Shown: positions 1-64,000 of the stretch, piece by piece
Layout of the letters: every line of letters starts with the position of its first letter
How positions within the stretch are numbered: position 1 is the first letter of the stretch
Translations under genes and position numbers: made by a program
Notes under the pieces: model-generated
Told to the model about the DNA's origin: nothing
What the model saw: only the letters and a program-made list of their open reading frames with translations
Database searches by the model: none
Source: Gaiellaceae bacterium
GTDB lineage: Bacteria > Actinomycetota > Thermoleophilia > Gaiellales > Gaiellaceae
Direction: 5' to 3'
Length of the DNA stretch: 64,000 nucleotides
NCBI GenBank assembly: GCA_035506655.1
Contig: DATJOZ010000062.1
Coordinates: forward strand, 3,619 to 67,618

Positions 1-2
1 CG

Positions 3-182
3 AAAGCGCACGCCCGGTCCGGCGACGCGATCGCGATCGCCGGCTACCTCGGCTCCTCCGACGTTCTGGATCAGGCTCTTGCCGAGTTCGCCGAGGCGTA
101 CGCGGACCAGAACCAGAAGGACTACGAGGCGCTCGAGGCGGCAGTCGCATCCGGCCGGGTCGAGGCGGAGAAGGGCGTCTGA
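3..182 (+). CDS. 3' end of a DUF2252-like protein gene (5' part lies outside the window)
   Basis: Open frame runs from the window edge: ...GDAIAIAGYLGSSDVLDQALAEFAEAYADQNQKDYEALEAAVASGRVEAEKGV, stop TGA 180-182. Third positions are GC-rich. The C-terminal pattern is recalled from DUF2252 proteins and was not searched. Confidence 0.5.
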   Translation, partial: KAHARSGDAIAIAGYLGSSDVLDQALAEFAEAYADQNQKDYEALEAAVASGRVEAEKGV

Positions 183-204
183 TCCGGCCGCCGAAGAGCA
201 ACAC

Positions 205-837
205 GTGAGCAATCGCTGGGGTACCGGCCGGATCGAGTCGTTCAGCGACGGCGTGTTCGCGATCGCGCTCACGCTCCTCGTCTTCGATCTCGCCGTCCCC
301 GCCTCGTCGTTCGACGATCTCTGGCGCGGGATCGCCCACGAATGGCCGTCCTACCTGGCGTACCTGACGAGCTTCATCACGATCGGCGGACTCTGGATGG
401 CCCATCTCGGCATCTTCCGTCGCCTGCAGTTCGCGAACCCGACGATCATGCGGCTCAACCTGCTCGTGCTGATGGGGGTCGCGTTCCTGCCGTTCCCGAC
501 CGGTCTCATGGCAAAGGCGATCCGAGACACGAGCGCAGAGCGCGCCGCGGTCGTCTTCTACGGCCTGACGCTGCTCGTGATCTCGATCCTGCTCCGCGTT
601 CTGTGGGATGCGATCGCCCACCATCCGGAGCTCCTGAATCAGAGCGTGAGCACGCGGGAGATCAGGCCGATCCGACGCGCGTCCCTTCCGAACATCGGCT
701 TCTACGCGGCCGCGATCGCACTCGCGCTGGCGGTTCCGCAGGCAGCCGTGTTCGGCTATCTCGCGATCGCCGTCGCCGCCGTGTGGCGGGCCCGCGGCGA
801 CAGGTCGGCGCAGCCCGCAGGGGTCGAGGCCGCCTGA
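205..837 (+). CDS. TMEM175/DUF1211-family membrane protein (putative K+ channel)
   Basis: In frame with ORF 79..837. I start it at GTG 205 because the upstream 42 codons are Arg/Ser-rich junk. RIESFSDGVFAIALTLLV carries the RxxxFSD signature of DUF1211/TMEM175. Several hydrophobic helices follow. Confidence 0.75.
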   Translation: MSNRWGTGRIESFSDGVFAIALTLLVFDLAVPASSFDDLWRGIAHEWPSYLAYLTSFITIGGLWMAHLGIFRRLQFANPTIMRLNLLVLMGVAFLPFPTGLMAKAIRDTSAERAAVVFYGLTLLVISILLRVLWDAIAHHPELLNQSVSTREIRPIRRASLPNIGFYAAAIALALAVPQAAVFGYLAIAVAAVWRARGDRSAQPAGVEAA

Positions 838-907
838 CGGACGCAAGCATCCTCTGCCCCGCTTTCGGCGGGCCGGGCGGCCCGCCGAACGGGACCGGAA
901 CTCCTGC

Positions 908-1135
908 TTAGACGACCACCACGTCGGTCGGGCGCGCGATCAGGTAGCAGACGACGCCGATGATCGGCACGAAGATGATGAAGATCGTCCACATCGCCTT
1001 CGCCCAGCCGCCGTGATCCTGCCGCTCGAAGTTGTCGATGAACACGCGGATGACGACGTAGATCCAGATCACCCATACGAAGAAGATGATCATCCACCAG
1101 ATCACGTCCCAGAACGTGGGATAGGTTGCGAGCAT
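908..1135 (-). CDS. small two-TM membrane protein with PLDc_N-like domain
   Basis: 75 aa and very hydrophobic. WAKAMWTIFIIFVPIIGVVCYLIARP resembles the cardiolipin-synthase N-terminal (PLDc_N) domain. Confidence 0.7.
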   Translation of the reverse strand: MLATYPTFWDVIWWMIIFFVWVIWIYVVIRVFIDNFERQDHGGWAKAMWTIFIIFVPIIGVVCYLIARPTDVVVV

Positions 1136-1219
1136 CTGAGCTCCTCCAGTTCGACGGATGACGTTCGCTCGACCGGATCGGCCGGTCGCCCAACGCTATG
1201 ACCGCACGGCCGGCTCGGG

Positions 1220-1278
1220 CATCGGCCAAATAGGCTGAGGCTGTGATGTCCGTCTCTTCTCGGCCTTTTTGGCCGATG
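1220..1278. repeat. long imperfect inverted repeat (15 bp of pairing with one T/T mismatch, 27-nt loop) in the 5' region of the DUF1269 gene
   Basis: CATCGGCCAAAtAGGC (1220-1235) pairs with GCCTtTTTGGCCGATG (1263-1278). It lies in the 231-nt divergent gap between 1135 and 1367. Confidence 0.5.
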
Positions 1279-1366
1279 ACGCACGCATGTCCGCTGTCGT
1301 AGCGTCGAGTGCGCTGTGGAACGCAGTAGGCGGTGCGGCCGAGGAGGTCGCAGAAAGAGAGGAACC

Positions 1367-1894
1367 ATGGACAGCGACAACCTCGTTCTCGTCGTCGGCA
1401 CGTACGCCGATGCCGGGGCGGCAACCGACGACTTCAACACGCTGAAGGCAGGCGAGAAGGACGGCGAGTACCAGGTCGTCGGCGCCGTCGTGATGAACCG
1501 GGACGCGAGCGGCAAGGTCGACGTGCACGAGCACGGCGACAAGCTCGTTGCGGGTGGCACCACGCTCGGCGCCGTCGGCGGGCTCGTCGTCGGCCTCTTC
1601 GCGCCGCCGCTGCTGGCGGCCACCGCGATCGGCGCCGGAATCGGCGCCGTGATCGGCGCGCTCACCAAGAGGCATCAGGAGAAGAAGATGGGCGTCGATG
1701 TCGAGGAGTACCTGCCGCCGGGGTCGTCCGCGGTCGTGGCGGTCGTCGACGACCAGTGGGCCGACAAGGTCGAGAACGCGCTCGTCAAGTCGGACAAGCG
1801 GATCAACCAGGCGATCGACTCGGGCGACTACGACAAGCTCAAGGACGCCCTTGAGAAGTCGGACGCCCAGGTCGCGGACGCGATCACGACGTAA
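1367..1894 (+). CDS. DUF1269-like membrane protein
   Basis: ATG 1367 is preceded by AGAAAGAGAGG. A soluble N-domain is followed by a glycine-zipper TM stretch GGTTLGAVGGLVVGLFAPPLLAATAIGAGIGAVIGAL and an acidic C-terminal domain. Confidence 0.7.
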   Translation: MDSDNLVLVVGTYADAGAATDDFNTLKAGEKDGEYQVVGAVVMNRDASGKVDVHEHGDKLVAGGTTLGAVGGLVVGLFAPPLLAATAIGAGIGAVIGALTKRHQEKKMGVDVEEYLPPGSSAVVAVVDDQWADKVENALVKSDKRINQAIDSGDYDKLKDALEKSDAQVADAITT

Positions 1895-1901
1895 GGACGA
1901 C

Positions 1902-1943
1902 GGAGGGCGGGAGGGCGGCGCCGCGCCGGCCCTCCCGCCCTCC
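1902..1943 (+). terminator. GC-rich hairpin terminator after the DUF1269 gene
   Basis: GGAGGGCGGGAGGGC (1902-1916) is the exact reverse complement of GCCCTCCCGCCCTCC (1929-1943), with a 12-nt loop. There is no U-tract. Confidence 0.6.
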
Positions 1944-2014
1944 GAGTCTTCGGGTCAGGTTCGGTCGACCGCCGGAGCGCGTCCGCGTCCCGATCGCGTA
2001 GCAGCGATCTCCGA

Positions 2015-2036
2015 GAAGTGAATTCATCTAGATATG
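2015..2036 (+). promoter_or_regulatory. copy of the shared AT-rich motif upstream of the pha operon
   Basis: GAAGTGAATTCATCTAGATATG. Compare GAATTGAAGTCGCCTAGACTAG at 26093. Confidence 0.45.
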
Positions 2037-2090
2037 CTTTGCTCGGGCCAACGCCCCGATTCTCTGCCGTTTTAACCGCTTTGGATCGCC

Positions 2091-2113
2091 GATACTGAAG
2101 TCATCTCAGGTTG
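2091..2113 (+). promoter_or_regulatory. second copy of the shared motif, 33 nt upstream of the phaE-like start
   Basis: GATACTGAAGTCATCTCAGGTTG. It shares ACTGAAGTC with the 13494 copy and N4-TCAG with the 10258rc and 38490 copies. Confidence 0.45.
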
Positions 2114-2145
2114 CCAAACCGTCTCGTCGCTGGCATGCTGTCCCC

Positions 2146-2466
2146 ATGGCGACCGAGCAGCCTCTCTGGCTCCAGCTCGTCCTGCGGTTCGAGCGGGCGA
2201 TCGGGGTGCCCGTCGAGTCGGCGGTGCGGAGCGACCGCTACTTCGACCTGGTGACCCACGCGAACCGGACCCGGGCGCGTCTGACCGAGATCGCGGAGGG
2301 CGTCACGGAGGAGTGGCTGCACGTCCTCAACATCCCGGCGAGCAGCGACGTCAGGCGCCTCCGCGAGCAGCTCGCGCGCGTCGAGCGCCAGCTCGGCCGG
2401 CTCGCGAAGGAGATCGAGGACCGCGACGGGCACGGAGAGGCCGGCTCTCGACTCGAGGACGAGTGA
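2146..2466 (+). CDS. small PhaE/PhaR-like PHA synthase partner subunit (106 aa)
   Basis: ATG 2146. C-terminal LNIPASSDVRRLREQLARVERQLGRLAKEIE resembles the nlPt+xDv..L coiled-coil box of PhaE/PhaR. The stop lies 6 nt before phaC. Confidence 0.55.
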   Translation: MATEQPLWLQLVLRFERAIGVPVESAVRSDRYFDLVTHANRTRARLTEIAEGVTEEWLHVLNIPASSDVRRLREQLARVERQLGRLAKEIEDRDGHGEAGSRLEDE

Positions 2467-2472
2467 CGCCGC

Positions 2473-3573
2473 GTGGCGCCGCGCGATCCCGATCTCGCCT
2501 CCCGGCTCCAGAAGGAGGTCGAGCGCTCGGTCCTGCGCGCCCGGAACGGGATCCGCGTCGTCACGGGCGCGAGCAGGCCTCGTGTCGGCGTCACCCCCAA
2601 GGACGTCGTGTGGAGTCGCGACCGCGCGGAGCTCTGGCGCTACCGCGGCGACGGCCCGATCCGCCGCGACCCGCCGATCGTCTTCGTCCACAGCCTCGTC
2701 AGCCGCAGCTACATCATGGATCTGCGGCCCGGGAACAGCACCGTCGAGTTCCTGCTGGGCGAGGGCTTCGACGTCTACATGCTCGACTGGGGCATCGCGG
2801 ACGAGCGCGACGCCGAGAACACGATCGAGACGTACGTCGACGAGTACCTCGCGCGCGCGGTCGAGACGGTGCGGCACGAGAGCGGCAGCGAGGAGGTGAC
2901 GCTCATCGGCTACTGCCTCGGCGGGACGTTCGCGATCCTGTACGCGGCGGGCTACGAGGACGCTCCGGTCCGCAATCTCGTGCTGCTCGCGAGCCCGATG
3001 GACTACAGCGAGATGGGTGTCATGGTCGCCGCCGTCCTCGACAGCCGCCTCGACCCGGAGGAGCTCGTCGACGAGACGGGAAACGTGCCGGCGGATGCGC
3101 TCTACCGGGCCTTCCTGATGCAGGCGCCGACGACCGAGATCGCACGCCACGCGATGCTGCTGCAGAACCTCTGGAACGACGAGTTCGTCGAGGCGTGGCA
3201 GGCGATGGCGCAGTGGTCGCGCGAGCAGGTGCCGTTTCCCGGTGCGGCGATGCGGCAGGTCGTCGCCGACCTCGTGCGGCGCAACGTGCTGATGACCGGG
3301 CGCATGCAGCTGAACGGCCGCGAGGTCGACTTCTCCCGGGTGCGCGGCGACGTCCTCGTCGCGGTGGCCGAGAAGGACAAGGTCGTCCCGCTACGGGCGG
3401 CGGAGCCGGCGACCCGACTCGTCGGCGATCCCGCCCGCCGCGACGAGCTCCGGCTGACCGGCGGGCACGTGACCTTCTTCGCCGGCCGGCATGCGCTCCA
3501 GCGCACGCTGCCCGCATTGACGACCTGGCTCGTCGACCACAGCGACGAGCTCGACCCGGCGAAGGAGCGCTGA
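2473..3573 (+). CDS. phaC: class III/IV-type poly(3-hydroxyalkanoate) synthase catalytic subunit
   Basis: 366-aa alpha/beta fold with the lipase-like box GYCLGG (Cys nucleophile). Later Asp (AEKDKVVP) and His (TGGHVTFF) are candidates for the triad. The size fits class III/IV PhaC. Confidence 0.85.
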   Translation: MAPRDPDLASRLQKEVERSVLRARNGIRVVTGASRPRVGVTPKDVVWSRDRAELWRYRGDGPIRRDPPIVFVHSLVSRSYIMDLRPGNSTVEFLLGEGFDVYMLDWGIADERDAENTIETYVDEYLARAVETVRHESGSEEVTLIGYCLGGTFAILYAAGYEDAPVRNLVLLASPMDYSEMGVMVAAVLDSRLDPEELVDETGNVPADALYRAFLMQAPTTEIARHAMLLQNLWNDEFVEAWQAMAQWSREQVPFPGAAMRQVVADLVRRNVLMTGRMQLNGREVDFSRVRGDVLVAVAEKDKVVPLRAAEPATRLVGDPARRDELRLTGGHVTFFAGRHALQRTLPALTTWLVDHSDELDPAKER

Positions 3574-4103
3574 TGGAGATCCGGCAACTCGAGCTGCGCG
3601 ACCACGACGCGGTGGAACGGTTCGTCGCGCGCATCCCCGAAGGAGACAGGACGTTCTTCAAGGAGGACGTCGCCGACCGGAAGGTGGTCGCCGCGTGGAC
3701 GGAGCTCGGCGCGACGCGTTCGGTCGCCGTGGACGGCGGCGCCGTCGTCGGCTACGTCGCGCTCATCCCGCTGCCCGGCTGGTCGAGCCACGTCGGCGAG
3801 GTCCGCGTGATCGTCGACCCCGACCACCGTCATCGCGGGATCGGCCGGGCGCTCGCCCGGTACGCCGTCCTCGAGGCGCTCACGCTCGGCCTGCGGAAGA
3901 TGGTCGTCGAGGTGGTCGCCGACCAGGAGGCGACGATCGCGATGTTCCGGTCGCTCGGCTTCGAGCCCGAGGCGCTGCTCACGGATCACGTCCGCGACCA
4001 CGACGGCGGCATGCGCGACCTGATGGTGCTCGCGCACTCGGTCGACGACTCGTTCGCGTCGATGGCGGCGGTCGGTCTCGGCGACGCGATCGGCGAGCGG
4101 TGA
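3573..4103 (+). CDS. GNAT-family N-acetyltransferase
   Basis: ATG 3573 overlaps the phaC stop (ATGA). HRHRGIGRALARYAV is a typical acetyl-CoA binding loop. 176 aa. Confidence 0.8.
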   Translation: MEIRQLELRDHDAVERFVARIPEGDRTFFKEDVADRKVVAAWTELGATRSVAVDGGAVVGYVALIPLPGWSSHVGEVRVIVDPDHRHRGIGRALARYAVLEALTLGLRKMVVEVVADQEATIAMFRSLGFEPEALLTDHVRDHDGGMRDLMVLAHSVDDSFASMAAVGLGDAIGER

Positions 4104-5653
4104 AGCTCGGCGACGGTCTCCGCGTCGCCGACGTCGTGCGCGAGCACGCGGCCGCGCGTCCGGACCATGTCGCCGTTCGCCATGGCACGCGCGAGCTGAC
4201 GTACGCCGAGCTCGACGACCGCTCGAGCCGGCTCGCGCAGGCGCTGCTCGACGCCGGCGTCCGCGCCGGCTCGCGCGTCGCGTATCTCGACCGCACCGCA
4301 CCGGAGATCGTCGAGCTGCTCTTCGCGACGGCGAAGATCGGCGCGGTCACGGTGCCGCTGAACTGGAGGCTGGCGCCGGGCGAGCTCTCCGCCGTCGTCG
4401 ACGACGCGCAACCACCCGTTCTGATCGTCGGCGAGACGTATGCGCCGCTTGCGGCGGAGCTCGGACGATCCGAGGCGATCGTCGTCGGGCCGCGCTACGA
4501 GGAGTGGATCGCCGCGTACGACGCGGTCGACCCGCGCGCGCCGGCGAGATCGGCCGATACCGTGCTCCAGCTCTACACGTCGGGAACGACGGGCGTGCCG
4601 AAGGGCGTGCTCACGACGCACCGGAACCTCGCCGCCGCGGCGGAGACCTCGCCGCACTGGGAGTTCGACGCGAACTCGGTGAGCCTGACGGCGCTGCCGA
4701 TGTTCCACATCGGCGGCATCGGCTGGTCGTTCCTCGGGTTGTGGAACGGCGCGACGACCGTGCTCGTCAGCGAGTTCGTCCCGGAGGACGTCCTCGACAC
4801 GATCGAGCGGCAGCGCGTCACGAATGCCGTGCTCGTCCCGACGATGATCCAGATGCTCCTCGACGTGCCGGGCTCCGCCGACCGCGACTATTCGGCGCTG
4901 CGGTCGATCGCGTACGGCGCGTCGCCGATCACGACGCCCGTGCTCACGGCGGCGCTGCGCACGTTCCGTTGCTCGTTCTTCGGCATCTACGGCCTGACGG
5001 AGTCCACCGGCGGCGTGATCCAGCTCGATCCGGCCGACCACGACCCCGGCGGGCCGCGCGAGCACCTGCTGCGAAGCGCCGGCCGTCCGCTCCCCTGGGT
5101 GGAGCTGCGGATCGTCGACCCGGCCACGGGCGCCGAGTGCGCGGCCGGCGAGACCGGCGAGGTCTGGGTGCGCGCGCCGAACGTCACGGCCGGCTACTTC
5201 AATCGCCCGGACGAGACCGCCGCCGCGCTGACGGACGACGGATGGCTGCGCACCGGCGACGGCGGCTTCGTCGACTCCGACGGTTACCTGTTCCTCACCG
5301 ACCGGATCAAGGACATGATCGTCAGCGGCGGCGAGAACGTCTATCCGGTCGAGGTCGAGGAGGCGCTCGCGCACCATCCGGACGTCGCCGAGGCGGCCGT
5401 GATCGGCGTCCCCGACGAGCGGTGGGGAGAGACGGTGAAGGCGATCGTGGTCGCGCGTCCCGGGAGCGCGCCGACCGCGGACGAGCTGATCGCGTTCGCG
5501 CGCGGGCGGCTCGCGGGCTACAAGCTGCCGCGCTCGGTCGAGTTCGTCGAGGAGCTGCCGCGCACCCCGAGCGGCAAGGTGCTGAAGCGCGAGCTGCGGA
5601 AGCGCTACGTGAGCGATGCGGAACGACCGGGGGTCACGCCCGCTCCGAGATGA
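4100..5653 (+). CDS. AMP-forming acyl-CoA ligase (FadD-like)
   Basis: GTG 4100 overlaps the GNAT stop (GTGA). Motifs LYTSGTTGVPKGV, YGLTES, TGDGG and C-terminal PRTPSGKVLKREL are present. Confidence 0.9.
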   Translation: MKLGDGLRVADVVREHAAARPDHVAVRHGTRELTYAELDDRSSRLAQALLDAGVRAGSRVAYLDRTAPEIVELLFATAKIGAVTVPLNWRLAPGELSAVVDDAQPPVLIVGETYAPLAAELGRSEAIVVGPRYEEWIAAYDAVDPRAPARSADTVLQLYTSGTTGVPKGVLTTHRNLAAAAETSPHWEFDANSVSLTALPMFHIGGIGWSFLGLWNGATTVLVSEFVPEDVLDTIERQRVTNAVLVPTMIQMLLDVPGSADRDYSALRSIAYGASPITTPVLTAALRTFRCSFFGIYGLTESTGGVIQLDPADHDPGGPREHLLRSAGRPLPWVELRIVDPATGAECAAGETGEVWVRAPNVTAGYFNRPDETAAALTDDGWLRTGDGGFVDSDGYLFLTDRIKDMIVSGGENVYPVEVEEALAHHPDVAEAAVIGVPDERWGETVKAIVVARPGSAPTADELIAFARGRLAGYKLPRSVEFVEELPRTPSGKVLKRELRKRYVSDAERPGVTPAPR

Positions 5654-5915
5654 ACCGCCCGGTGACCGGGCAGCGGCGCCGCACGCTCGGCGAGCGCCGG
5701 TGACCCGGCGGACGCGGCCGGAAGCCCGCCGCCGCCATCCCGGCGTTCCAGCTCCCGAAGCGGCGGATCACCGTCACGCGCGACGGGTTGTTCGGGCCCG
5801 CGCGGTCCCACTCGTCGGTGGTCGGGAGCCGCAGGTGCTGGCGGTGCCAGAGCTCGATCGCGTACACGATCAGGTCCGGCGTCCAGCGGAGGCCGCGTCG
5901 CGGTCCCGGTCTCAC
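5634..5915 (-). CDS. small protein consisting of a single homing-endonuclease-associated (HNH-repeat-like) module
   Basis: GTG 5915-5913 overlaps the thiolase stop (GTGA). WTPDLIVYAIELWHRQHLRLPTTDEWDRAGPNNPSRVTVIRRFGSWNAGMAAAGF matches the WT.e.ii.al..w....gr.Pt..eW......ps..tv.r.FGSWn.Al..AG repeat. GC3 is high. Confidence 0.5.
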   Translation of the reverse strand: MRPGPRRGLRWTPDLIVYAIELWHRQHLRLPTTDEWDRAGPNNPSRVTVIRRFGSWNAGMAAAGFRPRPPGHRRSPSVRRRCPVTGRFISERA

Positions 5916-7075
5916 AGCCTCTCGATCAGCGTCGCCGTGCCGAGGCCACCGCCGCAGCACATGGTCACGAGACCGACCGACGTGTCGGTGCGCTCCAGCT
6001 CGTGCAGCAGCGTCGTGACGAGTCGGGCGCCGGTCGAGCCGAGCGGATGGCCGAGCGCGATCGCTCCGCCGTTCACGTTCACCTTGTCGACGTCCGGCTC
6101 GAGCTCGCGCTCCCACGCCGCGATCACCGACGCGAACGCCTCGTTGATCTCGACCAGGTCGACGTCGTCGAGCGTCATCCCGTTGCGGTCGAGGATCTTC
6201 CGCGTCGCCGGGATCGGCCCCGTCAGCATGAGGACCGGGTCGACGCCGACGGTGGCCTGGTCGACGATCCGCGCCCGCGGCTTCAGCCCGAGCTCGTCCG
6301 CCTTCCCGCGGGACATGAGCAGCACGGCGGCTGCACCGTCGGAGATCTGGGACGAGTTGCCGGCGGTGATCACGCCGCCGTCCTTGAACGCGGGCTTCAG
6401 CTCGGCCAGCCCGTCGAGCGTCGTCTCGCGCCGGATGCCCTGGTCCTCGGTGTAGACGGACCCGTTCACGCGGAACGGCATCAGCTCGCGCTCGAAGCGG
6501 CCCTCGTCCGTCGCGCGCGCGGCGCGCTGCTGCGAGCGCAGCGCGATCTCGTCGCACTCGCCGCGCGACACGTTCCACCGCTCCGCGATCAGCTCGGCGC
6601 TGAGGCCCTGGTGGACGACGTTGTGCCGCTCGAGCAGCTCGGGCGGGAACGGCGTGCCGAGGTCCTCGATCATCTTCGCGTTCGCCGACAGCGGAACGTG
6701 GCCCATGTGCTCGACGCCGCCGCCGATGGCCACGTCGTGCACGCCCGTCGCAACGAGCGCCGACGCGAAGTTCACCGCCTGCTGCGCCGACCCGCACTGG
6801 CGGTCGATCGTCGTCGCCGGTGTCTCGATCGGCAGGCCCGCCTGCAGCCACGCGTTGCGGCCGACGTTGTACGACTGCTCGCCGTACTGCTGCACGCAGC
6901 CGGTGATCACGTCCTCGACGAGCGCAGGGTCGATGCCGGCGCGGTCGATCACCTCGACGAACGTCGACCCGAGGAGGACGTTGGGATGGACGTCCTTGTA
7001 GTAGCCCTTCTCCGGATGCCCGCGCCCAACCGGCGTCCGCACAGCCTCGACGATCACGACCTCCCGGCCTTCCAT
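5912..7075 (-). CDS. acetyl-CoA C-acyltransferase (degradative thiolase)
   Basis: 387 aa with DRQCGSAQQAV (Cys nucleophile), NVNGGAIALGHPLGSTG and CCGGGLG. An AAGGAG RBS lies 5 nt upstream. Confidence 0.92.
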   Translation of the reverse strand: MEGREVVIVEAVRTPVGRGHPEKGYYKDVHPNVLLGSTFVEVIDRAGIDPALVEDVITGCVQQYGEQSYNVGRNAWLQAGLPIETPATTIDRQCGSAQQAVNFASALVATGVHDVAIGGGVEHMGHVPLSANAKMIEDLGTPFPPELLERHNVVHQGLSAELIAERWNVSRGECDEIALRSQQRAARATDEGRFERELMPFRVNGSVYTEDQGIRRETTLDGLAELKPAFKDGGVITAGNSSQISDGAAAVLLMSRGKADELGLKPRARIVDQATVGVDPVLMLTGPIPATRKILDRNGMTLDDVDLVEINEAFASVIAAWERELEPDVDKVNVNGGAIALGHPLGSTGARLVTTLLHELERTDTSVGLVTMCCGGGLGTATLIERL

Positions 7076-7088
7076 CGCGACTCCTTCT

Positions 7089-7898
7089 CTAGGTGGTGAC
7101 GATCCCGCCGTTGGGGCTCAGCGTCTGGCCGACGAAGAAGCCGGCGTCGTCGCCGGCGAGGAACGCGACGGTCGCTGCGATCTCCTCGGGCCGGCCGAAG
7201 CGGCCGATCGGCGTGCGCAGCCGCTGCGCCTCGCGCAGCGGGTTGTCGATCGCCTCCGACGCTGCCGTGTCGACGAACCCGGGCGCCACGGCGTTGACGC
7301 GGATGCCCTGGACGATCAGCTCCTTCGCGACGGCGCGCGTGAAGCCGATGATCCCCGCCTTCGCGGCCGAGTAGTGCGGATAGCCGGTGCACCCCTCGAG
7401 GCCGCACACGGACGCGATGTTCACGATCGCACCGCTCCGTCGTGAGGCCATGGAGCGCGCCGCGGCGCGCGTGCCGAAGAACGTCCCGTCGAGATGGACG
7501 GCGAGCATGCGCCGCCACTCGTCGTCCGGCAGCCGCACGAGCGCGTCGAGGCCCGTCTCGATCGTTCCGGTGCCGGTCGCCTCGGCGTGCTGGCGCTCGG
7601 CCTCCGGCCCGATGCGCGCGGCCTGCGCGGCCGCCTGGATCCCTGCGTTGTTGACCCAGACGTCGACCGGCCCGAGCTTGGACTCGGTTTGCTCACGCGC
7701 CACCTCCACCGACGCGCTGTTGCTGACGTCCGCTTCGATCGCGATGCCGTCCGTCAGCGTCGCGGTCAGCGCGGCGGCCGCGACGTCGACGTCGAGGACC
7801 GCGACCCGTGCGCCGTCGGCGGCGAGCCGGACGCAGATCGCCTCGCCGATGCCGGAGCCGCCGCCGGTGACGACGGCGACCTTCCCGTCGAGCGTCAC
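7089..7898 (-). CDS. short-chain dehydrogenase/reductase (FabG-like)
   Basis: GTG 7898 overlaps the upstream stop (GTGA). Motifs TGGGSGIG, NNAG and YSAAKAG are present. Confidence 0.9.
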   Translation of the reverse strand: MTLDGKVAVVTGGGSGIGEAICVRLAADGARVAVLDVDVAAAALTATLTDGIAIEADVSNSASVEVAREQTESKLGPVDVWVNNAGIQAAAQAARIGPEAERQHAEATGTGTIETGLDALVRLPDDEWRRMLAVHLDGTFFGTRAAARSMASRRSGAIVNIASVCGLEGCTGYPHYSAAKAGIIGFTRAVAKELIVQGIRVNAVAPGFVDTAASEAIDNPLREAQRLRTPIGRFGRPEEIAATVAFLAGDDAGFFVGQTLSPNGGIVTT

Positions 7899-8920
7899 GG
7901 CACGACCACCGCGCGTCCGAGGACCGCTCCGTCGCGCAGCCGCCGGTAGCCGTCGAGCGCCTCGTCGAGACGCAACTGCTCGGTCTCGATCTCGAGCACG
8001 CCCGCGCGGGCGAGCGCGACCACTTCGTGCAACTCGGGCAGCGTCCCCCACGACGGCCTGCTCGCCGACGCCTCGTACGGCACCTTCCCGAACCCGATCG
8101 GGATCGCGCCGCCGCCGAGCCCGACCATGCTCACGTGACCGCCGATCGCGACGACCGACGCGGCGAGCTGCGCGGTCGAGTCGGAGCCGACGAAGTCGAG
8201 CACGAGCGCCGCGCCGGCCGAGCCTGTCTCCGCGCGGACGTCGCCGGGCTCGAGGCCGTTCGCGTCGAGCGCGGCGTGCGCGCCGGCGCCGAGCGCGACG
8301 CGGCGTGCGTCCTCCCGCATGTCGATCGCGACGATGCGCGCCGGCGTCAGTTCGCGCAGGAGCTGGACGGCGACGTGCCCGAGCCCGCCGACGCCGATGA
8401 CGACGGCGGTCGAGCCCGGGCGAAGCCGGTGCTGCTCGGTCGTGATCGCGTGGTACGGGGTCAGCGCCGCGTCGGTGAGCGGCGCGGCGTGCACCGGGTC
8501 GAGGTTGCCGATCGGCACGAGCAGCCGCGGCGAGGGAACGACGAGGTACTCGGCGAGGCCGCCGTCGAGCCCGAGGCCGCACCCTCCCGCCTGCCGGTGG
8601 GCGCACAGGTTCTCCGCTCCGCGGGCGCAGTCCGCGCACACGCCGCAGCCCCACGGGCCGTAGACGAGGACGGCGTCGCCCTCGGCGAACGCGGTCACCC
8701 CCGCGCCGAGCGCGGCGACGACGCCGGCGGTCTCGTGGCCGAGCGTGAACGGCAGCGTCCACGGCAGCGTCCCCTCGGGCCACTCCATCAGATGGAGATC
8801 CGAGTGGCAGAGCCCGGCCGCGGCGACCTTGACCAGCACCGCGCCGGGGCCGGGCTCGGGCACTTCGACTTCGCGCAGCTCCGGCTCCGCCTCCCAGCGG
8901 ACGAGTTGGACCGCGTGCAT
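7895..8920 (-). CDS. Zn-dependent alcohol dehydrogenase (MDR family)
   Basis: GLCHSDLH, GHETAGVV, the structural-Zn loop GPWGCGVCADCARG and the Rossmann motif GVGGLGH are present. Confidence 0.9.
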   Translation of the reverse strand: MHAVQLVRWEAEPELREVEVPEPGPGAVLVKVAAAGLCHSDLHLMEWPEGTLPWTLPFTLGHETAGVVAALGAGVTAFAEGDAVLVYGPWGCGVCADCARGAENLCAHRQAGGCGLGLDGGLAEYLVVPSPRLLVPIGNLDPVHAAPLTDAALTPYHAITTEQHRLRPGSTAVVIGVGGLGHVAVQLLRELTPARIVAIDMREDARRVALGAGAHAALDANGLEPGDVRAETGSAGAALVLDFVGSDSTAQLAASVVAIGGHVSMVGLGGGAIPIGFGKVPYEASASRPSWGTLPELHEVVALARAGVLEIETEQLRLDEALDGYRRLRDGAVLGRAVVVP

Positions 8921-10222
8921 TCAGGCGTCGACCGTGACCGTGTCGAGCAGCGAGGCGAACTTGCGCAGTGCCGCCTCGCGCCGTGCCGGCACGTACTCCG
9001 TCGGGATCTCGTCCTCCGGCGCGTCGTACGCCTTCAGGATCTGCCGTGCGACCGACTCGCGGTGCACCTCGTCGGCGCCGTCGACGAACCGTGCGTGCCG
9101 CGCGTAGCGGTAGAGCTTCTCGAGCGGCATGTCGGTCGAGTAGCCGAGCCCGCCGTGCGCCTGGAGCGCGCGGTCGACGACGTCGTGGAGCACCTGTGCG
9201 CCGAAGAACTTGATCAGCGAGACGTCCATCCGCGCCGCGCTCGAGCCGTAGGTGTCGATCTTCCACGCGGCGTGAAGCGTCATCAGCCGCGCCGCCTGCA
9301 TCTGCGCCGCGGAGTCGGCGATCCAGTTCTGCACCGTCTGCTTGTCGGCCAGCACGCCTCCGCGTACCGGCCGGTAGAGCGACCGCTCGCAGAGCATGTC
9401 GAAGGCGCGCCGCGCGACGCCGAGCCAGCGCATGCAGTGATGGATCCGCCCCGGCACGAGCCGGTGCTGGGCGATCAGGAACCCGTCGCCCTCCTCGCCG
9501 AGAAGCGCGTCGGGACCGAGCCGGACGTTCTCGTAGAGGATCTCCGTGTGCCCGCCGAGCATCCCGAAGTGCTGGCCGGGATGTTCCATGTTCGGCACGT
9601 CGCGGACGAGCGTCACGCCCGGGGTGTCGACCGGGACGATGAACATCGACGCGCGCCGGTGCGGCTTCGCGTCCGGATCGGTGACGGCCATGACGACGAG
9701 GAAGTCCGCGATCGACCCGTTCGACGTGAACCACTTGTGCCCGTCGAGGATGTAGCCGTCGCCGTCGCGGACGGCCCGCGTCCGGAGCTGGGTCGGGTCG
9801 GAGCCCGGCGTCTCGGGCTCCGTCATCGAGAACGCGGACTTGAGCTCGCCCGCCAGGAGCGGATGGAGCCAGCGCTCCTTCTGCTCCGGCGTCCCGGCGA
9901 GCGCGATGATCTCGCTGTTCCCGGAGTCCGGCGCCTGGCAGCCGAATGCGTTCGGCGCGTAGATCGAGGTGCCGAGGATCTCGTTCATCAGCCCGAGCCT
10001 CACCTGGCCGAACCCCTGGCCGCCGAGCTCCGGCGGCAGGTGCGCGGCCCAGAGGCCGCGCTCCTTCACGCGCTCCTGGAGCGGCGCGTAGATGCGGTCG
10101 AGCTCGGCCTGGCCGATCTCGCTCTCGATCGCCTCGATCGGCCAGATCTCCTCGCGGACGAATGCCCGCATCCAGTCGAGGTGCTCCTCGAACCCGGGCT
10201 CGGTTGAAAAGTCCCATCCCAC
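8921..10222 (-). CDS. acyl-CoA dehydrogenase (ACAD10/11-like FadE)
   Basis: 433 aa. GTG start 10222 is preceded by GGGGAGG. FSMTEPETPGSDP and C-terminal FVDGADEVHRESVAR are present. Confidence 0.9.
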   Translation of the reverse strand: MGWDFSTEPGFEEHLDWMRAFVREEIWPIEAIESEIGQAELDRIYAPLQERVKERGLWAAHLPPELGGQGFGQVRLGLMNEILGTSIYAPNAFGCQAPDSGNSEIIALAGTPEQKERWLHPLLAGELKSAFSMTEPETPGSDPTQLRTRAVRDGDGYILDGHKWFTSNGSIADFLVVMAVTDPDAKPHRRASMFIVPVDTPGVTLVRDVPNMEHPGQHFGMLGGHTEILYENVRLGPDALLGEEGDGFLIAQHRLVPGRIHHCMRWLGVARRAFDMLCERSLYRPVRGGVLADKQTVQNWIADSAAQMQAARLMTLHAAWKIDTYGSSAARMDVSLIKFFGAQVLHDVVDRALQAHGGLGYSTDMPLEKLYRYARHARFVDGADEVHRESVARQILKAYDAPEDEIPTEYVPARREAALRKFASLLDTVTVDA

Positions 10223-10236
10223 GGTCGGCCTCCCCG

Positions 10237-10287
10237 CTATCTGAGCAGAATTCAGTTCATTATTCCGCCCACCGGCGGGAGCGTCAA
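10237..10287 (-). promoter_or_regulatory. internal promoter plus motif copy ahead of the ACAD gene
   Basis: Minus strand reads TTGACG (10287-10282), 17 nt, AATAAT (10264-10259), then GAACTGAATTCTGCTCAGATAG (10258-10237), then GGGGAGG and GTG. Confidence 0.5.
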
Positions 10288-10291
10288 GCGC

Positions 10292-11449
10292 TCAGCGGCT
10301 GAGGACGGCGCAGGCACTGACGCCGGGCGCGCCGTAGACGTGCGTGAAGCCCAGTCGGGGCGCGCCGGGAACCTGCCGCTCGCCCGCCTCGCCGCGGAGC
10401 TGGGCGACGATCTCGTAGACCTGGCGGAGCCCCGACGCGCCGACCGGCTCGCCGTTCGCGAGGCAGCCGCCGTCGGTGTTGACGGGGAGGCGGCCGCCGA
10501 TCTCGGTGGCGCCGGTCGCGTACAGCTCGGCCTGCTCGCCGTGGTCGCAGAGGCCGCACTCGGCGAGATGGATCAGCTCGGCGCCCGACTCGGTGTCCTG
10601 CACCTGCGCGACGTCGACGTCTCCGGGCTCCGCGCCGGCGCGCTCGAACGCCTCGCGGGCGGCGTCGACCGACGGCGACGGTGCGATCTCGAGCGGCAGC
10701 GACGGGCTGAAGACCTCGAACGACCCGGGCCGGCGCGTGCGGAACGCGACCGACCGCAGCCAGACCGGCCGCGCGTCCGGCAGACGGTCGAGGTAGTCGC
10801 GCCGGCAGACGACGAGCGCCGCCGCGCCCTCACCCGGCGAACAGAGCATGTACTGCGTCAGCGGATGCGCGAGCACGCGCGCTCCGAGGATCTCCTCCGT
10901 CGACATCGGCGTTCGGCGCCACGCGTGCGGCGTGATCGACCCGTTGCGGTACGCCTTCTCCGCGACCTGCGCGAGCGCGCGCTCCGGGATCCCGTGGTCG
11001 TGCATGTAGCGCTGGAGCTTCGCGCCGAAGAACTGCGTCGTCACCATCAGGCCGTCCTCGCCGTACCACGCCGGCAGCGACCAGTCGGCCGGGTCGTTCT
11101 GGAAGGCGCCGCGCGGATGCTTGTCGAAGCCGACGACGAGCCCGACGTCGTGCGCGCCGGACTCGAGCGCGCGCACCGCCGAGACGAGCGAGGAGCCGCC
11201 GGTCGCGCAGCCGTTCTTCACGTTGACGAACGGGAGCCCGGTCGGCCCGAGATCCGCGACCATCGTGTCAGCGTTGCCCGCGTCCTCGCTGCCGCCGTAG
11301 GCGAACTGGATCTCGGGCCACGCGACGCCGGCGTCCGCGAGCGCGGCGCGCACCGCCGCGACGCCCATCGCGAGCCCGCTCACGCCTTCGTGCCGGCCGA
11401 ACGGATGGATCCCGGCGCCGACGATCGCGATCTCGGGCGGCTCACTCAT
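10292..11449 (-). CDS. SCP-x-type thiolase-like protein (lipid-transfer-protein family), Cys-containing
   Basis: 385 aa with NVKNGCATGG and NTDGGCLANGEPVGASG. It is partnered with the DUF35 gene immediately upstream. Confidence 0.88.
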   Translation of the reverse strand: MSEPPEIAIVGAGIHPFGRHEGVSGLAMGVAAVRAALADAGVAWPEIQFAYGGSEDAGNADTMVADLGPTGLPFVNVKNGCATGGSSLVSAVRALESGAHDVGLVVGFDKHPRGAFQNDPADWSLPAWYGEDGLMVTTQFFGAKLQRYMHDHGIPERALAQVAEKAYRNGSITPHAWRRTPMSTEEILGARVLAHPLTQYMLCSPGEGAAALVVCRRDYLDRLPDARPVWLRSVAFRTRRPGSFEVFSPSLPLEIAPSPSVDAAREAFERAGAEPGDVDVAQVQDTESGAELIHLAECGLCDHGEQAELYATGATEIGGRLPVNTDGGCLANGEPVGASGLRQVYEIVAQLRGEAGERQVPGAPRLGFTHVYGAPGVSACAVLSR

Positions 11450-11834
11450 CGACGGGGGCGAACGCGAACGTGACGCGGTCGCCGCGCTCGAGCGCGACCA
11501 CCTCCACCGGCATCCCGATCCGGAGACGCCCCGGATCCGGCTCGGTCAGCCGGCCCTCGACGCGGAGAAGCCCGTCGAACTCGACGTAGCCGACCGCGAA
11601 CGGGGCGAACTCGTCGCCCGGGTCGGGGAGGTACGGGGGCGCCGGCGGCTCGAAGCCCTGCGTCGTCCAGGTCCAGAGCGTCCCACGCGGCGGCAGCAGG
11701 ACGCGCTCGAGATCGCCGCCGCAGGCGGGACAGCGCGCGCGAAGCGGGAACGTGACGCCGCCGCAGTCCCCGCAGCGGCCGGCCTCGAGACGCGGCGGAC
11801 CGTCGCCGAGCTCGAGCGGCGACGCCGCGCTCAC
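11442..11834 (-). CDS. DUF35 OB-fold/zinc-ribbon protein
   Basis: GTG 11834 overlaps the upstream stop (GTGA). It has the ribbon CGDCGG...CPACGG followed by an OB-fold-like C-terminus. It overlaps the thiolase-like start by 8 nt. Confidence 0.8.
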   Translation of the reverse strand: MSAASPLELGDGPPRLEAGRCGDCGGVTFPLRARCPACGGDLERVLLPPRGTLWTWTTQGFEPPAPPYLPDPGDEFAPFAVGYVEFDGLLRVEGRLTEPDPGRLRIGMPVEVVALERGDRVTFAFAPVDE

Positions 11835-13477
11835 GTCAGGACTTCGCGCCTGTAGACGATCCCCGCCTGCTCGCGGTCCCACGTCGTGGGCGTCACGCCC
11901 GCCTCGCGAAGCTCGGCCTTCTTCAGCTTGTGCGAGTCGGTTCGCGGCAGGGCATCGGCAAACTCGACGAACCGCGGCACCCAGTGGCGCGGCATGCGCT
12001 TCGAGAGATAGTCGACGAGGTCGACCGGATCGAGCGCCGCGCCGTCCTCGAGCACGACGACGACCATCACCTCCTCGTCCTCGACGTCCTCGTCGACGCT
12101 CGGGTTCTTGACCGCGATCGCGGCCGCCTCCTTCACGAGCGGATGGCTGACGACCTCGGCCTCGACCTCGAACGACGAGATGTTCTCTCCGCGCCGTCGG
12201 ATCACGTCCTTCATCCGGTCGAGGAAGAAGAAGTTGCCGGCCTCGTCCTGGGTGAACTGGTCGCCCGTGTGGAACCAGCCGTTGCGCCACGCGTTCGCGG
12301 TCGCCTCGGGCATGTTCTTGTAGCCGGAGTTGATCATCCAGGGAAGGGAGTGGCGCGCGATCAGCTCGCCCGGCGTGCCGACCGGGACCGGGACGTCGTG
12401 CTCGTCCACGAGCCGCAGCTCGTAGTGCTCGGGGTTCGCCGCGCGGCCGCAGCTGCGCTCGTCCTCCGGGTTCAGGCCCGAGACGATCGGCACGGGAACC
12501 TCGCTCATGCCGTACGCCGTGTAGAGCGAGACGCCGTAGCGCTCGGCGAACTCGTTCGCGCGCAGCAGCGGCCCCATGTAGACCGTCCGCAGCGGGTTGT
12601 CCGCGTCGTCCGGCGACGGCGGCCGGTCGAGCATGACGCTGACCATGCCGTGGATCAGGATCGTGATCGTCGCCTCGTAGCGGCGCACGTCGTCCCAGAA
12701 CGTCTTCGTGCTGAAGCCGCCCGGGTACGCGACCGAGCCGCCGGCGAGAAGCATGGAGTACGTGATGCCGGTGCCCGCCGTGTAGGACATCGGCAGCGGC
12801 TGCATGTAGCGGTCGGTCTCGTCGACGAACGGCGCGATGAAGCAGTTGGCGTAGTTCCAGAATGCGGCGTGCGCGGCGCGGACGCCCTTCGACGGGCCGG
12901 TCGTCCCGGAGGTGTAGATCAGGCTGAGGTCGTCCCACGGCTCGACCGGCCGGGGCAGCGACGGGCGCTCCTCGGAGGCGCCGTCGAGGAGCTCCTCCAG
13001 CGCGATCGTCCGCCACGGGAGCTCGACCTCCGCGTCGCCGCCGACGAGGACGACCGTCTCGAGCGCGGGAAGGTCGAGCCCGGCGAGGCGCTCGACGAGA
13101 CCGCGGTGCGCGATCAGCACCTTCGACTCCGCGATGCGGATCGTGTGCTCGAGGTAGCTGCCGCGCGCCGAGAGGTTGAGCGGCGCGTACACCGCGCCGG
13201 CGGCGTTCGTGCCGAACCAGGCGCGCAGCACGTCCGGGCTCGTCGGCACCCACACCGAGACGTAGTCGCCCATCTCGATCCCGCAGTGCTCCCGCAGGCC
13301 GTTCGCCGTCCTCCACGCCTCGCGCGCCGCGTCGCCGCAGGTCCACGTCTCGTCCTCGAACAGCAGCAGCGGCATCTCCGGCGTGGCGGCCGCGCGCTTC
13401 GCGAGCAGCTCGGGAAGAACGCATTCCTCCCGGGTCGGGAAGCGGAGTTCGGCGGTCGGTGTCGGGCTCGAGGGCAT
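11831..13477 (-). CDS. AMP-forming acyl-CoA synthetase
   Basis: 548 aa with IYTSGTTGPSKGV, YGMSE, HTGD and C-terminal PRTDSHKLKK. Confidence 0.9.
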   Translation of the reverse strand: MPSSPTPTAELRFPTREECVLPELLAKRAAATPEMPLLLFEDETWTCGDAAREAWRTANGLREHCGIEMGDYVSVWVPTSPDVLRAWFGTNAAGAVYAPLNLSARGSYLEHTIRIAESKVLIAHRGLVERLAGLDLPALETVVLVGGDAEVELPWRTIALEELLDGASEERPSLPRPVEPWDDLSLIYTSGTTGPSKGVRAAHAAFWNYANCFIAPFVDETDRYMQPLPMSYTAGTGITYSMLLAGGSVAYPGGFSTKTFWDDVRRYEATITILIHGMVSVMLDRPPSPDDADNPLRTVYMGPLLRANEFAERYGVSLYTAYGMSEVPVPIVSGLNPEDERSCGRAANPEHYELRLVDEHDVPVPVGTPGELIARHSLPWMINSGYKNMPEATANAWRNGWFHTGDQFTQDEAGNFFFLDRMKDVIRRRGENISSFEVEAEVVSHPLVKEAAAIAVKNPSVDEDVEDEEVMVVVVLEDGAALDPVDLVDYLSKRMPRHWVPRFVEFADALPRTDSHKLKKAELREAGVTPTTWDREQAGIVYRREVLT

Positions 13478-13493
13478 CGGTGTCTTGCTTACT

Positions 13494-13537
13494 GAACTGA
13501 AGTCGCTTAAGCTACTGCGTCACAGCCCCGCTGTCAA
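13494..13537 (-). promoter_or_regulatory. promoter plus motif for the acyl-CoA synthetase operon
   Basis: Minus strand reads TTGACA (13537-13532), 17 nt, TAGCTT (13514-13509). The plus-strand motif is GAACTGAAGTCGCTTAAGCTA (13494-13514). Confidence 0.55.
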
Positions 13538-13543
13538 TCTCCG

Positions 13544-14551
13544 ATGGGAATCTCCGACCCCGCTCCCGCCCAGCTTCTCATCCCCGTCCCGTTCCTCGGC
13601 ACGGTCAACCTCTGGCTGCTCCGGGGCGACCCGCTGACGCTCGTGGACACCGGGCCGAGGAGCGACGAGGGGCTGTGGGCGCTCGAGCGGCAGCTCCGGG
13701 ACCACGGGGTCGCGCTCGAGGATCTCGAGCTGCTCCTCCTCACGCACCATCACCTCGACCACACCGGCCTCGCCGGCCGGATCAGGGAGCGGTCGGGCGC
13801 ACGCGTCGCCGCCCTCGACGCGACCGCCGCCTGGGGGGTCGGCTACCACCGGCGGGCCGCCGCCGAGCGCCGCTTCACGGAGACGCTGCTCGCCGCGCAC
13901 GGAGTCCCGGCCGCGTGCATCGCCGACGCCGAGCCGTTCTGGGAGCACATCGTCCGCGGCAGCGCCGACTACGAGACCGACGTCGTGCTGCACGACGGCG
14001 ACACGATCGACGCGGGCGGCAGGACGCTCCGGGTGGTGCACCGGCCCGGCCACAGCACGACGGACACGCTCTTCGTCGACGACGACGCGAACGAGGCGAT
14101 CGTCGGCGACCACCTCCTCGCCACGATCACGTCGGGCGCGGAGACGACGGAGTCCGACCTCCCCGCCGGCGGACGGCGGCGCGCCCTGTTCGACTACCTC
14201 ACCGGGCTTCGGCTGACCGCGGCGATGAATCTCGACCGGTGCTTCACCGGGCACGGAGCCGTCATCCGCGACCCGGCGACGCTGATCGACGAACGCTTCG
14301 CGTTCCACTCCGCGCGCCTCGACCGGATCACCGAGATCGTCGAGCGCGGAGCCGACACGGCGTTCGCGATCGCGGAAGGCCTGTGGTCCGAGGAGGTCGC
14401 CGCGACCCAGACCGTGCTCGCGATCTGGGAGGTGCTCGGGCATCTGGACATCCTCGTCAACCGGGGCACGCTCACCGAGGACGTCGATCCGAGCGGCGTG
14501 CACTCCTTCCATCCGACTGGAGCTCTGAGAATTGCGACAGCAAACCGCTGA
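13544..14551 (+). CDS. MBL-fold metallo-hydrolase
   Basis: 335 aa with the THHHLDHTG metal-binding motif and later His/Asp ligands (HRPGHS). Confidence 0.85.
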   Translation: MGISDPAPAQLLIPVPFLGTVNLWLLRGDPLTLVDTGPRSDEGLWALERQLRDHGVALEDLELLLLTHHHLDHTGLAGRIRERSGARVAALDATAAWGVGYHRRAAAERRFTETLLAAHGVPAACIADAEPFWEHIVRGSADYETDVVLHDGDTIDAGGRTLRVVHRPGHSTTDTLFVDDDANEAIVGDHLLATITSGAETTESDLPAGGRRRALFDYLTGLRLTAAMNLDRCFTGHGAVIRDPATLIDERFAFHSARLDRITEIVERGADTAFAIAEGLWSEEVAATQTVLAIWEVLGHLDILVNRGTLTEDVDPSGVHSFHPTGALRIATANR

Positions 14552-14573
14552 GACCGTGAGCAAGGAGGAGCGT

Positions 14574-15419
14574 GTGTCACCCCGGCCGGAACCGCCGTAC
14601 GACCGCTTCGACCTGACCGGACGCGTCGCCCTGATCACGGGCGGGACACGCGGCCTCGGGCGCGCGATCATCCGAACGCTCGCGCAGGCCGGCGCCGACG
14701 TCGTCGTCTCGAGCCGGAAGCAGGAGGCCTGCGACGAGGCGGCGGAGGAGGCGCGCAGCGTCGGCCGCCGCGCATTCGCGCGGGCGTGTCACGTCGGCCG
14801 CTGGGAGGAGATCGACGAGCTCGTCGACGCGGCCTACGCGGAGTTCGGGCGCATCGACGTCCTCGTCAACAACGCCGGCATCGCGCCCACGTACCCGGAC
14901 GCGCAGAGCGTCACCGAGGAGCTCTGGGACAAGGTGATCGCCGTGAACCTGAAGGGCCCGTTCCGGCTCACCGCGCTCGTCGGCTCGCGGATGGCTGCAG
15001 GCGACGGCGGCTCGATCGTCAACATCACCTCGATCGGCGCCGTGCGGCCGACGCACGACATCCTCGTCTACGCGGCGGCGAAGGCGGGGCTGAACGCGCT
15101 GACGCTCGGGTTCGCCGACACGTTCGGCCCGAAGGTGCGCGTGAACGCGGTCATGCCCGGGCCGTTCCTGACGGACATCTCCCGCGAGTGGAACCACGAC
15201 GCGTTCGCCGAGCGTGCGCGCACGTTTCCGCTGCGCCGCGCGGGTGTGCCGGAGGAGCTCGCGTCGGCCGTCCTCTACTTCGCGAGCGACGCGTCGAGCT
15301 TCACGACGGGCTCCGTGCTCGCCGTGGACGGCGGCGCGCAGTGGAGCCTCGCCGGCGGCGGCGACCAGGCGGCCGAGTACGGCAAGAGCCTCTACGAGGG
15401 CAAGAAGGACTGGGCCTGA
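14574..15419 (+). CDS. short-chain dehydrogenase/reductase
   Basis: GTG 14574 lies 5 nt after AAGGAGGAG. Motifs TGGTRGLG, NNAG and YAAAKAG are present. Confidence 0.88.
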   Translation: MSPRPEPPYDRFDLTGRVALITGGTRGLGRAIIRTLAQAGADVVVSSRKQEACDEAAEEARSVGRRAFARACHVGRWEEIDELVDAAYAEFGRIDVLVNNAGIAPTYPDAQSVTEELWDKVIAVNLKGPFRLTALVGSRMAAGDGGSIVNITSIGAVRPTHDILVYAAAKAGLNALTLGFADTFGPKVRVNAVMPGPFLTDISREWNHDAFAERARTFPLRRAGVPEELASAVLYFASDASSFTTGSVLAVDGGAQWSLAGGGDQAAEYGKSLYEGKKDWA

Positions 15420-16228
15420 CGGCGACGCGGTTCTCCCTGCCGACGCTGAACTGGCTCGACTTCCCGAACGGCGCCGACCCGGTGCCGCTCTGGCCGCTCG
15501 CGGACGTGCTCGACGCGGCGCCGGCCGCGGGCTTCCGCGACGTCGGCCTCGACGACCTCACGATCGTGGGGGCGGCCCCCGGAGACGTGGCGACGCTGCT
15601 CCGCGCCCGCGGCCTCTCGTGCACGGACGTCGGCGTCCTGCGCGTCGGCGCCGGCGACGTCCGCCCGCAGGCCGAGGCGCTCGCCGAGCTCGCGTCGGCG
15701 ACCGGCGCCGGCATCTGCATCGCGGCGCTGTACACGCAGACGCCGGAGGAGGCGCTGCCGGACCTGCGGACGGGCGCGGCGATCCTCGCCGATGCGGGAG
15801 TCCGCACCGCGCTCGAGTTCGCGCCGTACGGCGGACTGCAGACGCTCGCGGACGCGGTCGACGTCTGCGCCGAGATCGGTTGGGAGCGATGCGCGCTCCT
15901 CGTCGACAGCTGGCACTTCTTCCGGAGCGACGAGCCGTGGCCGCTTCTGCGCTCGCTCGACGCGGACGCGATCGCACTCGTGCACGTCAACGACGCGCCG
16001 GAGCCGGAGCACGACCTCGTCCACGAGAGCCGCTCCCGGCGTGTTCCGCCCGGCGCCGGGACGTTCCCGCTCGACGACTTCGCCGACGCGCTCGAGGCGA
16101 TCGGCTACGACGGCGTCGTGAGCGTCGAAGTGCTGTCGGCCGAGCTTCGTCGACGGCCTCCCGCCGAGGGCGCGCGGGAGCTGTTCGACTCGCTGGAGCG
16201 CTTCCGGTCGGTCCGCCGAGTACTGTAG
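15416..16228 (+). CDS. sugar-phosphate isomerase/epimerase-type (xylose-isomerase-like) TIM-barrel protein
   Basis: The coding-looking frame begins directly at the SDR stop. The only in-frame start candidate there is CTG 15416 (CTGA overlap). LEFAPYG, VDSWHFF and VHVNDA are typical of the AP-endonuclease-2/XylA-like fold. The start is uncertain. Confidence 0.7.
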   Translation: MTATRFSLPTLNWLDFPNGADPVPLWPLADVLDAAPAAGFRDVGLDDLTIVGAAPGDVATLLRARGLSCTDVGVLRVGAGDVRPQAEALAELASATGAGICIAALYTQTPEEALPDLRTGAAILADAGVRTALEFAPYGGLQTLADAVDVCAEIGWERCALLVDSWHFFRSDEPWPLLRSLDADAIALVHVNDAPEPEHDLVHESRSRRVPPGAGTFPLDDFADALEAIGYDGVVSVEVLSAELRRRPPAEGARELFDSLERFRSVRRVL

Positions 16229-16235
16229 AAATGAA

Positions 16236-16931
16236 GTGAGTTCTCAACAGAGGAGCGACGCAGGCGTGGCACAGGCGAAGACGACGAGACGGCCGAGGGC
16301 GAAGCCCGGCGTGAAGCGCGAGCGGATCCTCGAGGTCGCGATCGAGGCGTTCGGCCGCTACGGGTACGAAGACGCGAAGTGGGCCGACATCGCCTCGGCG
16401 GTCGAGATCGGGCCGACGGCGCTCTACCACTACTTCGAGTCGAAGCAGCACTGCCTGTACGAGATCATGGGCCAGACCGTCGCCGACTTCCAGGCGCGGT
16501 TCGACCGGATCACCGCCGCCAACGCCGACGACTGGAACGAGGCGCTCGTCGAGCTGCTCGTCGACGCGTTCGACCTCACGGAGCAGGAGATGCTCCGTAA
16601 CCGGGTCCTCGTGGCGGAGCAGGGTCTGATCGGGATCCACCGTACGGCGCCGCGCGAGGAGGCCGCACGCGAGATCGCGAGGACGCGCACCCGCGACCTC
16701 GAGTTCGCCTGGGGCACGTTCCTCGCCCGCGGGATGCAGCAGGGCCACCTGCCCGAGAACGACCCGCAGCTCCTCGCCCGCGCGCTCCTCGGCCTGTCGA
16801 ACAGCGTCTGGCACTGGTACCGGCCGGGCGGGACGCTCGAGCTGCGCGACGTCGCCCGCTTCTTCGTCGCGCGGCAGCTTGCAATGCTCGGCTGCCCGCC
16901 CGAGCTCGCGGACGCGAAGTTCGCGGACTAG
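16236..16931 (+). CDS. TetR-family transcriptional regulator (paralogue 1)
   Basis: HTH region ILEVAIEAFGRYGYEDAKWADIASAVEIGPTALYHYFESKQHCL. 231 aa. Confidence 0.85.
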   Translation: MSSQQRSDAGVAQAKTTRRPRAKPGVKRERILEVAIEAFGRYGYEDAKWADIASAVEIGPTALYHYFESKQHCLYEIMGQTVADFQARFDRITAANADDWNEALVELLVDAFDLTEQEMLRNRVLVAEQGLIGIHRTAPREEAAREIARTRTRDLEFAWGTFLARGMQQGHLPENDPQLLARALLGLSNSVWHWYRPGGTLELRDVARFFVARQLAMLGCPPELADAKFAD

Positions 16932-16932
16932 C

Positions 16933-17730
16933 TCAGGTCCCGGTCCAGACCGGCTCGCGCTTCTCGAGGAACGCCGCGACACCCTCGGCGGCGTCGTTCG
17001 AGTTGAGCGTGACGCCGACGGCGAGGCGCTCCATGACCATGAGCGTCGCCGTGTCGGAGTCGAGGCTCTTGTTCAGCGTCATCTTCGTGATCGCCATCTG
17101 GAACGGGCTCTTGTCCGAGAACTGGGCGACGAACCGGTCGACGCAGTCGTCCAGCTCGTCGGCGGGGGCGCAGTCGTTCACGAGCCCCCACTCCTTCGCC
17201 TCGATGCCGGTGAGCAGCTTGCCGGAGAGCATCAGCTCCTTCGCCTTGCGCTCGCCGAGGATCCGCGGCAGCCGGTAGATCGGGCCGGCGCCTCCGAACA
17301 GCGCGCGGCGCATGTGGAAGTCGCCGATCAGCGCGTCCTCGGACGCGATCGCGAAGTCGCAGTTGATCATGATCTCGAACCCGCCGGCAGTCGTGTGGCC
17401 CTCGAGGACGCAGACCGACGGCTTGCGCGAGTTGAAGATCGAATCGAGGATGCGGGCGGAGCGCTGCGCGATCTCGAGCGCGTACGTCTGCCCGATGAAG
17501 TCGCTCTGGAGCTCGTCGAGGTCGAACCCCGAGCAGAAGGTCCCCTCGCGGCCGCGGAACACCATCACCCGCACCTCGTCGTCGGCCTCGGCGCGCCGGA
17601 CGGCGTCGTCGAGCTCCTGCAGGAGCTGCTGGCTGACCGAGTTGCGCTTGTGCGGCCGATTGAGCCAGATTCGCGCGACGTGGCCGTCGACCTCGTACTG
17701 GATCGGCTCGACTTCGACTGCACCGGCCAT
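16933..17730 (-). CDS. enoyl-CoA hydratase/isomerase (crotonase)
   Basis: 265 aa with FCSGFDL and GHTTAGGFE. A GGAGGG RBS is present. Confidence 0.9.
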   Translation of the reverse strand: MAGAVEVEPIQYEVDGHVARIWLNRPHKRNSVSQQLLQELDDAVRRAEADDEVRVMVFRGREGTFCSGFDLDELQSDFIGQTYALEIAQRSARILDSIFNSRKPSVCVLEGHTTAGGFEIMINCDFAIASEDALIGDFHMRRALFGGAGPIYRLPRILGERKAKELMLSGKLLTGIEAKEWGLVNDCAPADELDDCVDRFVAQFSDKSPFQMAITKMTLNKSLDSDTATLMVMERLAVGVTLNSNDAAEGVAAFLEKREPVWTGT

Positions 17731-17751
17731 GGAGTTCCCTCCTCGTTTGTT

Positions 17752-17796
17752 GAACTGAAGTTGTTTAAACTAGCACGGCTCTAGCCCGTGAATCAA
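17752..17796 (-). promoter_or_regulatory. promoter plus motif for the crotonase gene
   Basis: Minus strand reads TTGATT (17796-17791), 18 nt, TAGTTT (17772-17767). The plus-strand motif is GAACTGAAGTTGTTTAAACTA (17752-17772). Confidence 0.55.
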
Positions 17797-17817
17797 GACT
17801 AGACGACCGCGATTCAC

Positions 17818-17838
17818 GTACTAAACTGTATTCAATTC
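17818..17838. promoter_or_regulatory. inverted motif copy proximal to the SDR gene at 17853
   Basis: The reverse complement reads GAATTGAATACAGTTTAGTAC. A 7-bp inverted repeat GTGAATC/GATTCAC (17788-17794/17811-17817) lies beside it. Confidence 0.4.
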
Positions 17839-17852
17839 ATGAGCGTCTGTCC

Positions 17853-18611
17853 ATGAGCGAATCGCGATTCTCCCTCGACGGCCGCACCGCCGTCGTCACC
17901 GGCGCCTCGAGCGGCCTCGGGGCCCGATTCGCCGCCGTCCTCGCCGAGGCGGGCGCCGACGTGGTCGCCGCCGCACGGCGGATCGACCGCCTCGAGGAGC
18001 TGGCGGCCGCCCACCCCGCGATCCACCCGTTCGCCTGCGACGTGACCGACGACGACGGGCCGGAGCGCCTCGTCCGGGAGGCACTCGACCGGTTCGGCCG
18101 CGTCGACGTCTGCGTCAACAACGCCGGGATCTCCTCCGGCGGGCCCGAGCGGCAGGCGACGCTCGACGGCTTCCGCTCCGTCCTCCGCGTGAACCTCGAG
18201 GCGCTCTTCGCCGTCTCGCAGGCCGTCGCCGTCCCGATGCGCGAGCAGCGCGGCGGCTCGGTCGTGAACGTCAGCTCGATGTTCGGCTCCGTCGCGGCCG
18301 CGCCGGTCCCGGACGCCGGCTACGTGGCGTCGAAGAGCGCGGTGAACGGGCTGACGCGTGAGCTGGCCGCGCAGTGGGCGCCCGACGGGGTGCGCGTGAA
18401 CGCGATCGCGCCGGGCTGGTTCCCGAGCGAGATGACGGCGGAGCTCCTCGCGGACGAGAAGGCGCTGCGCTGGTTCGAGCGCCAGTGCCCGCTCGGGCGT
18501 CCGGGGAGAGTCGACGAACTCGACGGTGCGCTCCTGTTCCTCGCCTCGGACGCGTCGTCGTACTGCACCGGCCAGGTGCTCACGGTCGACGGAGGCTGGA
18601 CGATTCGATGA
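17853..18611 (+). CDS. short-chain dehydrogenase/reductase
   Basis: 252 aa with TGASSGLG, NNAG and YVASKSAV. Confidence 0.9.
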   Translation: MSESRFSLDGRTAVVTGASSGLGARFAAVLAEAGADVVAAARRIDRLEELAAAHPAIHPFACDVTDDDGPERLVREALDRFGRVDVCVNNAGISSGGPERQATLDGFRSVLRVNLEALFAVSQAVAVPMREQRGGSVVNVSSMFGSVAAAPVPDAGYVASKSAVNGLTRELAAQWAPDGVRVNAIAPGWFPSEMTAELLADEKALRWFERQCPLGRPGRVDELDGALLFLASDASSYCTGQVLTVDGGWTIR

Positions 18612-19666
18612 GCGGCGACGCCGCACCGCGCGGCATCGCCCTCCCGCGGCTGACGCCGTGGCTGACCGAGCGGCTGCCGGAGCTGGAGCCTCCGCTCCGG
18701 TTCACGCGCGTCGGCGAGGGCCAGTCGAACCTCACGTTCCGCGTCGACGACGCGGACGGCCACACGATCGTGCTGCGGCGCCCGCCGCTCGGCGAGATCC
18801 TCGCGTCGGCGCACGACATGGGGCGCGAGCATCGCATCCTCAGCGGCCTCGCGGCGGCGGGCGCGCGCGTGCCGCAGACATTGGCCTACTGCGACGACGC
18901 GGAGATCACGGGCGCGCCGTTCTACGTGATGGAGCACGTCGACGGCCTGATCGTGACGAAGGTCGAAACCGCCGAGGTGCTCGCGCCCGAGGCGCGCGCG
19001 GCCGCGGCGCGCTCCCTCGTCGAGACGCTGACCGAGTTGCAGGCGGTCGACCTCGACGCCGCCGGGCTCGCGGACTTCAAGCGTCCGGAGAGCCTCGCGA
19101 GCCGCCAGCTCCGGCGCTGGACCCGCCAGTGGCACGCGTCGAAGACGGAAGAGCTGCCGCTGATCGAGGAGACGGCGGAGCTGCTCGAGGCGCGCATGCC
19201 GGACGAGCGCGAGTCGGTGCTCGTGCACGGCGACTACCGGCTCGACAATGCGGTCCTCTCTCCGGAAGGCGACGTGCGGGCCGTGCTCGACTGGGAGCTC
19301 TGCACGGTCGGCGACCCGCTCGCCGACGTCGGCCTGCTCGTGGCGTACTGGAACGAGCTCGGCGCGGCGGCCGGGCAGTCGGGCGCGCTGTTCCGGGAGC
19401 CCGTGACCGCGGTCGCAGGCTTCCCGACCGGCAGCGAGCTCGCGGCCGAATACGCGCGCGCGTCGGGACGCGACCTGACGGAGCTCGGCTTCTGGGTTTC
19501 GTTCGCGTACTGGAAGGTCGCGATCATCGTCGCGGGCGTGTACCGGCGCTGGCTGAACGACCCCGGGAACGGGTCCGGCGCCGGCGAGCTGCAGCCGGCG
19601 GTCGCGCGGCTGGCCGGGCTCGCGCGCGCGGCGCTCGATTCCGACCCGCTGGCGGTGGAATCGTGA
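18608..19666 (+). CDS. APH-like phosphotransferase (ACAD-associated kinase family)
   Basis: ATG 18608 overlaps the SDR stop (ATGA). It has the Brenner motif HGDYRLDN and DWE...GDP. Confidence 0.85.
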   Translation: MSGDAAPRGIALPRLTPWLTERLPELEPPLRFTRVGEGQSNLTFRVDDADGHTIVLRRPPLGEILASAHDMGREHRILSGLAAAGARVPQTLAYCDDAEITGAPFYVMEHVDGLIVTKVETAEVLAPEARAAAARSLVETLTELQAVDLDAAGLADFKRPESLASRQLRRWTRQWHASKTEELPLIEETAELLEARMPDERESVLVHGDYRLDNAVLSPEGDVRAVLDWELCTVGDPLADVGLLVAYWNELGAAAGQSGALFREPVTAVAGFPTGSELAAEYARASGRDLTELGFWVSFAYWKVAIIVAGVYRRWLNDPGNGSGAGELQPAVARLAGLARAALDSDPLAVES

Positions 19667-20301
19667 GGTCGAAGCCGGGCGTCAAGCGCGCGCAGATCCT
19701 CGAGGTCGCGGCCGAGCAGTTCGGGCGCTACGGGTACGAGGAGACGAAGTGGGCCGACGTCGCCGAGTCGGTCGGGATCGGATCGACCGCCCTCTACCAC
19801 TACTTCGAGTCGAAGCAGCACTGCCTGTTCGAGATCATCGCGAAGGCCGTCACCGATTTCCGCGAGCAGTTCGACCGCCGGATCGCGGAGCACGACGACT
19901 GGGGCGAAGCCCTCGTCGCCGTGCTGCGCGGCGGGTTCGAGGTGTCCGAGTGGGAGATCCTCCGGCTGCGCGTGCTGACGGCGGAGCACGGGCGCATTGC
20001 CGTGCACGCGTCGCTCCCGCGCGAGGAGGCGGCGCGCGCGACCGCGCGGGCGAACAAGCGGGACCTCGAGTTCGCCTGGGGCGCGTTCCTCGCGCGCGGG
20101 ATGGAGCAGGGCCTGCTGCCCGAGCGGTCGCCGCAGCTGCTCGCGCGCGCGGTGATCGGCCTCTACAACAGCGTCTGGGTCTGGTACCGCCCCGGCGGCT
20201 CGCTGCCACTCGAGGAGGTCGCGCGGTTCTACGTCGACCGCCAGCTCGACGTGCTCGGCTGCAACCCGACGGACGCTGCCCGCTGGCTGGCGGCCGCATG
20301 A
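19663..20301 (+). CDS. TetR-family transcriptional regulator (paralogue 2)
   Basis: GTG 19663 overlaps the upstream stop (GTGA). ILEVAAEQFGRYGYEETKWADVAESVGIGSTALYHYFESKQHCL closely matches paralogue 1. Confidence 0.85.
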   Translation: MRSKPGVKRAQILEVAAEQFGRYGYEETKWADVAESVGIGSTALYHYFESKQHCLFEIIAKAVTDFREQFDRRIAEHDDWGEALVAVLRGGFEVSEWEILRLRVLTAEHGRIAVHASLPREEAARATARANKRDLEFAWGAFLARGMEQGLLPERSPQLLARAVIGLYNSVWVWYRPGGSLPLEEVARFYVDRQLDVLGCNPTDAARWLAAA

Positions 20302-21449
20302 ACGCGGCGATCGTCGGCCTGGGCATCACCGAGATGGGGAAGATCTACGGCCGGAGCGCGGCCGACTTCGCCGCCGAGGCCGTCGCTCTCGCCCTCGACG
20401 ACGCAGGGCTCCGGAAGTCCGACATCGACGGCCTCCTGATCAACGGCAACGGCAACGTCGACATGGAGCCGCGCCTGCAGATGGCGCTCGGCCTCGAGGA
20501 CCTGACGATGCTGAACGTGATGAGCGCGGCGGGGTCGACGTCGGGCGCAATGGTGCAGTACGCGGCCCTCGCCCTCGACGCGGGAGTCGTGAGCCACGTC
20601 GTGCTCCTCTACGCCGACACGCCGCTGAAGGAGGACGTCGGCGCGGCCGCCGCCTATGCGGCCCGAGGTGCGTGGAACGGCATGAACGGCCTGCGCGGCG
20701 CGTACGGAGAGTTCGGCGGGAATCCGCCGTACGCGCTCGCCGCGCGAAGGCACATGCACCTGTACGGGACGACGAGCGAGCAGCTCGGCGCGATCGCCGT
20801 CGCGCAGCGGAAGTGGGCGCTGATGAATCCGCGCGCGCAGATGACGAAGCCGATGACGCTCGAGGACCACCAGAGCTCGCGCCTCGTCGTCGATCCGTTC
20901 CACCTCTTCGACTGCTGCCTCGTCTCGAACGGCGCGGTCGCCGTGATCATGACGACGGCCGAGCGCGCGAAGGAGCTCCGCCAGCCTCCCGTCTACGTCA
21001 GGGCCGCCGCGCAGGCCGCCCCCGGCGACAACCAGCGGAGCGGACGGGATCCTGCGATCGACACCGGGGCGAGGCGGGCGAGCGAGCTCGCGTTCTCGCT
21101 CGCCGGTATCACGCGCGACGACGTCGACGTCCTCGAGCTGTACGACTGCTACACGTACACGGTCCTCGTCACGCTCGAGGACTACGGCTACTGCGCAAAG
21201 GGCGAGGGCGGCGCCTTCGTCGAGGACGGCAGGCTCGGCCCCGGCGGCTCGCTCCCGACGAACACGGGCGGCGGCCAGCTCTCGTCGTACTACATGTGGG
21301 GCTTCACGCCGCTTTCGGAAGCGGTGATCCAGGCGCGTGGCCAGGCCGGCGAGCGGCAGGTCGAGAAGAACGACGTCGTGCTCGCGAGCGGCAACGGCGG
21401 CGTCCTGAACTACCACTCGACGACGATCCTGAGCAAGCATGCCGCCTGA
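20298..21449 (+). CDS. Cys-less SCP-x-type thiolase homologue (Ltp2-like, possible retro-aldolase)
   Basis: ATG 20298 overlaps the TetR stop (ATGA). It has a thiolase-like fold, but NVMSAAGSTSG and NTGGGQLSSYYMWG replace the Cys-bearing motifs of the paralogue at 10292. Confidence 0.85.
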   Translation: MNAAIVGLGITEMGKIYGRSAADFAAEAVALALDDAGLRKSDIDGLLINGNGNVDMEPRLQMALGLEDLTMLNVMSAAGSTSGAMVQYAALALDAGVVSHVVLLYADTPLKEDVGAAAAYAARGAWNGMNGLRGAYGEFGGNPPYALAARRHMHLYGTTSEQLGAIAVAQRKWALMNPRAQMTKPMTLEDHQSSRLVVDPFHLFDCCLVSNGAVAVIMTTAERAKELRQPPVYVRAAAQAAPGDNQRSGRDPAIDTGARRASELAFSLAGITRDDVDVLELYDCYTYTVLVTLEDYGYCAKGEGGAFVEDGRLGPGGSLPTNTGGGQLSSYYMWGFTPLSEAVIQARGQAGERQVEKNDVVLASGNGGVLNYHSTTILSKHAA

Positions 21450-21855
21450 CGCGAACGTCCGGTCGCAGCGGCCGGTGCCGACGCCGGACGAGGCCAGCGC
21501 GCCGTTCTTCGCCGGCGCCGCGAGAGGCGAGCTCATGCTCCAGCGCTGCCGCGCGTGCGGCGCGTTCATGTGGCCGGTCAAGCCGCGCTGCGTCGAGTGC
21601 TTCTCCGGCGACGTGGAATGGGCGCCGGCGAGCGGACGCGCCGTCCTCTACAGCTTCGCGGTCGTCCACCAGCGCTACCCGGGCTTCGACGAGCCGTACG
21701 TCGTCGCAACGGTGGAGACGCCCGAAGGCGTCCGGTTCAACACGAGCGTCGCCGGCGCGGACCCGGACGAGCTCGAGATCGGCATGCCGCTCGAGGTCGC
21801 GTTCGACCGGGTCTCCGACGACGTCGTCGTCCCGACGTTCAGGCCGGCCGCGTGA
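21439..21855 (+). CDS. DUF35 OB-fold/zinc-ribbon protein
   Basis: 138 aa with the ribbon CRACGA...CVEC. It overlaps the preceding gene by 11 nt. Confidence 0.8.
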   Translation: MPPDANVRSQRPVPTPDEASAPFFAGAARGELMLQRCRACGAFMWPVKPRCVECFSGDVEWAPASGRAVLYSFAVVHQRYPGFDEPYVVATVETPEGVRFNTSVAGADPDELEIGMPLEVAFDRVSDDVVVPTFRPAA

Positions 21856-22640
21856 GCTACGAGTTCGTCACCTACGAGAAGCGGGACCGGATCGCGACGA
21901 TCACGCTGAACCGGCCCCAGGTGATGAACGCGCTGCACCTCGACGCGCACTTCGAGCTGAAGGAGATCTGGGAGGACTTCCGCGACGACCCCGAGATCTG
22001 GGTCGCGATCCTCACCGGCGCGGGCGAGCGGGCGTTCTCGGCCGGCAACGACCTGAAGGTGACGGCGGAGCGCACGGCCGCCGGCGACGACGTCCAGGGC
22101 CGCGCTCGACCGCCCTTCGGACGCATCACCCGGGACTTCGACTGCCCGAAGCCGATGATCGCCGCCGTCAACGGCGTCGCCGTCGGCGGCGGGCTCGAGC
22201 TGGCGCTCGCCTGCGACATCATCGTCGCCGCGGATCACGCGCGGTTCGGCCTGCCCGAGCCGCGGGTGGGCCTGATGGCGGGCGCGGGCGGCATCCACCG
22301 CCTCGCGCGGCAGGTGCCGTTCAAGCTTGCGATGGGGCTGCTCATGACCGGCCGTCTGATCGGCGCCGACGAGGCGTACCGGATCGGGCTCGTGAACGAG
22401 GTCGTACCGCTCGCGGAGCTGATGCCGGCCGCGGAGCGCTGGGCAGCGGAGATCCTCGAGTGCTCGCCGAACTCGCTCCGCCTGACGAAGGAGGCGGTCT
22501 TCGACGGGCTCCAGCACAGCGTCGACGACGCGCTCGAGCGCGACGCTGCGCGGGTCGCGCGGCTGCTCGCGTCCGACGACTACGTCGAGGGCCCGAAGGC
22601 GTTCGCGGAGAAACGGAAGCCCGAGTGGACGGGGCACTAG
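21852..22640 (+). CDS. enoyl-CoA hydratase (crotonase)
   Basis: GTG 21852 overlaps the DUF35 stop (GTGA). FSAGNDLK and VNGVAVGGGLELALACD are present. Confidence 0.9.
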   Translation: MSYEFVTYEKRDRIATITLNRPQVMNALHLDAHFELKEIWEDFRDDPEIWVAILTGAGERAFSAGNDLKVTAERTAAGDDVQGRARPPFGRITRDFDCPKPMIAAVNGVAVGGGLELALACDIIVAADHARFGLPEPRVGLMAGAGGIHRLARQVPFKLAMGLLMTGRLIGADEAYRIGLVNEVVPLAELMPAAERWAAEILECSPNSLRLTKEAVFDGLQHSVDDALERDAARVARLLASDDYVEGPKAFAEKRKPEWTGH

Positions 22641-22651
22641 CCGAGACTCCG

Positions 22652-24730
22652 GTGCGCCTGCGTGAGCTGCTGTCGCCGAGGAGCGTCGTGCTCGTCGGCG
22701 CCTCCGACCGGTCGGGCTGGTCCAGCGGGTCGTACGCGAACTTCGAATCGGTCGGATACGACGGCGCGCTCTACCTCGTGAACCGGAACGGCGGCGAGGT
22801 GCACGGCCGCGCCGCGTTCACGAGCTGCGCCGAGATCGGCGAGCCGGTCGACCTCGCGCTCATGCTCGTCGGCGCCGCGGCGCTTCCCGGTGCGCTCGCG
22901 GACGCGGCCGCGGCCGGAGTCCGATCCGCCGTCGTCCTCGCGGCAGGCTTCGGCGAGACCGGCGCCGACGGCGTCCGCGCCCAGGAGGAGCTCGTCGAGC
23001 AGTGCCGCGAGCTCGATCTGCTGTGCCTCGGGCCGAACTGCCTCGGGTTCGTCAACGTCGTCGACCGGGCGCCCGCGTGGTCGGGGCAGCTGATGCCCGT
23101 CGCCCCGGGCGGCGTGGCGATCGTGTCGCAGAGCGGTGCGACGGCCTACGCGATCGCCGCGTTCGCCGGCGCGCAGAACATCGGCCTCAGCCACGTGATC
23201 TCGACGGGAAACGAGGCGATGGTCGACACGCTCGACATGGCCGCGGCCGTCCTCGAGGACGACCGCGTGCGCGCGCTTGCGATGTTCCTCGAGTCGATCC
23301 GCGACGCCGAGCGGCTCCGGCGGCTCGCCGAGCGCGCGGCCGAGCTCGAGAAGCCGATCGTGATGCTGAAGGTCGGGACGAGCGCCCTTGCCGCGGAGAT
23401 CGCGCTCACCCACACCGGCGCGCTCGTCGGCGACGACCGGCTCGTCGACGCTGCGCTGCGGCAGCTCGGCGTCGTCCGCGTCGACTCGATCGAGCAGCTC
23501 GCGATGACGGCGGGGCTGCTCGCGCGCACCGGCCCGCTGCCGCCCGGCGGGCTCGGCGTCGTCTCGATCTCCGGCGGCGCCTGCGACATCGTCGCCGACC
23601 GGGCCGAGGCCGCCGGCGTCCCGCTCGAGCCGCTCGCGGAGACGACGCAGGCGCGCCTCGCGGGCGTCCTCGCCGCGTACGGCACCCTGCGCAACCCGCT
23701 CGACATCACGGGCGCGGCATCCGCGGACCCGCAGATCTTCGCCGACGCCCTCGTCGCGCTCGCCGACGATCCGTCGGTCGCGCTCCTCGCCGCGATTCAT
23801 GTGCTCCCGACGGAGGAGCGGGCGCGATACCGATCGACGATCGAGGTGATCGCCTCGGGGCTGCGCGCCGCCGGGAGCCGCGGGCTCCTCGTCGACCAGA
23901 CCGTGCACGACATCGATCCCTACACGGCGGCCGCACTCGACGAGCTGGGCGTGCCGCACGCGATGACCGGCCTCCGCGACACGGTCGACGCCGTCGGCGG
24001 CGCGATCCGCTGGTCTGCGTGGCTCCGCCGCGCGCGCACGGCGCCGCCGTCGGCGGACGAGCTCGAGCTCGACGACCGTCGCGGGCAGTGGTCCGAGGCG
24101 CGCAGCCTCGAGCTCCTGGCCGCCAACGGGATCCCGGTCGTCCCGGCGCGGCTCGTCGCGACGCGCGAGGACGCGGTCGATGCCGCGCGCGAGCTCGGCT
24201 ACCCCGTCGTCGTCAAGGTCGTCTCGCCCGAGATCCTCCACAAGAGCGACATCGGCGGCGTCGCGCTCGACCTGCGGACCGCCGACGCCGTCGACGACGC
24301 GTTCGACCGTGTGACCGCGGCCGGATCGGCCGTCGACGGCGCGCACGTCGAGGGCGCGCTCGTCGCGCCGATGCGCCGGGGCGGCCTGGAGCTCATCGTC
24401 GGCGTGGTCCGCGACGCGCATTGGGGCCCGACGCTCGCGGTGGGCCTCGGCGGCGTCTTGGTGCACGTCGCCGACGACACGAGCCTCCGGCTCCTGCCGG
24501 TGGACGAGCGCGACGTTCGCGACATGCTCGACGAGCTCCGCGGGAGGGCGCTGCTCGACGGCGTCCGCGGCGGGCCGGCCGCGGACGTCGATCGCCTCGT
24601 CGCGACGATCGTCTCGTTCGCCCGTCTCGCCGAGCGGCTCGGCCCGCGCCTCGCGTCGGTCGAGATCAACCCGCTCCGGGTCGACGGCGCGGCGGTCGAG
24701 GCGCTCGACGCCGTCGTCGTCTGGTCGTAG
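22652..24730 (+). CDS. NDP-forming (ADP-forming) acyl-CoA synthetase, fused alpha/beta type
   Basis: GTG 22652. It has an N-terminal CoA-binding domain (VVLVGASDRSG), succinyl-CoA-synthetase-like middle domains and a C-terminal ATP-grasp (LGYPVVVKVVSPEILHKSDIGGV). Confidence 0.85.
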   Translation: MRLRELLSPRSVVLVGASDRSGWSSGSYANFESVGYDGALYLVNRNGGEVHGRAAFTSCAEIGEPVDLALMLVGAAALPGALADAAAAGVRSAVVLAAGFGETGADGVRAQEELVEQCRELDLLCLGPNCLGFVNVVDRAPAWSGQLMPVAPGGVAIVSQSGATAYAIAAFAGAQNIGLSHVISTGNEAMVDTLDMAAAVLEDDRVRALAMFLESIRDAERLRRLAERAAELEKPIVMLKVGTSALAAEIALTHTGALVGDDRLVDAALRQLGVVRVDSIEQLAMTAGLLARTGPLPPGGLGVVSISGGACDIVADRAEAAGVPLEPLAETTQARLAGVLAAYGTLRNPLDITGAASADPQIFADALVALADDPSVALLAAIHVLPTEERARYRSTIEVIASGLRAAGSRGLLVDQTVHDIDPYTAAALDELGVPHAMTGLRDTVDAVGGAIRWSAWLRRARTAPPSADELELDDRRGQWSEARSLELLAANGIPVVPARLVATREDAVDAARELGYPVVVKVVSPEILHKSDIGGVALDLRTADAVDDAFDRVTAAGSAVDGAHVEGALVAPMRRGGLELIVGVVRDAHWGPTLAVGLGGVLVHVADDTSLRLLPVDERDVRDMLDELRGRALLDGVRGGPAADVDRLVATIVSFARLAERLGPRLASVEINPLRVDGAAVEALDAVVVWS

Positions 24731-24733
24731 CGA

Positions 24734-26071
24734 TCAGGTCCCGACCGCGACCGCCGTCTCGAGCGCGGTCCTCGCCGCGCGGAGCCCGAAGACGAGCGCC
24801 GCCGCGATCCCGCCCGCGTAGGCGCGGACGTAGAGGCCGCCGGCATCCGCGCCCGCGGCGTGGAGCCCGGGGATCGGTCGGCCGTCGCCGTTGAGGACAC
24901 GCGCCTCCGAGTCGACGAGGAGCCCGCCGAAGGTGAACGTGATCGCGGGCACGACCTCGATCACATAGAACGGCGGATCCTGGATCGGCACCGCGTCGTA
25001 CCGGCGCGGCGGGTCGAACGAGCCGTCGGCGCAGCTGCGGTTGAAGTCGATGAGCGCCCGGCGCACGGCCTCACCGTCGTAGCCCCACTCCGGCGGCATC
25101 AGCGCGAGCTCGTCGAGATCCTCGGCGATCGCACAGCGTGCGCCGCGCCGGTAGCAGAGGTCGAACGTGTCCACCGGGCGGACGCCCTCGACGTACGGCC
25201 GGAGGATCCACTCGTCGCGGATCCGCGAGTCGGAGACGATCAGCGCCCGCGCCTCGGGCTGCTCGAGCAGCGCCATCGTGTTCAGGTGGTCTCCGACGGT
25301 CTCGTCGACGAACCGCCGGGCGTCGAGGTTGAGCATCAGCGAGTGCTCGCTGTAGTAGAGCGAGAGCGCCACGAAGTCGTCGTGCTCGCCGAAGCTGACG
25401 CCGGACGGCATCAGGTGCCCGTAGAACCCGGCGTCCTCGGGGCCGAACGCCGCGCCGGCGCTCTGGCCGAGCCGCAGCCCGTCGCCGGTGCTGTACCAGT
25501 TCCCGCGCAGTGGGATGTCGCGCGCGTGGGGATGGATCAGGGACGCGCGCAGCTCGGGGTCGCCCTGGAACCCGCCGGTCGCGAGGACGGTCGCGTCCGC
25601 CGCGATCGTGCGCACCTCTCCCGACGCGAGCTCGATCTCGGCGCCCCGCACCGCACCGTCCTCCACGAGCAGCCGGCGCGCGGTCCCGCCGAGCACGAGC
25701 TCGGAGCGAGGATCGTCGCGGACGATCAGCTCGCACGCGCGCAGGTAGTTGAGGAGCGCGGTCTGGTGGCCGCGTCCGAAGCGGAGCACCGTGACGGCCG
25801 GCTGAACCTCGACGCCGAGGGAGCGCACCCACTCGACCGCCGGCTCGAAGTCGTCGATCAGCCGCTCGGCGAGCGCCGGGTCGCCGTCGGGAATCGCCTC
25901 GCGGAGAGCCTCGAGCGAGGGCGCCGTCCAGATGAAGCCCGCGTGCAGCGCGCTGCCGCCGAGCTCGCCCGCCTCGACGAGGACGACCGAGCGCCCCTGA
26001 CGCACCGACCAGGCCGCGGCGGACAGCCCCGCCATCCCGCCGCCAAGCACGAGGAGATCGGTTTCGATCAT
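24734..26071 (-). CDS. FAD-dependent oxidoreductase (fumarate-reductase/KstD-like flavoprotein family)
   Basis: 445 aa with the N-terminal dinucleotide motif DLLVLGGGMAGLSAA and C-terminal GLHAAGADAGG. Confidence 0.85.
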   Translation of the reverse strand: MIETDLLVLGGGMAGLSAAAWSVRQGRSVVLVEAGELGGSALHAGFIWTAPSLEALREAIPDGDPALAERLIDDFEPAVEWVRSLGVEVQPAVTVLRFGRGHQTALLNYLRACELIVRDDPRSELVLGGTARRLLVEDGAVRGAEIELASGEVRTIAADATVLATGGFQGDPELRASLIHPHARDIPLRGNWYSTGDGLRLGQSAGAAFGPEDAGFYGHLMPSGVSFGEHDDFVALSLYYSEHSLMLNLDARRFVDETVGDHLNTMALLEQPEARALIVSDSRIRDEWILRPYVEGVRPVDTFDLCYRRGARCAIAEDLDELALMPPEWGYDGEAVRRALIDFNRSCADGSFDPPRRYDAVPIQDPPFYVIEVVPAITFTFGGLLVDSEARVLNGDGRPIPGLHAAGADAGGLYVRAYAGGIAAALVFGLRAARTALETAVAVGT

Positions 26072-26092
26072 CGCTCTCCGCTCCTTGAGTTC

Positions 26093-26137
26093 GAATTGAA
26101 GTCGCCTAGACTAGGCCCTCGCCCGGGTTTCTGTCAA
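26093..26137 (-). promoter_or_regulatory. promoter plus motif for the FAD oxidoreductase gene
   Basis: Minus strand reads TTGACA (26137-26132), 18 nt, TAGTCT (26113-26108). The plus-strand motif is GAATTGAAGTCGCCTAGACTA (26093-26113). Confidence 0.55.
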
Positions 26138-26201
26138 TGACGCCTCGGCCTTTACGAAATCGGTACTTGCAAACCGATCGCGGATCAGCTAAAACCTCAC
26201 G

Positions 26202-26223
26202 CACCTGAAGTCAGTTCGATAAG
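26202..26223 (+). promoter_or_regulatory. motif copy upstream of the ABC importer operon
   Basis: CACCTGAAGTCAGTTCGATAAG, which shares CTGAAGTC with the 13494 copy. Confidence 0.4.
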
Positions 26224-26368
26224 TTCGGGCGGGTCGCCCACACGGGAGGAGATCGGGGTGAACGACGTGACGGAAGCGAACTCGATCCCCACGGGGGCGT
26301 CTCAACCGGCAGCGTGGAGAACCCCGGCCGCGGCGACCGCGGAGCCGGTCACACGAAGGAGGAATCCG

Positions 26369-27433
26369 GTGGTAGGAGGCTCGACTATTCGGCATGGCCG
26401 GGCAGTGCTGCTCGTGGCGCTCGCAGCGGCGCTCGTCGCCGCACTCGCCAGCACGGCGTCCGCGTCCCGGCACGCCGCACCGGCGGGAGCGCCGAAGCCG
26501 GCGACGGCGGCGCAGTGGAAGGCCCTCGTCGCGAAGGCCCAGCAGGAAGGCAGCGTCACCATCTACACGGTGTCGAATCCCACGTCGTACGCGAACATGG
26601 CGGCCGCGTTCAAGGAGAAGTACGGGATCACCGTCACGGTCAACCGCAACGTGGACAACGCCATCCTGGCGCAGATCAACGCCGAGGAGTCGACCGGCAA
26701 GGCGGTCGCGGACATCTGGGTCGCGACGGCGAAGCCGTACATCTACGGTGCGCTCCAGCACGGCTGGGTCGCCGACGCGGTCGGCCCGAGCTTCTTCTCC
26801 AAGCAGTTCGACCGCAAGACGTTCATGTTCGGCAAGGCATGGATCAGCGGCGAGGCCGTGCTCGGCGAGGCGTGGAACACGCAGGCGTACCCGGGCTCGG
26901 TCACCGGCGTCCCGACCTTCACGAGCTCGGCCTTCTCGGGGAAGATCGGCGTGCCCGACCCTCGCGTCTCGACGTCGTTCATGGACTGGTACCTCTGGGC
27001 CGAGGCGAAGTGGGGGAAGGGCATCCTCCAGAAGCTCGCAGCGCAGAATCCGAAGATCTACACCTCGACCCTGCCGATGACGCAGGCGGTCGCCTCGGGC
27101 GAGATCATCGGCGCGCCCGTCGCGGCCGGAACCGCCCTCACGCTCAAGGCGGCAGGAGCGCCGATCGAGTTCAAGGTGCTGCCGGACAACTGGAACGCGC
27201 CCTACTTCGGGATGATCCTGAAGCAGGCTCCGCACCCGGCGGCCGCGCAGCTCCTCGCCAACTACATGGAGTCGCCCGAGGGCCAGGCGACCGTCTCGGC
27301 GACGGCCGGCGCGATCTACCCGAACATCCCGAATACCTTCTACGCGAAGCCGAGAGTGCAGCATCTCAACGACTTCACACCCGCAAAGGTGAGTGCCTTC
27401 AACGCCCTTTGGGTCTCCCTCTTCACCCACTAG
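26369..27433 (+). CDS. ABC transporter substrate-binding protein (family-1, Fe3+/polyamine/thiamine type)
   Basis: GTG 26369 lies 6 nt after GAAGGAGGAA and gives the signal peptide VVGGSTIRHGRAVLLVALAAALVAALAS. An alternative start is GTG 26258. Confidence 0.8.
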   Translation: MVGGSTIRHGRAVLLVALAAALVAALASTASASRHAAPAGAPKPATAAQWKALVAKAQQEGSVTIYTVSNPTSYANMAAAFKEKYGITVTVNRNVDNAILAQINAEESTGKAVADIWVATAKPYIYGALQHGWVADAVGPSFFSKQFDRKTFMFGKAWISGEAVLGEAWNTQAYPGSVTGVPTFTSSAFSGKIGVPDPRVSTSFMDWYLWAEAKWGKGILQKLAAQNPKIYTSTLPMTQAVASGEIIGAPVAAGTALTLKAAGAPIEFKVLPDNWNAPYFGMILKQAPHPAAAQLLANYMESPEGQATVSATAGAIYPNIPNTFYAKPRVQHLNDFTPAKVSAFNALWVSLFTH

Positions 27434-27465
27434 GCTGACCTCCAGATCGCGCGGGAGCGGACGCG

Positions 27466-28665
27466 GTGGCGCCCGCTCCCGGCGACTCCGAACCGAAAGC
27501 AGACGTCGTGGCAAACGTGAGCATCAACGGACTGTCGAAGCGGTTCGGAGGCAAGGTTCCGACGACGGCGGTCGACAGTCTCGACATCGAGATCGAGCCC
27601 GGAGAGTTCCTCGTCCTCCTCGGCCCGAGCGGGTGCGGCAAGACGACGACGCTCCGCTGCATCGCGGGTCTCGAGTCCGCCGACGAGGGCAGCATCGCCT
27701 TCGGCGACCGGACCGTCTTCGACGCGGCGCGCGGGACGAACGTGCCTCCGAACAAGCGCAACATCGGCATGGTCTTCCAGTCGTACGCGCTGTGGCCGCA
27801 CATGACCGTGCGCCAGAACATCGGCTACCCGCTGAAGGCGCGGCGCGTCAAGCGCGCCACCGCCACCGAGTGGATCGAGGAGGCCGCGGAGCTCGTCGAC
27901 TGCAGCCCGCTGCTCGACCGCTACCCCGGACAGCTCAGCGGCGGCCAGCAGCAGCGCGTCGCGCTCTCGCGCGGGCTCGTGGCACGCCCGGACCTCGTGC
28001 TGTTCGACGAGCCGCTCTCGAACCTCGACGCGCGCCTGCGCGACCAGGTTCGCAGCGAGATCCACGAGCTCCACCAGCGCCTCCACTTCACCGCCGTCTA
28101 CGTCACCCACGACCAGAGCGAGGCGCTCGCGCTCGGCGACCGGCTGGCGATCATGCGCGCCGGCAAGATCGAGCAGCTCGGACGGCCCGAGGAGATCTTC
28201 GAGGAGCCGGCCACCGAGTACGTCGCCGGCTTCATCGGGATGGAGAACCGGCTCACGCTCGAGCGGCAGGCGGGCGGCGGCTGGGTGCACGACGGCGAGC
28301 CGGTGAACGGCGACCTCGGGTTCGACGACCGCGGCGTCGACTCGGTCACGGCGCGTGCGCGGCCCGAGGACCTCAGGCTCGCGGAGCCGGGCACGCCGGC
28401 CCCTCACGACTCGATCTCGTTCACGGCGATCGTCGCCGACTCCGAGTTCGGCGGCCGCTTCATGGACATCCTCCTCACGGTCGCGGGGACGCGCCTCCAC
28501 AGCCGCATGCCTGCGGGCGACCGCGGCAGCTGGATCCGGAGCCTCAACGCGGGCGAGCGGGTGAACGCGTTCCTCCGCGCCGGCGACACGACGGTCTTCG
28601 ACCGGGACGGCGCGCGTATCGCCGCCGAGCGCACGGCCCAGAACCCCGAGAGCGTCGGTGTCTGA
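27466..28665 (+). CDS. ABC transporter ATP-binding protein (FbpC/PotA-like with C-terminal regulatory domain)
   Basis: Walker A GPSGCGKTT, signature LSGGQQQRVAL and Walker B LVLFDEPLS are present. The start could instead be GTG 27508. Confidence 0.9.
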   Translation: MAPAPGDSEPKADVVANVSINGLSKRFGGKVPTTAVDSLDIEIEPGEFLVLLGPSGCGKTTTLRCIAGLESADEGSIAFGDRTVFDAARGTNVPPNKRNIGMVFQSYALWPHMTVRQNIGYPLKARRVKRATATEWIEEAAELVDCSPLLDRYPGQLSGGQQQRVALSRGLVARPDLVLFDEPLSNLDARLRDQVRSEIHELHQRLHFTAVYVTHDQSEALALGDRLAIMRAGKIEQLGRPEEIFEEPATEYVAGFIGMENRLTLERQAGGGWVHDGEPVNGDLGFDDRGVDSVTARARPEDLRLAEPGTPAPHDSISFTAIVADSEFGGRFMDILLTVAGTRLHSRMPAGDRGSWIRSLNAGERVNAFLRAGDTTVFDRDGARIAAERTAQNPESVGV

Positions 28666-30370
28666 GGCGACCGCAGCCGTCACCGTGGCCGCGCCGCGCC
28701 GCAGGCAGCTCCGTCTCGGCTACGTCGCCCCGCGGCTCGGCCTGATCGTCTTCATCGGCTTCCTCGCGTACCTGATCGTCCTGCCGCTCGTCCGGCTCCA
28801 GGTGCTCGCGTTCTCGCACGGCGCCCGCGCCTACGGCGAGGCGTTCCGGGAGCCGGGGATCTGGGGCGTGATCTGGAGGACGGTCGAGCTGGCGCTCGGG
28901 TCGCTCGCGATCGCGCTCGTCCTCGGGACGGCGCTCGCCTGGGCCGCGAGCACGCTCTCCCCCCGGCTGCGCCTGCTGAAGATCCTCCCCATCCTCCCGA
29001 TCGTCGTCCCGGCGATCGCCGCCGTGCTCGGCTGGTCGTTCCTCTTCTCGCCGCATCCCGGCTACCTGAACGCCCTCCTCCGGCACCTGCCGTGGTGGCA
29101 CGGCCAGTACGCCGGCCCCGTCGACATCTACACCCTGCCGTGGATCATCATCGTCACCGGCCTCGCGCTGACCTCGTTCATCTACCTCTTCGTCAGCGCC
29201 GGCTTCGAGAACATCAACGGCGAGCTGCTCGAGGCGGCGCAGGTGGCCGGATCCTCGAAGGCGGGCGTCTTCTTCCGCGTCACGCTGCCGCTGCTACGGC
29301 CGGCGCTGATCTACGGCTCGGGTGTCGCGCTGCTGCTCGCGCTCGGACAGTTCACGGCGCCGCTGATCCTCGGCGCGAACAACAACATCACCGTGCTCAC
29401 GACGCAGATGTACTACGCGACCCAGCAGACGCCCGCGCAGTACGACGTCGCCGCCGCGCTCGGCTCGCCGCTGCTCATCTTCGGCGTCACCGTTCTCGTC
29501 CTGAACAAGATCCTGCTCGGCGACCTCGGACGCTTCGTCACGCACGGCGGCAAGTCGTTCCGCACCTCGGCCAAGAGCTCCAAGATCGGCGCCGTCGCGA
29601 TCGTCCTCTACGGCATCGTCGCGACGCTGCTGCCGATCATCGGCCTCGCACTCGTCGCGCTCTCGCCGTACTGGTCGGGGACGTTGCACCCGAGCCAGTT
29701 CACGCTGCACGCGTTCCACCAGATCTTCCACGACGGCGCGATCCTGACCGCGATCAAGACGAGCCTGATCGTGTCCGTGATCGCCGTCGCGATCACCCTG
29801 CCGCTCGGCTACCTCGGCGCATCGGTGCTGCGGCGGCGCGACGAGTACCCGGTGCTCCGGCCGGTTCTCGACCTGATCGTCGCGATGCCGCTGAGCATCC
29901 CCGCGGTGATCTTCGGCGTCGGCTTCCTCTTCGCGTACACACGAGGGCCGCTCGTCCTGTATGGGTCGAACTGGGTGATCGTGCTCGTCTACATCACGCT
30001 CATGGTCCCGTTCTCGGCGCGCATGCAGCTCTCGGGCATGGTCGCGCTCGGCGACTCGTACCAGGAGGCCTCGCGCGTGTCGGGCGCCGGCGTCTTCCGC
30101 ACGCACCTGACGATCATGGCGCCGCTGATGCGCGCGACGTTTGCGGGCGCGGCGGCGCTGATGTTCATCCTGCTCGCCAACGAGTTCGCCGCGTCGCTGC
30201 TCGTGCGCTCGCCGACCCAGAACGTGATGGGAACGGTCCTCTACAACTACTACGGGAACGGCCTGTACCCCGCGGTTGCCGCCACTGCGCTCGTCATGGT
30301 CGCGGTCACCGGGGCGGGCGTGGCGATCGCGATGCTCGCCGGCGGCTCCGACATCTTCAAGAAGCTGTGA
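28658..30370 (+). CDS. ABC transporter permease, duplicated two-domain type (FbpB-like)
   Basis: 570 aa with two EAA loops (EAAQVAGSSKAGVFFRVTLPLLRP and EASRVSGAGVFRTHLTIMAPLMR). Confidence 0.88.
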   Translation: MSEATAAVTVAAPRRRQLRLGYVAPRLGLIVFIGFLAYLIVLPLVRLQVLAFSHGARAYGEAFREPGIWGVIWRTVELALGSLAIALVLGTALAWAASTLSPRLRLLKILPILPIVVPAIAAVLGWSFLFSPHPGYLNALLRHLPWWHGQYAGPVDIYTLPWIIIVTGLALTSFIYLFVSAGFENINGELLEAAQVAGSSKAGVFFRVTLPLLRPALIYGSGVALLLALGQFTAPLILGANNNITVLTTQMYYATQQTPAQYDVAAALGSPLLIFGVTVLVLNKILLGDLGRFVTHGGKSFRTSAKSSKIGAVAIVLYGIVATLLPIIGLALVALSPYWSGTLHPSQFTLHAFHQIFHDGAILTAIKTSLIVSVIAVAITLPLGYLGASVLRRRDEYPVLRPVLDLIVAMPLSIPAVIFGVGFLFAYTRGPLVLYGSNWVIVLVYITLMVPFSARMQLSGMVALGDSYQEASRVSGAGVFRTHLTIMAPLMRATFAGAAALMFILLANEFAASLLVRSPTQNVMGTVLYNYYGNGLYPAVAATALVMVAVTGAGVAIAMLAGGSDIFKKL

Positions 30371-31182
30371 TCGCGGATCTCCACGGCAAGGTCGCCGTCG
30401 TCACCGGGGCCGCGAGCGGGATCGGCCTCGCGCTGTGCGAGGCGTTCGCCGCCGAGGGGATGCGCATCGCGATGGCCGACGTCGACCCGGCGGGGCTCGA
30501 CGGGGCGGCGGCGCAACTCGCAGCGGACACCGGAGCAGAGGTGCTCGCCGTCGCGACCGACGTGATGAAGTGGGACGAGGTCGCGGCGCTCGAGGCGCGC
30601 GTCCTCGACCGCTTCGGCGCCGTCCACGTGCTGTGCAACAACGCCGGCGTGCAGCTCCCCGGCCTGACGTGGGAGTTCACGCGGCAGGAGTGGGAGTGGG
30701 TGCTGGGCGTCAACCTCGGCGGCGTCGTGCACGGGATCGAGGCGTTCGTCCGCGGGATGGTCGAGCGGGGCGAGCCGGGACACGTCGTGAACACGGCGTC
30801 GGTCGGCGGTCTCGTCGCCTTCCCCGGCCTCGCGCCGTACACCGCGGCGAAGTACGGCGTCGTCGGCCTGTCGGAGTGCCTCGAGCACGATCTCCGCGCG
30901 CAGGACGCGCCGATCGGCGTGTCGGTCCTCTGCCCCGGCCCCGTCCTCAGCTCCCTCCGCGAGAACAGCGCCGTGCTCCGGCCCGGCGGCGAGAACGGCC
31001 GCGACGTGCCGCTCGTCACGATGCCGCGCATCCCGGCGGCGGACGTCGCCGCGCAGGTCCTCGACGCGATCCGCACCGACCGCTTCTGGATCCTCACGCA
31101 TCCGGGATACAAGGTGACGATTCGCGAGCGCTGCCACGGCATCGTCGACACCGACGCCCTCGTCGTCCCCGAGCTCCTGTGA
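30367..31182 (+). CDS. short-chain dehydrogenase/reductase
   Basis: GTG 30367 overlaps the permease stop (GTGA). TGAASGIG, NNAG and YTAAKYG are present. Confidence 0.88.
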   Translation: MIADLHGKVAVVTGAASGIGLALCEAFAAEGMRIAMADVDPAGLDGAAAQLAADTGAEVLAVATDVMKWDEVAALEARVLDRFGAVHVLCNNAGVQLPGLTWEFTRQEWEWVLGVNLGGVVHGIEAFVRGMVERGEPGHVVNTASVGGLVAFPGLAPYTAAKYGVVGLSECLEHDLRAQDAPIGVSVLCPGPVLSSLRENSAVLRPGGENGRDVPLVTMPRIPAADVAAQVLDAIRTDRFWILTHPGYKVTIRERCHGIVDTDALVVPELL

Positions 31183-32327
31183 AGCTCGCGCTCGAACCGG
31201 AGGAGCGCGAGCTGCGCGACGAGGTGCGCGAGTTCCTCGCCGAGCACTGTCCCGACCCGGCGGAGCTGCCGCACGGCCTCGACGAGCGGATCGCGTATCT
31301 CCGCCGCTGGCAGGCGCGCTGCTACGACGCCGGCTACGTCGGGCGCGCGTGGCCGGCCGAGTTCGGCGGGGGCGGGCGGCCGACCGTGGAGCAGATCGTC
31401 GTCGACCAGGAGATGGCGGCGGCGGGCGCGCCCGAGCGGGTCGCGATCGTCGGGCTCGACGTGCTCGGGCCGGCGATCCTCGCGTTCGGGACGGACGAGC
31501 AGCGCAACCGCTACGTCGCTCCGATCCTGTCGGCCGAGGAGCTCTGGAGCCAGGGCTTCTCCGAGCCGGAGGCGGGGTCGGATCTCGCCTCGCTCCGCAC
31601 GACCGCGGTCGAGACCGACGGCGGCTATGTGCTGAACGGGCAGAAGACGTGGGTCTCGTGGGGGCAGTTCTCCCGCTGGTGCGGCGTGCTCGCACGAACC
31701 GACCCCGACGTGCCGAAGCACAAGGGGATCTCGCTGCTGATCGTCGACGTCGAGTCGCCGGGGGTCGAGATGCGGCCGATGGAGCAGATCACGGGACACG
31801 CGGAGTTCTGCGAGCTGTTCCTCGACGACGTGGTCGTCCCGAAGGAGAACCTCCTCGGCCGGCCGGGCCAGGGCTGGGAGATCGCGATGCACGTCGTCGC
31901 GCACGAGCGCGGGACCGCGGCGCTGCCGCGGCAGGTGACGCTGCGGACCTGGCTCGACCGGCTCGTGGCGGACGCCGCCGACCTGGAGCGCGACGGCGCC
32001 CCGGTGCTCGCCGACGAGGCGGCGCAGGCGGCGCTCGCCGGTGCGCTGATCCAGATCGAGGTGCTGCGCCATCACGCGACGCGCACGATGTCGACGTTCA
32101 TCAACGGCGGCGCCGTCGGCCCGGAGAGCTCCGGGGTGAAGCTGCTGATGGCGCAGGCCGAGCAGGCGCTCGGGCTGGCGGCGCTCGAGGTGCTCGGCGA
32201 CGCCGCCGCGGGGGAGTTCTGGCACGAGCGCTACCTGTACTCCCGCGCCGCGAGCGTCTACGGCGGCGCGCAGCAGATCCAGCGCGGGATCATCGCCGAC
32301 CGCGTCCTGTCCCTTCCGAAGGAGTGA
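31179..32327 (+). CDS. acyl-CoA dehydrogenase, alpha-type subunit of a probable heteromeric pair
   Basis: GTG 31179 overlaps the SDR stop (GTGA). FSEPEAGSDL is present. C-terminal VYGGAQQIQRGII replaces the canonical YEGT..IQ. Confidence 0.88.
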   Translation: MKLALEPEERELRDEVREFLAEHCPDPAELPHGLDERIAYLRRWQARCYDAGYVGRAWPAEFGGGGRPTVEQIVVDQEMAAAGAPERVAIVGLDVLGPAILAFGTDEQRNRYVAPILSAEELWSQGFSEPEAGSDLASLRTTAVETDGGYVLNGQKTWVSWGQFSRWCGVLARTDPDVPKHKGISLLIVDVESPGVEMRPMEQITGHAEFCELFLDDVVVPKENLLGRPGQGWEIAMHVVAHERGTAALPRQVTLRTWLDRLVADAADLERDGAPVLADEAAQAALAGALIQIEVLRHHATRTMSTFINGGAVGPESSGVKLLMAQAEQALGLAALEVLGDAAAGEFWHERYLYSRAASVYGGAQQIQRGIIADRVLSLPKE

Positions 32328-32330
32328 TGC

Positions 32331-33320
32331 GTGGACCTCGCGCTGACAGAGGAGCAGACCTGGCTGCGCGAAGCGGTCGGCGAGATGCTCGCGCGCGAGC
32401 CGGACGCCGACACGCTCTGGCGCGAGCTCGTGGAGTTCGGCGCGCTCGAGGTCGGCGGCGACGAAGGTCTCGGCGCCGTCGAGCTCGCGCTGATCGCCTG
32501 GAGCCTCGGCCGGCACCTCGCCGCGGTGCCCTACGTGGACAGCGGCGCGCTCGCATTCGTGGCGCCCGGCCACGGCCGCGTCGCACTCGGGCTGAGTGAG
32601 CCCGGCCGGTCGTTCGCGCCGGCGGAGCCGACGACGTCGCTCGACGGCGGCCGTGTCAGCGGCGAGAAGAGCGCCGTCCCGTTCGCCGCGGCGGTCGATG
32701 CCATCGCCGTCTCCGCGGCGAGCCCGGACGGTCCGGCGCTCGCGCTCGTCGCACCCGCCGCGGGCGGCGTCTCCCTCGAGCCGGAGCCGACGCTCGACCC
32801 GACGCTCCGGCCGGCCCACGTGACCTTCGACTCGGCGGAGGCGGAGCTGCTCGCGCCGCTCCCCGAGTCGCTCGGCGCCGTCGCCGGCGTGCTCGCCGCG
32901 GCCGAGTCCGTCGGCGCAGCCGCCGCGGTGCTCGAGCTCGCCTGCGCCTACGCCGCGCAGCGCCGCCAGTTCGGACAGACGATCGGAAGCTTCCAGGCGA
33001 TCCGGCACCTGCTCGCCGACATGTACGTGAAGGTCGAGAGCTCGTGGTCGAGCGTGCTCTACGCGGCCGCGGCGCTCGACGAGCGCGAGCCCGACAGCCT
33101 CCGCACCGCGTCGATCGCGAAGGCGTACGCCGGACGTGCGACGCACGAGGTCGCACACGGAGCGCTCCAGGTCTTCGGCGGCATCGCCTTCACTGCGGAG
33201 CATCCGGCGCACCGCTTCCTCCGCCGAATCGCCGTCCGCAGCGGCCAGTTCGGCACGCCGCGCGAGCACGAGCGCACCCTCGGACACGATCTCGCCCGAC
33301 GACTGGAGGTCCATGCATGA
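32331..33320 (+). CDS. acyl-CoA dehydrogenase-like, shorter beta-type subunit
   Basis: 329 aa, starting 3 nt after the preceding stop. It has an ACAD C-terminal domain (FGQTIGSFQAIRHLLADM, VFGGIAFTAEHPAHRFLRR). Confidence 0.85.
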   Translation: MDLALTEEQTWLREAVGEMLAREPDADTLWRELVEFGALEVGGDEGLGAVELALIAWSLGRHLAAVPYVDSGALAFVAPGHGRVALGLSEPGRSFAPAEPTTSLDGGRVSGEKSAVPFAAAVDAIAVSAASPDGPALALVAPAAGGVSLEPEPTLDPTLRPAHVTFDSAEAELLAPLPESLGAVAGVLAAAESVGAAAAVLELACAYAAQRRQFGQTIGSFQAIRHLLADMYVKVESSWSSVLYAAAALDEREPDSLRTASIAKAYAGRATHEVAHGALQVFGGIAFTAEHPAHRFLRRIAVRSGQFGTPREHERTLGHDLARRLEVHA

Positions 33321-33679
33321 GCGAGGCGACGTTTCTCCCCGTGTACTTCGCGAAGCTCGACGCCGGCGAGGACGTCGTGCCGATGCTCGCGCCCGACTTC
33401 ACGTTCTCGCTGCTGTGGGCGACGGACGCGGGCGCGCAGGAGTTCGCCGGCAGCTTCGACGCGTTCGAGGGCTATCTCGCCCAGCGCGATCCCGACGGCC
33501 AGCTGCATCACATCTCCAAGTCGCTCCGCGACGGGAGCACCGAGGTCGCGTCCGGCTGGACGACGCGCCACGGCGAGCCGCTCGGCTCGTTCACGTTCGC
33601 CGTCGAGCTCGACGACGACGGGCGCGTGCGCCGCCTGTTCGCCGCGCGCACCGAGACGTTCGACGGCGTCCCCTTCTAG
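33317..33679 (+). CDS. small hypothetical protein, possibly NTF2/SnoaL-like
   Basis: ATG 33317 overlaps the ACAD stop (ATGA). 120 aa with high GC3. The fold assignment is a guess from size and composition. Confidence 0.6.
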   Translation: MSEATFLPVYFAKLDAGEDVVPMLAPDFTFSLLWATDAGAQEFAGSFDAFEGYLAQRDPDGQLHHISKSLRDGSTEVASGWTTRHGEPLGSFTFAVELDDDGRVRRLFAARTETFDGVPF

Positions 33680-34704
33680 ATCCGGACGAGCGTCTTGCCG
33701 GTGTTGTCGCCGCGCATCAGCCCGGCGAGCGCCTCCGGCGCGTGCTCGAGCCCGTCGACGATCGTCTCGCGGTAGCGCAGTCGTCCGTCGCGGAGCCAGG
33801 CTCCGACCTCCCGCGTCAGCTCGGGGAGAAGGTCGACGTTGCTGCTGCCGCGGAAGCCGCGGATGGTCAGGTTCTTCGCCACCGTCATGAACAGGTTGCT
33901 CGGCCCCGGCGGCGGCTCGTCCGCGTCGTACTCCGAGATCGATCCGCAGACGGCGACGCGGCCGAAGTCGCGAAGGGCACCGAGAGCCGCCTCGAGGTGT
34001 CCGCCGCCGACGTTGTCGAAGTAGACGTCGATGCCGTCGGGAGCGGCGGCGCGAAGCAGCTCCGGGAGCGCCCCCGTCCTGTAGTTGAAGGCGGCGTCGA
34101 GCCCGAGCTCGCCGAGCAGGTACGCGACCTTCTCGTCGGAGCCGGCGCTGCCGACCACGCGGTGGCCCCGGATCTTCGCCATCTGCGCGACGAGGCTGCC
34201 GACCGCGCCCGCGGCCGCGGAGACCCAGACGACGTCGCCGTCCCGGAGCTCGGCGACCCGGAAGAGGCCGGCGTAGGCGGTCAGCCCGTTGCCGCCGAGG
34301 ACGCCGAGGTACGCCGGTGCCGGTGCGACGTCGAGGTCGAGCTTCGTCAGCGTGGCGATGCCTCCCAGGGCCGGCACTCCGGCCTCGACGACGGCGTACT
34401 CCCGCCACCCGGCGGCGTGCCACACCGTGTCGCCCGGCTCGAACCCGTCCGCGCGCGACTCGACGATCTCGCCGACGGTGAAGATCCCGTCCATCGGCGC
34501 CTCGAGCGGGAACGCGGCGAAGTACCCGGCCGGCGCCTCGTCCCGCAGGCGGAGCCGGAGCGCCGCGTCGACCGACGTCCACGTGTTGCGCACGAGCACC
34601 TCGCCCGGCTCCGGCGCACGCACCTCCACGTCGACGATGCGGAAGTCCGACGGCCGCACCTCGCCGCGCGGGTACGACACGAGCTGAACCTCACGCCCGT
34701 TCAT
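33676..34704 (-). CDS. NADP-dependent oxidoreductase (MDR, enone/alkenal reductase YncB-like)
   Basis: ATG 34704 overlaps the upstream stop (ATGA). 342 aa with the AAAGAVGSLVAQMAK nucleotide motif. Confidence 0.88.
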   Translation of the reverse strand: MNGREVQLVSYPRGEVRPSDFRIVDVEVRAPEPGEVLVRNTWTSVDAALRLRLRDEAPAGYFAAFPLEAPMDGIFTVGEIVESRADGFEPGDTVWHAAGWREYAVVEAGVPALGGIATLTKLDLDVAPAPAYLGVLGGNGLTAYAGLFRVAELRDGDVVWVSAAAGAVGSLVAQMAKIRGHRVVGSAGSDEKVAYLLGELGLDAAFNYRTGALPELLRAAAPDGIDVYFDNVGGGHLEAALGALRDFGRVAVCGSISEYDADEPPPGPSNLFMTVAKNLTIRGFRGSSNVDLLPELTREVGAWLRDGRLRYRETIVDGLEHAPEALAGLMRGDNTGKTLVRI

Positions 34705-35780
34705 CCGCGGAGGAGCGAGAGCACCTCGCGTCCGATCCGGTCGCTGTTCGCCTCGTCGAGGTCGACCCCGACGGCGCGCGTGCCGATGTAGACCCGGCCG
34801 ATGCCGAGCTCGACGATCTCCTGCAGCCGCTCGGCGCAGTACTCGGCGGGGCCGGCGATCGCGAACCGGTCGATCAGCTCGTCGGCGCCGGCCTCCCGCG
34901 GGTAGAAGTCGATCTCGCCCGGCCGTCCGCCGTCGACGCGCGAGACGCCGCCACGCGTGTCGCGGTAGACCGCCTCCATCGTCGCGACCGCCTGCCGGTA
35001 CTCGCCGTGGTCGGAGGCGCCGACGCCGGCGGCCGCGGTCGTCTCGAACCCGGAGAAGCGCGCATGCGTGACGACGAGCCCGCGAATCGCCTCGCGCGCG
35101 CGTGCGTCGCGCTCGTCGGTGACTGCGACCTGCACGTAGCAGCCGAGCAGCAGCGAGCCCGGGTCCCGTCCGGCCGTGTGGCACGCGTCGTGGGCGAGCG
35201 CGATCGACCGACGGAGCCGCTCGACGTCGGCGCCGACCGAGAAGCTGACGCCGTCCGCACAGCGGACCGCGACGTCGATCGTGCGCGGTCCGGTCGCGGC
35301 GACGTTCAGCGTGGGCGCCGGGAGGTCGAGCGACGGGTCGATGTCGTCGAGGCGCGACATCGTCGAGACGACGCCGTCGATCTCCACCTCCTCGCGCCGG
35401 AGGAACCCGCGCAGCCGGAGCAGGTACTCCTCGAAGCGGGCGACCGGCATCGGCTTCTGCTGGAGCACCTTCATCGCGCCGTCGCCGCGGCCGACCGAGA
35501 AGGACGCGCGCCCGCCGGAGACCCCCTGGAGCGTCGCCATCGCGTCGGCGGCGAGCAGCGGATGGCGCAGCGGGACGGCGACCGCGGTTCCGACCTTCAG
35601 CGTCGTCGTCGCGGCGGCGGCGAGCGCGAGCACGACGTACGGATCGGGCAGCAGCCCGTGCGCCTCGCCGACGGCGAGCCCGTCCCAGCCGCTCGCCTCG
35701 AACGCGCGCGCGAAGCGCCCGATCCCGGCCGAAGGCACCGGCGTCGCGCCCATGCGCCAGAACTCGGCGCGTCCGCTCAT
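34701..35780 (-). CDS. LLM-class (luciferase-like) flavin/F420-dependent oxidoreductase
   Basis: ATG 35780 overlaps the upstream stop (ATGA). 359 aa with an LLM-like TIM-barrel pattern, recalled by eye. Confidence 0.8.
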   Translation of the reverse strand: MSGRAEFWRMGATPVPSAGIGRFARAFEASGWDGLAVGEAHGLLPDPYVVLALAAAATTTLKVGTAVAVPLRHPLLAADAMATLQGVSGGRASFSVGRGDGAMKVLQQKPMPVARFEEYLLRLRGFLRREEVEIDGVVSTMSRLDDIDPSLDLPAPTLNVAATGPRTIDVAVRCADGVSFSVGADVERLRRSIALAHDACHTAGRDPGSLLLGCYVQVAVTDERDARAREAIRGLVVTHARFSGFETTAAAGVGASDHGEYRQAVATMEAVYRDTRGGVSRVDGGRPGEIDFYPREAGADELIDRFAIAGPAEYCAERLQEIVELGIGRVYIGTRAVGVDLDEANSDRIGREVLSLLRG

Positions 35781-37756
35781 CGCGAGACCGCGACCATCGC
35801 GGCGCTGCCGAGGCGGCCCTCGTCGAACTGTCGCACCGCGGAGTCGGCGTCGAGCACCGCGTGCGTGAGGCGCCGCCCGGCCGAGCAGTCGCCGATCGCG
35901 ACGAGCGCCGGCACGTCGCCGTCGAGCTCGCGCAGCAGTGCGTCGTCGGGCTGCAGCCTCGTCCGCACCACGAGCAGCTCGGCCTCGAGCTCCGACGCTT
36001 CGCCGGTGACCGCGTCGGCGAGCGACACGGTCGGACCGGACACGGACGTCACCGTGGTCAGCGTCCGGTAGCGGACGCCGTTGCTCCCGAGCCGGCCGAG
36101 GACGCCGGCGACGCTCTCGTGGGGAATCGCGAGCGCGATCCCCCGCGCGGGCGTGAGCAGCTCGACCGCGACGCCGCGCTCGGCAAGGTACTCGGCCGCG
36201 CTGATCCCGTGCCAGAAGCCGGAGCCGTCGTCGAGCACGGCGGCGCGGGCAGGCAGCGTCGCGACGGAGCCGCCGAGCAGATCCCACACCGTCACGACGT
36301 GCGCGTCCGCGTCGAACGGGAACTCCGGCGGCAGCGGCGATGCGCCGGTGGCGGCGACGACGAGATCGGGCTCGTCGTCGAGGATCGCGTCGCGCGTCGC
36401 GACCGTCCCGAGGCGCACGTCGACGCGGAGCCGCGCCAGCTCACGCTCGGCGTAGGCGACGAAGTCGAGCAGCTCGGCGCGGGTCGGCCCGGCGGCCGCG
36501 ATCCGCAGCTGTCCGCCGCTGACGCCGGCCCGCTCGTAGAGAACGACCTCGTGGCCGGACTCCGCCGCGACGCGGGCGGCCTCGAGGCCGGCCGGCCCGG
36601 CACCGGCGACGACGACCCGCTTCGGCGTCGCGGCCCGGCGCGGCGGTCCCCACTCGAGCTCCCGGCCGGCGCGGGCGTTGACGGCGCACCCGAGCTGACC
36701 GTGCGCCGCGCGGCAGTCCTGCACGATGCCGATGCACGGGCGGATCTCCGCCGCGCGTCCCTCGCGCGTCTTCGCCACCCACTCCGGATCGGCGATCATC
36801 CCGCGGCCGATCGCCACGAAGTCGACCTGTCCGGACGCGACCGCGCGCTCCGCGAGCTCGGGGAAGCGGATCCGCCCCGCCGCCATCACCGGCACGTCGA
36901 CGTCCCGCTTCACCGCGGCGGCCCAGCCGAGCGTGAAGCCCTCGGGGTACGCCGTGTCCTTCACGTAGGCGCCGCGCATCCCGGCGGTGAGCGAGATGTA
37001 GTCGACGGGAGCCGTCTCCTGGAGCGCGACGCAGATCGCGCGCGTGTCGTCGAGCGTCAAGCCGTCGGGCGTCTCCTCCTCGGCGCTCAGGCGGATGCCC
37101 ACCGGATAGCCGTCGCCGCAGCGGCTGCGCATCGCCTCGACGATCTCGCGCAGCAGCCGCGTCCTTCCCTCGAGCGTGTCGCCGCGGTAGGCGTCGGTGC
37201 GGCGGTTCGACGCGGGCGACAGAAACTGCGCGACGAGATAGCCGTGCCCGGCGGAGATCTCGACGCCGTCGTACCCGGCCGTCCGGAAGTTCGCCGCCGA
37301 CCGCGCGAACGCGTCCACGATCACGCGGATCTCGGTGTCGGTCATCTCGTGCGGCGGGCTCGGATCGCGGGGCGACGCGATCGGCGAGGGCGCCATCGGC
37401 ACGGAGTTCGTCAGCCCGCCCGGCGACTCTCGGCCCAGGTGGACGAGCTGGCCGAAGATGCGCGCGCCGTGGCGTTGCACCGCCTCGCAGCGGGCGCGCA
37501 GAGCGTCGATCCCGTCCTCGTCCCACGCCTCGACGATGATCCGGACGGGGAAGAGCGAGGTCGGGTGGACGACCGCCGCGCCGGTGACGATCAGCCCGAC
37601 GCCGGCGCGCGCGCGCTCCTCCTGGAAGGCGACGTCGCGGGCGGTCAGGCGCCCGCTCTCGACGAGGCCGGTGCCCATCGGCGCCTGGACGATGCGGTTG
37701 CGGACCGCGACGCCGCCGATCGTCCCCGCCTCGAAGAGATGCGGGTAGTCGCTCAC
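35777..37756 (-). CDS. OYE-family NADH:flavin oxidoreductase fused to an FAD/NAD domain (2,4-dienoyl-CoA reductase FadH-like)
   Basis: GTG 37756 overlaps the upstream stop (GTGA). It has an OYE barrel (QAPMGT, HGYLVAQFLSP), a Cys segment PCIGIVQDCRAAHGQLGC and then VVVAGAGPAGLEAA. Confidence 0.9.
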   Translation of the reverse strand: MSDYPHLFEAGTIGGVAVRNRIVQAPMGTGLVESGRLTARDVAFQEERARAGVGLIVTGAAVVHPTSLFPVRIIVEAWDEDGIDALRARCEAVQRHGARIFGQLVHLGRESPGGLTNSVPMAPSPIASPRDPSPPHEMTDTEIRVIVDAFARSAANFRTAGYDGVEISAGHGYLVAQFLSPASNRRTDAYRGDTLEGRTRLLREIVEAMRSRCGDGYPVGIRLSAEEETPDGLTLDDTRAICVALQETAPVDYISLTAGMRGAYVKDTAYPEGFTLGWAAAVKRDVDVPVMAAGRIRFPELAERAVASGQVDFVAIGRGMIADPEWVAKTREGRAAEIRPCIGIVQDCRAAHGQLGCAVNARAGRELEWGPPRRAATPKRVVVAGAGPAGLEAARVAAESGHEVVLYERAGVSGGQLRIAAAGPTRAELLDFVAYAERELARLRVDVRLGTVATRDAILDDEPDLVVAATGASPLPPEFPFDADAHVVTVWDLLGGSVATLPARAAVLDDGSGFWHGISAAEYLAERGVAVELLTPARGIALAIPHESVAGVLGRLGSNGVRYRTLTTVTSVSGPTVSLADAVTGEASELEAELLVVRTRLQPDDALLRELDGDVPALVAIGDCSAGRRLTHAVLDADSAVRQFDEGRLGSAAMVAVSR

Positions 37757-38487
37757 ACCGCCGTTGCCCCGCCGTCGGCGACGAGCAGCGCACCGGTGAA
37801 GAAGCTCGCCTCGTCGGAGAGCAGGAAGCACGCGCTCGCCGCGATCTCCTCCGGCTCGGCGAGCCGCGCCTGGATCGACTGCGGCAGCGCACCTTCGAGG
37901 TAGACCGGCCGCGTCATCGGCGTGCGCACGCTCCCGGGCGCGAGGACGTTCACCCGCACGTTGTCGACGCCGGCCTCGATTGCGAACTGGCGCGAGAACG
38001 CGATGATGCCGCCCTTCGCAGCCGAGTACGCCGCGAGGTTCACGCGGGCGACGAGCGCGGTGACCGACGCGAGGTTGACGATCGAGCCGCCGCCGGCCGC
38101 GCGGAGATGCGGCAGCGCGGTCTTGCAGACGAGGAACGTCCCGGTCAGGTGCACCGCGAGCATCCGGTTCCAGTCCTCGACGGCCAGCTCCTCGACGGGA
38201 GCGAAGTGGACGAAGCCGGCCGCGTTCAGGACGCAATCGATCCGGCCGAGCCGCTCGCGCGCCTCCCGCACCGCCGCCTGCACCGAGGCCTCGTCGGCGA
38301 CGTCGCAGCCGATCCCGACCGATCCGTCCAGCTCCGAGGCGACCTCCGCCGCGCGGCCCGCGTCCAGATCGACGACCGCCACCCGGCCGCCCTCCGCCGC
38401 GAACCGCCGCGCCGTGGCAGCCGCGATGCCCGAGCCGCCGCCCGTGGCGAACATGACCTTGCCCTCGAAGCGGGTAGACAGCGTCAC
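37753..38487 (-). CDS. short-chain dehydrogenase/reductase
   Basis: 244 aa with TGGGSGIA and YSAAKGG. The start is GTG 38487. Confidence 0.9.
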   Translation of the reverse strand: MTLSTRFEGKVMFATGGGSGIAAATARRFAAEGGRVAVVDLDAGRAAEVASELDGSVGIGCDVADEASVQAAVREARERLGRIDCVLNAAGFVHFAPVEELAVEDWNRMLAVHLTGTFLVCKTALPHLRAAGGGSIVNLASVTALVARVNLAAYSAAKGGIIAFSRQFAIEAGVDNVRVNVLAPGSVRTPMTRPVYLEGALPQSIQARLAEPEEIAASACFLLSDEASFFTGALLVADGGATAV

Positions 38488-38489
38488 CT

Positions 38490-38527
38490 GAACTGAATTA
38501 ATATCAGGAACACAAGAGAGGGGTCAA
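38490..38527 (-). promoter_or_regulatory. promoter plus motif for the four-gene redox operon, in the promoter region shared with the divergent PhaZ-like gene
   Basis: Minus strand reads TTGACC (38527-38522), 17-18 nt, ATATTA/TATTAA. The plus-strand motif GAACTGAATTAATATCAGGAAC (38490-38511) ends 2 nt from the GTG start. Confidence 0.45.
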
Positions 38528-38614
38528 CGCCCTCCGGGGCACGGCCTACAATCCACGTCCTCATGTCGCGTCAGCCAATCGACGCGGCAGCCGAGCAGAG
38601 AGAGGCGGTCGACG

Positions 38615-39583
38615 GTGGCTGCAAGCGCGGGGCCGAGCGATGCAATCCTGAGCGCCGGCGGCGTCGAGATGTTCGTGCGCCGGCGCGGCACGGGCCGTCC
38701 AGTGCTCCTCGTCAACGGCCTCGGCGCCAACGTCGAGATGCTGGCCACCCTCGAGGAGCGGCTGGCCCGGACCGCGCACACGATCGCGGTCGAGCTGCCG
38801 GGCGCCGGCCGCTCGCCGACTCCGCGCCGGCCGCTCTCGATCGCGGCGATCGCGGCGACGCTCGTGGATCTGCTCGACGAGCTCGGCCACGAGCAGGTCG
38901 ACGTCCTCGGCTTCTCCCTCGGCGGGGTCGTGGCGCAGCAGCTGGCGCACGACGCGCCGGACCGGGTGCGGCGACTCGCACTCGCCAGCACGGCCTGCGG
39001 CTGGGGCAGCCTGCCCGGGACCTTCGACGCGCTGACGCTGATCTCGATGCCGATCCGCTACCACTCGCGCTCCCTCTACGACCGGACGATCCAGCTCGCG
39101 AGCCCCGCCGACCGCGAGCTCCTGACGCGCGTACCCGGCCTCGCCGAGGCACGACTCCTGCACCCGCCGTCGCTCCTCGGCTACACGTACCAGCTGACGG
39201 CGGGCGCGTTCTGGTCGAGCCTCCCGTGGCTCTCGTCCGTCCGCGCTCCGACGCTCGTCTTGACCGGCGACGGGGACCGTCTCGTGCAGCCGGCGAACGG
39301 GATCCAGCTCGCCCGCCTCCTGCCCGAGAGCCGCCTGCACGTCCTCGCCGGAGAAGGGCACCTCTACGTGTGCGATCCGGAGAGCCGGGCGCTGCCGCTG
39401 CTGGCGGACTTCTTCTCGAGCAAGACCCTGGCGCGCTGCCGCGCCTGGACGTCGGGCACCGAGGTCGCGGACGACGAGACGGTGGAGGCCGCCTTCGAGG
39501 CGTCGAGCGGGGCTCAGCCCCACCGCGCACTGAGCGACGCGTTTCGCCGCTACGTCCGGCATTCGGGCGCGAACGGCTCCTAG
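38615..39583 (+). CDS. alpha/beta hydrolase resembling intracellular mcl-PHA depolymerase PhaZ
   Basis: 322 aa. VLLVNGLGANVEML...IAVELPGAGRS...VDVLGFSLGGVVAQQLAHD...GYTYQLTAGAFWSSLPWL..APTLVLTGDGDRLV...GEGHL is colinear with Pseudomonas PhaZ as I recall it. Confidence 0.75.
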   Translation: MAASAGPSDAILSAGGVEMFVRRRGTGRPVLLVNGLGANVEMLATLEERLARTAHTIAVELPGAGRSPTPRRPLSIAAIAATLVDLLDELGHEQVDVLGFSLGGVVAQQLAHDAPDRVRRLALASTACGWGSLPGTFDALTLISMPIRYHSRSLYDRTIQLASPADRELLTRVPGLAEARLLHPPSLLGYTYQLTAGAFWSSLPWLSSVRAPTLVLTGDGDRLVQPANGIQLARLLPESRLHVLAGEGHLYVCDPESRALPLLADFFSSKTLARCRAWTSGTEVADDETVEAAFEASSGAQPHRALSDAFRRYVRHSGANGS

Positions 39584-39584
39584 C

Positions 39585-39620
39585 TTGCTTTACCCGCCAT
39601 TTGCGTGGTATAGTACGCAA
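39585..39620 (+). promoter_or_regulatory. promoter with overlapping inverted repeat ahead of the small-protein/XRE/dodecin genes
   Basis: TTGCTT (39585-39590), 18 nt, TATAGT (39609-39614). The inverted repeat TTGCGT-N8-ACGCAA (39601-39620) spans the -10. Confidence 0.5.
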
Positions 39621-39649
39621 GACGCGGTAACCGACCAAAAGGAGTCCCG

Positions 39650-39961
39650 ATGCCGACCGCCGCACCCGACTACGCCAAGACGGCGCAGGAGCAGACGCTG
39701 AAGTCGATCCGCCAGGGCCAGCAGGTGATCGTCGAGGCGATCCGCGCCTGGGCGAACGCCGTCGAGAAGGCGATCCCCGAGACGCCTGCCCTGCCCTACG
39801 CCGACGAGCTGCCGAAGCCGCAGGAGATCATCAAGACGAGCTTCGGGTTCGCCGAGCAGCTGCTGAAGGCGCAGCAGGAGTTCGCCGAGAGCGTGCTCGA
39901 CGCAGCGTCGCCGGTGCTCGGCAAGCCGTCCCCGTCCGCGACGACGAAGGCTGCCAGCTGA
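39650..39961 (+). CDS. small alpha-helical hypothetical protein (possible phasin-like granule protein)
   Basis: ATG 39650 lies 7 nt after AAAGGAG. 103 aa, helical and Gln/Glu/Ala-rich. The phasin idea rests on context only. Confidence 0.6.
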   Translation: MPTAAPDYAKTAQEQTLKSIRQGQQVIVEAIRAWANAVEKAIPETPALPYADELPKPQEIIKTSFGFAEQLLKAQQEFAESVLDAASPVLGKPSPSATTKAAS

Positions 39962-40314
39962 CCGATCCCTGGAAGGAGCAGGTCGAGGCATTCGGCCAGT
40001 TCATCCACACGCAACGCAAGCTCGCGCGGCTCTCGCTTCGCGAGCTTGCCGCGCGGACCGACATCTCGAACGCGTACCTGAGCCAGCTCGAGCGGGGACT
40101 GCACGCACCGTCGGTGCGGGTGCTGAAGTCGCTCGCCGACGCCTTCAACCTCTCGGCCGAGACGATGCTCGAGCAGGCCGGCCTGCTCGACGACGAGCCC
40201 ACCGAGGCCGCCGACACCGAGGCCGCGATCCGCGCCGACCCGCGGCTGACGGAGGCCCAGAAGGAGGCCATGCTCGGCGTCTACCGCAGCTTCACGACGA
40301 AGGCCGAGAACTGA
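39958..40314 (+). CDS. XRE-family helix-turn-helix transcriptional regulator
   Basis: The frame reads ..FGQFIHTQRKLARLSLRELAARTDISNAYLSQLERGLHAPSVRVLKSLADAFNLSAETMLEQAGLL. The first ATG/GTG/TTG (40114) would cut the HTH in half. CTG 39958 overlaps the upstream TGA (CTGA). Confidence 0.65.
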   Translation: MTDPWKEQVEAFGQFIHTQRKLARLSLRELAARTDISNAYLSQLERGLHAPSVRVLKSLADAFNLSAETMLEQAGLLDDEPTEAADTEAAIRADPRLTEAQKEAMLGVYRSFTTKAEN

Positions 40315-40349
40315 GATCATCCACGACGACCGAGCCGAAGGAGAGGAAC

Positions 40350-40565
40350 ATGAGCGACAGCGTGTACCGCGTCACCGAAGTGATCGGAACGAGCTCCGAC
40401 TCCTGGGAAGCAGCCGCACGCAACGCCGTCGAGACCGCCGCCAAGTCGATCCGCGACCTCCGCGTCGCCGAGGCGACACGGTTCGACGTCACGATCGCGG
40501 ACGGGAAGATCGCCGACTACCGCGTCAGGCTCGACATCTCGTTCAAGTACGAAGCCGGCGACTGA
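40350..40565 (+). CDS. dodecin-family flavin-binding protein
   Basis: 71 aa. YRVTEVIGTSSDSWEAAARNAVETAAKSIRDLRVAE... is colinear with actinobacterial dodecins. A GAAGGAGAGG RBS is present. Confidence 0.8.
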   Translation: MSDSVYRVTEVIGTSSDSWEAAARNAVETAAKSIRDLRVAEATRFDVTIADGKIADYRVRLDISFKYEAGD

Positions 40566-40595
40566 GGACGCCGGCCGGCGGACCGCCGCCGCTGC

Positions 40596-40853
40596 CTAGA
40601 GGGCGTGACCGCCGCGTGCGTGGCGGAGGCGGGCACGACGCGGATCGTCCTGCACGACGAACGCCACCTCGACGGCACGGACATCGCCTTCGCCCGCCTG
40701 CCGCTCGAATCTGACCTGTCGGCCCTTGCAGCGAGGCTCGGGCTCGTGATCGGGCAGGAAATCGCTGCGCGCAACGTAGAGCCGCTCGTCGTGCTCGGTG
40801 CGGATGAAGCCGTACCCCTTGTCGACGTTGAACCAGATCATCGTGCCTTCCAT
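40596..40853 (-). CDS. cold-shock-domain protein, atypical, with C-terminal extension
   Basis: ATG 40853 follows GGAGGAG. WFNVDKGYGFI (RNP1) is present, but RNP2 is degenerate (LYVAR). Confidence 0.7.
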   Translation of the reverse strand: MEGTMIWFNVDKGYGFIRTEHDERLYVARSDFLPDHEPEPRCKGRQVRFERQAGEGDVRAVEVAFVVQDDPRRARLRHARGGHAL

Positions 40854-40872
40854 CGCTCCTCCTCGACCTCGA

Positions 40873-41286
40873 TCACCCGTCGGGCCGCGACAGCCCACGG
40901 CTCAACGCTTCCCCGAGCTCGGCCTGAACCAGAACGGTCAACGCACACGCTCCGAGGTGGACCGTCAGCTGCTCGTCGCCCTGCCAGAACGCATGCGCGA
41001 ACTCGTCCGGACGGAGGACGAAGCCGCTCTGCCGCGAGCCGACATGGAAGAAGAGCGTCTCGACCAGCTCCGTGTCGGCCCGAAGCAGCAGCTCCTGCAG
41101 CCGTTCGTCCGGCTCGCCGCGCTCGAGCCTGCCCGCGACGACGCCGGCGATGAACGGCGACCCACCCGACCCGGAGAAGAGGACCAGCACCTGGCGGCCG
41201 ACGAGCGAGAGCAGGGCCGAGAGCGTCGCCTCGTAGTCGAGCAGCACGGAGTCTCCGCGCTCGCCTCCGCCGACGAACCGGTTCAT
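40873..41286 (-). CDS. hypothetical protein
   Basis: 137-aa ORF with GC-rich third positions and no recognisable motif. Confidence 0.5.
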   Translation of the reverse strand: MNRFVGGGERGDSVLLDYEATLSALLSLVGRQVLVLFSGSGGSPFIAGVVAGRLERGEPDERLQELLLRADTELVETLFFHVGSRQSGFVLRPDEFAHAFWQGDEQLTVHLGACALTVLVQAELGEALSRGLSRPDG

Positions 41287-41598
41287 CCGGGCCGCGCCTC
41301 ACCGGACGGACGGCCGTCGGCGCAGATTGTGGCGGTCTCCATCGTCTCGGCCTTTCGGTCCGTCGTGGCGCCGAGGACACGATGCCGCCGGCTGTGGTCG
41401 CGCCCGGAGTGGCAGTCGAAGAGGAAGGTCGAAGCAGCCTCGACGGCGACCGCGCAGGGTCAGCGCGCCCCGACAGTCTCGCATACGCGCCGCTCCTCCG
41501 CTCCGGGGTCGACGGGCGGGAAGCGGGGCCGCACGGTCCGAAGAGTCGGCGGCTGCCCGGAGAGGATGCGGCCGGCCCAGAGGGAAAGGGGATTCAGC

Positions 41599-41766
41599 GT
41601 GCGCCGGCGGACTCGGTCAACCGTGGATGGGTTCCGGCAACGGCTGACGCGTAAGCGCCGTTGTCCGCACTGTCGGGCGTGGCTCCGCCTCTTCCCGGCC
41701 CCGACCGCGTGCGCCCGGTGCGGCCGGCAGATCTACGCCGCAAGCGATCGTCGGCGCCGCTACTGA
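41599..41766 (+). CDS. possible 55-aa Arg-rich zinc-ribbon protein
   Basis: GTG 41599 follows GGGAAAGGGGA. It has CPHC-N16-CARC. GC3 is lower than in neighbouring genes. The call is speculative. Confidence 0.3.
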   Translation: MRRRTRSTVDGFRQRLTRKRRCPHCRAWLRLFPAPTACARCGRQIYAASDRRRRY

Positions 41767-41783
41767 GGCTCCCGATGCGCAGC

Positions 41784-41813
41784 GGGCGCGGGCCGCAGCC
41801 GCAGCCCGCGCCC
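41784..41813. terminator. hairpin between convergent transcripts
   Basis: GGGCGCGGGC (41784-41793) is the reverse complement of GCCCGCGCCC (41804-41813), with a 10-nt loop. Confidence 0.55.
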
Positions 41814-41829
41814 TAGCTCAACCGGCGTC

Positions 41830-42273
41830 CTACTGCTTCTTGACGAGCTCGTCCGCCTGCTTCCAGGCCCAGATCGCGTCGAGCACCGAGGCTTCCGCCT
41901 CCTCGATCGCGCCGTAGGCGAAGTTGATCGCGGCCATCGCGTCTCCTTCGGCGTTCTCGGCGTCGCTGACCGCCTGCGTCGCGTCGAACACGCGCTTGCT
42001 CGCGGCGAGGTCCTGGTGCATCTGGTCGATGTGCCGGCTCCACGACGTCTGCAGGTCGTTCCACGACTTGGAGACGTGGGCCTGCTCGGCGCCGGCGGAC
42101 TCGACGAGCTTGTCGGCGTGCGCCTTCGCCGCCGCCCTCGCCTCGTTCGCGTGACGCTCGACCTCGGCCTGCGCTTCGTCCTGAGCGGCGGCGACGCGCT
42201 TCTCGGCCTCCTTGGCGCGGTCCGAAAGCTCGGCGAACCTCTCGGAAGCGCGGGTCTTGCTCGAAACGCTCAT
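41830..42273 (-). CDS. hypothetical alpha-helical (coiled-coil-like) protein
   Basis: 147 aa. ATG 42273 is preceded by AAGGAGGA. The protein is Ala/Glu/Lys-rich and helical. Confidence 0.7.
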   Translation of the reverse strand: MSVSSKTRASERFAELSDRAKEAEKRVAAAQDEAQAEVERHANEARAAAKAHADKLVESAGAEQAHVSKSWNDLQTSWSRHIDQMHQDLAASKRVFDATQAVSDAENAEGDAMAAINFAYGAIEEAEASVLDAIWAWKQADELVKKQ

Positions 42274-42336
42274 GGCGTCCTCCTTCCTGCATTGACATCG
42301 GATCGTTGTGTGGTGACTGCGGGAGCTCGCACGTCG

Positions 42337-42999
42337 CTACGCCCGTCTCGTGCGTCCGCCGCCGAAGAGCGACAGGAAGAAGGTGAAGACGTTGAGCATG
42401 TCGACGAAGATCGATGCCGCGAGCAGTGGTGCGCTGTCGTCGTCGGTCGTCAGCCGAAGCCGCTGGAAGTCGAACATGACGTAGCCGGCGAAGACCACGA
42501 GCCCGAGGATCGAGTAGACGCGTTCACCGCCCGGGATCTGCGCGAAGATCAGCACGATCCCGTACACGATGAGGCCGACGAGCGCCCAGAAGAGCACGCG
42601 GGCGTAGACGGACAGGTCCCGGCGCGTCGCGTACCCGGCGGCTCCGAAGCCCGCGACGAACAGCGCCGTCGCGCCGCCGGCCTGCCAGACCGCCTGCGGG
42701 CTCGTGTGCGCGTAGTACGCGATCGTCGGCGCCATCGCCAGCCCGACGAGCAGACCGAACAGGAAGAGCAGTCCGACGCCGATCTCCTCGCCGGCACGTA
42801 CCCCGAAACTGATCCCGACCAGGCACGCGAGGGATGCGACCCAGAAGGCGAGGCCCCAGCCGAAGGACAAGTTCCGCCCCAGGTAGGCACCGAGCGCGAA
42901 GACACCGGTCGTGGCGGCGACGAGGCCCATCGTCTGCGCGAACACGGTGCTTCCCTCGGCCCGTGCCGCGAGTGAGCTCCTTGTCAGCTGGTCGCTCAT
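42337..42999 (-). CDS. Bax-inhibitor-1/YccA-family membrane protein
   Basis: ATG 42999 follows GAAAGGAG. It has seven hydrophobic segments and the C-terminal FVDMLNVFTFFLSLFGG typical of BI-1. Confidence 0.85.
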   Translation of the reverse strand: MSDQLTRSSLAARAEGSTVFAQTMGLVAATTGVFALGAYLGRNLSFGWGLAFWVASLACLVGISFGVRAGEEIGVGLLFLFGLLVGLAMAPTIAYYAHTSPQAVWQAGGATALFVAGFGAAGYATRRDLSVYARVLFWALVGLIVYGIVLIFAQIPGGERVYSILGLVVFAGYVMFDFQRLRLTTDDDSAPLLAASIFVDMLNVFTFFLSLFGGGRTRRA

Positions 43000-43110
43000 G
43001 CGACGCTCCTTTCGGTTCCTCGACAACCGCCCGAGCATCGCCTCGGCCTCTGCCACGGCGCTGCCACCGGGCCGCCGTCCTGTGCCGTGCGCGGGACCGG
43101 CGGAGCCCTG

Positions 43111-44616
43111 TCAGGCGTTTCCGGCGACCGCGTGGAACGCGTGGTTCCAGCGGAGCTCGCGCGTGAGGTCGCGCATCCGCGTCTCGCCGTCGATGAGCAC
43201 CAGCTCGATTCCGAGCATCTCGGCGAGGTCGGCGAGGGCGTCGCTCCCGACCTGATCCGTCAAGACCGTATGGTGCGACCCGCCGGCGACGAGCCACGCC
43301 TCGGCGGCCGTCGAGAGATCGGGCTTCGGCCGCCACAGCGCACGCGCGACGGGCAGCCTCGGCAGCGGCCGCTCCTGGGCGACGAGATCCACCTCGTTCA
43401 CGAGCAGCCGGAAGCGGTCTCCGAGATCGACGAGAGCCGCGACGACGGCGGGGCCGCTTCGGGCGGTGAACACGAGCCGTACGGGATCGCCGCGGCCGCC
43501 GATCGACAGCGGGTGGATCTCGCACGAGGGACGCTCGTCCGTGATCGAGGGACAGACCTCGAGCATGTGCGCGCCGAGCACCAGCTCGCGGCCGGGGGTG
43601 AGGTCGTACGTGTAGTCCTCCATGAACGAGCTGCCGCCGGCGAGCCCGTTCCCCATGACCTTGACCGCGCGCACGAGGGCGGCGGTCTTCCAGTCGCCTT
43701 CCGCGCCGAACCCGTAGCCGTCGGCCATCAGCCGTTGCACCGCGATCCCCGGGAGCTGCGGCAGGGCGCCGAGGTCCTCGAACGTGTCGGTGAAGGCGGC
43801 GAAGCCGCGCGCGCCGAGAAACGTGCGGAGTCCCGCCTCGATCCGCGCGGCCTCGCGCAGGGACGTGCGGCGCTCGCCTCCCTCGCGCAGCACAGGGACG
43901 AGGTCGTATCGCTCCTCGTACTCGCGGAGCAGATCGTCGACCTCGGCTTCCGAGGTCTCGCGCACGGCGTTCGCGAGGTCGTCCACGCCGTGGCCGTGAA
44001 CGGCGGTGCCGAGGCGCAACTGCGCCTCGACCCTGTCGCCGTCGGTCACCGCGACCTGTCGCATGTTGTCGCCGAATCGCACGACCTGGAGCTGCCGGAG
44101 CTCACGCTCGCCGCATGCCGCTCTCGCCCACGTGCCGATCCGCCGTGCGACGACGGGATCCGACCAGTGCCCGACGACCGTCTTGCGACGCAGGCCCATC
44201 CGCGTCTGCATGAACCCGAGCTCGCGGTCGCCGTGCGCCGACTGGTTCAGGTTCATGAACTCCATGTCGATCTCCGCCCACGGCAGCTCGCGATCGAACT
44301 GCGTGTGCAGGTGGAGCAGCGGCTTGCGCAGCGCGGCGAGACCTGCGATCCACATCTTCGCCGGCGAGAACGTGTGCATCCAGATCACGACGCCGACACA
44401 CCCGTCGTCGGCGTTCGCCTCGAGACAGAGACGGCGGATCGAGTCGGGCGAGAGAACGGCGCCGCGGTCACGCACGCGCACGGGGATCTCCGGTTCGGCG
44501 TCGAGCGAGGCGGCGACCGCGCGTGCGTGCTCCTCCACGATCGCGACAACTGCGGCGCCGTACAGGTCCTGCGTGCCGGCGACGAACCAGAGCTCGAGCT
44601 CGCCGAACGGCTTCAC
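43111..44616 (-). CDS. araA: L-arabinose isomerase
   Basis: GTG 44616 overlaps the upstream stop (GTGA). 501 aa, colinear with E. coli AraA (WMHTFSPAKMW, EFMNLNQSAHGDRE, RFGDNMR.VAVTDGD, FMEDYTY, GAHMLEVCPS). Confidence 0.92.
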   Translation of the reverse strand: MKPFGELELWFVAGTQDLYGAAVVAIVEEHARAVAASLDAEPEIPVRVRDRGAVLSPDSIRRLCLEANADDGCVGVVIWMHTFSPAKMWIAGLAALRKPLLHLHTQFDRELPWAEIDMEFMNLNQSAHGDRELGFMQTRMGLRRKTVVGHWSDPVVARRIGTWARAACGERELRQLQVVRFGDNMRQVAVTDGDRVEAQLRLGTAVHGHGVDDLANAVRETSEAEVDDLLREYEERYDLVPVLREGGERRTSLREAARIEAGLRTFLGARGFAAFTDTFEDLGALPQLPGIAVQRLMADGYGFGAEGDWKTAALVRAVKVMGNGLAGGSSFMEDYTYDLTPGRELVLGAHMLEVCPSITDERPSCEIHPLSIGGRGDPVRLVFTARSGPAVVAALVDLGDRFRLLVNEVDLVAQERPLPRLPVARALWRPKPDLSTAAEAWLVAGGSHHTVLTDQVGSDALADLAEMLGIELVLIDGETRMRDLTRELRWNHAFHAVAGNA

Positions 44617-45818
44617 GCGATCGAGAGGCCGGTTCCGGAGTCGAAGAAGTGAAGCGCGCGGCGGTCGATCGACACCTCGACCGTCTCCCCCTCGACGACG
44701 CGGGAACGGGGGCCGAAGCGGCCGACGAGCGTCGCCACCGCGGGCTGCGTCCCCGACACGTACTGCTCGAGCATGCGGTCGTCCCCGACGTCTTCTGCGA
44801 GCTCGCGCACCTCGTCCGTCATCGCCTGACGGGCGGCGACCTCGAAGTGGACGAGCATCTCCGAGCCGAGCGCCTCGCGGATCTCGACGCGCCCGGTCAG
44901 CCGGGGTCTCCCGTCGCCGTTTGCGAGCGAGGCGTCCTCGAGGTCCTCCGGCCGGATACCGAGGACGATGTCCCGGCCCTCGTAGCCGACGAGCGCCGGC
45001 CGCCGGTCGAGTGTCTCGTCGTCGAGCGGCACCGCCGCATCGCCGAGCGCGGCGACGAGGTTGCCGTCCCGTCGCTCGATCCGCGCCTCGAGCATGTTCA
45101 TCGCCGGGCTGCCGATGAAGCCCCCGACGAAGACGTTCGCAGGGTTGTCGTACATCTCCTGCGGCGCGGCGACCTGCTGGAGCTTCCCCTTCCGCATCAC
45201 GGCGACGCGATGTCCCATCGTCATCGCCTCGACCTGGTCGTGGGTGACGTAGATCGTCGTCACGCCGAGGTCGCTCTGCAGCTTCTTGATGTCGGCGCGC
45301 ATCTGCACCCGCAGCTTCGCGTCGAGGTTCGAGAGCGGCTCGTCCATCAGGAACGCGGCCGGCTCCCGCACGATCGCGCGTCCCATCGCGACCCGCTGCC
45401 GCTGCCCTCCCGAGAGCGCGCGGGGCTTGCGCTTCAGCAGCGCCTCCAGATCGAGGATTCGCGCCGCACCGTCGACGCGCCGCTCGATCTCGGTCTTCGG
45501 CGTCCGCTTGATCTTCAACGCGAACGCGATGTTGTCGTAGACGCTGAGGTGCGGGTAGAGCGCGTAGCTCTGGAACACCATCGCGATGTCGCGGCTCTTC
45601 GGCGTGAGCTCGTTGACGACCTTGTCGCCGATCCGGACGATGCCGTCCGTGATCTCCTCGAGCCCCGCGACCATCCGCAGGGCCGTCGTCTTTCCGCATC
45701 CCGACGGCCCGACGAGGACCATGAACTCGCCGTCCGCGACCTCGAGGTCGAGCTCGTCGACCGCGCGGATTCCGTCGCCGTAGATCTTCGTCACGCGTTC
45801 GAAGGCAACCCGGGCCAT
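44613..45818 (-). CDS. sugar ABC transporter ATP-binding protein (MsiK/UgpC-like)
   Basis: GPSGCGKTT, LSGGQRQRVAM and FLMDEPLS are present, with a C-terminal TOBE-like domain. Confidence 0.92.
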   Translation of the reverse strand: MARVAFERVTKIYGDGIRAVDELDLEVADGEFMVLVGPSGCGKTTALRMVAGLEEITDGIVRIGDKVVNELTPKSRDIAMVFQSYALYPHLSVYDNIAFALKIKRTPKTEIERRVDGAARILDLEALLKRKPRALSGGQRQRVAMGRAIVREPAAFLMDEPLSNLDAKLRVQMRADIKKLQSDLGVTTIYVTHDQVEAMTMGHRVAVMRKGKLQQVAAPQEMYDNPANVFVGGFIGSPAMNMLEARIERRDGNLVAALGDAAVPLDDETLDRRPALVGYEGRDIVLGIRPEDLEDASLANGDGRPRLTGRVEIREALGSEMLVHFEVAARQAMTDEVRELAEDVGDDRMLEQYVSGTQPAVATLVGRFGPRSRVVEGETVEVSIDRRALHFFDSGTGLSIA

Positions 45819-45830
45819 TGCATCACTCCT

Positions 45831-46703
45831 TCACTGCTTGACCGCTCCGCCGAGCATGCCGCGGACGAGTGACCGCTGCGACAGGAGGAAGACGATCGCG
45901 ACGGGGACGACGGCGAGGAGCGTCGCGAGCGCGAGCTCGGGGCGGAAGATGTTCACCGTCTGCCCACCGCCGCCCTGCGCGGGGTTGAAGGACGGCGTCG
46001 ACGAGAGGAGATCGGACAGACCGACCTGGATCGGGTACTGCTTCGAGTCCGCGAGGACCGTGAGCGGCAGGAAGAAGTTGTTCCAGTCGGCGACGAAGCT
46101 GAAGAAGAACACGAGCGCGACGACGGGCTTCGCGAGCGGCAGCGCGATGCGCTGAAAGGTCTGCCACTCGCTGCAACCGTCGACGCGCGACGCGTCGAGC
46201 AGATCCTTCGGAAGCGCGGTGGCGTAGTAGATGTACGCGAGATACACCCCGAACGGGAAGAACGAGAACGGCAGGATCACCGAGAAGACGCTGCCGATCA
46301 GATGGAGCGCGTCGAGCTCGAGGAAGATCGGGAGCACGAGGGCCGCGCCCGGCATGATCATCGCCACGAGCGTCAGCGTCAGAATCACCTTGCGGCCCGG
46401 AAAGTTCCCGAGCGCGAGACCGTATCCGGCCGGAACGCCGACCGCGACCGTGATCGCGGTGGCAGTCAGGGCATAGAAGAGCGAGTTGAGGATCCAGCGC
46501 CTGTAGATGTGGTCGCTGAAGGCGTCGAGGTGCTTCCACGCGAGCCAGACCTGATGGAAGCTGCCGAAGGAGAGCGGGCTGTGACTGACGAGCGCGCCGT
46601 CGCTCTTCGTCGGGGCGAGGACGAGCCAGACGACGGGCACGATGAAGAACGCCGCGAAGGTGATCAGCACGAGCAGGCGAACGCCGAGAGCCGTGTGCCG
46701 CAT
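45831..46703 (-). CDS. carbohydrate ABC transporter permease (CUT1)
   Basis: ATG 46703 shares one nt with the upstream stop (TGATG). It has the EAA loop ASRVDGCSEWQTFQRIALPLAKP. Confidence 0.88.
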   Translation of the reverse strand: MRHTALGVRLLVLITFAAFFIVPVVWLVLAPTKSDGALVSHSPLSFGSFHQVWLAWKHLDAFSDHIYRRWILNSLFYALTATAITVAVGVPAGYGLALGNFPGRKVILTLTLVAMIMPGAALVLPIFLELDALHLIGSVFSVILPFSFFPFGVYLAYIYYATALPKDLLDASRVDGCSEWQTFQRIALPLAKPVVALVFFFSFVADWNNFFLPLTVLADSKQYPIQVGLSDLLSSTPSFNPAQGGGGQTVNIFRPELALATLLAVVPVAIVFLLSQRSLVRGMLGGAVKQ

Positions 46704-47617
46704 CAGTCGTCCGTCCTGAAGAGCCCCGTCCACGTGACGATCACCGCGGCCGCGACGAGCCCGATCAGCAGCAGGTCGGCGGCGATCGCGGCGGCGGCGT
46801 TGAAGTCCGCGTACCGGAACGCGAGCTGGTACGCGAGCTGGTTCGGCGACCAGGTGTCCGGGACGAGGCCGAGACTTGCCTGGTTCACGAGCTGCGGCTC
46901 CACGAAGAGCTGGGTGCCGGTCGCGAACGAGAGGATCACCATGTAGGCGATCCACTTCCGGATCAGCGGAAGCTTCAGCCGGAACGCGATCGTGAATGGA
47001 CCGGCGCCGTCGATGCGCGCCGCCTCCTCGAGGTCGGGCGGGATCGTGTTCAGCGCTCCGTACATGACGACGATCCAGCCGCCCGCGCCGGTCCAGAACG
47101 CGATCATCGCGAAGACGTACGGCAGGCGTGCGGGCGCGATCGCCTGCGCGAAGAGGGTCGCCCCGAAGACGTGATGGAGAATGAACGAGCCGGGGCTCAC
47201 GACCGGGTCGAGCATGAAGAGCCAGACGAGAACCGACGCGGCGCCCGCGAGCGCGCCCGGGATGTAATAGAGGAACCGGAACGTGGAGGCCGTCCGCCCG
47301 ACGCGTCCGTGCAGGAGGAGCACCAGCCCGACGACGAGCACGACGAGCGCGGCAAGCCACACCGTGGTGTAGAGGAGGATGTGCTTGAACGCGGGGACGA
47401 ACCGGTAGTCGTGGTAGGTCCTGACGAAGTTGTGGAACCCGACCCAGCCGCCGCCGACGTTCGTGAACGCGAGGTCGAGCGCATAGATCGTCGGCGCGAT
47501 CCCGAACGCGATCAGGAACGGCAGATACGGCAGAACGAATGGAAGCCCCCGGGGGACGCGGAGGCCGCGCACCCGCGCGGCCACCGCGTGCTCCCCGGAA
47601 AGGGCTGACGAGCTCAC
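46703..47617 (-). CDS. carbohydrate ABC transporter permease (CUT1)
   Basis: GTG 47617 lies 4 nt after the SBP stop. It has the EAA loop EAARIDGAGPFTIAFRLKLPLIRK. Confidence 0.85.
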   Translation of the reverse strand: MSSSALSGEHAVAARVRGLRVPRGLPFVLPYLPFLIAFGIAPTIYALDLAFTNVGGGWVGFHNFVRTYHDYRFVPAFKHILLYTTVWLAALVVLVVGLVLLLHGRVGRTASTFRFLYYIPGALAGAASVLVWLFMLDPVVSPGSFILHHVFGATLFAQAIAPARLPYVFAMIAFWTGAGGWIVVMYGALNTIPPDLEEAARIDGAGPFTIAFRLKLPLIRKWIAYMVILSFATGTQLFVEPQLVNQASLGLVPDTWSPNQLAYQLAFRYADFNAAAAIAADLLLIGLVAAAVIVTWTGLFRTDD

Positions 47618-47621
47618 GCCG

Positions 47622-48956
47622 TCAGTGTGATACGACCTTGTATCCCGCAGCCTGCGCCGCCTGCGACAGCCCCTGCCCGAGCGCCGGGAGGAGCGAGCTG
47701 AGCGACTTGCCGGCAACGAGCTGCGTGACGACGCTGTTCGACCAGACCGGCTGGTCCGGGTAGGTCACGAGCCCCCAGCCCTTCCAGATCTGGTTCGACG
47801 CCTTTCCGATCGCCGCGCCGGGAGGCGCCGCGAAGAACGGATCCTTGCCGAGCCAGGCGAGCCACGCCTTCGCGGCGGGGCCGTAGGACGGAAGCCCCGG
47901 GGCGATGGCGCTGTAGTTCGCCACCTTCGTGTTCAGCTTCGCCGCGGCCACGTTCCACTGCACGAAGTCGACGGCCGCGGCCATGTTCTTCGTGTGCTTG
48001 GAGATGATCCACGGGCCGCCGCCGACCTGCCCGGTGACGACCGGCTCGGTTCCCCAGCGCAGGGGCGTCGACGTCGTCCACTCGCCGGCCGGCAGCTTCA
48101 GCGTGTCGCGGAACACCGCGAGCGCATACCACGCCGGGCCCGGCATCATCAAGACCTTGTCGGCGTCGCCGCCGTACTGCTTGGCGAAGTCGGGGGAGAA
48201 CACGGTCACGTCCGAGACCGACTTGTCCGCGAGCAGCGGGTCGAGCAGGTTCGCCATCCGGGTGCAGTGCGAGTCGGCCGCGTTGATGAGGACGGTGTTC
48301 GGCCCCTTCAGCGTCGAGAGCGGGCACTGGTCGGCCCAGAGGTAGAGCCAGTGGCCGTAGGAGTCGCCGACCGTCCCGATGATGTAGCCCGGGTGCTTCT
48401 TCGCCACGTCGGCGCCGATCTGCGCCCACTGCTGCCACGTGGTCGGGACCTGGTAGCCGAACTGGGACATGAGCTTCTTGTTGTAGTACAGGACTTCCGG
48501 CGCGAGGTTGTCCTGGATGCAGACGAGGTGCCCGTTCACGGTGCACTGCGCGATCGACGGCGCCGGGATCTGCTTGACGATCTTCGTCGGGAAGACGTTG
48601 TTCTCGAGGTCGGCGGCGTAGTCGAACGGCTTCTGCGCCATCCACACCGGATCGTTGACCTGCTCGCTGAAGATGACGTCCGGCCAGCCGTGGCCCGTGC
48701 GGTTCCACAGCTGGATCTTCGCCTGCAACGTCGTCGCGCCGTTCGAGTCGCCGTCGAACGTGACGATGTTCAGGTGCACGTTCGGATGCGTCTTCTGGTA
48801 GAGCTTGGCCGCCGGCAGGCGGACCGAGTCCACCCAGACGGTGAGGGAACCCGAGGCCGCCTTGGAGCGAGCGCTCCCGGCGGCAGCTGTGGCCAAGGCT
48901 GTCGTGGCGAAGACGACGAGCGCCACGAATGCCAGCCACCGACGGTTGAACTTCAT
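47622..48956 (-). CDS. sugar ABC transporter substrate-binding protein (CUT1)
   Basis: ATG 48956 follows GGGAGGG. It has the signal peptide MKFNRRWLAFVALVVFATTALATAAAG. Confidence 0.85.
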   Translation of the reverse strand: MKFNRRWLAFVALVVFATTALATAAAGSARSKAASGSLTVWVDSVRLPAAKLYQKTHPNVHLNIVTFDGDSNGATTLQAKIQLWNRTGHGWPDVIFSEQVNDPVWMAQKPFDYAADLENNVFPTKIVKQIPAPSIAQCTVNGHLVCIQDNLAPEVLYYNKKLMSQFGYQVPTTWQQWAQIGADVAKKHPGYIIGTVGDSYGHWLYLWADQCPLSTLKGPNTVLINAADSHCTRMANLLDPLLADKSVSDVTVFSPDFAKQYGGDADKVLMMPGPAWYALAVFRDTLKLPAGEWTTSTPLRWGTEPVVTGQVGGGPWIISKHTKNMAAAVDFVQWNVAAAKLNTKVANYSAIAPGLPSYGPAAKAWLAWLGKDPFFAAPPGAAIGKASNQIWKGWGLVTYPDQPVWSNSVVTQLVAGKSLSSLLPALGQGLSQAAQAAGYKVVSH

Positions 48957-49000
48957 CGACCCTCCCTTTCCCTTCGTTTTGCCTTCCGGCATGTCGTGGT

Positions 49001-50074
49001 TCAGCTGAGCGACGCCGCGTGCGTCTCGTAGACGAATTCCGGGAGTTCGATTCCCGGCGTGGCAGGCGCTCGTACGACCCCGTCGGACAACACCCTCGGC
49101 TCGCGGACCACGGGGTTAGACGTCACGAGCGACTCGTAGTAGGTGCAGTTCGGAACGGCCATGCAGAGATGCACTGCAGGCTCCGTCGGACCGTGCACTT
49201 CGGCGCGCAAGCGGTATGAGTCGGCGAGATGCGCGATGCGCATCGCACCCGTGATCCCGCCTCGATGGTTTGCGCTCGTCCGGACGTAGGTCGCGCAACC
49301 GGACGCGATGAAATCGGCGGTGTTGAGGTGGCTTCCGTCCGAGGTCTCGCCGACGAGCAGCGGCACCTCGACGCGCTCGGCGAGCCAGCGATACGCGGTG
49401 ACGCTGAACTCGCGCATCGGCTCCTCGTACCAGCGGTAGTCGGCTTCGGCGAGCGCGTCGCCGAGATACACGGCGCTCGGCAGGTCGAAGCCGGCCGAGC
49501 CGTCGTACATGAGGTCGATGTCGGGGCCGACGTGTGCCCGCAGACGCTGACACAGCTCGGCATCCGCCTTCACCTCTCCCCAGGCGTGGAGCTTGATCGC
49601 CCGGAAGCCGAGCTCGAGGCACTGGTCCGCGACCTCGAGGTACTCCTCGACGGACGCGAACGTCGTCGTCGACGCGTAGGCCGGGATCGAGTCCCGGTAC
49701 GTGCCGAGCAGGCGATGGACGGGAACGCCGAAGATCTTCCCCTCGAGGTCCCAGAGCGCGACGTCGACGGCGCCGAAGACCCAGATCGGGAACTCCTCCG
49801 TCCGGTCGAGCTCCCAGAGCCGGTGCCACAGCCACTCCCGCCGGTCCGCCCGCTCCCCGACCAGCTCGGGCCGCAGCACGCGCTCGGCGATGTCGGCGAG
49901 CATCGGGCCGCTCCACTCGTGGTAGGCCTGGCCGACGTGGCCCTCGTCGGTCGTGATCCGCAGCACCGCGGTGGTGCGGGCCGGCGCGGAGCCGCGGAGA
50001 CCCCGCCGCCACGAGTACGACGGGGTGACCGCGGGGCGTGGGATCAACTCGACGTCGATTGCCGCGATGCGCAT
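49001..50074 (-). CDS. enolase-superfamily (mandelate racemase/muconate-lactonizing type) enzyme, probable sugar-acid dehydratase
   Basis: Started at ATG 50074 (MRIAAIDVEL). FRAIKLHAWG, DLMYDGSAG, WYEEP and VGETS provide the metal-ligand and base pattern. Confidence 0.85.
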   Translation of the reverse strand: MRIAAIDVELIPRPAVTPSYSWRRGLRGSAPARTTAVLRITTDEGHVGQAYHEWSGPMLADIAERVLRPELVGERADRREWLWHRLWELDRTEEFPIWVFGAVDVALWDLEGKIFGVPVHRLLGTYRDSIPAYASTTTFASVEEYLEVADQCLELGFRAIKLHAWGEVKADAELCQRLRAHVGPDIDLMYDGSAGFDLPSAVYLGDALAEADYRWYEEPMREFSVTAYRWLAERVEVPLLVGETSDGSHLNTADFIASGCATYVRTSANHRGGITGAMRIAHLADSYRLRAEVHGPTEPAVHLCMAVPNCTYYESLVTSNPVVREPRVLSDGVVRAPATPGIELPEFVYETHAASLS

Positions 50075-50079
50075 CCAGG

Positions 50080-50111
50080 TGATCATCATACGAATGATCA
50101 GCACTTGTCAA
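50080..50111 (-). promoter_or_regulatory. candidate promoter/operator of the enolase-superfamily gene
   Basis: Minus strand reads TTGACA (50111-50106), 15 nt, TATGAT (50090-50085), 10 nt, ATG. The inverted repeat TGATCAT-N7-ATGATCA spans 50080-50100. The spacer is short. Confidence 0.4.
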
Positions 50112-50156
50112 GGCACGGCGCGACGGAGCCGCGGCCGGCGACGGAGGCGGGACGGG

Positions 50157-50954
50157 CTACCGCGCGGCGGTCGCCGTGCGGCGGGCGGGACGACGCCGCT
50201 TCCGCTCGGCCCACGCGCTGTGGATGTGGTCGGAGATCAGCTGGCCGGCGAGCTCGCCGTCGCGCGCGGTGAGCGCGGCGTGGATCGCGCGGTGCGCCGC
50301 GACGGTCCGGGCGAGCGCGGTGCGCGAGGCGCCGGCGGACAACGGCGGAGTCACTCCGCCGTGGCGATGGATCGCGCGCACGATCGTGACCCCGACCTCG
50401 TTCCCGGATGCCTTCATCACGATCGAGTGGAACTCGTTGTCGCACGAGCGGAAACGCTCGTAGTCGTCGTAGGACGCCTCCATCCGGTCGACGCTGTCCG
50501 CGAGCGCGGCGAGCTCGGCGTCGGTGAGCCTGCCCGCGGCCGCGCGCGCCATCTCGCGCTCCATCACCTGACGGACGGCGATCATGTTGTCGAGGAGCGA
50601 GAGATCCGCGTCGTACGCGAGCGCGATCCTGAGCACGACGGGATCGAGCAGGTTCCACGCATCCCGCGGCTGCACGGTCGTTCCGCGCCCCTGCTCGACG
50701 CGAACGAGCCCGCGCTCCTCGAGCAGCTTCAGCGCCTCGCGGACGACGGTTCGGCTGAAGCCGAACTCCTCGCACAGCGCCGGCTCGGTCGGCAGCACCT
50801 CGCCCTCGCGCAGCGTGCCGCCGATGATCTCGTTCGTAAGCTCCTCGACGACGACCGAGGCGAGCCGCCCCGGCCGCCGTGATCCCTTGCCGTCCCGCGC
50901 GAGCAGTCCATGGCCGGCGCTGGGGCGACTGCTTGCTTCCACGCGAAACATCAT
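50157..50954 (-). CDS. GntR/FadR-family transcriptional regulator (FCD domain)
   Basis: It has the winged HTH FSRTVVREALKLLEERGLVRVEQGRG and an FCD-like C-terminus. The start is ATG 50954 or a leaderless GTG 50942. Confidence 0.85.
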   Translation of the reverse strand: MMFRVEASSRPSAGHGLLARDGKGSRRPGRLASVVVEELTNEIIGGTLREGEVLPTEPALCEEFGFSRTVVREALKLLEERGLVRVEQGRGTTVQPRDAWNLLDPVVLRIALAYDADLSLLDNMIAVRQVMEREMARAAAGRLTDAELAALADSVDRMEASYDDYERFRSCDNEFHSIVMKASGNEVGVTIVRAIHRHGGVTPPLSAGASRTALARTVAAHRAIHAALTARDGELAGQLISDHIHSAWAERKRRRPARRTATAAR

Positions 50955-50955
50955 A
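50942..50955 (-). promoter_or_regulatory. copy of the TATGATGTTTCGCG element at the GntR gene start
   Basis: Minus strand reads TATGATGTTTCGCG followed by TG, so GTG lies exactly 7 nt after TATGAT. Confidence 0.45.
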
Positions 50956-50979
50956 CGTCCGAACGCGGCGGGCGCAGGA

Positions 50980-52083
50980 CTACCGCTCGACGCGCGGCGC
51001 CCGTCCGGCGACGAGACGCTCGACCTCGGCGTGCGTCGCCATCGACGTGTCCCCGGGGGTCGTCATCGCAAGGGCCCCGTGGGCGACGCCGTACGCCAGT
51101 GCCTCGTCGAGGTCGAGCCCTTCGAGCAGACCGTAGATCAGGCCCGAGGCGAAGGAGTCGCCGCCGCCGACCCGGTCGTAGATCTCGAGCGACGCGAACG
51201 ACGGGCCGACGTGGAATCCGCTCCGCGTGCGACAGACCGCGGACCAGTCGTTGACCGTCGCGGTGCGCGCCTGGCGCAGCGTCGACGCGACGAGCGCGAG
51301 CTGCGGGCGGTCGTCGAGCACGTGTCCGAGGAGACGGTCGTACGCCGACACGTCGAGGTCGAGCAGGCTGTCGTCGGCCCCCTCGAGCGGATAGCCCAGC
51401 GCGGCCGAGAAGTCCTCCTCGTTGCCGAAGAGGACGTCCACGTGATCGACGAGCGCGCGGTTGACACGCGCCGCCGCCTCCGTGCCTCCGTGCGACTTCC
51501 AGAGCGACGGACGGAAGTTCAGGTCGTAGGAGACGACGACGCCGTGCCGGCGCGCCGCCTCGACCGCCTCGAGCGCGAGCGCCGCGGTCGTCTCGGAGAG
51601 ACCGCAGAAGATGCCGCCGGTGTGGAACCACCGGGCGCCCTCGACGCCGAAGATGCGATCCCACTCGACGTCGCCGGGGCGCAGCTGCGACGCGGCCGAG
51701 TTCGCGCGGTCGGAGCACCCGACGGCGCCGCGCACTCCGAAGCCGCGCTCCGTGAAGTTCACGCCGTTGCGCACCTCGCGGCCGATGCCGTCGTACGGTC
51801 GCCAGACGAGCTGGGCCTGGTCGACTCCGCCCTGGAGGATGAGATCCTCGATGAGCCGGCCGACCGGGTTGTCGGCCAGAGCCGTGACGACGCCGGTCCG
51901 GAGGCCGAAGCAGCGCCGCAGGCCGCGGGCGACGTTGTACTCGCCTCCTCCTTCCCACGCGCTGAACGTGCGGGCGGTCGCGATGCGCGCGTCACCCGGG
52001 TCGAGGCGGAGCATCACCTCGCCGAGCGCGACGAGGTCGTAGCGGCACTCCTCGCGCGGACGCAGCGCGAGCAGCCCGGTCAC
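50980..52083 (-). CDS. PfkB-family sugar kinase, probable 2-keto-3-deoxy-gluconate/galactonate kinase
   Basis: GTG 52083 overlaps the eda stop (GTGA). GGGEYNVARGL and DRVGGGDSFASGL are present. Confidence 0.82.
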   Translation of the reverse strand: MTGLLALRPREECRYDLVALGEVMLRLDPGDARIATARTFSAWEGGGEYNVARGLRRCFGLRTGVVTALADNPVGRLIEDLILQGGVDQAQLVWRPYDGIGREVRNGVNFTERGFGVRGAVGCSDRANSAASQLRPGDVEWDRIFGVEGARWFHTGGIFCGLSETTAALALEAVEAARRHGVVVSYDLNFRPSLWKSHGGTEAAARVNRALVDHVDVLFGNEEDFSAALGYPLEGADDSLLDLDVSAYDRLLGHVLDDRPQLALVASTLRQARTATVNDWSAVCRTRSGFHVGPSFASLEIYDRVGGGDSFASGLIYGLLEGLDLDEALAYGVAHGALAMTTPGDTSMATHAEVERLVAGRAPRVER

Positions 52084-52727
52084 CGCGCCGCCTCCGCCGC
52101 CTGCCGCGCCCGCCGCGTGATCTCCTCGAAACGCCGCTCGCGGAGGAGCGCGGCGTCGCAGACCCAGCTCCCGCCGCACGCGATCACCGACGGGACCGCG
52201 AGGTAGGACGCAAGCGAGTCTCCGTCGATGCCCCCCGTCGGGATGAAGCGCGCCTGCGGGAAGGTCGCCGACACCGCGCGCAGGAACGCGGGGCCGCCGA
52301 GCGTCGCGGCCGGGAACACCTTCACGGTCGTGCGTCCGAGCCGCACCGCACGACCGAGCTCGGACGGGGTCGCGATCCCCGGGAAGAACGGCAGCGAGAG
52401 CTCCGCGCACGCGGCGACGACCTCGTCGTCGCTCCCCGGTGCGACCGCGAACGCGGCCCCCGCCCCGGCGGCCGCGCGCGCCTGCTCGACGGTGAGGACC
52501 GTGCCGGCGCCGACGAGCATCCCGTCGGTCTCGCGCGCCCGCGAGAGCGCCGACAGCGCCGCGTCGGTGCGGAACGTGATCTCGATGCAGCCGATGCCGC
52601 CGTCGAGGAGCGCCTTGCACAGATCGCCGACGACCGCTGCGTCGTCGACGGTGACGACCGGAAGCACGCGCGCCCGCGCGAGCGCCGCGCACACGGCCCG
52701 CTCATCTGCCGACACGAGCGCGCTCAC
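52080..52727 (-). CDS. eda: 2-dehydro-3-deoxy-phosphogluconate/phosphogalactonate aldolase
   Basis: GTG 52727 overlaps the kduD stop (GTGA). It is colinear with E. coli Eda (IEITFRT, GAGTVL, the Schiff-base Lys in VKVFPA, FIPTGGI). Confidence 0.85.
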   Translation of the reverse strand: MSALVSADERAVCAALARARVLPVVTVDDAAVVGDLCKALLDGGIGCIEITFRTDAALSALSRARETDGMLVGAGTVLTVEQARAAAGAGAAFAVAPGSDDEVVAACAELSLPFFPGIATPSELGRAVRLGRTTVKVFPAATLGGPAFLRAVSATFPQARFIPTGGIDGDSLASYLAVPSVIACGGSWVCDAALLRERRFEEITRRARQAAEAAR

Positions 52728-53488
52728 CGGCCCAGCCACCCTCCGTCGACGGGCAGCACCGTGCCGTGCACGTAGTCGGCTGCAGCCGAGCTGAGGAAGA
52801 CGATCGCGCCGGCGACGTCCTCCGGATCGGCCCAGCGTCCCGCGGGAATGCGCGCGAGGATCTGCGCGTACCGCTCGGGATCCTCCTGCAGTGCCTGCGT
52901 GTTGTCGGTGCGAACGTAGCCGGGAGCGACCGCGTTCACGTTGACGTTGCTCGCGGCCCACTCGTTCGCGAGCGCCTTCGTCAGACCCGCGACGCCGGAC
53001 TTGCTCGCGGCGTAGCCGGGCACCGTGATGCCGCCCTGGAACGAGAGCAGCGACGCGACGAACACGATCTTCCCGCCGCCGCGCTCGACCATGTCGCGCC
53101 CGAGCTCGCGCGTCAGCACGAACTGCGCGGTGAGATTCACCTCGAGCACACGGTCCCAGAGCTCGTCGGGGTGCTCGGCCGCGGGCGCGCGCGCGATCGT
53201 GCCGGCGTTGTTGACGAGGATGTCGATGCGCGCCACGTCACGGCGCGTCTCCGCGACGAGCTCGTACACCGCGGCGCGATCCGCGAAGTCGCAGCGGTAC
53301 GCGCGGAAGCTCCGGCCGTGAGCCTCGACGGCCGCACCGACCTCGCTCCCCGCCTCGAGCGACGCGCTCACCCCGACCACGTCGGCGCCCGCGGCCGCGA
53401 GCGCGACCGCAGCCGCACGCCCGATCCCGCGCCTGCAGCCCGTGACGAGGGCGGTGCGACCGGAGAGGTCGAACGGCGAGCCGCTCAC
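52724..53488 (-). CDS. kduD: 2-dehydro-3-deoxy-D-gluconate 5-dehydrogenase-like SDR
   Basis: GTG 53488 overlaps the upstream stop (GTGA). It is colinear with E. coli KduD (FDLSG..ALVTGC, SLLSFQGGI.VP.Y.ASKSGV.G.T.A.ANEWA..N.NVNA.APGY, DGGWL.R). Confidence 0.85.
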   Translation of the reverse strand: MSGSPFDLSGRTALVTGCRRGIGRAAAVALAAAGADVVGVSASLEAGSEVGAAVEAHGRSFRAYRCDFADRAAVYELVAETRRDVARIDILVNNAGTIARAPAAEHPDELWDRVLEVNLTAQFVLTRELGRDMVERGGGKIVFVASLLSFQGGITVPGYAASKSGVAGLTKALANEWAASNVNVNAVAPGYVRTDNTQALQEDPERYAQILARIPAGRWADPEDVAGAIVFLSSAAADYVHGTVLPVDGGWLGR

Positions 53489-54501
53489 GCGCGGCAGTCC
53501 ACGAGGATCTTCATCGCCGGACGGCCGGAGACGAGCTCGTCGAACACCGCCGGCACGCGGGCGAGAGGCTCGACGGCGGTGATCAGCCGCGCGACGTCGA
53601 ACGAGCCGTCGGCGAGGAGCTCGATCGCAGCGTCGAAGTCCTCGGGCTCGTACACGCGGGCGCCGAAGAGCTCGAGCTCCTTCCAGAACAGGTCGAAGAG
53701 GGCCACGGGTCTCGGCTCCGGGAAGATCGCGACCACGACGACGCGACACCGGAGCCCCGCATACTGCGTCGCCGCGAGGATCCCGGCGGCCGACCCGGAG
53801 ACCTCGAACACGACGTCCGCGCCGGCTCCCGCGGTCGCGTCGACGACCGCAGCCGCGACGTCGTCCGCCGCCGGGTCGTAGGCCGCGAAGCCGAGCCCGG
53901 CGGCAAGCGCGCGCCGGCTCTCGTCCGGCTCGACGACGAGCGTCGTCGCACCGCGCGCCCGCGCGACGAGCGCGATCAGGATCCCGATCGGGCCGCCGCC
54001 GATCACCACCACCGTGTCCCCCGGCGCCACCGCGCCTCGGCGGACGTCGTGGCACGCGACCGCGAGCGGCTCGGCGAGCGCCCCGAGGCGGAGCTCGAGC
54101 ATCGGCGGCAGCGCGTGCAGCGTGAAGGCCGGCACGGTCCACGAGACCTGCAGCGCGCCCGGCGCGTCGATGCCGAGGAACCTGAGGTTCCGGCTGATGT
54201 GGCTGAAGCCACGGTCGGCCGGCGTCTCGCCGCGGCTGTCGAGCGGGCGAACGACGACGGGATCGCCCGCCGCGAATCCCTCGACGCCGGCGCCGACCTC
54301 GGCGACGGTGCCGGACATCTCGTGCCCGATCACCTGCGGTGCGCGCACGCGACCGTCCATCGCTCCGTGCGCGATGTGGAGGTCGGTGCCGCACACACCG
54401 CAGTAGGCGACGTCGAGCCGCACCTCCCCCGGTCCGGGAGCCTCGACGACGCACTCCCCGACCGAGAACGCGCCGGCGCCTTCGTAGTAGACCGCACTCA
54501 T
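53485..54501 (-). CDS. Zn-dependent dehydrogenase (sorbitol/threonine dehydrogenase-like MDR)
   Basis: ATG 54501 overlaps the upstream stop (ATGA). CGVCGTDLH, GHEMSGTV and GGGPIG are present. Confidence 0.88.
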   Translation of the reverse strand: MSAVYYEGAGAFSVGECVVEAPGPGEVRLDVAYCGVCGTDLHIAHGAMDGRVRAPQVIGHEMSGTVAEVGAGVEGFAAGDPVVVRPLDSRGETPADRGFSHISRNLRFLGIDAPGALQVSWTVPAFTLHALPPMLELRLGALAEPLAVACHDVRRGAVAPGDTVVVIGGGPIGILIALVARARGATTLVVEPDESRRALAAGLGFAAYDPAADDVAAAVVDATAGAGADVVFEVSGSAAGILAATQYAGLRCRVVVVAIFPEPRPVALFDLFWKELELFGARVYEPEDFDAAIELLADGSFDVARLITAVEPLARVPAVFDELVSGRPAMKILVDCRA

Positions 54502-55343
54502 GCTCCCTCCTCCGACAGGTGATAGATGCGCGCGGCGGTGCCGCCGAGGAGAACGTCCTCGGCCCCCGGCGCGACGCGGGACGCGATGCGGCGATTCGCC
54601 TCCCAGACCCGGTCGTAGTCGCCGTTCAGGAGGGCGACGGGCCAGTCGCTCCCGCACATCAGCCGCTCCGCGCCGAAGGCGTCGACCGCGGTCGCCGCCG
54701 CGCCGACGAAGTCCTCGGCCGACCAGTCGCGGCGGTCGAGCGCGGTGTTGAGGCCGGACAGCTTCGCGACGACGTTCGGCGCCTCGGCGCAGGCGCGCAG
54801 CTTGCGCTCCCACGCATCGAGATCGCCGCCGAGCGGAGGCTTTCCGAGGTGGTCGATCACGAGGACGAGGCCGGGAAAGCGCGCGGCGAGCTCGACGACG
54901 TCGTCGAAGTGTCGCGGGTACTCGACCGGAAGCTCGAGCACGAGCCCCTCCCGCTCGAGCAGCGCGAGCGACTCGAGCACGCGCTCCTGCATGATCCAGT
55001 GAGGGTCGCTCTCGCCGTGGATCAGGTGCCTGACGCCGCGCACCTTCGGCCGGGAGAGCAGCTCGTCGAGCCGGGAGCGCGCGCGGACCGGGTCGTCGAG
55101 CGAGAGCCAGGCGGTGACGGCGGCGATCCACGGCGTGCGCGCGGCCTCGGTGCAGATGACGTCGGTGTCGGAGTCGAGGCACGCACCCTGGACGACGACG
55201 ACCGCGTCGACGCCGTTCCGGTCGAGCAGCGGCTTCAGGTCGTCGGCGCCGAACGGGCGCGCGATGGGATCGTGCTCGGGCGTCATCCACGGCTGCGGCG
55301 TGTGAGCCTCGTCCCAGAGATGTACGTGGGCGTCGACGATCAC
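54498..55343 (-). CDS. amidohydrolase_2-family lactonase (L-fucono-1,5-lactonase-like)
   Basis: GTG 55343 lies 5 nt after GAGGAG. VDAHVHLWD, VIDHLGKP, VAKLSGL, FGAERLMCGSDWPV and GGTAARIY match the LigI/fuconolactonase pattern. Confidence 0.85.
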   Translation of the reverse strand: MIVDAHVHLWDEAHTPQPWMTPEHDPIARPFGADDLKPLLDRNGVDAVVVVQGACLDSDTDVICTEAARTPWIAAVTAWLSLDDPVRARSRLDELLSRPKVRGVRHLIHGESDPHWIMQERVLESLALLEREGLVLELPVEYPRHFDDVVELAARFPGLVLVIDHLGKPPLGGDLDAWERKLRACAEAPNVVAKLSGLNTALDRRDWSAEDFVGAAATAVDAFGAERLMCGSDWPVALLNGDYDRVWEANRRIASRVAPGAEDVLLGGTAARIYHLSEEGA

Positions 55344-55360
55344 CAAGACTCCTCTAATAC

Positions 55361-55379
55361 GATCATATGATGTTTCGCG
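55361..55379. promoter_or_regulatory. 19-nt element GATCATATGATGTTTCGCG upstream of the lactonase operon
   Basis: It is identical to 61502-61520. It contains the palindrome ATCATATGAT, which reads TATGAT on both strands. Confidence 0.5.
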
Positions 55380-55398
55380 GGAGCGCGGCAGGTATCGG

Positions 55399-56124
55399 CT
55401 ACACGGCGTCGCCGGGCGCATCGTCCGCGCTTCGACGGACGAAACGGCGCAGCCAGTCCTCGGCGATCGCGAGGTGCATCAGGTCCGCCGCGGCGGCCAG
55501 CTCCTCGTCGCCTGCGACGAGCGCGTCGTAGATCCTCCGGTGGCTCTCGAGCGTCGCCTCGACGGCGCCCTCGGCCACGACGGATTGCCAGAGACGCGCG
55601 CGCAGCGTTCCACTCGAGAGGTTCTGGATCAGCGACGCGAGCGTCGCGTTTCCGCATGCGTCGAGGATCACGCGATGGAAGGCGGAGTCGGCCTCGATGA
55701 ACGCCGGCTCGCTGTCCGCCGTCTCCATCCTGAGCAGGCAGTCCCGGAGCTTCTCGAAGTCGTCGTCGCCGAGATGGCGAATCGCGAGGCGCGTCGCCTC
55801 GGGCTCGAGGATGCGCCGTACCTGGTGGAGCTCGAGGAGCGAGCCCGCGTCGACGAGGTCGCTCACGAACCCGATCCCCGTCAGCAACAGGTCCGGCTCG
55901 AGCGTCGTCACGTACGTCCCGTCCCCCACCCGCGACTCGAGCACGCCGACCATCGCGAGCGCCCGCACCGCTTCCCGGAGCGAGCTGCGCGAGACGCCGA
56001 ACCGCTGCGTCAGCTCCCGCTCCGTCGGAAGCCGGGCGCCGGCCGTGAACTCGCGGGAGCTGATCAGCTCCTTGATCCTTGCGATCGCCTGGTCGGTGGC
56101 GCGTCCGGTCGTGTCGCTGCTCAT
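55399..56124 (-). CDS. GntR/FadR-family transcriptional regulator (FCD domain)
   Basis: 241 aa with the HTH VSRSSLREAVRALAMVGVLESRVGDG. Confidence 0.88.
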   Translation of the reverse strand: MSSDTTGRATDQAIARIKELISSREFTAGARLPTERELTQRFGVSRSSLREAVRALAMVGVLESRVGDGTYVTTLEPDLLLTGIGFVSDLVDAGSLLELHQVRRILEPEATRLAIRHLGDDDFEKLRDCLLRMETADSEPAFIEADSAFHRVILDACGNATLASLIQNLSSGTLRARLWQSVVAEGAVEATLESHRRIYDALVAGDEELAAAADLMHLAIAEDWLRRFVRRSADDAPGDAV

Positions 56125-56165
56125 GGGACCCGTGGCGCACGGTACACACCTGCGCCGAGAGGCCG

Positions 56166-56201
56166 GGGGTCCCGCGTGAGCGTCGCCCTGCGCGGGACCC
56201 C
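56166..56201 (-). terminator. hairpin after the CUT2 substrate-binding-protein gene
   Basis: GGGGTCCCGCG (56166-56176) is the reverse complement of CGCGGGACCCC (56191-56201), with a 14-nt loop. There is no U-tract. Confidence 0.5.
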
Positions 56202-56218
56202 GCCTCCTCGTGTCATGC

Positions 56219-57166
56219 CTACTTGGCGTTCTGGGGCGTGATCAGCGACGTCCCCGTGTCGACGTTCTTCGCGACCTTCTTGCCGCTCACGGCGGCATAG
56301 AGCGTCGCGACCCCGAGCGAGCCGATCTTCGCCGGATGCTGGGCGACGGACGCGCTCTCCGTGCCGGCCTTGATCGCCGCCACCTCGTCCGGAAGCCCGT
56401 CGAAGCCGACGAGGATGATCCCGCCCGGCTTGATGCCCGCGTTCTTGATCGACTGGATGGCGCCGAGGGCGGGCGGACCGCAGGCCGAGTAGATCGCGGT
56501 GAGGCCGGCGTTCGCGGTCAGCATCGTCTGCGCGGCCTGGGCGCCTTTCGTCTGGTCGCAGTCGGTCTCGAGCTTCGAGACGATCTTGACCTGGCTCTTC
56601 AGCGAGCCGAGCCCGTTGAGCATCCCGGTGACCCGGTCGTCGAGCGCCGGGACGCCGGGCACGCCCTCGAGGATCCCGAGCGAGTCGCCGGCCTTCAGGT
56701 GTTGCGCCAGCCACTGGCCGGCGAGGACGCCGCCCTTGAGATTGTTCGTCGCGACGACGGACGTCTTGAGCTTCCACGTCGGCAGGTCGTTGTCCATGAG
56801 CACGACCTTGACGCCGGCCTTGACCGCCTTCGTGAGCGCGGGGATGACCGCCGGGCTCGTCGGTGTGATCGCGATGCCCTTGACGCCGGCGGCGACCATG
56901 TCCTGAATCGCGGCGATCTCGCCGGCGTCGTCCGTAGCGGACTTGCCCTGCGCGTACATGACCGTGACGTTCTTGTGCGACTTCTGCCATCCCTTCGCAC
57001 CGCCGACGAGCGTGAAGTAGAAGTCGACGGGGAACTTCGTGATGAACCCGAGCTTCACCGACGCCTGAGCCGCACGGGGCTTGGCGCTCGCGGTGGACGC
57101 GACTGCAGCAGCGCTCGCCAGGATGAGGACGAGGACGCCCACTGTCGGCAACCTCTTGTACGACAT
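56219..57166 (-). CDS. sugar ABC transporter substrate-binding protein (CUT2, RbsB-like)
   Basis: ATG 57166 follows GAAAGGGAG. It has the signal peptide MSYKRLPTVGVLVLILASAAAVAS and a periplasmic-binding-protein type I pattern. Confidence 0.85.
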   Translation of the reverse strand: MSYKRLPTVGVLVLILASAAAVASTASAKPRAAQASVKLGFITKFPVDFYFTLVGGAKGWQKSHKNVTVMYAQGKSATDDAGEIAAIQDMVAAGVKGIAITPTSPAVIPALTKAVKAGVKVVLMDNDLPTWKLKTSVVATNNLKGGVLAGQWLAQHLKAGDSLGILEGVPGVPALDDRVTGMLNGLGSLKSQVKIVSKLETDCDQTKGAQAAQTMLTANAGLTAIYSACGPPALGAIQSIKNAGIKPGGIILVGFDGLPDEVAAIKAGTESASVAQHPAKIGSLGVATLYAAVSGKKVAKNVDTGTSLITPQNAK

Positions 57167-57293
57167 ACGACTCCCTTTCGATTCGAGTGACGCGGCCCGT
57201 CGGGCCGTGGCCGATGTGGTCCTGGTCGGTCGTTCCGGCGCCTCGCGCTCTGCAGTAGCGCAAGACGCCGGCGTTCGCCGACCGCGCGTTCGT

Positions 57294-58040
57294 CTATCCA
57301 CCACCTCCCACGATCAGCGAAACGATCTCGGCGTGGGTGTCGGCGCTCGGAACGAGCTCGCCCACCTTTCGCCCGCGCCGCATCACAACCGCACGGTCGG
57401 CGACCTCCATCACGTGGTCGAGCGCGTGCGAGACGACGATCAGGGCCTTCCCCTCCTCGCGCAGCCGCAGGATCAGGTCGAGGACGTTTCGCGACTCCCG
57501 CACACCGAGGGCCGCCGTCGGCTCGTCGAGGATCACGACGCGCGAGGCGAAGGCGGCAGCGCGGCAGACCGCCACCCCCTGCCGCTGGCCCCCGGACAGG
57601 AGCCCCACGGCGCCGTGGTCGTCGAGCCGGACCTGAAGCCGCTCGAGCGTCCGCTTCGTCGCGTCCGCCATCTCGCGCCGCTTGAGCGCGCGAATCGAGC
57701 GCGGCAGCCACCGCGGCCCCGCAGCCTCCCGGCCGGCGTAGAAGTTGTCGCTCGGCCGCAGGTTGTCGAAGAGCGCCAGATCCTGGTAGACCGTCTCGAT
57801 GCCGAGCCTGCGCGCGTCGGCCGGCGAGTGGATCGCCACCACGCGGCCGTCCATCTCGATCACGCCGCGGTCGAGCGAGAGCGCGCCGCTGAGGGCCTTC
57901 ACCATCGTCGACTTGCCCGCGCCGTTGTCGCCGAGCAGGGCGAGGACCTCGCCGCCGGAGACCTCGAGATCCACACGGTCGAGGCCGACGACGGCGCCGA
58001 ACCGCTTCTCCGCTCCCCTGATCGCGAGGACGGGCGTCAT
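57294..58040 (-). CDS. sugar ABC transporter ATP-binding protein, single-NBD (FrcA-like)
   Basis: ATG 58040 overlaps the permease stop (ATGA). GDNGAGKST, LSGGQRQGVAV and VILDEPTA are present. It is only 248 aa. Confidence 0.9.
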   Translation of the reverse strand: MTPVLAIRGAEKRFGAVVGLDRVDLEVSGGEVLALLGDNGAGKSTMVKALSGALSLDRGVIEMDGRVVAIHSPADARRLGIETVYQDLALFDNLRPSDNFYAGREAAGPRWLPRSIRALKRREMADATKRTLERLQVRLDDHGAVGLLSGGQRQGVAVCRAAAFASRVVILDEPTAALGVRESRNVLDLILRLREEGKALIVVSHALDHVMEVADRAVVMRRGRKVGELVPSADTHAEIVSLIVGGGG

Positions 58041-59089
58041 GCTTCCCTCACCGCCCGCGCGAGGCGGACGCGGCTCTCGACGCTGCCGCGGATCACGTCG
58101 CCCTCGACGGCGAGCAGCACGATGACGCCGATCGCGATCAGCTGGTAGAAGGCGTTGACGCTGTGCAGGTTGAGCGCGTTCCGGATCACGCCGATCGTGA
58201 ACGCGCCGACGAGTGCGTTGCCGACGTTGCCGCGGCCGCCGGCGAATGCCGCACCCCCGATGATCACGGCGGCGATGGAGTCGAGCTCGGCGAGATCGCC
58301 CGCCGTCGGCGAGCCGCCGTCGAGCAGCCCCGCCGTCAGCAGGCCGCCGACGCCGGCCGCGAGGCCGCTGAGCGCGTAGACCGAGACGAGGACGCGGCCG
58401 ACGGGAATGCCGACGCGGCGCGCGGCCACCGGATTGCCGCCGACCGCATAGAGCCACCTGCCCCAGACGAGATACGTGGTCCCGACGAGCGCGAGCACGG
58501 CGAGGCCGACGAGGACGAAGAAGGAGTACGGCAACCAGCCGGCGCCGGCGCCGATGCTCTCGCCGCCGATCTTGTCGACCGCCGGCGGCATCCCGGCGAT
58601 GAGCGTCCCGCTCGCCGCCCAGAGCGCGAGCCCGCGCACGATGCTGAGGCTCGCGAGGGTGACGATGAACGGATGCGGGATCCGGCCGAGGACGAAGATC
58701 AGCCCGTTCGCGAGGCCGACCGCGAGCCCGGTCCCGAGGATCACGAGCACGACGAGCGCGGTCGAGCCGTTGTGCTCGTACACGATCGCGCCGAGCACCC
58801 CGGACAGCGCGACCGTCGAGCCGACGGAGAGATCGATCCCGCGGCTGACGATCACGAGCAGCTGGCCGAGCGCGAGCACGGCGATCACCGCGGTCTGCGA
58901 GAAGACGTTCCCGATGTTCCGGCTCGTGAAGAACACGGGGGTGGTCAGGCTGACGACGATCACGAGAATCAGCAGGATCAGCGCCGGCCCGCCCCGCAGG
59001 AGCAGCAGGGCCAGTTGGAGCAACCGGTAGCTCGGCCCCTCGACCTCGCGAGGCTCCGCTTGCTCCATCGCCTCGGCGGTCCCGGCCAT
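58037..59089 (-). CDS. sugar ABC transporter permease (CUT2, RbsC-like)
   Basis: 350 aa and about 10 TM. Its ATG 59089 lies 2 nt after the dehydratase stop. Confidence 0.88.
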   Translation of the reverse strand: MAGTAEAMEQAEPREVEGPSYRLLQLALLLLRGGPALILLILVIVVSLTTPVFFTSRNIGNVFSQTAVIAVLALGQLLVIVSRGIDLSVGSTVALSGVLGAIVYEHNGSTALVVLVILGTGLAVGLANGLIFVLGRIPHPFIVTLASLSIVRGLALWAASGTLIAGMPPAVDKIGGESIGAGAGWLPYSFFVLVGLAVLALVGTTYLVWGRWLYAVGGNPVAARRVGIPVGRVLVSVYALSGLAAGVGGLLTAGLLDGGSPTAGDLAELDSIAAVIIGGAAFAGGRGNVGNALVGAFTIGVIRNALNLHSVNAFYQLIAIGVIVLLAVEGDVIRGSVESRVRLARAVREA

Positions 59090-59091
59090 CG

Positions 59092-60399
59092 CTAGTCGAC
59101 GACCGCCGCTCTCGGGGCCCACACGGGGCCGTTCGGGTAGCCGTACTCCTCGAGCGACGCCTCGAGCATCTCGACGCTGTAGCCCGGCGCGCGCGGCACG
59201 AGATAGCGGCCACGCTCGACCACCGCCGGATCGCGGAAGTGCTCGTGCAGATGGTCGACCCATTCGATCAGGCGATTCTCGAGCGAGCCGCTCACCGCGA
59301 TGAAGTCGAAGACGGCGAGATGCTGCACGTACTCGCACAGGCCGACGCCGCCGGCGTGCGGGCACACCGGGATCCCGAACTTCTTGGCCATGAGGATGAT
59401 CGCGAGCACCTCGTTGACGCCCGCGACGCGGCACGCGTCGATCTGGCAGACGTCGATCGCCTCAGCCTGGAAGAGCTGCTTGAACATGACGCGGTTGGCG
59501 ACGTGCTCGCCGGTCGCCACGCGGACGGGCGCGATCTCCCGCCGGATCCGGGCGTGACCCAGCACGTCGTCCGGGCTCGTCGGCTCCTCCATCCACCAGG
59601 GCTCGAACTCCGCGAGCGCGTTCGTCGCCGCGATCGCCTCGTCGACTCCCCAGATCTGGTTCGCGTCCATCATGAGCACGCCGTCCGAGCCGAGCACGCC
59701 GCGGATGAGGGCGGCCCGCCGCGCGTCGGACCCCGGGTCCTGCCCGACCTTCATCTTCACGTGCCGGAAGCCGTCGGCCAGCGCCGCGCGCGTGAGCGTC
59801 TCGATCTTCTCGTCGTCGTAGCCGAGCCAGCCCGCGGACGTCGTGTAGGCCGGATAGCCCTCGGCGACGATCTGCTGCTCGCGCGCACCCTTGCCCGCGC
59901 GCACGGACTGGAGGAGGTCGAGCGCCTCCTCGGGCGGGAGCACGTCGGCGATGTACCGGAAGTCGATCGCCGCGACGACGTCCTCCGGGGGCAGGTGCGC
60001 GAGCAGCTGCCACAGCGGGAGACCGCGGCTCTTCGCCCACAGGTCCCAGACCGCGTTCACGACCGCGCCGACGGCGAGATGGAAGACGCCCTTCTCCGGG
60101 CCGAGCCAGCGGATCTGATCCTCCGAGACGAGCGAGCGCCAGAAGCCGCGCCAGTCCCCGGTGATCCCCTCGAGCGACCTCCCGACGACGAGCGGCCGGA
60201 GGGCCCGGATCGCGGCGACGCAGACCTCGGTGCCGCGTCCGTTCGTGAACGTCAGGCCGTGCCCCGCCGCGTCGCCGTCCGTCTCGAGCACGACGTACGC
60301 GGCCGAGTAGTCGGGGCTCGTGTGCATCGCGTCCGAGCCGTCGAGCGCCCGGGAGGTCGGGAAGCGCACGTCGTGGACGGTCATCTCGACGATCTTCAT
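59092..60399 (-). CDS. fucD: L-fuconate dehydratase (enolase superfamily)
   Basis: VHDVRFPTSRALDGSDAMHTSPDYSAAYVVLETD, VKMKVG, MMDANQ, WMEEP, ATGEH and CPHAGGVG match the FucD pattern. The start is ATG 60399 or TTG 60405. Confidence 0.85.
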   Translation of the reverse strand: MKIVEMTVHDVRFPTSRALDGSDAMHTSPDYSAAYVVLETDGDAAGHGLTFTNGRGTEVCVAAIRALRPLVVGRSLEGITGDWRGFWRSLVSEDQIRWLGPEKGVFHLAVGAVVNAVWDLWAKSRGLPLWQLLAHLPPEDVVAAIDFRYIADVLPPEEALDLLQSVRAGKGAREQQIVAEGYPAYTTSAGWLGYDDEKIETLTRAALADGFRHVKMKVGQDPGSDARRAALIRGVLGSDGVLMMDANQIWGVDEAIAATNALAEFEPWWMEEPTSPDDVLGHARIRREIAPVRVATGEHVANRVMFKQLFQAEAIDVCQIDACRVAGVNEVLAIILMAKKFGIPVCPHAGGVGLCEYVQHLAVFDFIAVSGSLENRLIEWVDHLHEHFRDPAVVERGRYLVPRAPGYSVEMLEASLEEYGYPNGPVWAPRAAVVD

Positions 60400-60409
60400 C
60401 GGCAACAGA

Positions 60410-60498
60410 GGTCTGATGTCTCGGCGAAAATCGGGGGAATCCTGTCCAGGAAGCCCATCAGTGGCGGGACTCTACCTCACATTGGTCTGATCTTTCAA
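60410..60498 (-). promoter_or_regulatory. promoter of the fucD-ABC operon with two GGTCTGAT repeats
   Basis: Minus strand reads TTGAAA (60498-60493, overlapping the AKR stop), 18 nt, TAGAGT (60474-60469). GGTCTGAT occurs at 60484-60491 (in the spacer) and 60410-60417 (next to the start codon). Confidence 0.5.
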
Positions 60499-61493
60499 GG
60501 GATCGCGGCGGGCGCGGTCGGAGCGTCGGCGCGAAGGAGCCCTGCCGCGCGGAGCTCGGCCCAGAGCGCGGGAGGCACGCCCGCCCGGTGGAGCGAGACG
60601 TTCCGTTCGATCTGCCCGGGCGAGCGCGCCCCGACGCACACGCTCGCGACGAGCGGATGCGCGAGCGGGAATGCGAGAGCGGCCGCGGGCAGCTCGACCC
60701 CGTGGCGGGAGCAGATCGCGTCGATCCGCTCCGTGCGGCGCAGCACCTCGTCCGGCGCCGCCGCGTAGTCGTACCGTGCGCCTCGGGCCGGCGCGGAGCG
60801 TGCGAGCAGGCCGCTGTTGAACACCCCGGCCGCGACGATCCCGACGCCGCGCTCCTCGCACGCCGGCATGAGATCGTCGAGCGCGGACTGGTCCAGCAGC
60901 GTGTAGCGGCCCGCCACCATGAGCAGGTCCATGTCGGTCTCGCGCGCGAACGCGGAGAGCATCGCGGTCTGGTTCATGCCGGCGCCGATCGCGGCGATCA
61001 CGCCCTGCGCCCGGAGCTCCTCGAGCGCCGGATAGGCGGCCCCGACCGCCTCCCGCCAGTGATCGTCCGGATCGTGGAGATACACGATGTCGACGCGGTC
61101 GAGGCCGAGCCGCTCGAGGCTGTCCTCGATCGAGCGGAGGACGCCGTCGCGGCTGAAGTCCCAGACGCGCCGGTGGGTGGCGGGCACCTCGAATCCCCCG
61201 TCGTCCATTCCGGCCGGGGCCGGGACCGGCTCGAGCAGCCGGCCGACCTTCGTCGAGAGCACGTACTCGGTGCGTGGGCGCGAGGCGAGCGCCCGCCCCA
61301 GCCGCCGCTCGGAGAGCCCGAGGCCGTAGTGCGGGGCGGTGTCGAAGTAGCGGATCCCGAGCTCCCACGCGGCGTCGACGGTCGCGTGCGCCTCGTCGTC
61401 GTCGATCGCCCGGTAGAGGTTGCCGAGCTGCGCGCACCCGAGCGAGAGCTCGGAAAGCCGGAGGCCGGCGCGGCTCACACGACGAAACTCCAC
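60495..61493 (-). CDS. aldo/keto reductase (D-threo-aldose/L-fucose 1-dehydrogenase-like)
   Basis: GTG 61493 gives [22 protein letters not shown] tetrad context is present: [14 protein letters not shown] and YLHDPD. Confidence 0.9.
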
Positions 61494-61496
61494 TCC

Positions 61497-61520
61497 GGTC
61501 AGATCATATGATGTTTCGCG
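61497..61520 (+). promoter_or_regulatory. GGTCAGAT plus 19-nt element at the AKR/galT divergent junction
   Basis: GGTCAGATCATATGATGTTTCGCG. Positions 61502-61520 are identical to 55361-55379. It overlaps the galT ATG codons. Confidence 0.5.
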
Positions 61521-62479
61521 CCGTGACCGACGCGCCCCGGACGCATCCGCACCGACGCTACAACCCGCTCACGGGCGAGTGGGTGCTCGTCTCTCCGCGG
61601 CGAGACCGGCGCCCGTGGCGCGGTCAGGTCGAGCCGCCCGCGGGCGAGCCGCTGCCGGCCCACGACCGCGACTGCCACCTCTGTCCGGGGAACGAGCGCG
61701 CCGGCGGCACGCGCAACCCGCGCTACGACTCGACCTTCGTCTTCACCAACGACTTCCCGGCGCTCGTACCCGAGGACGGAGGCGAGTACGGCACGTGCCG
61801 CGTCGTCTGCTACTCGCCGCGACACGACCTCGGCCTCGGCGAGCTGCACCCGGACGCCGTCGAGGGCGTCGTCGACCTCTGGGCCGAGCAGTACGCCGAG
61901 CTCGGCGCCGATCCGCGCATCGGACACGTCCAGATCTTCGAGAACCGCGGCGAGGCGATGGGCGCGAGCAGCCCGCACCCGCACGGGCAGATCTGGGCGA
62001 CCGAGCACATCCCGACGCACGTCGCCCGCGAGCAGGAGCGCCTCCGCGAACGGCCGTCGCTCCTCGCCGACTACCTCGCGTCGGAGACGGAACGCATCGT
62101 CGAGGCGAACGAGCACGCCGTCGCGGCGGTCCCGTACTGGGCGGTGTGGCCGTACGAGACGCTCGTCGCGCCGCGGCGCCGCGCCGCGTCGCTCGTCGAG
62201 CTCGACGCCGAGGAGCGCGCGGCACTCGCGGCGCTCGTCCGCAGCCTCGTGCAGCGCTACGACCGGCTGTTCGAGACCCGCTTCCCGTACACCATGGGCA
62301 TTCACCAGGCGCCCACCGACGGCCGCCCGCATCCGGAGTGGCACCTGCACCTCCACTTCTACCCGCCGCTCTTGCGATCGGCGAACGTGCGCAAGTTCAT
62401 GGTCGGCTACGAGCTCCTCGCCGAGCCTCAGCGCGACTTCACCCCGGAAGAGGCCGCCGCCCGCCTCCAGACCGCATGA
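61508..62479 (+). CDS. galT: galactose-1-phosphate uridylyltransferase
   Basis: [18 protein letters not shown], the Zn site CHLCPGN, the active-site [11 protein letters not shown] and [19 protein letters not shown] are colinear with E. coli GalT. An alternative start is GTG 61523. Confidence 0.92.
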
Positions 62480-63513
62480 GCGCACGCGCGGTTCGGTCCC
62501 CCGGCCGGGTCAACCTCCTCGGCGAGCACACCGACTACAACGACGGCTTCGTCCTGCCGGTCGCGATCGACCTCTTCACGACCGTGCGTCTCCGTCCGCG
62601 CGGCGACGATCTCGTCACGGTCGAGGCGAGCGACCTCGGTGAACGCGATGCATTCCGACTCGACGCGATCGACCGCACCGGCACCTGGCGCGACTACGTC
62701 CGGGGCGTCGTTCGGCTCCTCCGACTCAGAAGCGGCGCCGAGCTCCACATCGCGAGCGAACTCCCCCGAGGCGCAGGGCTCTCCTCCTCGGCGGCGCTCG
62801 AGACCGCCGTCGCCCGCGCGCTCTCGGACCTCTCGCCGCGCGAGCTGGCACTGCTCTGCCGGCGCGCCGAGAACGAGTTCGTCGGCGTGAGCTGCGGGAT
62901 CATGGACCAGTTCACCGTCGCCAACGCGAAGGCCGGTCACGCGCTGCTGCTCGACTGCCGCGATCTCTCGTTCGAGCACATCCCGATCCCGCCGGAGATC
63001 AGGATCATGGTCTGCGACAGCCACGTCGACCGTCGGCTCGCGGACTCCGCGTACAACGAACGGCGCGATGCGTGCGCCCGGGCGGCGGCCGGGCTGGGTG
63101 TCCCCGCACTTCGCGACGCCGGTCTCGGGCAACTCGAACGGCTGCCGGCGGACCTCCGCAGAGTCGCGCGGCACGTCGTGACCGAGAACGCCCGTGTCCT
63201 CGAGGGCGCAGCGGAGCTGAGCGCGGGGAACCTCGGCGCGTTCGGAGCCCTCATGAACGAGTCGCACGCGAGCCTCCGGGACGACTTCGACGTCTGCCCG
63301 CCGGCTCTCGACACGCTGGCGGCGGCGGTCCGCGGGATTCCCGGCTGCTACGGCTGCCGGCTGACCGGCGCGGGATTCGGCGGCTGCACGGTCGCGCTGG
63401 TCGATCGAGCGTCGGTCGCAGACGTACGCCGTGCCGCGCAGGCGCTCGGCGCAAGCGTCTACGACTGCGCGAGCGTCGCCGGAGTCTCGGACGTGCCAAC
63501 CGGCCCCGGATGA
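62476..63513 (+). CDS. galK: galactokinase
   Basis: ATG 62476 overlaps the galT stop (ATGA). [19 protein letters not shown] and the GHMP motif [11 protein letters not shown] are present. Confidence 0.92.
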
Positions 63514-64000
63514 CGCGTCGGCGCCTCCCCGCCGCCGGCCGAGCCGGCGGTCTCCCGCAGCGGCACGTCGCGCAGCCGCCAGCTGAGGCCGAATGCGCCG
63601 AGCATGACCGCGGCGGCCGTGAGGAAGACGGGGTGGAGCGCGGCCGCATACGCCGCGATGTACGCCGCGTGAATCACGGGCGGGAGGTGCTGGACGGCGG
63701 CCGGGCTCCCATGCGTCGGCGCGTGCACGCCGGGCGGAAGCCGCCGGGCGAGCTCGTGAGCCAGGCGGTTGGTGAAGATCGCGCCGAACACGGAGACGCC
63801 GATCGAGCCGCCGACCTGGCGCGCGAGCGCCGCCCCGGACGTCGCCACTCCGAGCAGGCGGTGGTCGACCGCGTTCTGCGCAGCGAGCACGAGGACCTGC
63901 ATCGTGAGGCCGAGCCCGAGGCCGAGAACGAGCATGTCCGCGGCCGCCGTCGACGTCGGGGTCGCAACGCCGAGCCCGCCGAGGAGGTACAGGGCGACCG
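63459..64000 (-). CDS. C-terminal part of an MFS transporter (DHA2/EmrB-like); the 5' end lies outside the window
   Basis: The frame stays open to the window edge (..VALYLLGGLGVATPTSTAAADMLVLGLGLGLTMQVLVLAAQNAV..). LGLGLTMQ.L.LA.QNAV is typical of DHA2 TMS. Its 3' end overlaps galK by 55 nt. Confidence 0.7.
   Translation of the reverse strand, partial: VALYLLGGLGVATPTSTAAADMLVLGLGLGLTMQVLVLAAQNAVDHRLLGVATSGAALARQVGGSIGVSVFGAIFTNRLAHELARRLPPGVHAPTHGSPAAVQHLPPVIHAAYIAAYAAALHPVFLTAAAVMLGAFGLSWRLRDVPLRETAGSAGGGEAPTRHPGPVGTSETPATLAQS

Follow-up and report, generated by a model that had tools for sequence, protein, structure and literature searches.

The AT-rich word that recurs in this Gaiellaceae bacterium makes up the stronger of the two halves of a palindromic 18-bp operator, which lies at the promoters of some ten fatty-acyl-CoA catabolic operons. 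We predict, with a probability of roughly three in four, that a repressor system of the TetR family uses this motif as its operator; the regulon would then be of an ordinary kind, in a little-studied class of soil bacteria (Thermoleophilia). Judging from sequence, the cognate repressors are most likely two paralogous TetR_N/TetR_C_24 proteins, TetR1 and TetR2, and the system is probably a repressor-operator regulon for acyl-CoA catabolism that is released by an acyl-CoA.

The window (the whole stretch of 64,000 nt that was analyzed) contains five exact matches to the core GAAYTGAAKT where 0.07 are expected. With at most one mismatch there are nine matches (1.57 expected), a count equalled in none of 100 shuffles, which bears out the view of the first-pass annotation that such a word is unlikely to arise by chance. 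All core matches fall in non-coding gaps of a GC3-based gene map. The motif copies span 2.0 to 38.5 kb, and the 40-64 kb half of the window has no core match. All nine strings listed by the first-pass annotation were found in the window. The reverse-strand copies at 17838 and 10258 are named by their 5′ ends on the minus strand (plus-strand coordinate starts 17818 and 10237). The one-mismatch core scan finds an extra site at 16228 (GAAATGAAGT), upstream of TetR1, and reads the copy at 26202 better on the opposite strand (GAACTGACTT). There are ten sites rather than nine, the tenth at 16232-16249.

We also used a 22-nt weight matrix trained on 325 sites from related loci, with the window and its four closest relatives excluded (the leave-out matrix). 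It recovers eight of the nine earlier copies at 18.6-27.4 bits; the ninth (2091/2094) scores 12.5 bits and the new site at 16.2 kb 13.0 bits. At a threshold of at least 10 bits it finds 11 matches, against 0.17 in shuffled non-coding DNA of the window, and none in the coding DNA of the window. The window and 58 related Thermoleophilia loci hold 354 sites of at least 14 bits, 350 of them non-coding where shuffled non-coding DNA gives about 1.7, although many loci are close relatives and these counts overstate independence.

Four TGA/TCA triplets with a 5-bp period make up the operator unit, the 18-bp inverted repeat TGAACTGA-NN-TCAGTTCA. Between the matrix used to scan the loci and its reverse complement the correlation is r = 0.88, as for a palindrome. 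The two halves differ in strength, the weaker being degenerate in many sites; in several window sites this weaker half carries or adjoins the -10 hexamer. The unit had been taken as a motif of about 22 nt, the core of which turns out to be the strong half plus the spacer, and the partial dyads seen earlier (AGTC-N5-GACT, AGTT-N5-AACT, and CTGA-N7-TCAG) give way to the true dyad. In the loci the strong half points with the gene in 71 cases and against it in 72, so it has no preferred orientation and the signal is therefore read on DNA, not RNA. There are 155 sites with a gene on both sides, and the distances from operator to start codon are broad.

Table 1. Predicted operators, candidate repressors, and target operons in the window. 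Scores (12.0-28.4 bits) are from the matrix used to scan the loci unless the leave-out matrix is named; gene starts and promoters were predicted by simple rules.
Feature	Coordinates	Strand	Score (bits)	Sequence	Remarks
Operator site 1	2014..2031	+	19.7 (leave-out matrix 19.0)	AGAAGTGAATTCATCTAG	Distal site upstream of phaE-like/PhaC-like operon; earlier copy 2015
Operator site 2 (weak)	2096..2113	+	12.0-12.5 (range includes leave-out matrix)	TGAAGTCATCTCAGGTTG	33-50 nt upstream of ATG at 2146; earlier copy 2091
Operator site 3	10242..10259	-	28.0	TGAACTGAATTCTGCTCA (- strand)	Directly after -10 of promoter TTGACG-N17-AATAAT (10287-10259, - strand; promoter tool and own scan); invariant in L001-L004
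Operator site 4	13493..13510	+	27.7	TGAACTGAAGTCGCTTAA	In 66-nt divergent gap; - strand promoter TTGACA-N17-TAGCTT; on + strand occupies spacer between TTGCTT and TAAGCT
Operator site 5 (new)	16232..16249	+	15.0 (leave-out matrix 13.0, register shifted to the - strand 22-mer at 16225)	TGAAGTGAGTTCTCAACA	16 nt upstream of TetR1 GTG start; TACTGT precedes
Operator site 6	17751..17768	+	28.4	TGAACTGAAGTTGTTTAA	- strand promoter TTGATT-N18-TAGTTT serves enoyl-CoA hydratase gene 16933-17730
Operator site 7	17822..17839	-	26.8	TGAATTGAATACAGTTTA (- strand)	Weak half holds -10 TAAACT of + strand promoter TAGACG-N16-TAAACT
Operator site 8	26092..26109	+	19.4	CGAATTGAAGTCGCCTAG	- strand promoter TTGACA-N18-TAGTCT serves FAD-dependent oxidoreductase gene 24734-26071 (Pfam)
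Operator site 9	26201..26218	-	21.0	CGAACTGACTTCAGGTGC (- strand)	40 nt upstream of GTG at 26258; heads ABC transporter/SDR/acyl-CoA dehydrogenase operon 26258-33679 (Pfam)
Operator site 10	38489..38506	+	27.0	TGAACTGAATTAATATCA	Overlaps -10 GATATT of - strand promoter TTGACC-N16-GATATT (promoter tool and own scan); heads operon 38487-33676: SDR, OYE/FadH-like reductase, luciferase-like monooxygenase, Zn-dehydrogenase (Pfam)
TetR1	16266..16931	+			TetR_N + TetR_C_24 regulator, candidate cognate repressor (Pfam)
TetR2	19663..20301	+			Paralog of TetR1, inside target operon
Target operon	2146..5653	+			"phaE-like" small coiled-coil protein, PhaC-like synthase, GNAT acetyltransferase, acyl-CoA synthetase (Pfam/NCBIfam)
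Target operon	5912..10222	-			Acyl-CoA dehydrogenase, Zn-alcohol dehydrogenase, SDR, thiolase (Pfam)
Target operon	10292..13477	-			Acyl-CoA synthetase, DUF35/ChsH2-type OB-fold protein, SCP-x-type thiolase-like protein (Pfam)
Target operon	13544..16228	+			MBL-fold hydrolase, SDR, xylose-isomerase-like TIM-barrel protein (Pfam)
Target operon	17853..24730	+			SDR, APH-type kinase, TetR2, thiolase-like protein, DUF35/ChsH2-OB protein, enoyl-CoA hydratase, ADP-forming acyl-CoA ligase (Pfam/NCBIfam)

The copies had been described as lying in non-coding gaps at the head of transcription units (Table 1). The gaps hold for every copy, but the site at 10240 heads an internal promoter between two same-strand genes. 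No site of at least 14 bits occurs in the sugar-catabolic half (40-64 kb), which encodes GntR regulators and SDR/Zn-ADH paralogs. Two of the lower-scoring sites have counterparts in related loci. Site 2 is the positional counterpart of a 23.7-bit site that precedes the syntenic operon in a distant relative (L020:1483), and site 5 corresponds in L001-L004 to TGAACTGA(G/C)TTCTCGA, with a perfect strong half.

Each operator adjoins or overlaps a -10 hexamer and extends over the predicted start of transcription. At six operators in the window we found a -35/-10 pair with the -10 touching the operator edge. In the loci, TANNNT hexamers concentrate at -22 to -9 and +6 to +15 from the operator center, with almost none further out, and in 43 of 56 strict sigma-70-type promoters the -10 begins 13-21 nt upstream of that center. 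A five-species footprint alignment has the operator, the -10, and the -35 invariant and the spacer variable. As in a TetR-type operator, the inverted repeat lies at the promoters of the predicted targets and of the regulator's own gene, and TetR1 is apparently autoregulated.

TetR1 and TetR2 share 66% identity and an identical recognition helix (TALYHYFESKQH). Both score above the cut-offs of PF00440 (TetR_N) and PF17932 (TetR_C_24), and both have the N-terminal HTH and all-helical C-terminal domain of the TetR family. The AF2 model of TetR1 is all-helical (pLDDT 88.8), and its top PDB fold matches are all TetR proteins. The HTH region is nearly invariant among TetR homologs of 51-94% identity. 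Apart from TetR1 and TetR2, no regulator is present among the genes scanned between 2 and 39 kb. Where a TetR homolog in the loci has its own upstream gap, a site is found in 40 of 47 cases (85%), compared to 256 of 539 other genes (47%); the odds ratio is 6.3 (Fisher, p = 4e-7), an association that is partly built in as the loci were fetched with TetR1 as query, and a p-value that overstates independence as many of them are closely related. L033, a Streptomyces locus, likewise has both a TetR homolog and sites.

Acyl-CoAs are the likely ligand class, as the solved structures nearest to these proteins are acyl-CoA-responsive TetR proteins (PfmR, KstR2, AibR, and the FadRs), although DarR, a nucleotide-binding TetR, is structurally as close as the acyl-CoA binders. 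In both sequence and fold the best match is PfmR of Thermus thermophilus (PDB 3VPR; E 2e-15 to 9e-18, 28-29% identity), yet it is a distant homolog. This TetR protein represses phenylacetate and fatty-acid genes and reportedly responds to acyl-CoAs, and its reported operator is GC-rich and unrelated to the one described here.

In mycobacteria, steroid ring C/D catabolism is under the TetR repressor KstR2 (Rv3557c), which responds to HIP-CoA. The window proteins share its domain type and fold neighborhood (PDB 4W97/4W1U, E 1e-9 to 1e-11, TM about 0.7). KstR2 is likewise autoregulated, the clusters under its control contain acyl-CoA synthetase, FadE, EchA, and thiolase genes, and TetR1 homologs carry the automatic JGI label "cholesterol catabolism regulator." However, identity is about 25% and the gene content here includes no recognizable ring-cleavage genes. 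The KstR2 operator consensus, said to be AnCAAGnnCTTGnT, gives four matches with at most one mismatch, all within genes and none at the sites, and the window proteins are not KstR2 by orthology to Rv3557c or by operator. The KstR (Rv3574) regulon of actinobacteria is similar in plan, with one TetR repressor and one palindromic operator at dozens of lipid or sterol catabolic promoters that are distributed across a large cluster. The window TetRs score 27.1 bits against the KstR equivalog NF033703 (cut-off 280), the KstR operator pattern TnnAACnnGTTnnA has no match in the window, and we do not assign them to KstR.

Bacillus FadR (YsiA), of the TetR family, represses beta-oxidation operons until long-chain acyl-CoA releases it. 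It binds a pseudo-palindrome, the FadR box, with a tandem TGAA half-site (GATGAATGAAT followed by ACTCATTCAT), in which two overlapping inverted repeats each bind one dimer (PMC5397183). Repeated TGA(A) triplets likewise occur in both halves of the present operator, and FadR structures are among the fold neighbors (16-20% identity in fold alignments). Unlike the Bacillus box with its TGAATGA half-sites, where the repeat period is 4 bp, the period here is 5 bp (TGAAC-TGAA). The window TetRs are not orthologs of Bacillus FadR; their C-terminal domain is TetR_C_24, and they reach 31.9 and 33.3 bits against the equivalog NF053878 (cut-off 200). These comparisons bear out the earlier remark, which did not recognize the word as an operator of KstR, KstR2, or FadR; it fits none of the three consensus sequences.

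The palindrome could instead be bound by another transcription factor encoded outside the cluster, with the TetR genes as ordinary members of its regulon. We consider this unlikely. A site before a TetR gene is not unique, given the share of other gap-headed genes that carry one, and four loci (L029, L048, L052, and L055) have a TetR homolog with the same recognition helix and no site at all. A motif scan of metagenomes that was blind to the regulator found no TetR homolog beside seven high-GC matches, most of them on contigs of only 1-5 kb. Set against this, TetR homologs are the genes most consistently preceded by a site, TetR1 and TetR2 are the sole regulators among the scanned genes of the 36-kb motif-bearing part, and regulator and sites occur together even in Streptomyces. 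The near-invariant HTH of the subfamily fits a shared operator, and an 18-bp dyad on the -10 or start is the usual TetR arrangement.

That the word is part of the promoter (an alternative sigma factor element, or an extended -10 or discriminator shared by the operons) appears quite improbable. The motif is always at promoters and touches the -10, and its half-site TGAACT differs by a single base from a TANNNT -10 hexamer; yet housekeeping-type -35 and -10 hexamers are found separately beside it, and it can be downstream of the -10 in one promoter and in the spacer of the divergent partner. A dyad used equally in both orientations is also unlike a sigma element. We give almost no credence to a role for the word in the mRNA leader, be it as a site recognized by a small RNA or an RNA-binding protein or as an element just upstream of the ribosome-binding site that affects translation. 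At several window sites the conserved half does lie 14-22 nt upstream of the start codon, beside the Shine-Dalgarno sequence, but the motif is a DNA dyad, it faces the gene in either direction at random, divergent genes share single sites, and start-codon distances vary widely.

The first-pass annotation had proposed one TetR-controlled regulon coupling PHA synthesis and mobilization with acyl-CoA catabolism. The CoA-ester catabolic operons fit a TetR regulon well (palindrome, promoter position, footprint, enrichment before TetR genes, and no other regulator among the genes scanned between 2 and 39 kb), and the PHA part is weaker, with PHA synthesis half supported. The PhaC-like protein (2473-3573) scores 264.6 bits against TIGR01836, the class III PHA synthase model (model positions 7-349 of 350, E 1e-78), which is below the cut-off of 365.3. 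It does have the catalytic Cys-Asp-His: GYCLGG and EKDKVVP supply Cys and Asp that align with the catalytic domain of C. necator PhaC (5HZ2), and the His (GGHV), beyond that alignment, was assigned by eye. The "phaE-like" protein (2146-2466) matches no NCBIfam family and no PhaE model; it has 106 amino acids, compared to about 40 kDa for PhaE, and only a marginal HalX coiled-coil match in Pfam. The distant relative L020 has the same four-gene PhaC-like operon (55-68% identity), with the "phaE-like" gene kept beside the PhaC-like gene and the operator site conserved. Our reading is that this operon belongs to the TetR regulon. The link to PHA mobilization is weak. The "PhaZ-like" protein (38615-39583) scores 142 bits (cut-off 250.6) and 61.6 bits (cut-off 300) against the PHA depolymerase models TIGR02240 and NF050089, and many other alpha/beta-hydrolase families score alike, so it is a generic alpha/beta hydrolase. 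Site 10 (38489) overlaps the promoter of the divergent SDR operon. By our own reading of the sequence, the hydrolase gene has a promoter of its own, the likely -35 of which lies about 17 nt downstream of the site.

In the mechanism that we propose for the TetR system, ten operator copies, spread from 2 to 38.5 kb, would control about ten transcription units at their promoters, that of TetR1 itself included, and TetR2 would be made from within a target operon. Operator-bound TetR1 and TetR2, as one or two dimers per site, would block RNA polymerase. A pathway acyl-CoA thioester would bind them and release them from the DNA, which would induce the whole set: acyl-CoA synthetases and dehydrogenases, hydratases, SDRs, thiolase/DUF35 pairs, an ABC importer, and the PhaC-like operon.

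A broader reading is possible, though we hold it as doubtful. Under it, lipid or sterol-like acyl-CoA catabolism throughout Thermoleophilia would have an expanded TetR subfamily as its master switch, with KstR2/FadR-like repressors present as several paralogs per genome that have a nearly invariant recognition helix. These would act through a single 18-bp dimer-of-dimers operator, its overlapping inverted repeats bound as in Bacillus FadR, QacR, and DarR, and would also gate the PhaC-like operon. If this reading is true, carbon storage would be tied directly to acyl-CoA supply via the PhaC-like polyester synthase operon.

The operator is an 18-bp palindrome, TGAACTGA-NN-TCAGTTCA, and is perfect in L020, a Solirubrobacteraceae MAG (TGAACTGA-AG-TCAGTTCA). 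The core GAAYTGAAKT, which the first-pass annotation described as a nine-copy intergenic motif of a TetR regulon joining PHA and acyl-CoA genes, is in context the left portion of this inverted repeat. All nine strings are present at their places in the window, two on the reverse strand (plus-coordinate starts 17818 and 10237), and each falls within one of the few non-coding gaps of a gene map derived from third-position GC. The copy at 26202 has its better match on the strand opposite to the one originally named. The window has a G+C content of ~71%. The exact core occurs five times (0.07 expected) and, with at most one mismatch, nine times (1.57 expected), a count reached by no shuffle. These one-mismatch matches are all intergenic and span 2015-38499, with none in the 40-64 kb half of the window. 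The one-mismatch scan also gives a previously unlisted site at 16228, before the first TetR gene.

Using TetR1 as the query, with one genome per species, we retrieved 58 related loci, almost exclusively from MAGs of Thermoleophilia (Gaiellaceae, Solirubrobacterales, and Conexibacteraceae); TetR identity is 91-94% in the four nearest. L001 is from the 2.1-Mb contig CAVXHM010000003.1. These loci (1.07 Mb) contain the core 46 times; ~1 would be expected at the chance rate of the window. A 22-nt matrix iterated over the window and loci at a threshold of 14 bits converged on 354 sites, 350 of them non-coding, and 1.7 are expected in shuffled non-coding DNA. The locus of the cultured relative Solirubrobacter soli DSM 22325 (L045) has five sites. 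The consensus reads tTGAACTGA-an-TCAgtTCAa, with the information concentrated in four triplets at a 5-bp period (TGA..TGA..TCA..TCA), and comparison of the matrix with its reverse complement gives a correlation of r = 0.88. Because of a concern about circularity, the matrix was rebuilt from 325 sites that come from neither the window nor its four nearest relatives. This version recovers all nine of the original copies (eight at 18.6-27.4 bits, 2091/2094 at 12.5 bits) as well as the new 16.2-kb site. At 10 bits or more it finds 11 matches (0.17 expected in shuffled window non-coding DNA) and none in window coding DNA. When orthologous gaps from the window and from L001-L004, four loci of different species, are aligned, the operator, the -10, and the -35 are invariant islands and the -35/-10 spacer and flanks are variable. 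The site before TetR1 is likewise conserved; L001-L004 read TGAACTGA(G/C)TTCTCGA, in which the strong half is perfect.

Features of the window, with predicted promoters, predicted targets of the operator, and neighboring elements
Feature	Position	Description	Source
Candidate repressor	16266-16931 (+)	TetR1	
Candidate repressor	19663-20301 (+)	TetR2	
Promoter	10287-10259	TTGACG-N17-AATAAT, ends exactly at operator 10242-10259	promoter scanner
Promoter	38527-38500	TTGACC-N16-GATATT, -10 within operator 38489-38506	promoter scanner
Promoter	13493 site	TTGACA-N17-TAGCTT	relaxed scan
Promoter	17751 site	TTGATT-N18-TAGTTT	relaxed scan
Promoter	17822 site	TAGACG-N16-TAAACT	relaxed scan
Promoter	26092 site	TTGACA-N18-TAGTCT	relaxed scan
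Target		acyl-CoA dehydrogenase / Zn-ADH / SDR / thiolase	
Target		acyl-CoA synthetase / DUF35 (ChsH2-type OB fold) / SCP-x-type thiolase	
Target		MBL hydrolase / SDR / TIM-barrel protein	
Target		TetR1	
Target		enoyl-CoA hydratase	
Target		SDR / APH kinase / TetR2 / thiolase-like / DUF35 / hydratase / ADP-forming CoA ligase	
Target		KstD/TcuA-like flavoprotein	
Target		ABC importer + SDR + two acyl-CoA dehydrogenases	
Target		SDR / OYE-FadH-like reductase / luciferase-like monooxygenase / Zn-dehydrogenase	
Target		small protein / PhaC-like / GNAT / acyl-CoA synthetase	
Gene pair	31179-33320	two acyl-CoA dehydrogenase genes side by side, one full-length and one truncated	
Gene	18608-19666	APH-type kinase, beside CoA-ester genes	
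Promoter	39584-39649	strong, sigma-70-like, TTGCTT-N18-TATAGT; inverted repeat TTGCGT-N8-ACGCAA across the -10	
Small ORF	39650-39961	downstream of the 39584-39649 promoter; without a Pfam match	
Gene	40350-40565 (+)	dodecin, 71 aa, PF07311, E 4e-24; missed by GC3 gene calling	
AT-richer gap	55347-55398	in the sugar-acid cluster; palindrome ATCATATGAT beside a GntR/FCD gene	
AT-richer gap	60406-60494	two copies of GGTCTGAT at a distance of ~65 nt, ahead of an enolase-superfamily gene	

Across the window and loci, the stronger half of the operator has the same direction as the downstream gene at 71 sites and the opposite direction at 72, and a further 155 sites have genes on either side. This balance and the sites between two genes rule out an RNA-level element and fit a dimeric DNA-binding protein. 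An alternative sigma factor (ECF-type GAAC...CGT) was rejected by eye, as the spacing is 20 nt rather than 16-17 and the motif is a dyad. TANNNT hexamers are concentrated at -22 to -9 and +6 to +15 from the operator centre, with scarcely any beyond. Of 56 site-proximal promoters that fit the strict TTGACA-N16-19-TANNNT pattern, 43 have a -10 beginning 13-21 nt upstream of the operator centre. A strict E. coli-type scan gives only two operator-linked promoters in the window because the -10 hexamers there are of the TANNNT type, and a relaxed scan was applied in its place. All four relaxed-scan promoters have a -10 that contacts the proximal operator edge. With a start ~7 nt past the -10, transcription would begin within the operator, and an operator over the transcription start is the classical repressor position. 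At several of the window sites with such promoters, the -10 hexamer lies in or next to the weak half, which may explain the degeneracy of that half.

Among the genes scanned between 2 and 39 kb, the only recognisable regulators are TetR1 and TetR2, both with TetR_N and TetR_C_24 domains. They are paralogs (66% identity) with the same recognition helix, TALYHYFESKQH, and the HTH region is near-invariant across all homologs of the 58 loci, although overall identity falls to 51%. Of the 47 TetR homologs that have an upstream gap to themselves, 40 are preceded by a site, compared to 256 of 539 other genes (OR 6.3, p = 4e-7, in loci that were selected via TetR1 itself and many of which are related). 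One associated locus is from Streptomyces and has two sites before the homolog. Four loci have a TetR homolog and no site; a changed recognition helix was rejected as the cause, since these loci do not differ from the rest in that helix. A regulator-blind metagenome scan for TGAACTGANNTCAGTTCA found at least 120 stretches; among the matches listed, 113 are low-GC chance matches, and a TetR homolog occurs in 0 of the 7 high-GC stretches, on contigs mostly of 1-5 kb. Binding of the operator by a factor other than the TetRs of the cluster is the main rival reading, and we consider it improbable. The dyad, the promoter position, the conservation, and the TetR association make a TetR-controlled regulon the best explanation (probability roughly 75%), with binding by TetR1/TetR2 predicted. 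The PHA parts of the original proposal are only partly borne out.

Public data contain 3496 TetR1 homologs at E ≤1e-20, mostly from soil metagenomes, and many are auto-labelled “cholesterol catabolism regulator” by JGI; a plasmid collection gave only three matches (38-42% identity). Two or more paralogs are present in many loci. At least two of the same subfamily occur per 20-kb locus in L013, L014, L018, L023-L028, L031, L035, L041-L043, and L053, in most of which sites lie near the paralogs. In Solirubrobacterales, two site variants recur before the regulator gene (GTTGAACTGACTTCAACTGAGA and ATTGAAGTGAcccCAACTCTAT), which hints at a division of the sites among the paralogs.

TetR1 and TetR2 reach none of the NCBIfam equivalogs. 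The best match is SACE_7040 (48-50 bits, cut-off 250); KstR scores 27 bits (cut-off 280) and Bacillus FadR 32-33 bits (cut-off 200). By sequence and fold, the nearest solved structures are PfmR, a Thermobifida TetR, DarR, KstR2, AibR, BkaR, and FadRs, at 16-29% identity; the fold search, with an AF2 model (pLDDT 88.8), gave the same neighbourhood as the sequence search and nothing beyond. Most of these proteins respond to acyl-CoAs, so the ligand may be an acyl-CoA. This assignment is not secure, as DarR binds nucleotides. In form, the operator most resembles the Bacillus FadR box GATGAATGAATACTCATTCAT, which is bound by two dimers at overlapping inverted repeats (PMC5397183). The FadR half-site is likewise a tandem TGAA repeat, but with a period of 4 bp rather than the 5 bp of the window operator. 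The resemblance suggests a possible dimer-of-dimers mode. The early view that the motif is not a KstR, KstR2, or FadR operator agrees with this difference in period and with searches for the consensus patterns: the KstR pattern has no match in the window and the KstR2 pattern is not at any site. Literature searches for the operator string found no paper describing it, and those for the half-sites with “TetR” gave unrelated primer matches only. “Motif X”/Rv0767c of a Mycobacterium sterol study looked promising, but its sequence is given in a figure only and the supplements list no sites.

In the loci, the genes most often behind a site encode SDR, TetR, Zn-ADH, DUF35, aldehyde dehydrogenase, and hydratase proteins, and also acyl-CoA synthetase, MBL hydrolase, and acyl-CoA dehydrogenase. 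The half of the window that is free of the motif forms a sugar/sugar-acid cluster with GntR/FCD regulators. Its SDR and Zn-dehydrogenase paralogs are without the motif, which is thus not a feature of promoters in general in this genome. The acyl-CoA dehydrogenase pair resembles heteromeric FadE pairs of steroid side-chain degradation. Together with the APH-type kinase and the DUF35/thiolase pairs, it suggests that the substrate could be a branched or alicyclic acyl-CoA, not plain fatty acids.

The proposed link to PHA synthesis holds in part, in that the PhaC-like operon belongs in the predicted regulon. We accept it because the four genes recur as an operon in L020 (55-68% identity), preceded by a 23.7-bit site that lies 25-44 nt from the ATG and corresponds in position to the weak site 2096-2113 of the window. 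The enzyme assignment is less clear. Against the class III model, the PhaC-like protein gives a full-length match (E 1e-78) of 264.6 bits, below the curated cut-off of 365.3, and its 106-aa upstream partner matched no PhaE model. A GYCLGG lipase box is present, and alignment to a solved PhaC covers the Asp; the His, in GGHV, is outside the aligned region and was assigned by eye. The PhaC-like protein also has a match to the N-terminal 360 residues of NCBIfam PRK07868 (994-aa “acyl-CoA synthetase”), so other actinobacteria have a PhaC-like domain in fusion with an acyl-CoA synthetase. In the window (2473-5653) and in L020 (1838-5031), the PhaC-like, GNAT, and AMP-ligase proteins are encoded by separate genes in one conserved operon. 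Given this fusion and the separate genes, the enzyme may be something other than a classical PHA synthase. The gene at 38615, called “PhaZ-like”, encodes an alpha/beta hydrolase of generic type (142 bits, cut-off 250.6). The 38489 operator is part of the divergent SDR promoter and, by eye, lies upstream of TCAACG...TACAAT, the likely promoter of the hydrolase itself; a site is upstream of homologous hydrolases in a few loci.

Other elements of the window may have regulators of their own. The stretch after the small ORF encodes an XRE-type HTH (..RELAARTDISNAYLSQLERG..), and this stretch and the 39584-39961 region probably represent a distinct small regulator and the operator it uses. The repeats of the two AT-richer gaps may be operators of the GntR/FCD regulators 50157-50954 and 55399-56124.

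The system is a familiar kind, not surprising in principle, and a new, well-supported member in an understudied class. It is useful for annotation and for starting experiments, and reveals no new regulatory principle. Thermoleophilia (Gaiellales, Solirubrobacterales) are abundant soil actinobacteria with, to our knowledge, almost no experimental genetics. The sites are predicted to tie the PhaC-like operon to acyl-CoA catabolism in two distant lineages. The repressor-operator pair could serve as an orthogonal part in high-GC hosts. With a well-defined operator, ~350 conserved instances of it, candidate repressors, and the target operons listed, the regulon becomes predictable in any Thermoleophilia genome or MAG, and the operator and regulon list help to explore the substrates of the large acyl-CoA clusters.

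Follow-up and report, generated by a model that had tools for sequence, protein, structure and literature searches.

Known Thiolase-fold Aldolases and Related Modules

The described systems closest to the locus presented here are steroid side-chain aldolases that combine a thiolase fold with a DUF35 partner. TcLtp2-ChsH2(DUF35) from Thermomonospora curvata (PDB 6ok1) lacks the nucleophilic Cys and requires a DUF35 partner with a Cys4 zinc ribbon and an OB fold, fused to a subunit of the MaoC hydratase that acts immediately upstream; Ltp2 lies in steroid catabolic clusters, in a module without a CoA ligase. CtSal-CtShy(DUF35), the bile-acid C5 side-chain aldolase of Comamonas testosteroni (PDB 9myr), also has a small residue in place of the nucleophile Cys, and forms a complex with a DUF35 that has a Cys3His1 zinc site and is fused to a MaoC hydratase; mutagenesis established that the Tyr/Cys pair of its YDCY motif is catalytic, the Cys being the catalytic acid (PMC12329534). 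In the Atf1-ChsH4-ChsE6-KstR3 operon of Mycolicibacterium neoaurum, which encodes a TetR regulator, the thiolase-fold aldolase Atf1 is paired with a stand-alone 138-aa DUF35 protein, ChsH4 (PMC10398937). Atf1 is of the Sal type, with a sterol intermediate as substrate according to related work in M. smegmatis, and its operon contains neither a crotonase nor a CoA ligase.

Two other pathways share parts of the logic. The bbs operon for benzylsuccinate β-oxidation (PDB 7pxp) encodes CoA activation (the BbsEF CoA-transferase), a crotonase (BbsH), an SDR (BbsCD) and BbsAB, in which a stand-alone DUF35 accompanies the thiolase-fold protein, but BbsB has retained both the nucleophilic Cys and the GHP His and works as a true thiolase after a dehydrogenase. 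The hydroxycinnamate route, with feruloyl-CoA synthetase and a hydratase/lyase (FerA/FerB, Fcs/Ech), shortens its substrate non-oxidatively by C2: a 2-enoic acid is activated with CoA and hydrated, and a retro-aldol step releases an aldehyde and acetyl-CoA. In Sphingobium SYK-6 the ligase, FerA, belongs to the NDP-forming type, but a single crotonase-fold enzyme both hydrates and cleaves, with no thiolase-fold protein or DUF35.

Gene Organization of the Locus

In the window (the whole 64,000-nucleotide stretch of Gaiellaceae DNA that was analyzed), the genes for a thiolase-fold protein, a stand-alone DUF35 protein, a crotonase and an acyl-CoA synthetase form the end of a seven-gene operon (Table 1). 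The original prediction had treated these four genes as the set; their coordinates and motifs were as it had described and Pfam confirmed the four assignments, but the operon is larger, because SDR, APH-type kinase and TetR genes are joined to the four-gene block via ATGA/GTGA overlaps. The SDR gene overlaps the kinase gene by ATGA, the TetR gene has GTGA and ATGA overlaps at its two ends, and the DUF35 gene overlaps the thiolase-fold gene by 11 nt. The TetR protein has a paralogue in the window, and we infer that the inverted repeat in the divergent promoter region is a candidate operator for both regulators.

The SDR gene is syntenic with the module only in the two loci of the nearest relatives, and it is therefore an accessory gene; the same distribution holds for the TetR gene and for the kinase gene, which is likewise accessory. 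By sequence, the kinase resembles the kinase domain of ACAD11, of the 4-hydroxyacyl-CoA kinase type (PDB 8v3v, 1e-43; 3dxp, 2.5e-46). The module carries no 3-hydroxyacyl-CoA dehydrogenase gene; the SDR encoded by the first operon gene could be such an enzyme, which would indicate a keto intermediate. Transporter genes adjoin the module. The window also has ACAD genes, among them a heteromeric ACAD-like pair 6.5 kb downstream; none lies within the operon.

TABLE 1. Features of the operon and its surroundings, in positions of the window
Feature	Position	Strand	Evidence or remark
Thiolase paralogue	10292..11449	-	NVKNGCATGG motif
TetR paralogue	16311..16931		
Divergent promoter region	17731..17852	.	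AT-rich vs 71% GC genome
Inverted repeat TAGCCCGTGAATC / GATTCACGTACTA	17782-17794 and 17811-17823		Within divergent promoter region
Seven-gene operon	17853..24730	+	
SDR oxidoreductase, operon gene 1	17853..18611	+	Pfam adh_short_C2, 1.7e-60
APH-family kinase	18608..19666	+	Pfam APH, 3.7e-47
TetR-family regulator	19663..20301	+	Pfam TetR_N and TetR_C_24
Thiolase-fold protein, 383 aa, predicted retro-aldolase	20298..21449	+	Pfam Thiolase_C_1 only
Ala78, nucleophile site	20529-20531	+	Aligns with nucleophile Cys of paralogue and SCP2 thiolases
Tyr282-Asp-Cys284-Tyr285 (YDCY)	21141-21152	+	Position of SCP2-thiolase HDCF
Gln327	21276-21278	+	Aligns with CtSal Gln347 and Gln of Ltp2
Tyr331-Tyr332	21288-21293	+	Tyr332 at GHP His position
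Gly368			Key residue of thiolase-fold protein
Stand-alone DUF35 protein (P0002), 138 aa	21439..21855	+	Pfam zf-ChsH2 and OB_ChsH2_C (DUF35)
Crotonase-fold enoyl-CoA hydratase	21852..22640	+	Pfam ECH_1, 2.3e-69
NDP-forming acyl-CoA synthetase, fused α-β, 692 aa	22652..24730	+	Pfam CoA_binding_2, Succ_CoA_lig, ATP-grasp_5
CurA/PTGR1-like NADPH enone reductase	33676..34704	-	NCBIfam CurA, 295 bits, below cutoff

Active Site of the Thiolase-fold Protein

The thiolase-fold protein reads NVMSAAGSTSG and NTGGGQLSSYYMWG where its paralogue reads NVKNGCATGG and NTDGGCLANGEP. As had been predicted, the nucleophilic Cys is replaced by Ala, and across 194 family sequences this site is Tyr, Ala, Phe or Gly and never Cys; the GHP His is also absent, its position being Tyr in 194 of 194, and the YY pair recognized in the equivalent loop is Tyr331-Tyr332, with Tyr332 aligning ungapped with TcLtp2 Tyr344. 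Two further claims had to be corrected. The supposed change of the acid/base Cys to Gln was based on the GGC Cys of the paralogue, which is not the canonical acid/base position, since SCP2 thiolases have Leu there (GGLISKGHP) and carry the acid/base Cys in HDCF. The protein is not Cys-less either, because it has four cysteines (206, 207, 284 and 299), and alignment with SCP2 thiolases leaves the nucleophile site without Cys but places Cys284 at the acid/base position.

Within the family, Tyr282 and Asp283 are conserved in all 194 sequences and Cys284 in 192, and the Gln327 position is Gln or Glu. Tyr282 aligns with Ltp2 Tyr294, and Tyr282, Cys284 and Gln327 align with Tyr302, Cys304 and Gln347 of CtSal. 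A point against the analogy is that a Gly stands here opposite Gln161, which contributes to the oxyanion hole of CtSal. The residues aligning with Tyr282, Cys284, Gln327 and Tyr332 were found by mutagenesis to be catalytic in CtSal/TcLtp2 (PMC12329534). TcLtp2 has YDHF rather than YDCY, whereas CtSal shares the identical YDCY but has Gln352 in place of the invariant Tyr332; the family thus has the dyad of Sal together with the second tyrosine of Ltp2. The original expectation that the enzyme uses tyrosines as Ltp2 does agrees with the conservation of both, but with Cys284 retained the tyrosines would make up just half of the probable catalytic residues.

The best PDB matches of the AF2 model (pLDDT 91.5) were 4u4e, Ltp2 and Sal, ahead of true thiolases. 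The putative thiolase 4u4e, a structural genomics entry from Sphaerobacter thermophilus, was the best match by both sequence (2e-71) and fold and also has a non-Cys residue, Gly, at the nucleophile site, but it is only 38% identical, with a YDSF motif and SYTHPGMYG as second loop, and gives no functional anchor because it is uncharacterized. The protein is 36% identical to Ltp2 and 31% identical to Sal. Phylogenetically, the family formed its own clade (SH-aLRT 99) within a nucleophile-less group that includes Ltp2 and is set apart from the Cys-bearing thiolases.

The DUF35 protein, with a Cys4 zinc ribbon (C37, C40, C51 and C54) and an OB fold, matched aldolase-bound DUF35 domains (ChsH2-DUF35, 6ok1_B, 1e-23, its best PDB match; Shy-DUF35, 9myr_B, 2e-19) better than thiolase-bound ones (6esq_E, 6e-13; BbsA, 3e-8). 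Of 60 loci, 59 have its gene adjoining that of the thiolase-fold protein, and it is predicted to be an obligate partner of the aldolase.

Crotonase, CoA Activation and Conserved Linkage

The crotonase (best PDB match 4jwv, 1.7e-55) keeps both catalytic glutamates, Glu116 (GGGLE) and Glu136 (GLPE), and its scores were below the cutoffs of the DpgD and EchA19 models. The synthetase has the phosphohistidine motif THTGA (His254), and its matches include the ADP-forming 4-hydroxybutyrate-CoA ligase (8wzu, 1.1e-93) and DddX (2.3e-74); it is predicted to be NDP-forming. The four-gene block is kept across three phyla in two gene orders, being intact in Rhodococcus, Nonomuraea, Nocardia, Aeromicrobium, Gaiellaceae, Ktedonobacteria, Thermogemmatispora and Neobacillus. 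Of the 60 loci, 24 have a crotonase orthologue beside the aldolase gene, every time with a CoA-activating enzyme. In the 13 loci that have the crotonase but no ligase, this enzyme is a fused double family-III CoA-transferase, as in Solirubrobacterales, reminiscent of the paired domains used in bbs, and this swap argues that the role of the ligase is substrate activation. The aldolase/DUF35 pair has neither a crotonase nor a CoA-activating gene nearby in roughly half of the loci (Tepidiformaceae, Acetobacteraceae), and therefore the link to the hydratase is not universal.

The original prediction of an Ltp2-like retro-aldolase with a DUF35 protein and a hydratase thus stands in its core, given the nucleophile loss, the tyrosines, the DUF35 matches and the linkage, and so does the reading of the hydratase as a crotonase rather than a MaoC-type enzyme. 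Co-occurrence is nearly complete for DUF35 but partial for the crotonase, coupling to the NDP-forming synthetase is present here but not fixed, and the stand-alone DUF35 has a precedent in ChsH4.

Carbonyl-processing genes are recurrent neighbors. Among 80 loci, 13 to 19 have ALDH and Zn-ADH genes next to the module and 15 have enone reductase orthologues (about 67% identity); these counts are biased, since the 80 were the most similar loci out of at least 597. The enone reductase gene, 9 kb from the module here, lies directly downstream of the synthetase gene in one locus and is adjacent in two others. Together with SDR genes, these neighbors are consistent with further processing of a carbonyl product.

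Proposed Pathway and Alternative Explanations

By analogy with the systems above, the four genes probably work as a self-contained unit that takes a carboxylic acid, itself probably not a steroid, through activation, hydration and cleavage. The synthetase would activate a 2-enoic acid to its CoA thioester, or would do so with an acid from which an ACAD encoded at another site then makes the 2-enoyl-CoA; the crotonase would hydrate this to a 3-hydroxyacyl-CoA, and the thiolase-fold protein, in complex with the DUF35 protein, would cleave the C2-C3 bond by a retro-aldol reaction, yielding an aldehyde or ketone and acetyl-CoA (or propionyl-CoA). As in CtSal and TcLtp2, Tyr282 may be the base acting on the 3-hydroxyl, Cys284 and/or Tyr332 the acid protonating the enolate, with Gln327 tuning Cys284 and the Gly368 backbone helping to form the oxyanion hole. 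This mechanism rests on analogy at 31-38% identity.

A steroid or sterol side-chain aldolase in the role of Ltp2, Ltp3/Ltp4 or Sal is very improbable. Ltp2 and Sal are indeed the nearest characterized relatives, the crotonase scores 249 bits against the EchA19 model and the ACAD-like pair is in the vicinity, but the identities are low, the EchA19 score is far under the cutoff of 400, and in the source genome (3.25 Mb, 90.8% complete) SCP2-thiolase-like genes number only two and KshA_C has no match. Moreover, true YDHF/GEAY Ltp2 orthologues and Ltp3/4-like genes coexist with the separate family clade in R. opacus, P. simplex and Aeromicrobium, and the family also occurs in Ktedonobacteria, Tepidiformaceae, Acetobacteraceae and Neobacillus. 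We also consider it improbable that the protein is no aldolase but a decarboxylase, a non-catalytic scaffold or a thiolase with Cys206, Cys207 or Cys284 as nucleophile. TbSLP (YDCF) shows only very slow malonyl-CoA decarboxylation, but CtSal, with the same YDCY as here, is a proven aldolase without decarboxylase activity (PMC12329534). Cys206 and Cys207 are invariant or almost so in this clade, but they form a DCC motif that aligns with the structural LCSPGEG / CCPTSDG segment of true thiolases and not with the nucleophilic elbow, and the invariant Tyr282, Asp283, Cys284 and Tyr332 argue for a live Sal/Ltp2-type active site.

Aldolases and NDP-forming synthetases are reversible, and the module could run in the condensing direction, the thiolase-fold enzyme condensing an aldehyde or ketone with acetyl-CoA, the crotonase dehydrating the product and the synthetase releasing a 2-enoic acid while making ATP. 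The ALDH, ADH and enone reductase neighbors show that carbonyl compounds are in play, but there is little chance of this direction, since the CoA-transferase swap fits substrate activation better than ATP harvest, the characterized relatives are all catabolic lyases and transporter genes are adjacent. A substrate-level refinement of the activate/hydrate/cleave explanation, which does not contradict it, is that the substrate of the seven-gene operon in this lineage is a 4-oxo or 4-hydroxy acid, processed by a levulinate/ACAD11-like route. After activation by the ligase, the SDR would reduce the 4-oxo group, the kinase would phosphorylate the 4-hydroxyl, and an ACAD encoded elsewhere would eliminate phosphate to give the 2-enoyl-CoA on which the crotonase and the aldolase act. 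The ACAD11 match of the kinase, the translational coupling of the SDR and kinase genes to the module, the 4-hydroxybutyrate-CoA ligase as best characterized relative of the synthetase and the ACAD genes of the window favor such a route. It is nevertheless rather unlikely, given that outside the nearest relatives the module lacks the SDR, kinase and TetR genes and that the operon has no ACAD; furthermore, the levulinate (Lva) pathway reportedly terminates in ordinary β-oxidation and does not need an aldolase.

Distribution of the Family

The family is present in at least 597 species genomes, and databases label its members "acetyl-CoA acetyltransferase." The chemistry is already known from steroid side-chain breakdown, but this widespread, separate clade has no characterized member. 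Its identity of 60-70% across phyla, together with the housekeeping neighbors found in some lineages (arginine biosynthesis, cysS), counts against the proposed pathway and could mean that the family acts on a small common metabolite or has another role.

Active Site of P0001

The motifs quoted in the original prediction for the thiolase-fold protein P0001 and for P0005, its Cys-bearing paralogue in the window, were exact. When aligned by MAFFT and HMMER, P0005, the zebrafish SCP2 thiolase and the benzylsuccinate-pathway thiolase BbsB all have their nucleophilic Cys opposite Ala78 of P0001, as had been proposed for P0005. The nucleophile of true thiolases, i.e. the Cys in N-x-C-[AS]-[TS]-G at the start of helix N-alpha3, is missing from P0001, and its site is occupied by Tyr, Ala, Phe or Gly in the P0001 family, with Cys in none of 194 sequences. 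The absence of the GHP His, which serves the oxyanion hole or activation in true thiolases, was likewise confirmed in the alignments, its position being taken by Tyr332 in SSYYMWG.

The claim that Gln replaces the acid/base Cys did not hold, because the Cys of GGC in P0005 corresponds to a Leu in the SCP2 thiolase (GGLISKGHP). The acid/base Cys of the latter sits in HDCF, and at the same place P0001 has Tyr282-Asp-Cys284-Tyr285. Cys284 is kept in 192 of the 194 family sequences, and the His of HDCF is replaced by Tyr to give YDCY, as in the steroid side-chain aldolase CtSal. The alignment check on active-site residues therefore upheld the loss of the nucleophile but not that of the acid/base Cys, and the term "Cys-less" was inaccurate since P0001 holds four cysteines.

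P0005 itself shows an unusual motif set, with NGCATGG, QDTESG instead of HDCF, and GGC..NGEP instead of GHP. Aeromicrobium and Pimelobacter (L099 and L100) have the same set with almost identical residues, and because of this conservation it represents a real sub-family without both canonical histidines rather than a local oddity.

Comparison of P0001 with Ltp2 and Sal

Among PDB sequences, P0001 matched 4u4e, an unassigned Sphaerobacter 'thiolase' (2e-71), the steroid side-chain aldolases TcLtp2 (6ok1, 3e-62) and CtSal (9myr, 1e-47), and, as the first true thiolase, 7yvy (1e-38). The AlphaFold2 model of P0001, built from a 38-sequence alignment, was confident (pLDDT 91.5), and a Foldseek search with it placed 4u4e, Ltp2 and Sal on top, the archaeal thiolase, TbSLP and BbsB ranking lower.

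Tyr282 and Tyr332, both invariant in the family, align without gaps with Tyr294 (of YDHF) and Tyr344 of Ltp2 in the HMMER alignment. In contrast, the oxyanion-hole His296 of the Ltp2 motif YDHF, a motif carried by all of the true Ltp2 orthologues L090, L091, L098 and L101, is Cys284 in P0001. Moreover, Ltp2 obtains its DUF35 from ChsH2, a subunit of the MaoC hydratase, whereas P0001 is accompanied by a separate 138-aa DUF35 gene and an ECH_1 hydratase.

Mutagenesis has assigned catalysis in CtSal to Tyr302 and Cys304 of its YDCY motif (PMC12329534), and the Sal thiolate is stabilized by Gln347 and Gln352, the latter taking the place of Ltp2 Tyr344 (PMC12329534). The counterparts of Tyr302/Cys304 and of Gln347 are present in P0001 as Y282-D-C284-Y285 and Gln327, but the position of Sal Gln352 is Tyr332. 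By its 31% identity to Sal and its bit scores below those to Ltp2, P0001 also falls outside the Sal clade, and the zinc finger of the Sal DUF35 is Cys3His1 whereas P0002, the predicted partner of P0001, has four Cys. As YDCY and Gln327 correspond to Sal and Tyr332 to Ltp2 Tyr344, P0001 is predicted from its sequence to have a hybrid catalytic set, made up of the full Sal dyad plus the second Ltp2 tyrosine, with residues that vary little or not at all across the family.

Phylogeny and the Steroid Question

In a quick IQ-TREE phylogeny computed without CtSal, the family separated as a distinct clade (SH-aLRT 99, stem length 0.88), nested among nucleophile-less proteins that include Ltp2 and apart from the Cys-bearing thiolases. 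A family copy (60-80% identical) is present in each of the genomes of Rhodococcus opacus, Pimelobacter simplex and Aeromicrobium ginsengisoli, along with separate paralogues of up to about 40% identity, which according to their motifs are true Ltp2 (YGGGAAC, YDHF, GEAY-IHG), Ltp3/4-like proteins and Cys-bearing thiolases. The possibility that the P0001 family is orthologous to Ltp2 was rejected on account of its separate clade and its coexistence with Ltp2 in these three steroid-degrading genomes. Altogether, P0001 found 22 matches in R. opacus, in at least five motif classes, and one of these proteins (L104, G001:C1) is another nucleophile-less paralogue that combines YDCF with NEGY-VHG in yet another hybrid motif.

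A search for KshA_C in the genome of the window (3.25-Mb assembly, 90.8% complete) gave no match, and no sign of steroid ring catabolism was found there. This genome has only two SCP2-thiolase-like genes, both inside the window.

Organization of the Operon

The gene map, derived from GC3 and from Pfam and NCBIfam scans, revealed seven genes in one direction between 17853 and 24730 (see the table below). The genes are joined by ATGA/GTGA overlaps, together with one overlap of 11 nt and one gap of 11 nt. They constitute a single operon, of which the four genes of the original prediction are the distal portion.

Features of the window and CurA/PTGR1-like reductase genes at homologous loci (L-numbers) in other genomes
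Feature	Location	Position	Strand	Remark
Cys-bearing thiolase paralogue, P0005	window	10292-11449	-	
TetR paralogue	window	16311-16931		
ECH (crotonase) gene	window	16933-17730		divergent from operon
Inverted repeat, arms	window	17782-17794 / 17811-17823		candidate operator (17782-17823)
SDR	window	17853-18611	+	operon gene 1
APH-type kinase	window	18608-19666	+	operon gene 2
TetR regulator	window	19663-20301	+	operon gene 3
Thiolase-fold protein P0001, 383 aa	window	20298-21449	+	operon gene 4
DUF35 protein P0002, 138 aa	window	21439-21855	+	operon gene 5
Crotonase	window	21852-22640	+	operon gene 6
NDP-forming acyl-CoA synthetase, 692 aa	window	22652-24730	+	operon gene 7
FAD_binding_2 flavoprotein	window	24734-26071	-	convergent with operon
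CurA/PTGR1-like reductase	window	33676-34704	-	9 kb off module, other operon
CurA/PTGR1-like reductase	L008	14466-15473	same as synthetase	directly downstream of synthetase
CurA/PTGR1-like reductase	L010	8723-9748		module neighbor
CurA/PTGR1-like reductase	L004	16886-17911		module neighbor

An AT-rich intergenic region separates the operon from the divergent ECH gene. This promoter region carries an inverted repeat of 13 nt, TAGCCCGTGAATC / GATTCACGTACTA, with a spacer of 16 nt, which may be the operator for the two TetR paralogues.

The APH protein closely matched the kinase domain of ACAD11 (PDB 8v3v, 1e-43) and also 3dxp; its gene is translationally coupled to that of the SDR and is without an attached ACAD gene. 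The two proteins resemble the LvaD/LvaA pair or the 4-hydroxyacyl-CoA kinase logic of ACAD10/11, and the coupled SDR and ACAD11-like kinase suggest that in this organism 4-oxo or 4-hydroxy acids may enter by an additional route. Among the sampled loci, the SDR-APH-TetR genes join the module in the nearest relatives only.

In L005 and L007, the nearest relatives, the flavoprotein gene that converges with the operon is likewise found beside the module. The top model for its product was a TcuA-like tricarballylate dehydrogenase (153 bits, under the cutoff), and an assignment as KstD was rejected because its score of only 110 bits fell short of the cutoff of 789 and the protein is nearer to TcuA-like proteins.

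Other Proteins of the Module

As originally described, the DUF35 protein is stand-alone and the hydratase is of the crotonase rather than the MaoC type. P0002 has a Cys4 ribbon and is nearer to aldolase-bound DUF35 proteins (ChsH2, 1e-23; Shy, the partner of Sal, 2e-19) than to thiolase-bound ones (6e-13 and 3e-8). Its gene overlaps that of P0001 by 11 nt, and the pair is adjoining in 59 of 60 loci. These three features speak indirectly for a predicted physical complex of P0001 with P0002. Fusions of DUF35 to crotonase or aldolase were sought among longer homologues with a single match, a likely mis-called 347-aa protein, which makes this a weak negative result.

The crotonase (ECH_1, 2.3e-69) has both catalytic glutamates, Glu116 (GGGLE) and Glu136 (GLPE), and reached the cutoff of none of the equivalog models. 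The synthetase contains the CoA-binding, CoA-ligase and ATP-grasp domains that define the NDP-forming acyl-CoA synthetase superfamily, and its His254, in the phosphohistidine loop THTGA, aligns with SHTGA of 8wzu.

Distribution and Gene Linkage

When one genome per species was scanned, at least 597 loci of the family were detected. Its members occur in Actinomycetota (Gaiellaceae, at 92-94% identity, Rhodococcus, Nonomuraea, Nocardia, Aeromicrobium, Pimelobacter, Solirubrobacterales and Acidimicrobiia), in Chloroflexota (Ktedonobacteria, Thermogemmatispora and Tepidiformaceae) and in Acetobacteraceae, Neobacillus vireti and SAR324, and in the databases all named copies bear the name of a thiolase or of an acetyl-CoA acetyltransferase.

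The top 80 of the at least 597 loci were retrieved, and the 60 with at least 5 kb on each side were used for counting. The orthologous crotonase was present in 24 of these 60 loci and the synthetase in 13, and in every one of the 13 crotonase-positive loci that lack the synthetase, genes for a luciferase-like oxidoreductase and a fused double family-III CoA-transferase were found. Since the crotonase is always found with a CoA-activating enzyme, two unrelated types of which are interchangeable, these data point to activation of the substrate as the role of the synthetase or CoA-transferase. In the Solirubrobacterales variant (L030, L032 and L036-L052), genes for an aldehyde dehydrogenase, a Zn-alcohol dehydrogenase, the thiolase-fold protein, DUF35, crotonase, the luciferase-like oxidoreductase and the CoA-transferase are found, the last encoding 804 aa with the two family-III domains fused.

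The co-occurrence of the four genes was borne out by a block that has one gene order in Ktedonobacteria and a second in actinomycetes, and the Firmicute N. vireti has the block TetR-crotonase-thiolase fold-DUF35-synthetase-MFS. Aldehyde dehydrogenase, Zn-alcohol dehydrogenase and CurA-like enone reductase genes are recurring neighbors, and the CurA/PTGR1-like NADPH enone reductase (about 67% identity) is a neighbor of the module in 15 of the 80 loci. In Tepidiformaceae and Acetobacteraceae, the aldolase-DUF35 pair alone is conserved, among unrelated housekeeping genes. Transporters vary with the genome, with SBP_bac_11 ABC systems in the window, Rhodococcus and Nonomuraea and MFS proteins in Neobacillus and Ktedonosporobacter, and an attempt to deduce the substrate from the neighboring genes yielded none.

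Proposed Function

Beyond the observed gene content of the module, its residues, fold and linkage, we infer an aldolase-DUF35 complex together with the direction of its reaction, the roles of its residues and its substrate. The thioester would be formed by the ligase or the CoA-transferase, the crotonase would hydrate the 2-enoyl-CoA, and the thiolase-fold protein with DUF35 would then catalyze a retro-aldol cleavage to a carbonyl compound and acetyl- or propionyl-CoA, with Tyr282 as the putative base and Cys284 and/or Tyr332 as the acid. Candidate substrates are acids with an unoxidizable beta-carbon or with useful aldehyde products, such as beta-branched, alicyclic-acetic, 2,4-dienoic and phenylpropenoic acids.

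A stand-alone DUF35 with a thiolase-fold aldolase and a TetR regulator has been described in M. neoaurum (PMC10398937), and all of the full-text literature found on DUF35 aldolases (Ltp2, Sal, Atf1) concerns steroids, with none on the P0001 clade. The view that the module is uncharacterized was sustained, as full-text searches yielded nothing on the combination of crotonase and NDP-forming ligase. Because the steroid aldolase with DUF35 is known and this clade and gene combination are absent from the literature found, the module is a variant of known chemistry, and what is new is the clade, the hybrid catalytic set, the non-steroid context and the type of hydratase.

We advance tentatively, as a possibility rather short of probable, that the clade, spread over at least 597 species genomes of Actinomycetota, Chloroflexota, Pseudomonadota and Bacillota, comprises widespread non-steroid acyl-CoA retro-aldolases whose active site joins the Sal Tyr/Cys dyad to the second Ltp2 tyrosine and which, aided by a crotonase and either an NDP-forming ligase or a CoA-transferase, accomplish redox-free C2 removal from 2-enoic or beta-branched acids intractable to ordinary beta-oxidation. 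If so, genes of the clade could account for orphan lyases of 3-hydroxyacyl-CoA, e.g. (1-hydroxycyclohexyl)acetyl-CoA lyase and 3-hydroxy-3-methylacyl-CoA lyase. Such enzymes are of interest as biocatalysts for C-C bond formation, and culturable hosts include R. opacus, R. jostii, A. ginsengisoli, N. vireti and Ktedonosporobacter rubrisoli. If the clade is an aldolase, hundreds of "acetyl-CoA acetyltransferase" annotations would be wrong, the Tyr-Asp-Cys-Tyr plus second Tyr set would be intermediate between two described mechanisms and could show the evolution between them, and oxidation-free acyl-CoA shortening would be a general bacterial capacity that extends to many lineages from soil and water without steroid degradation.
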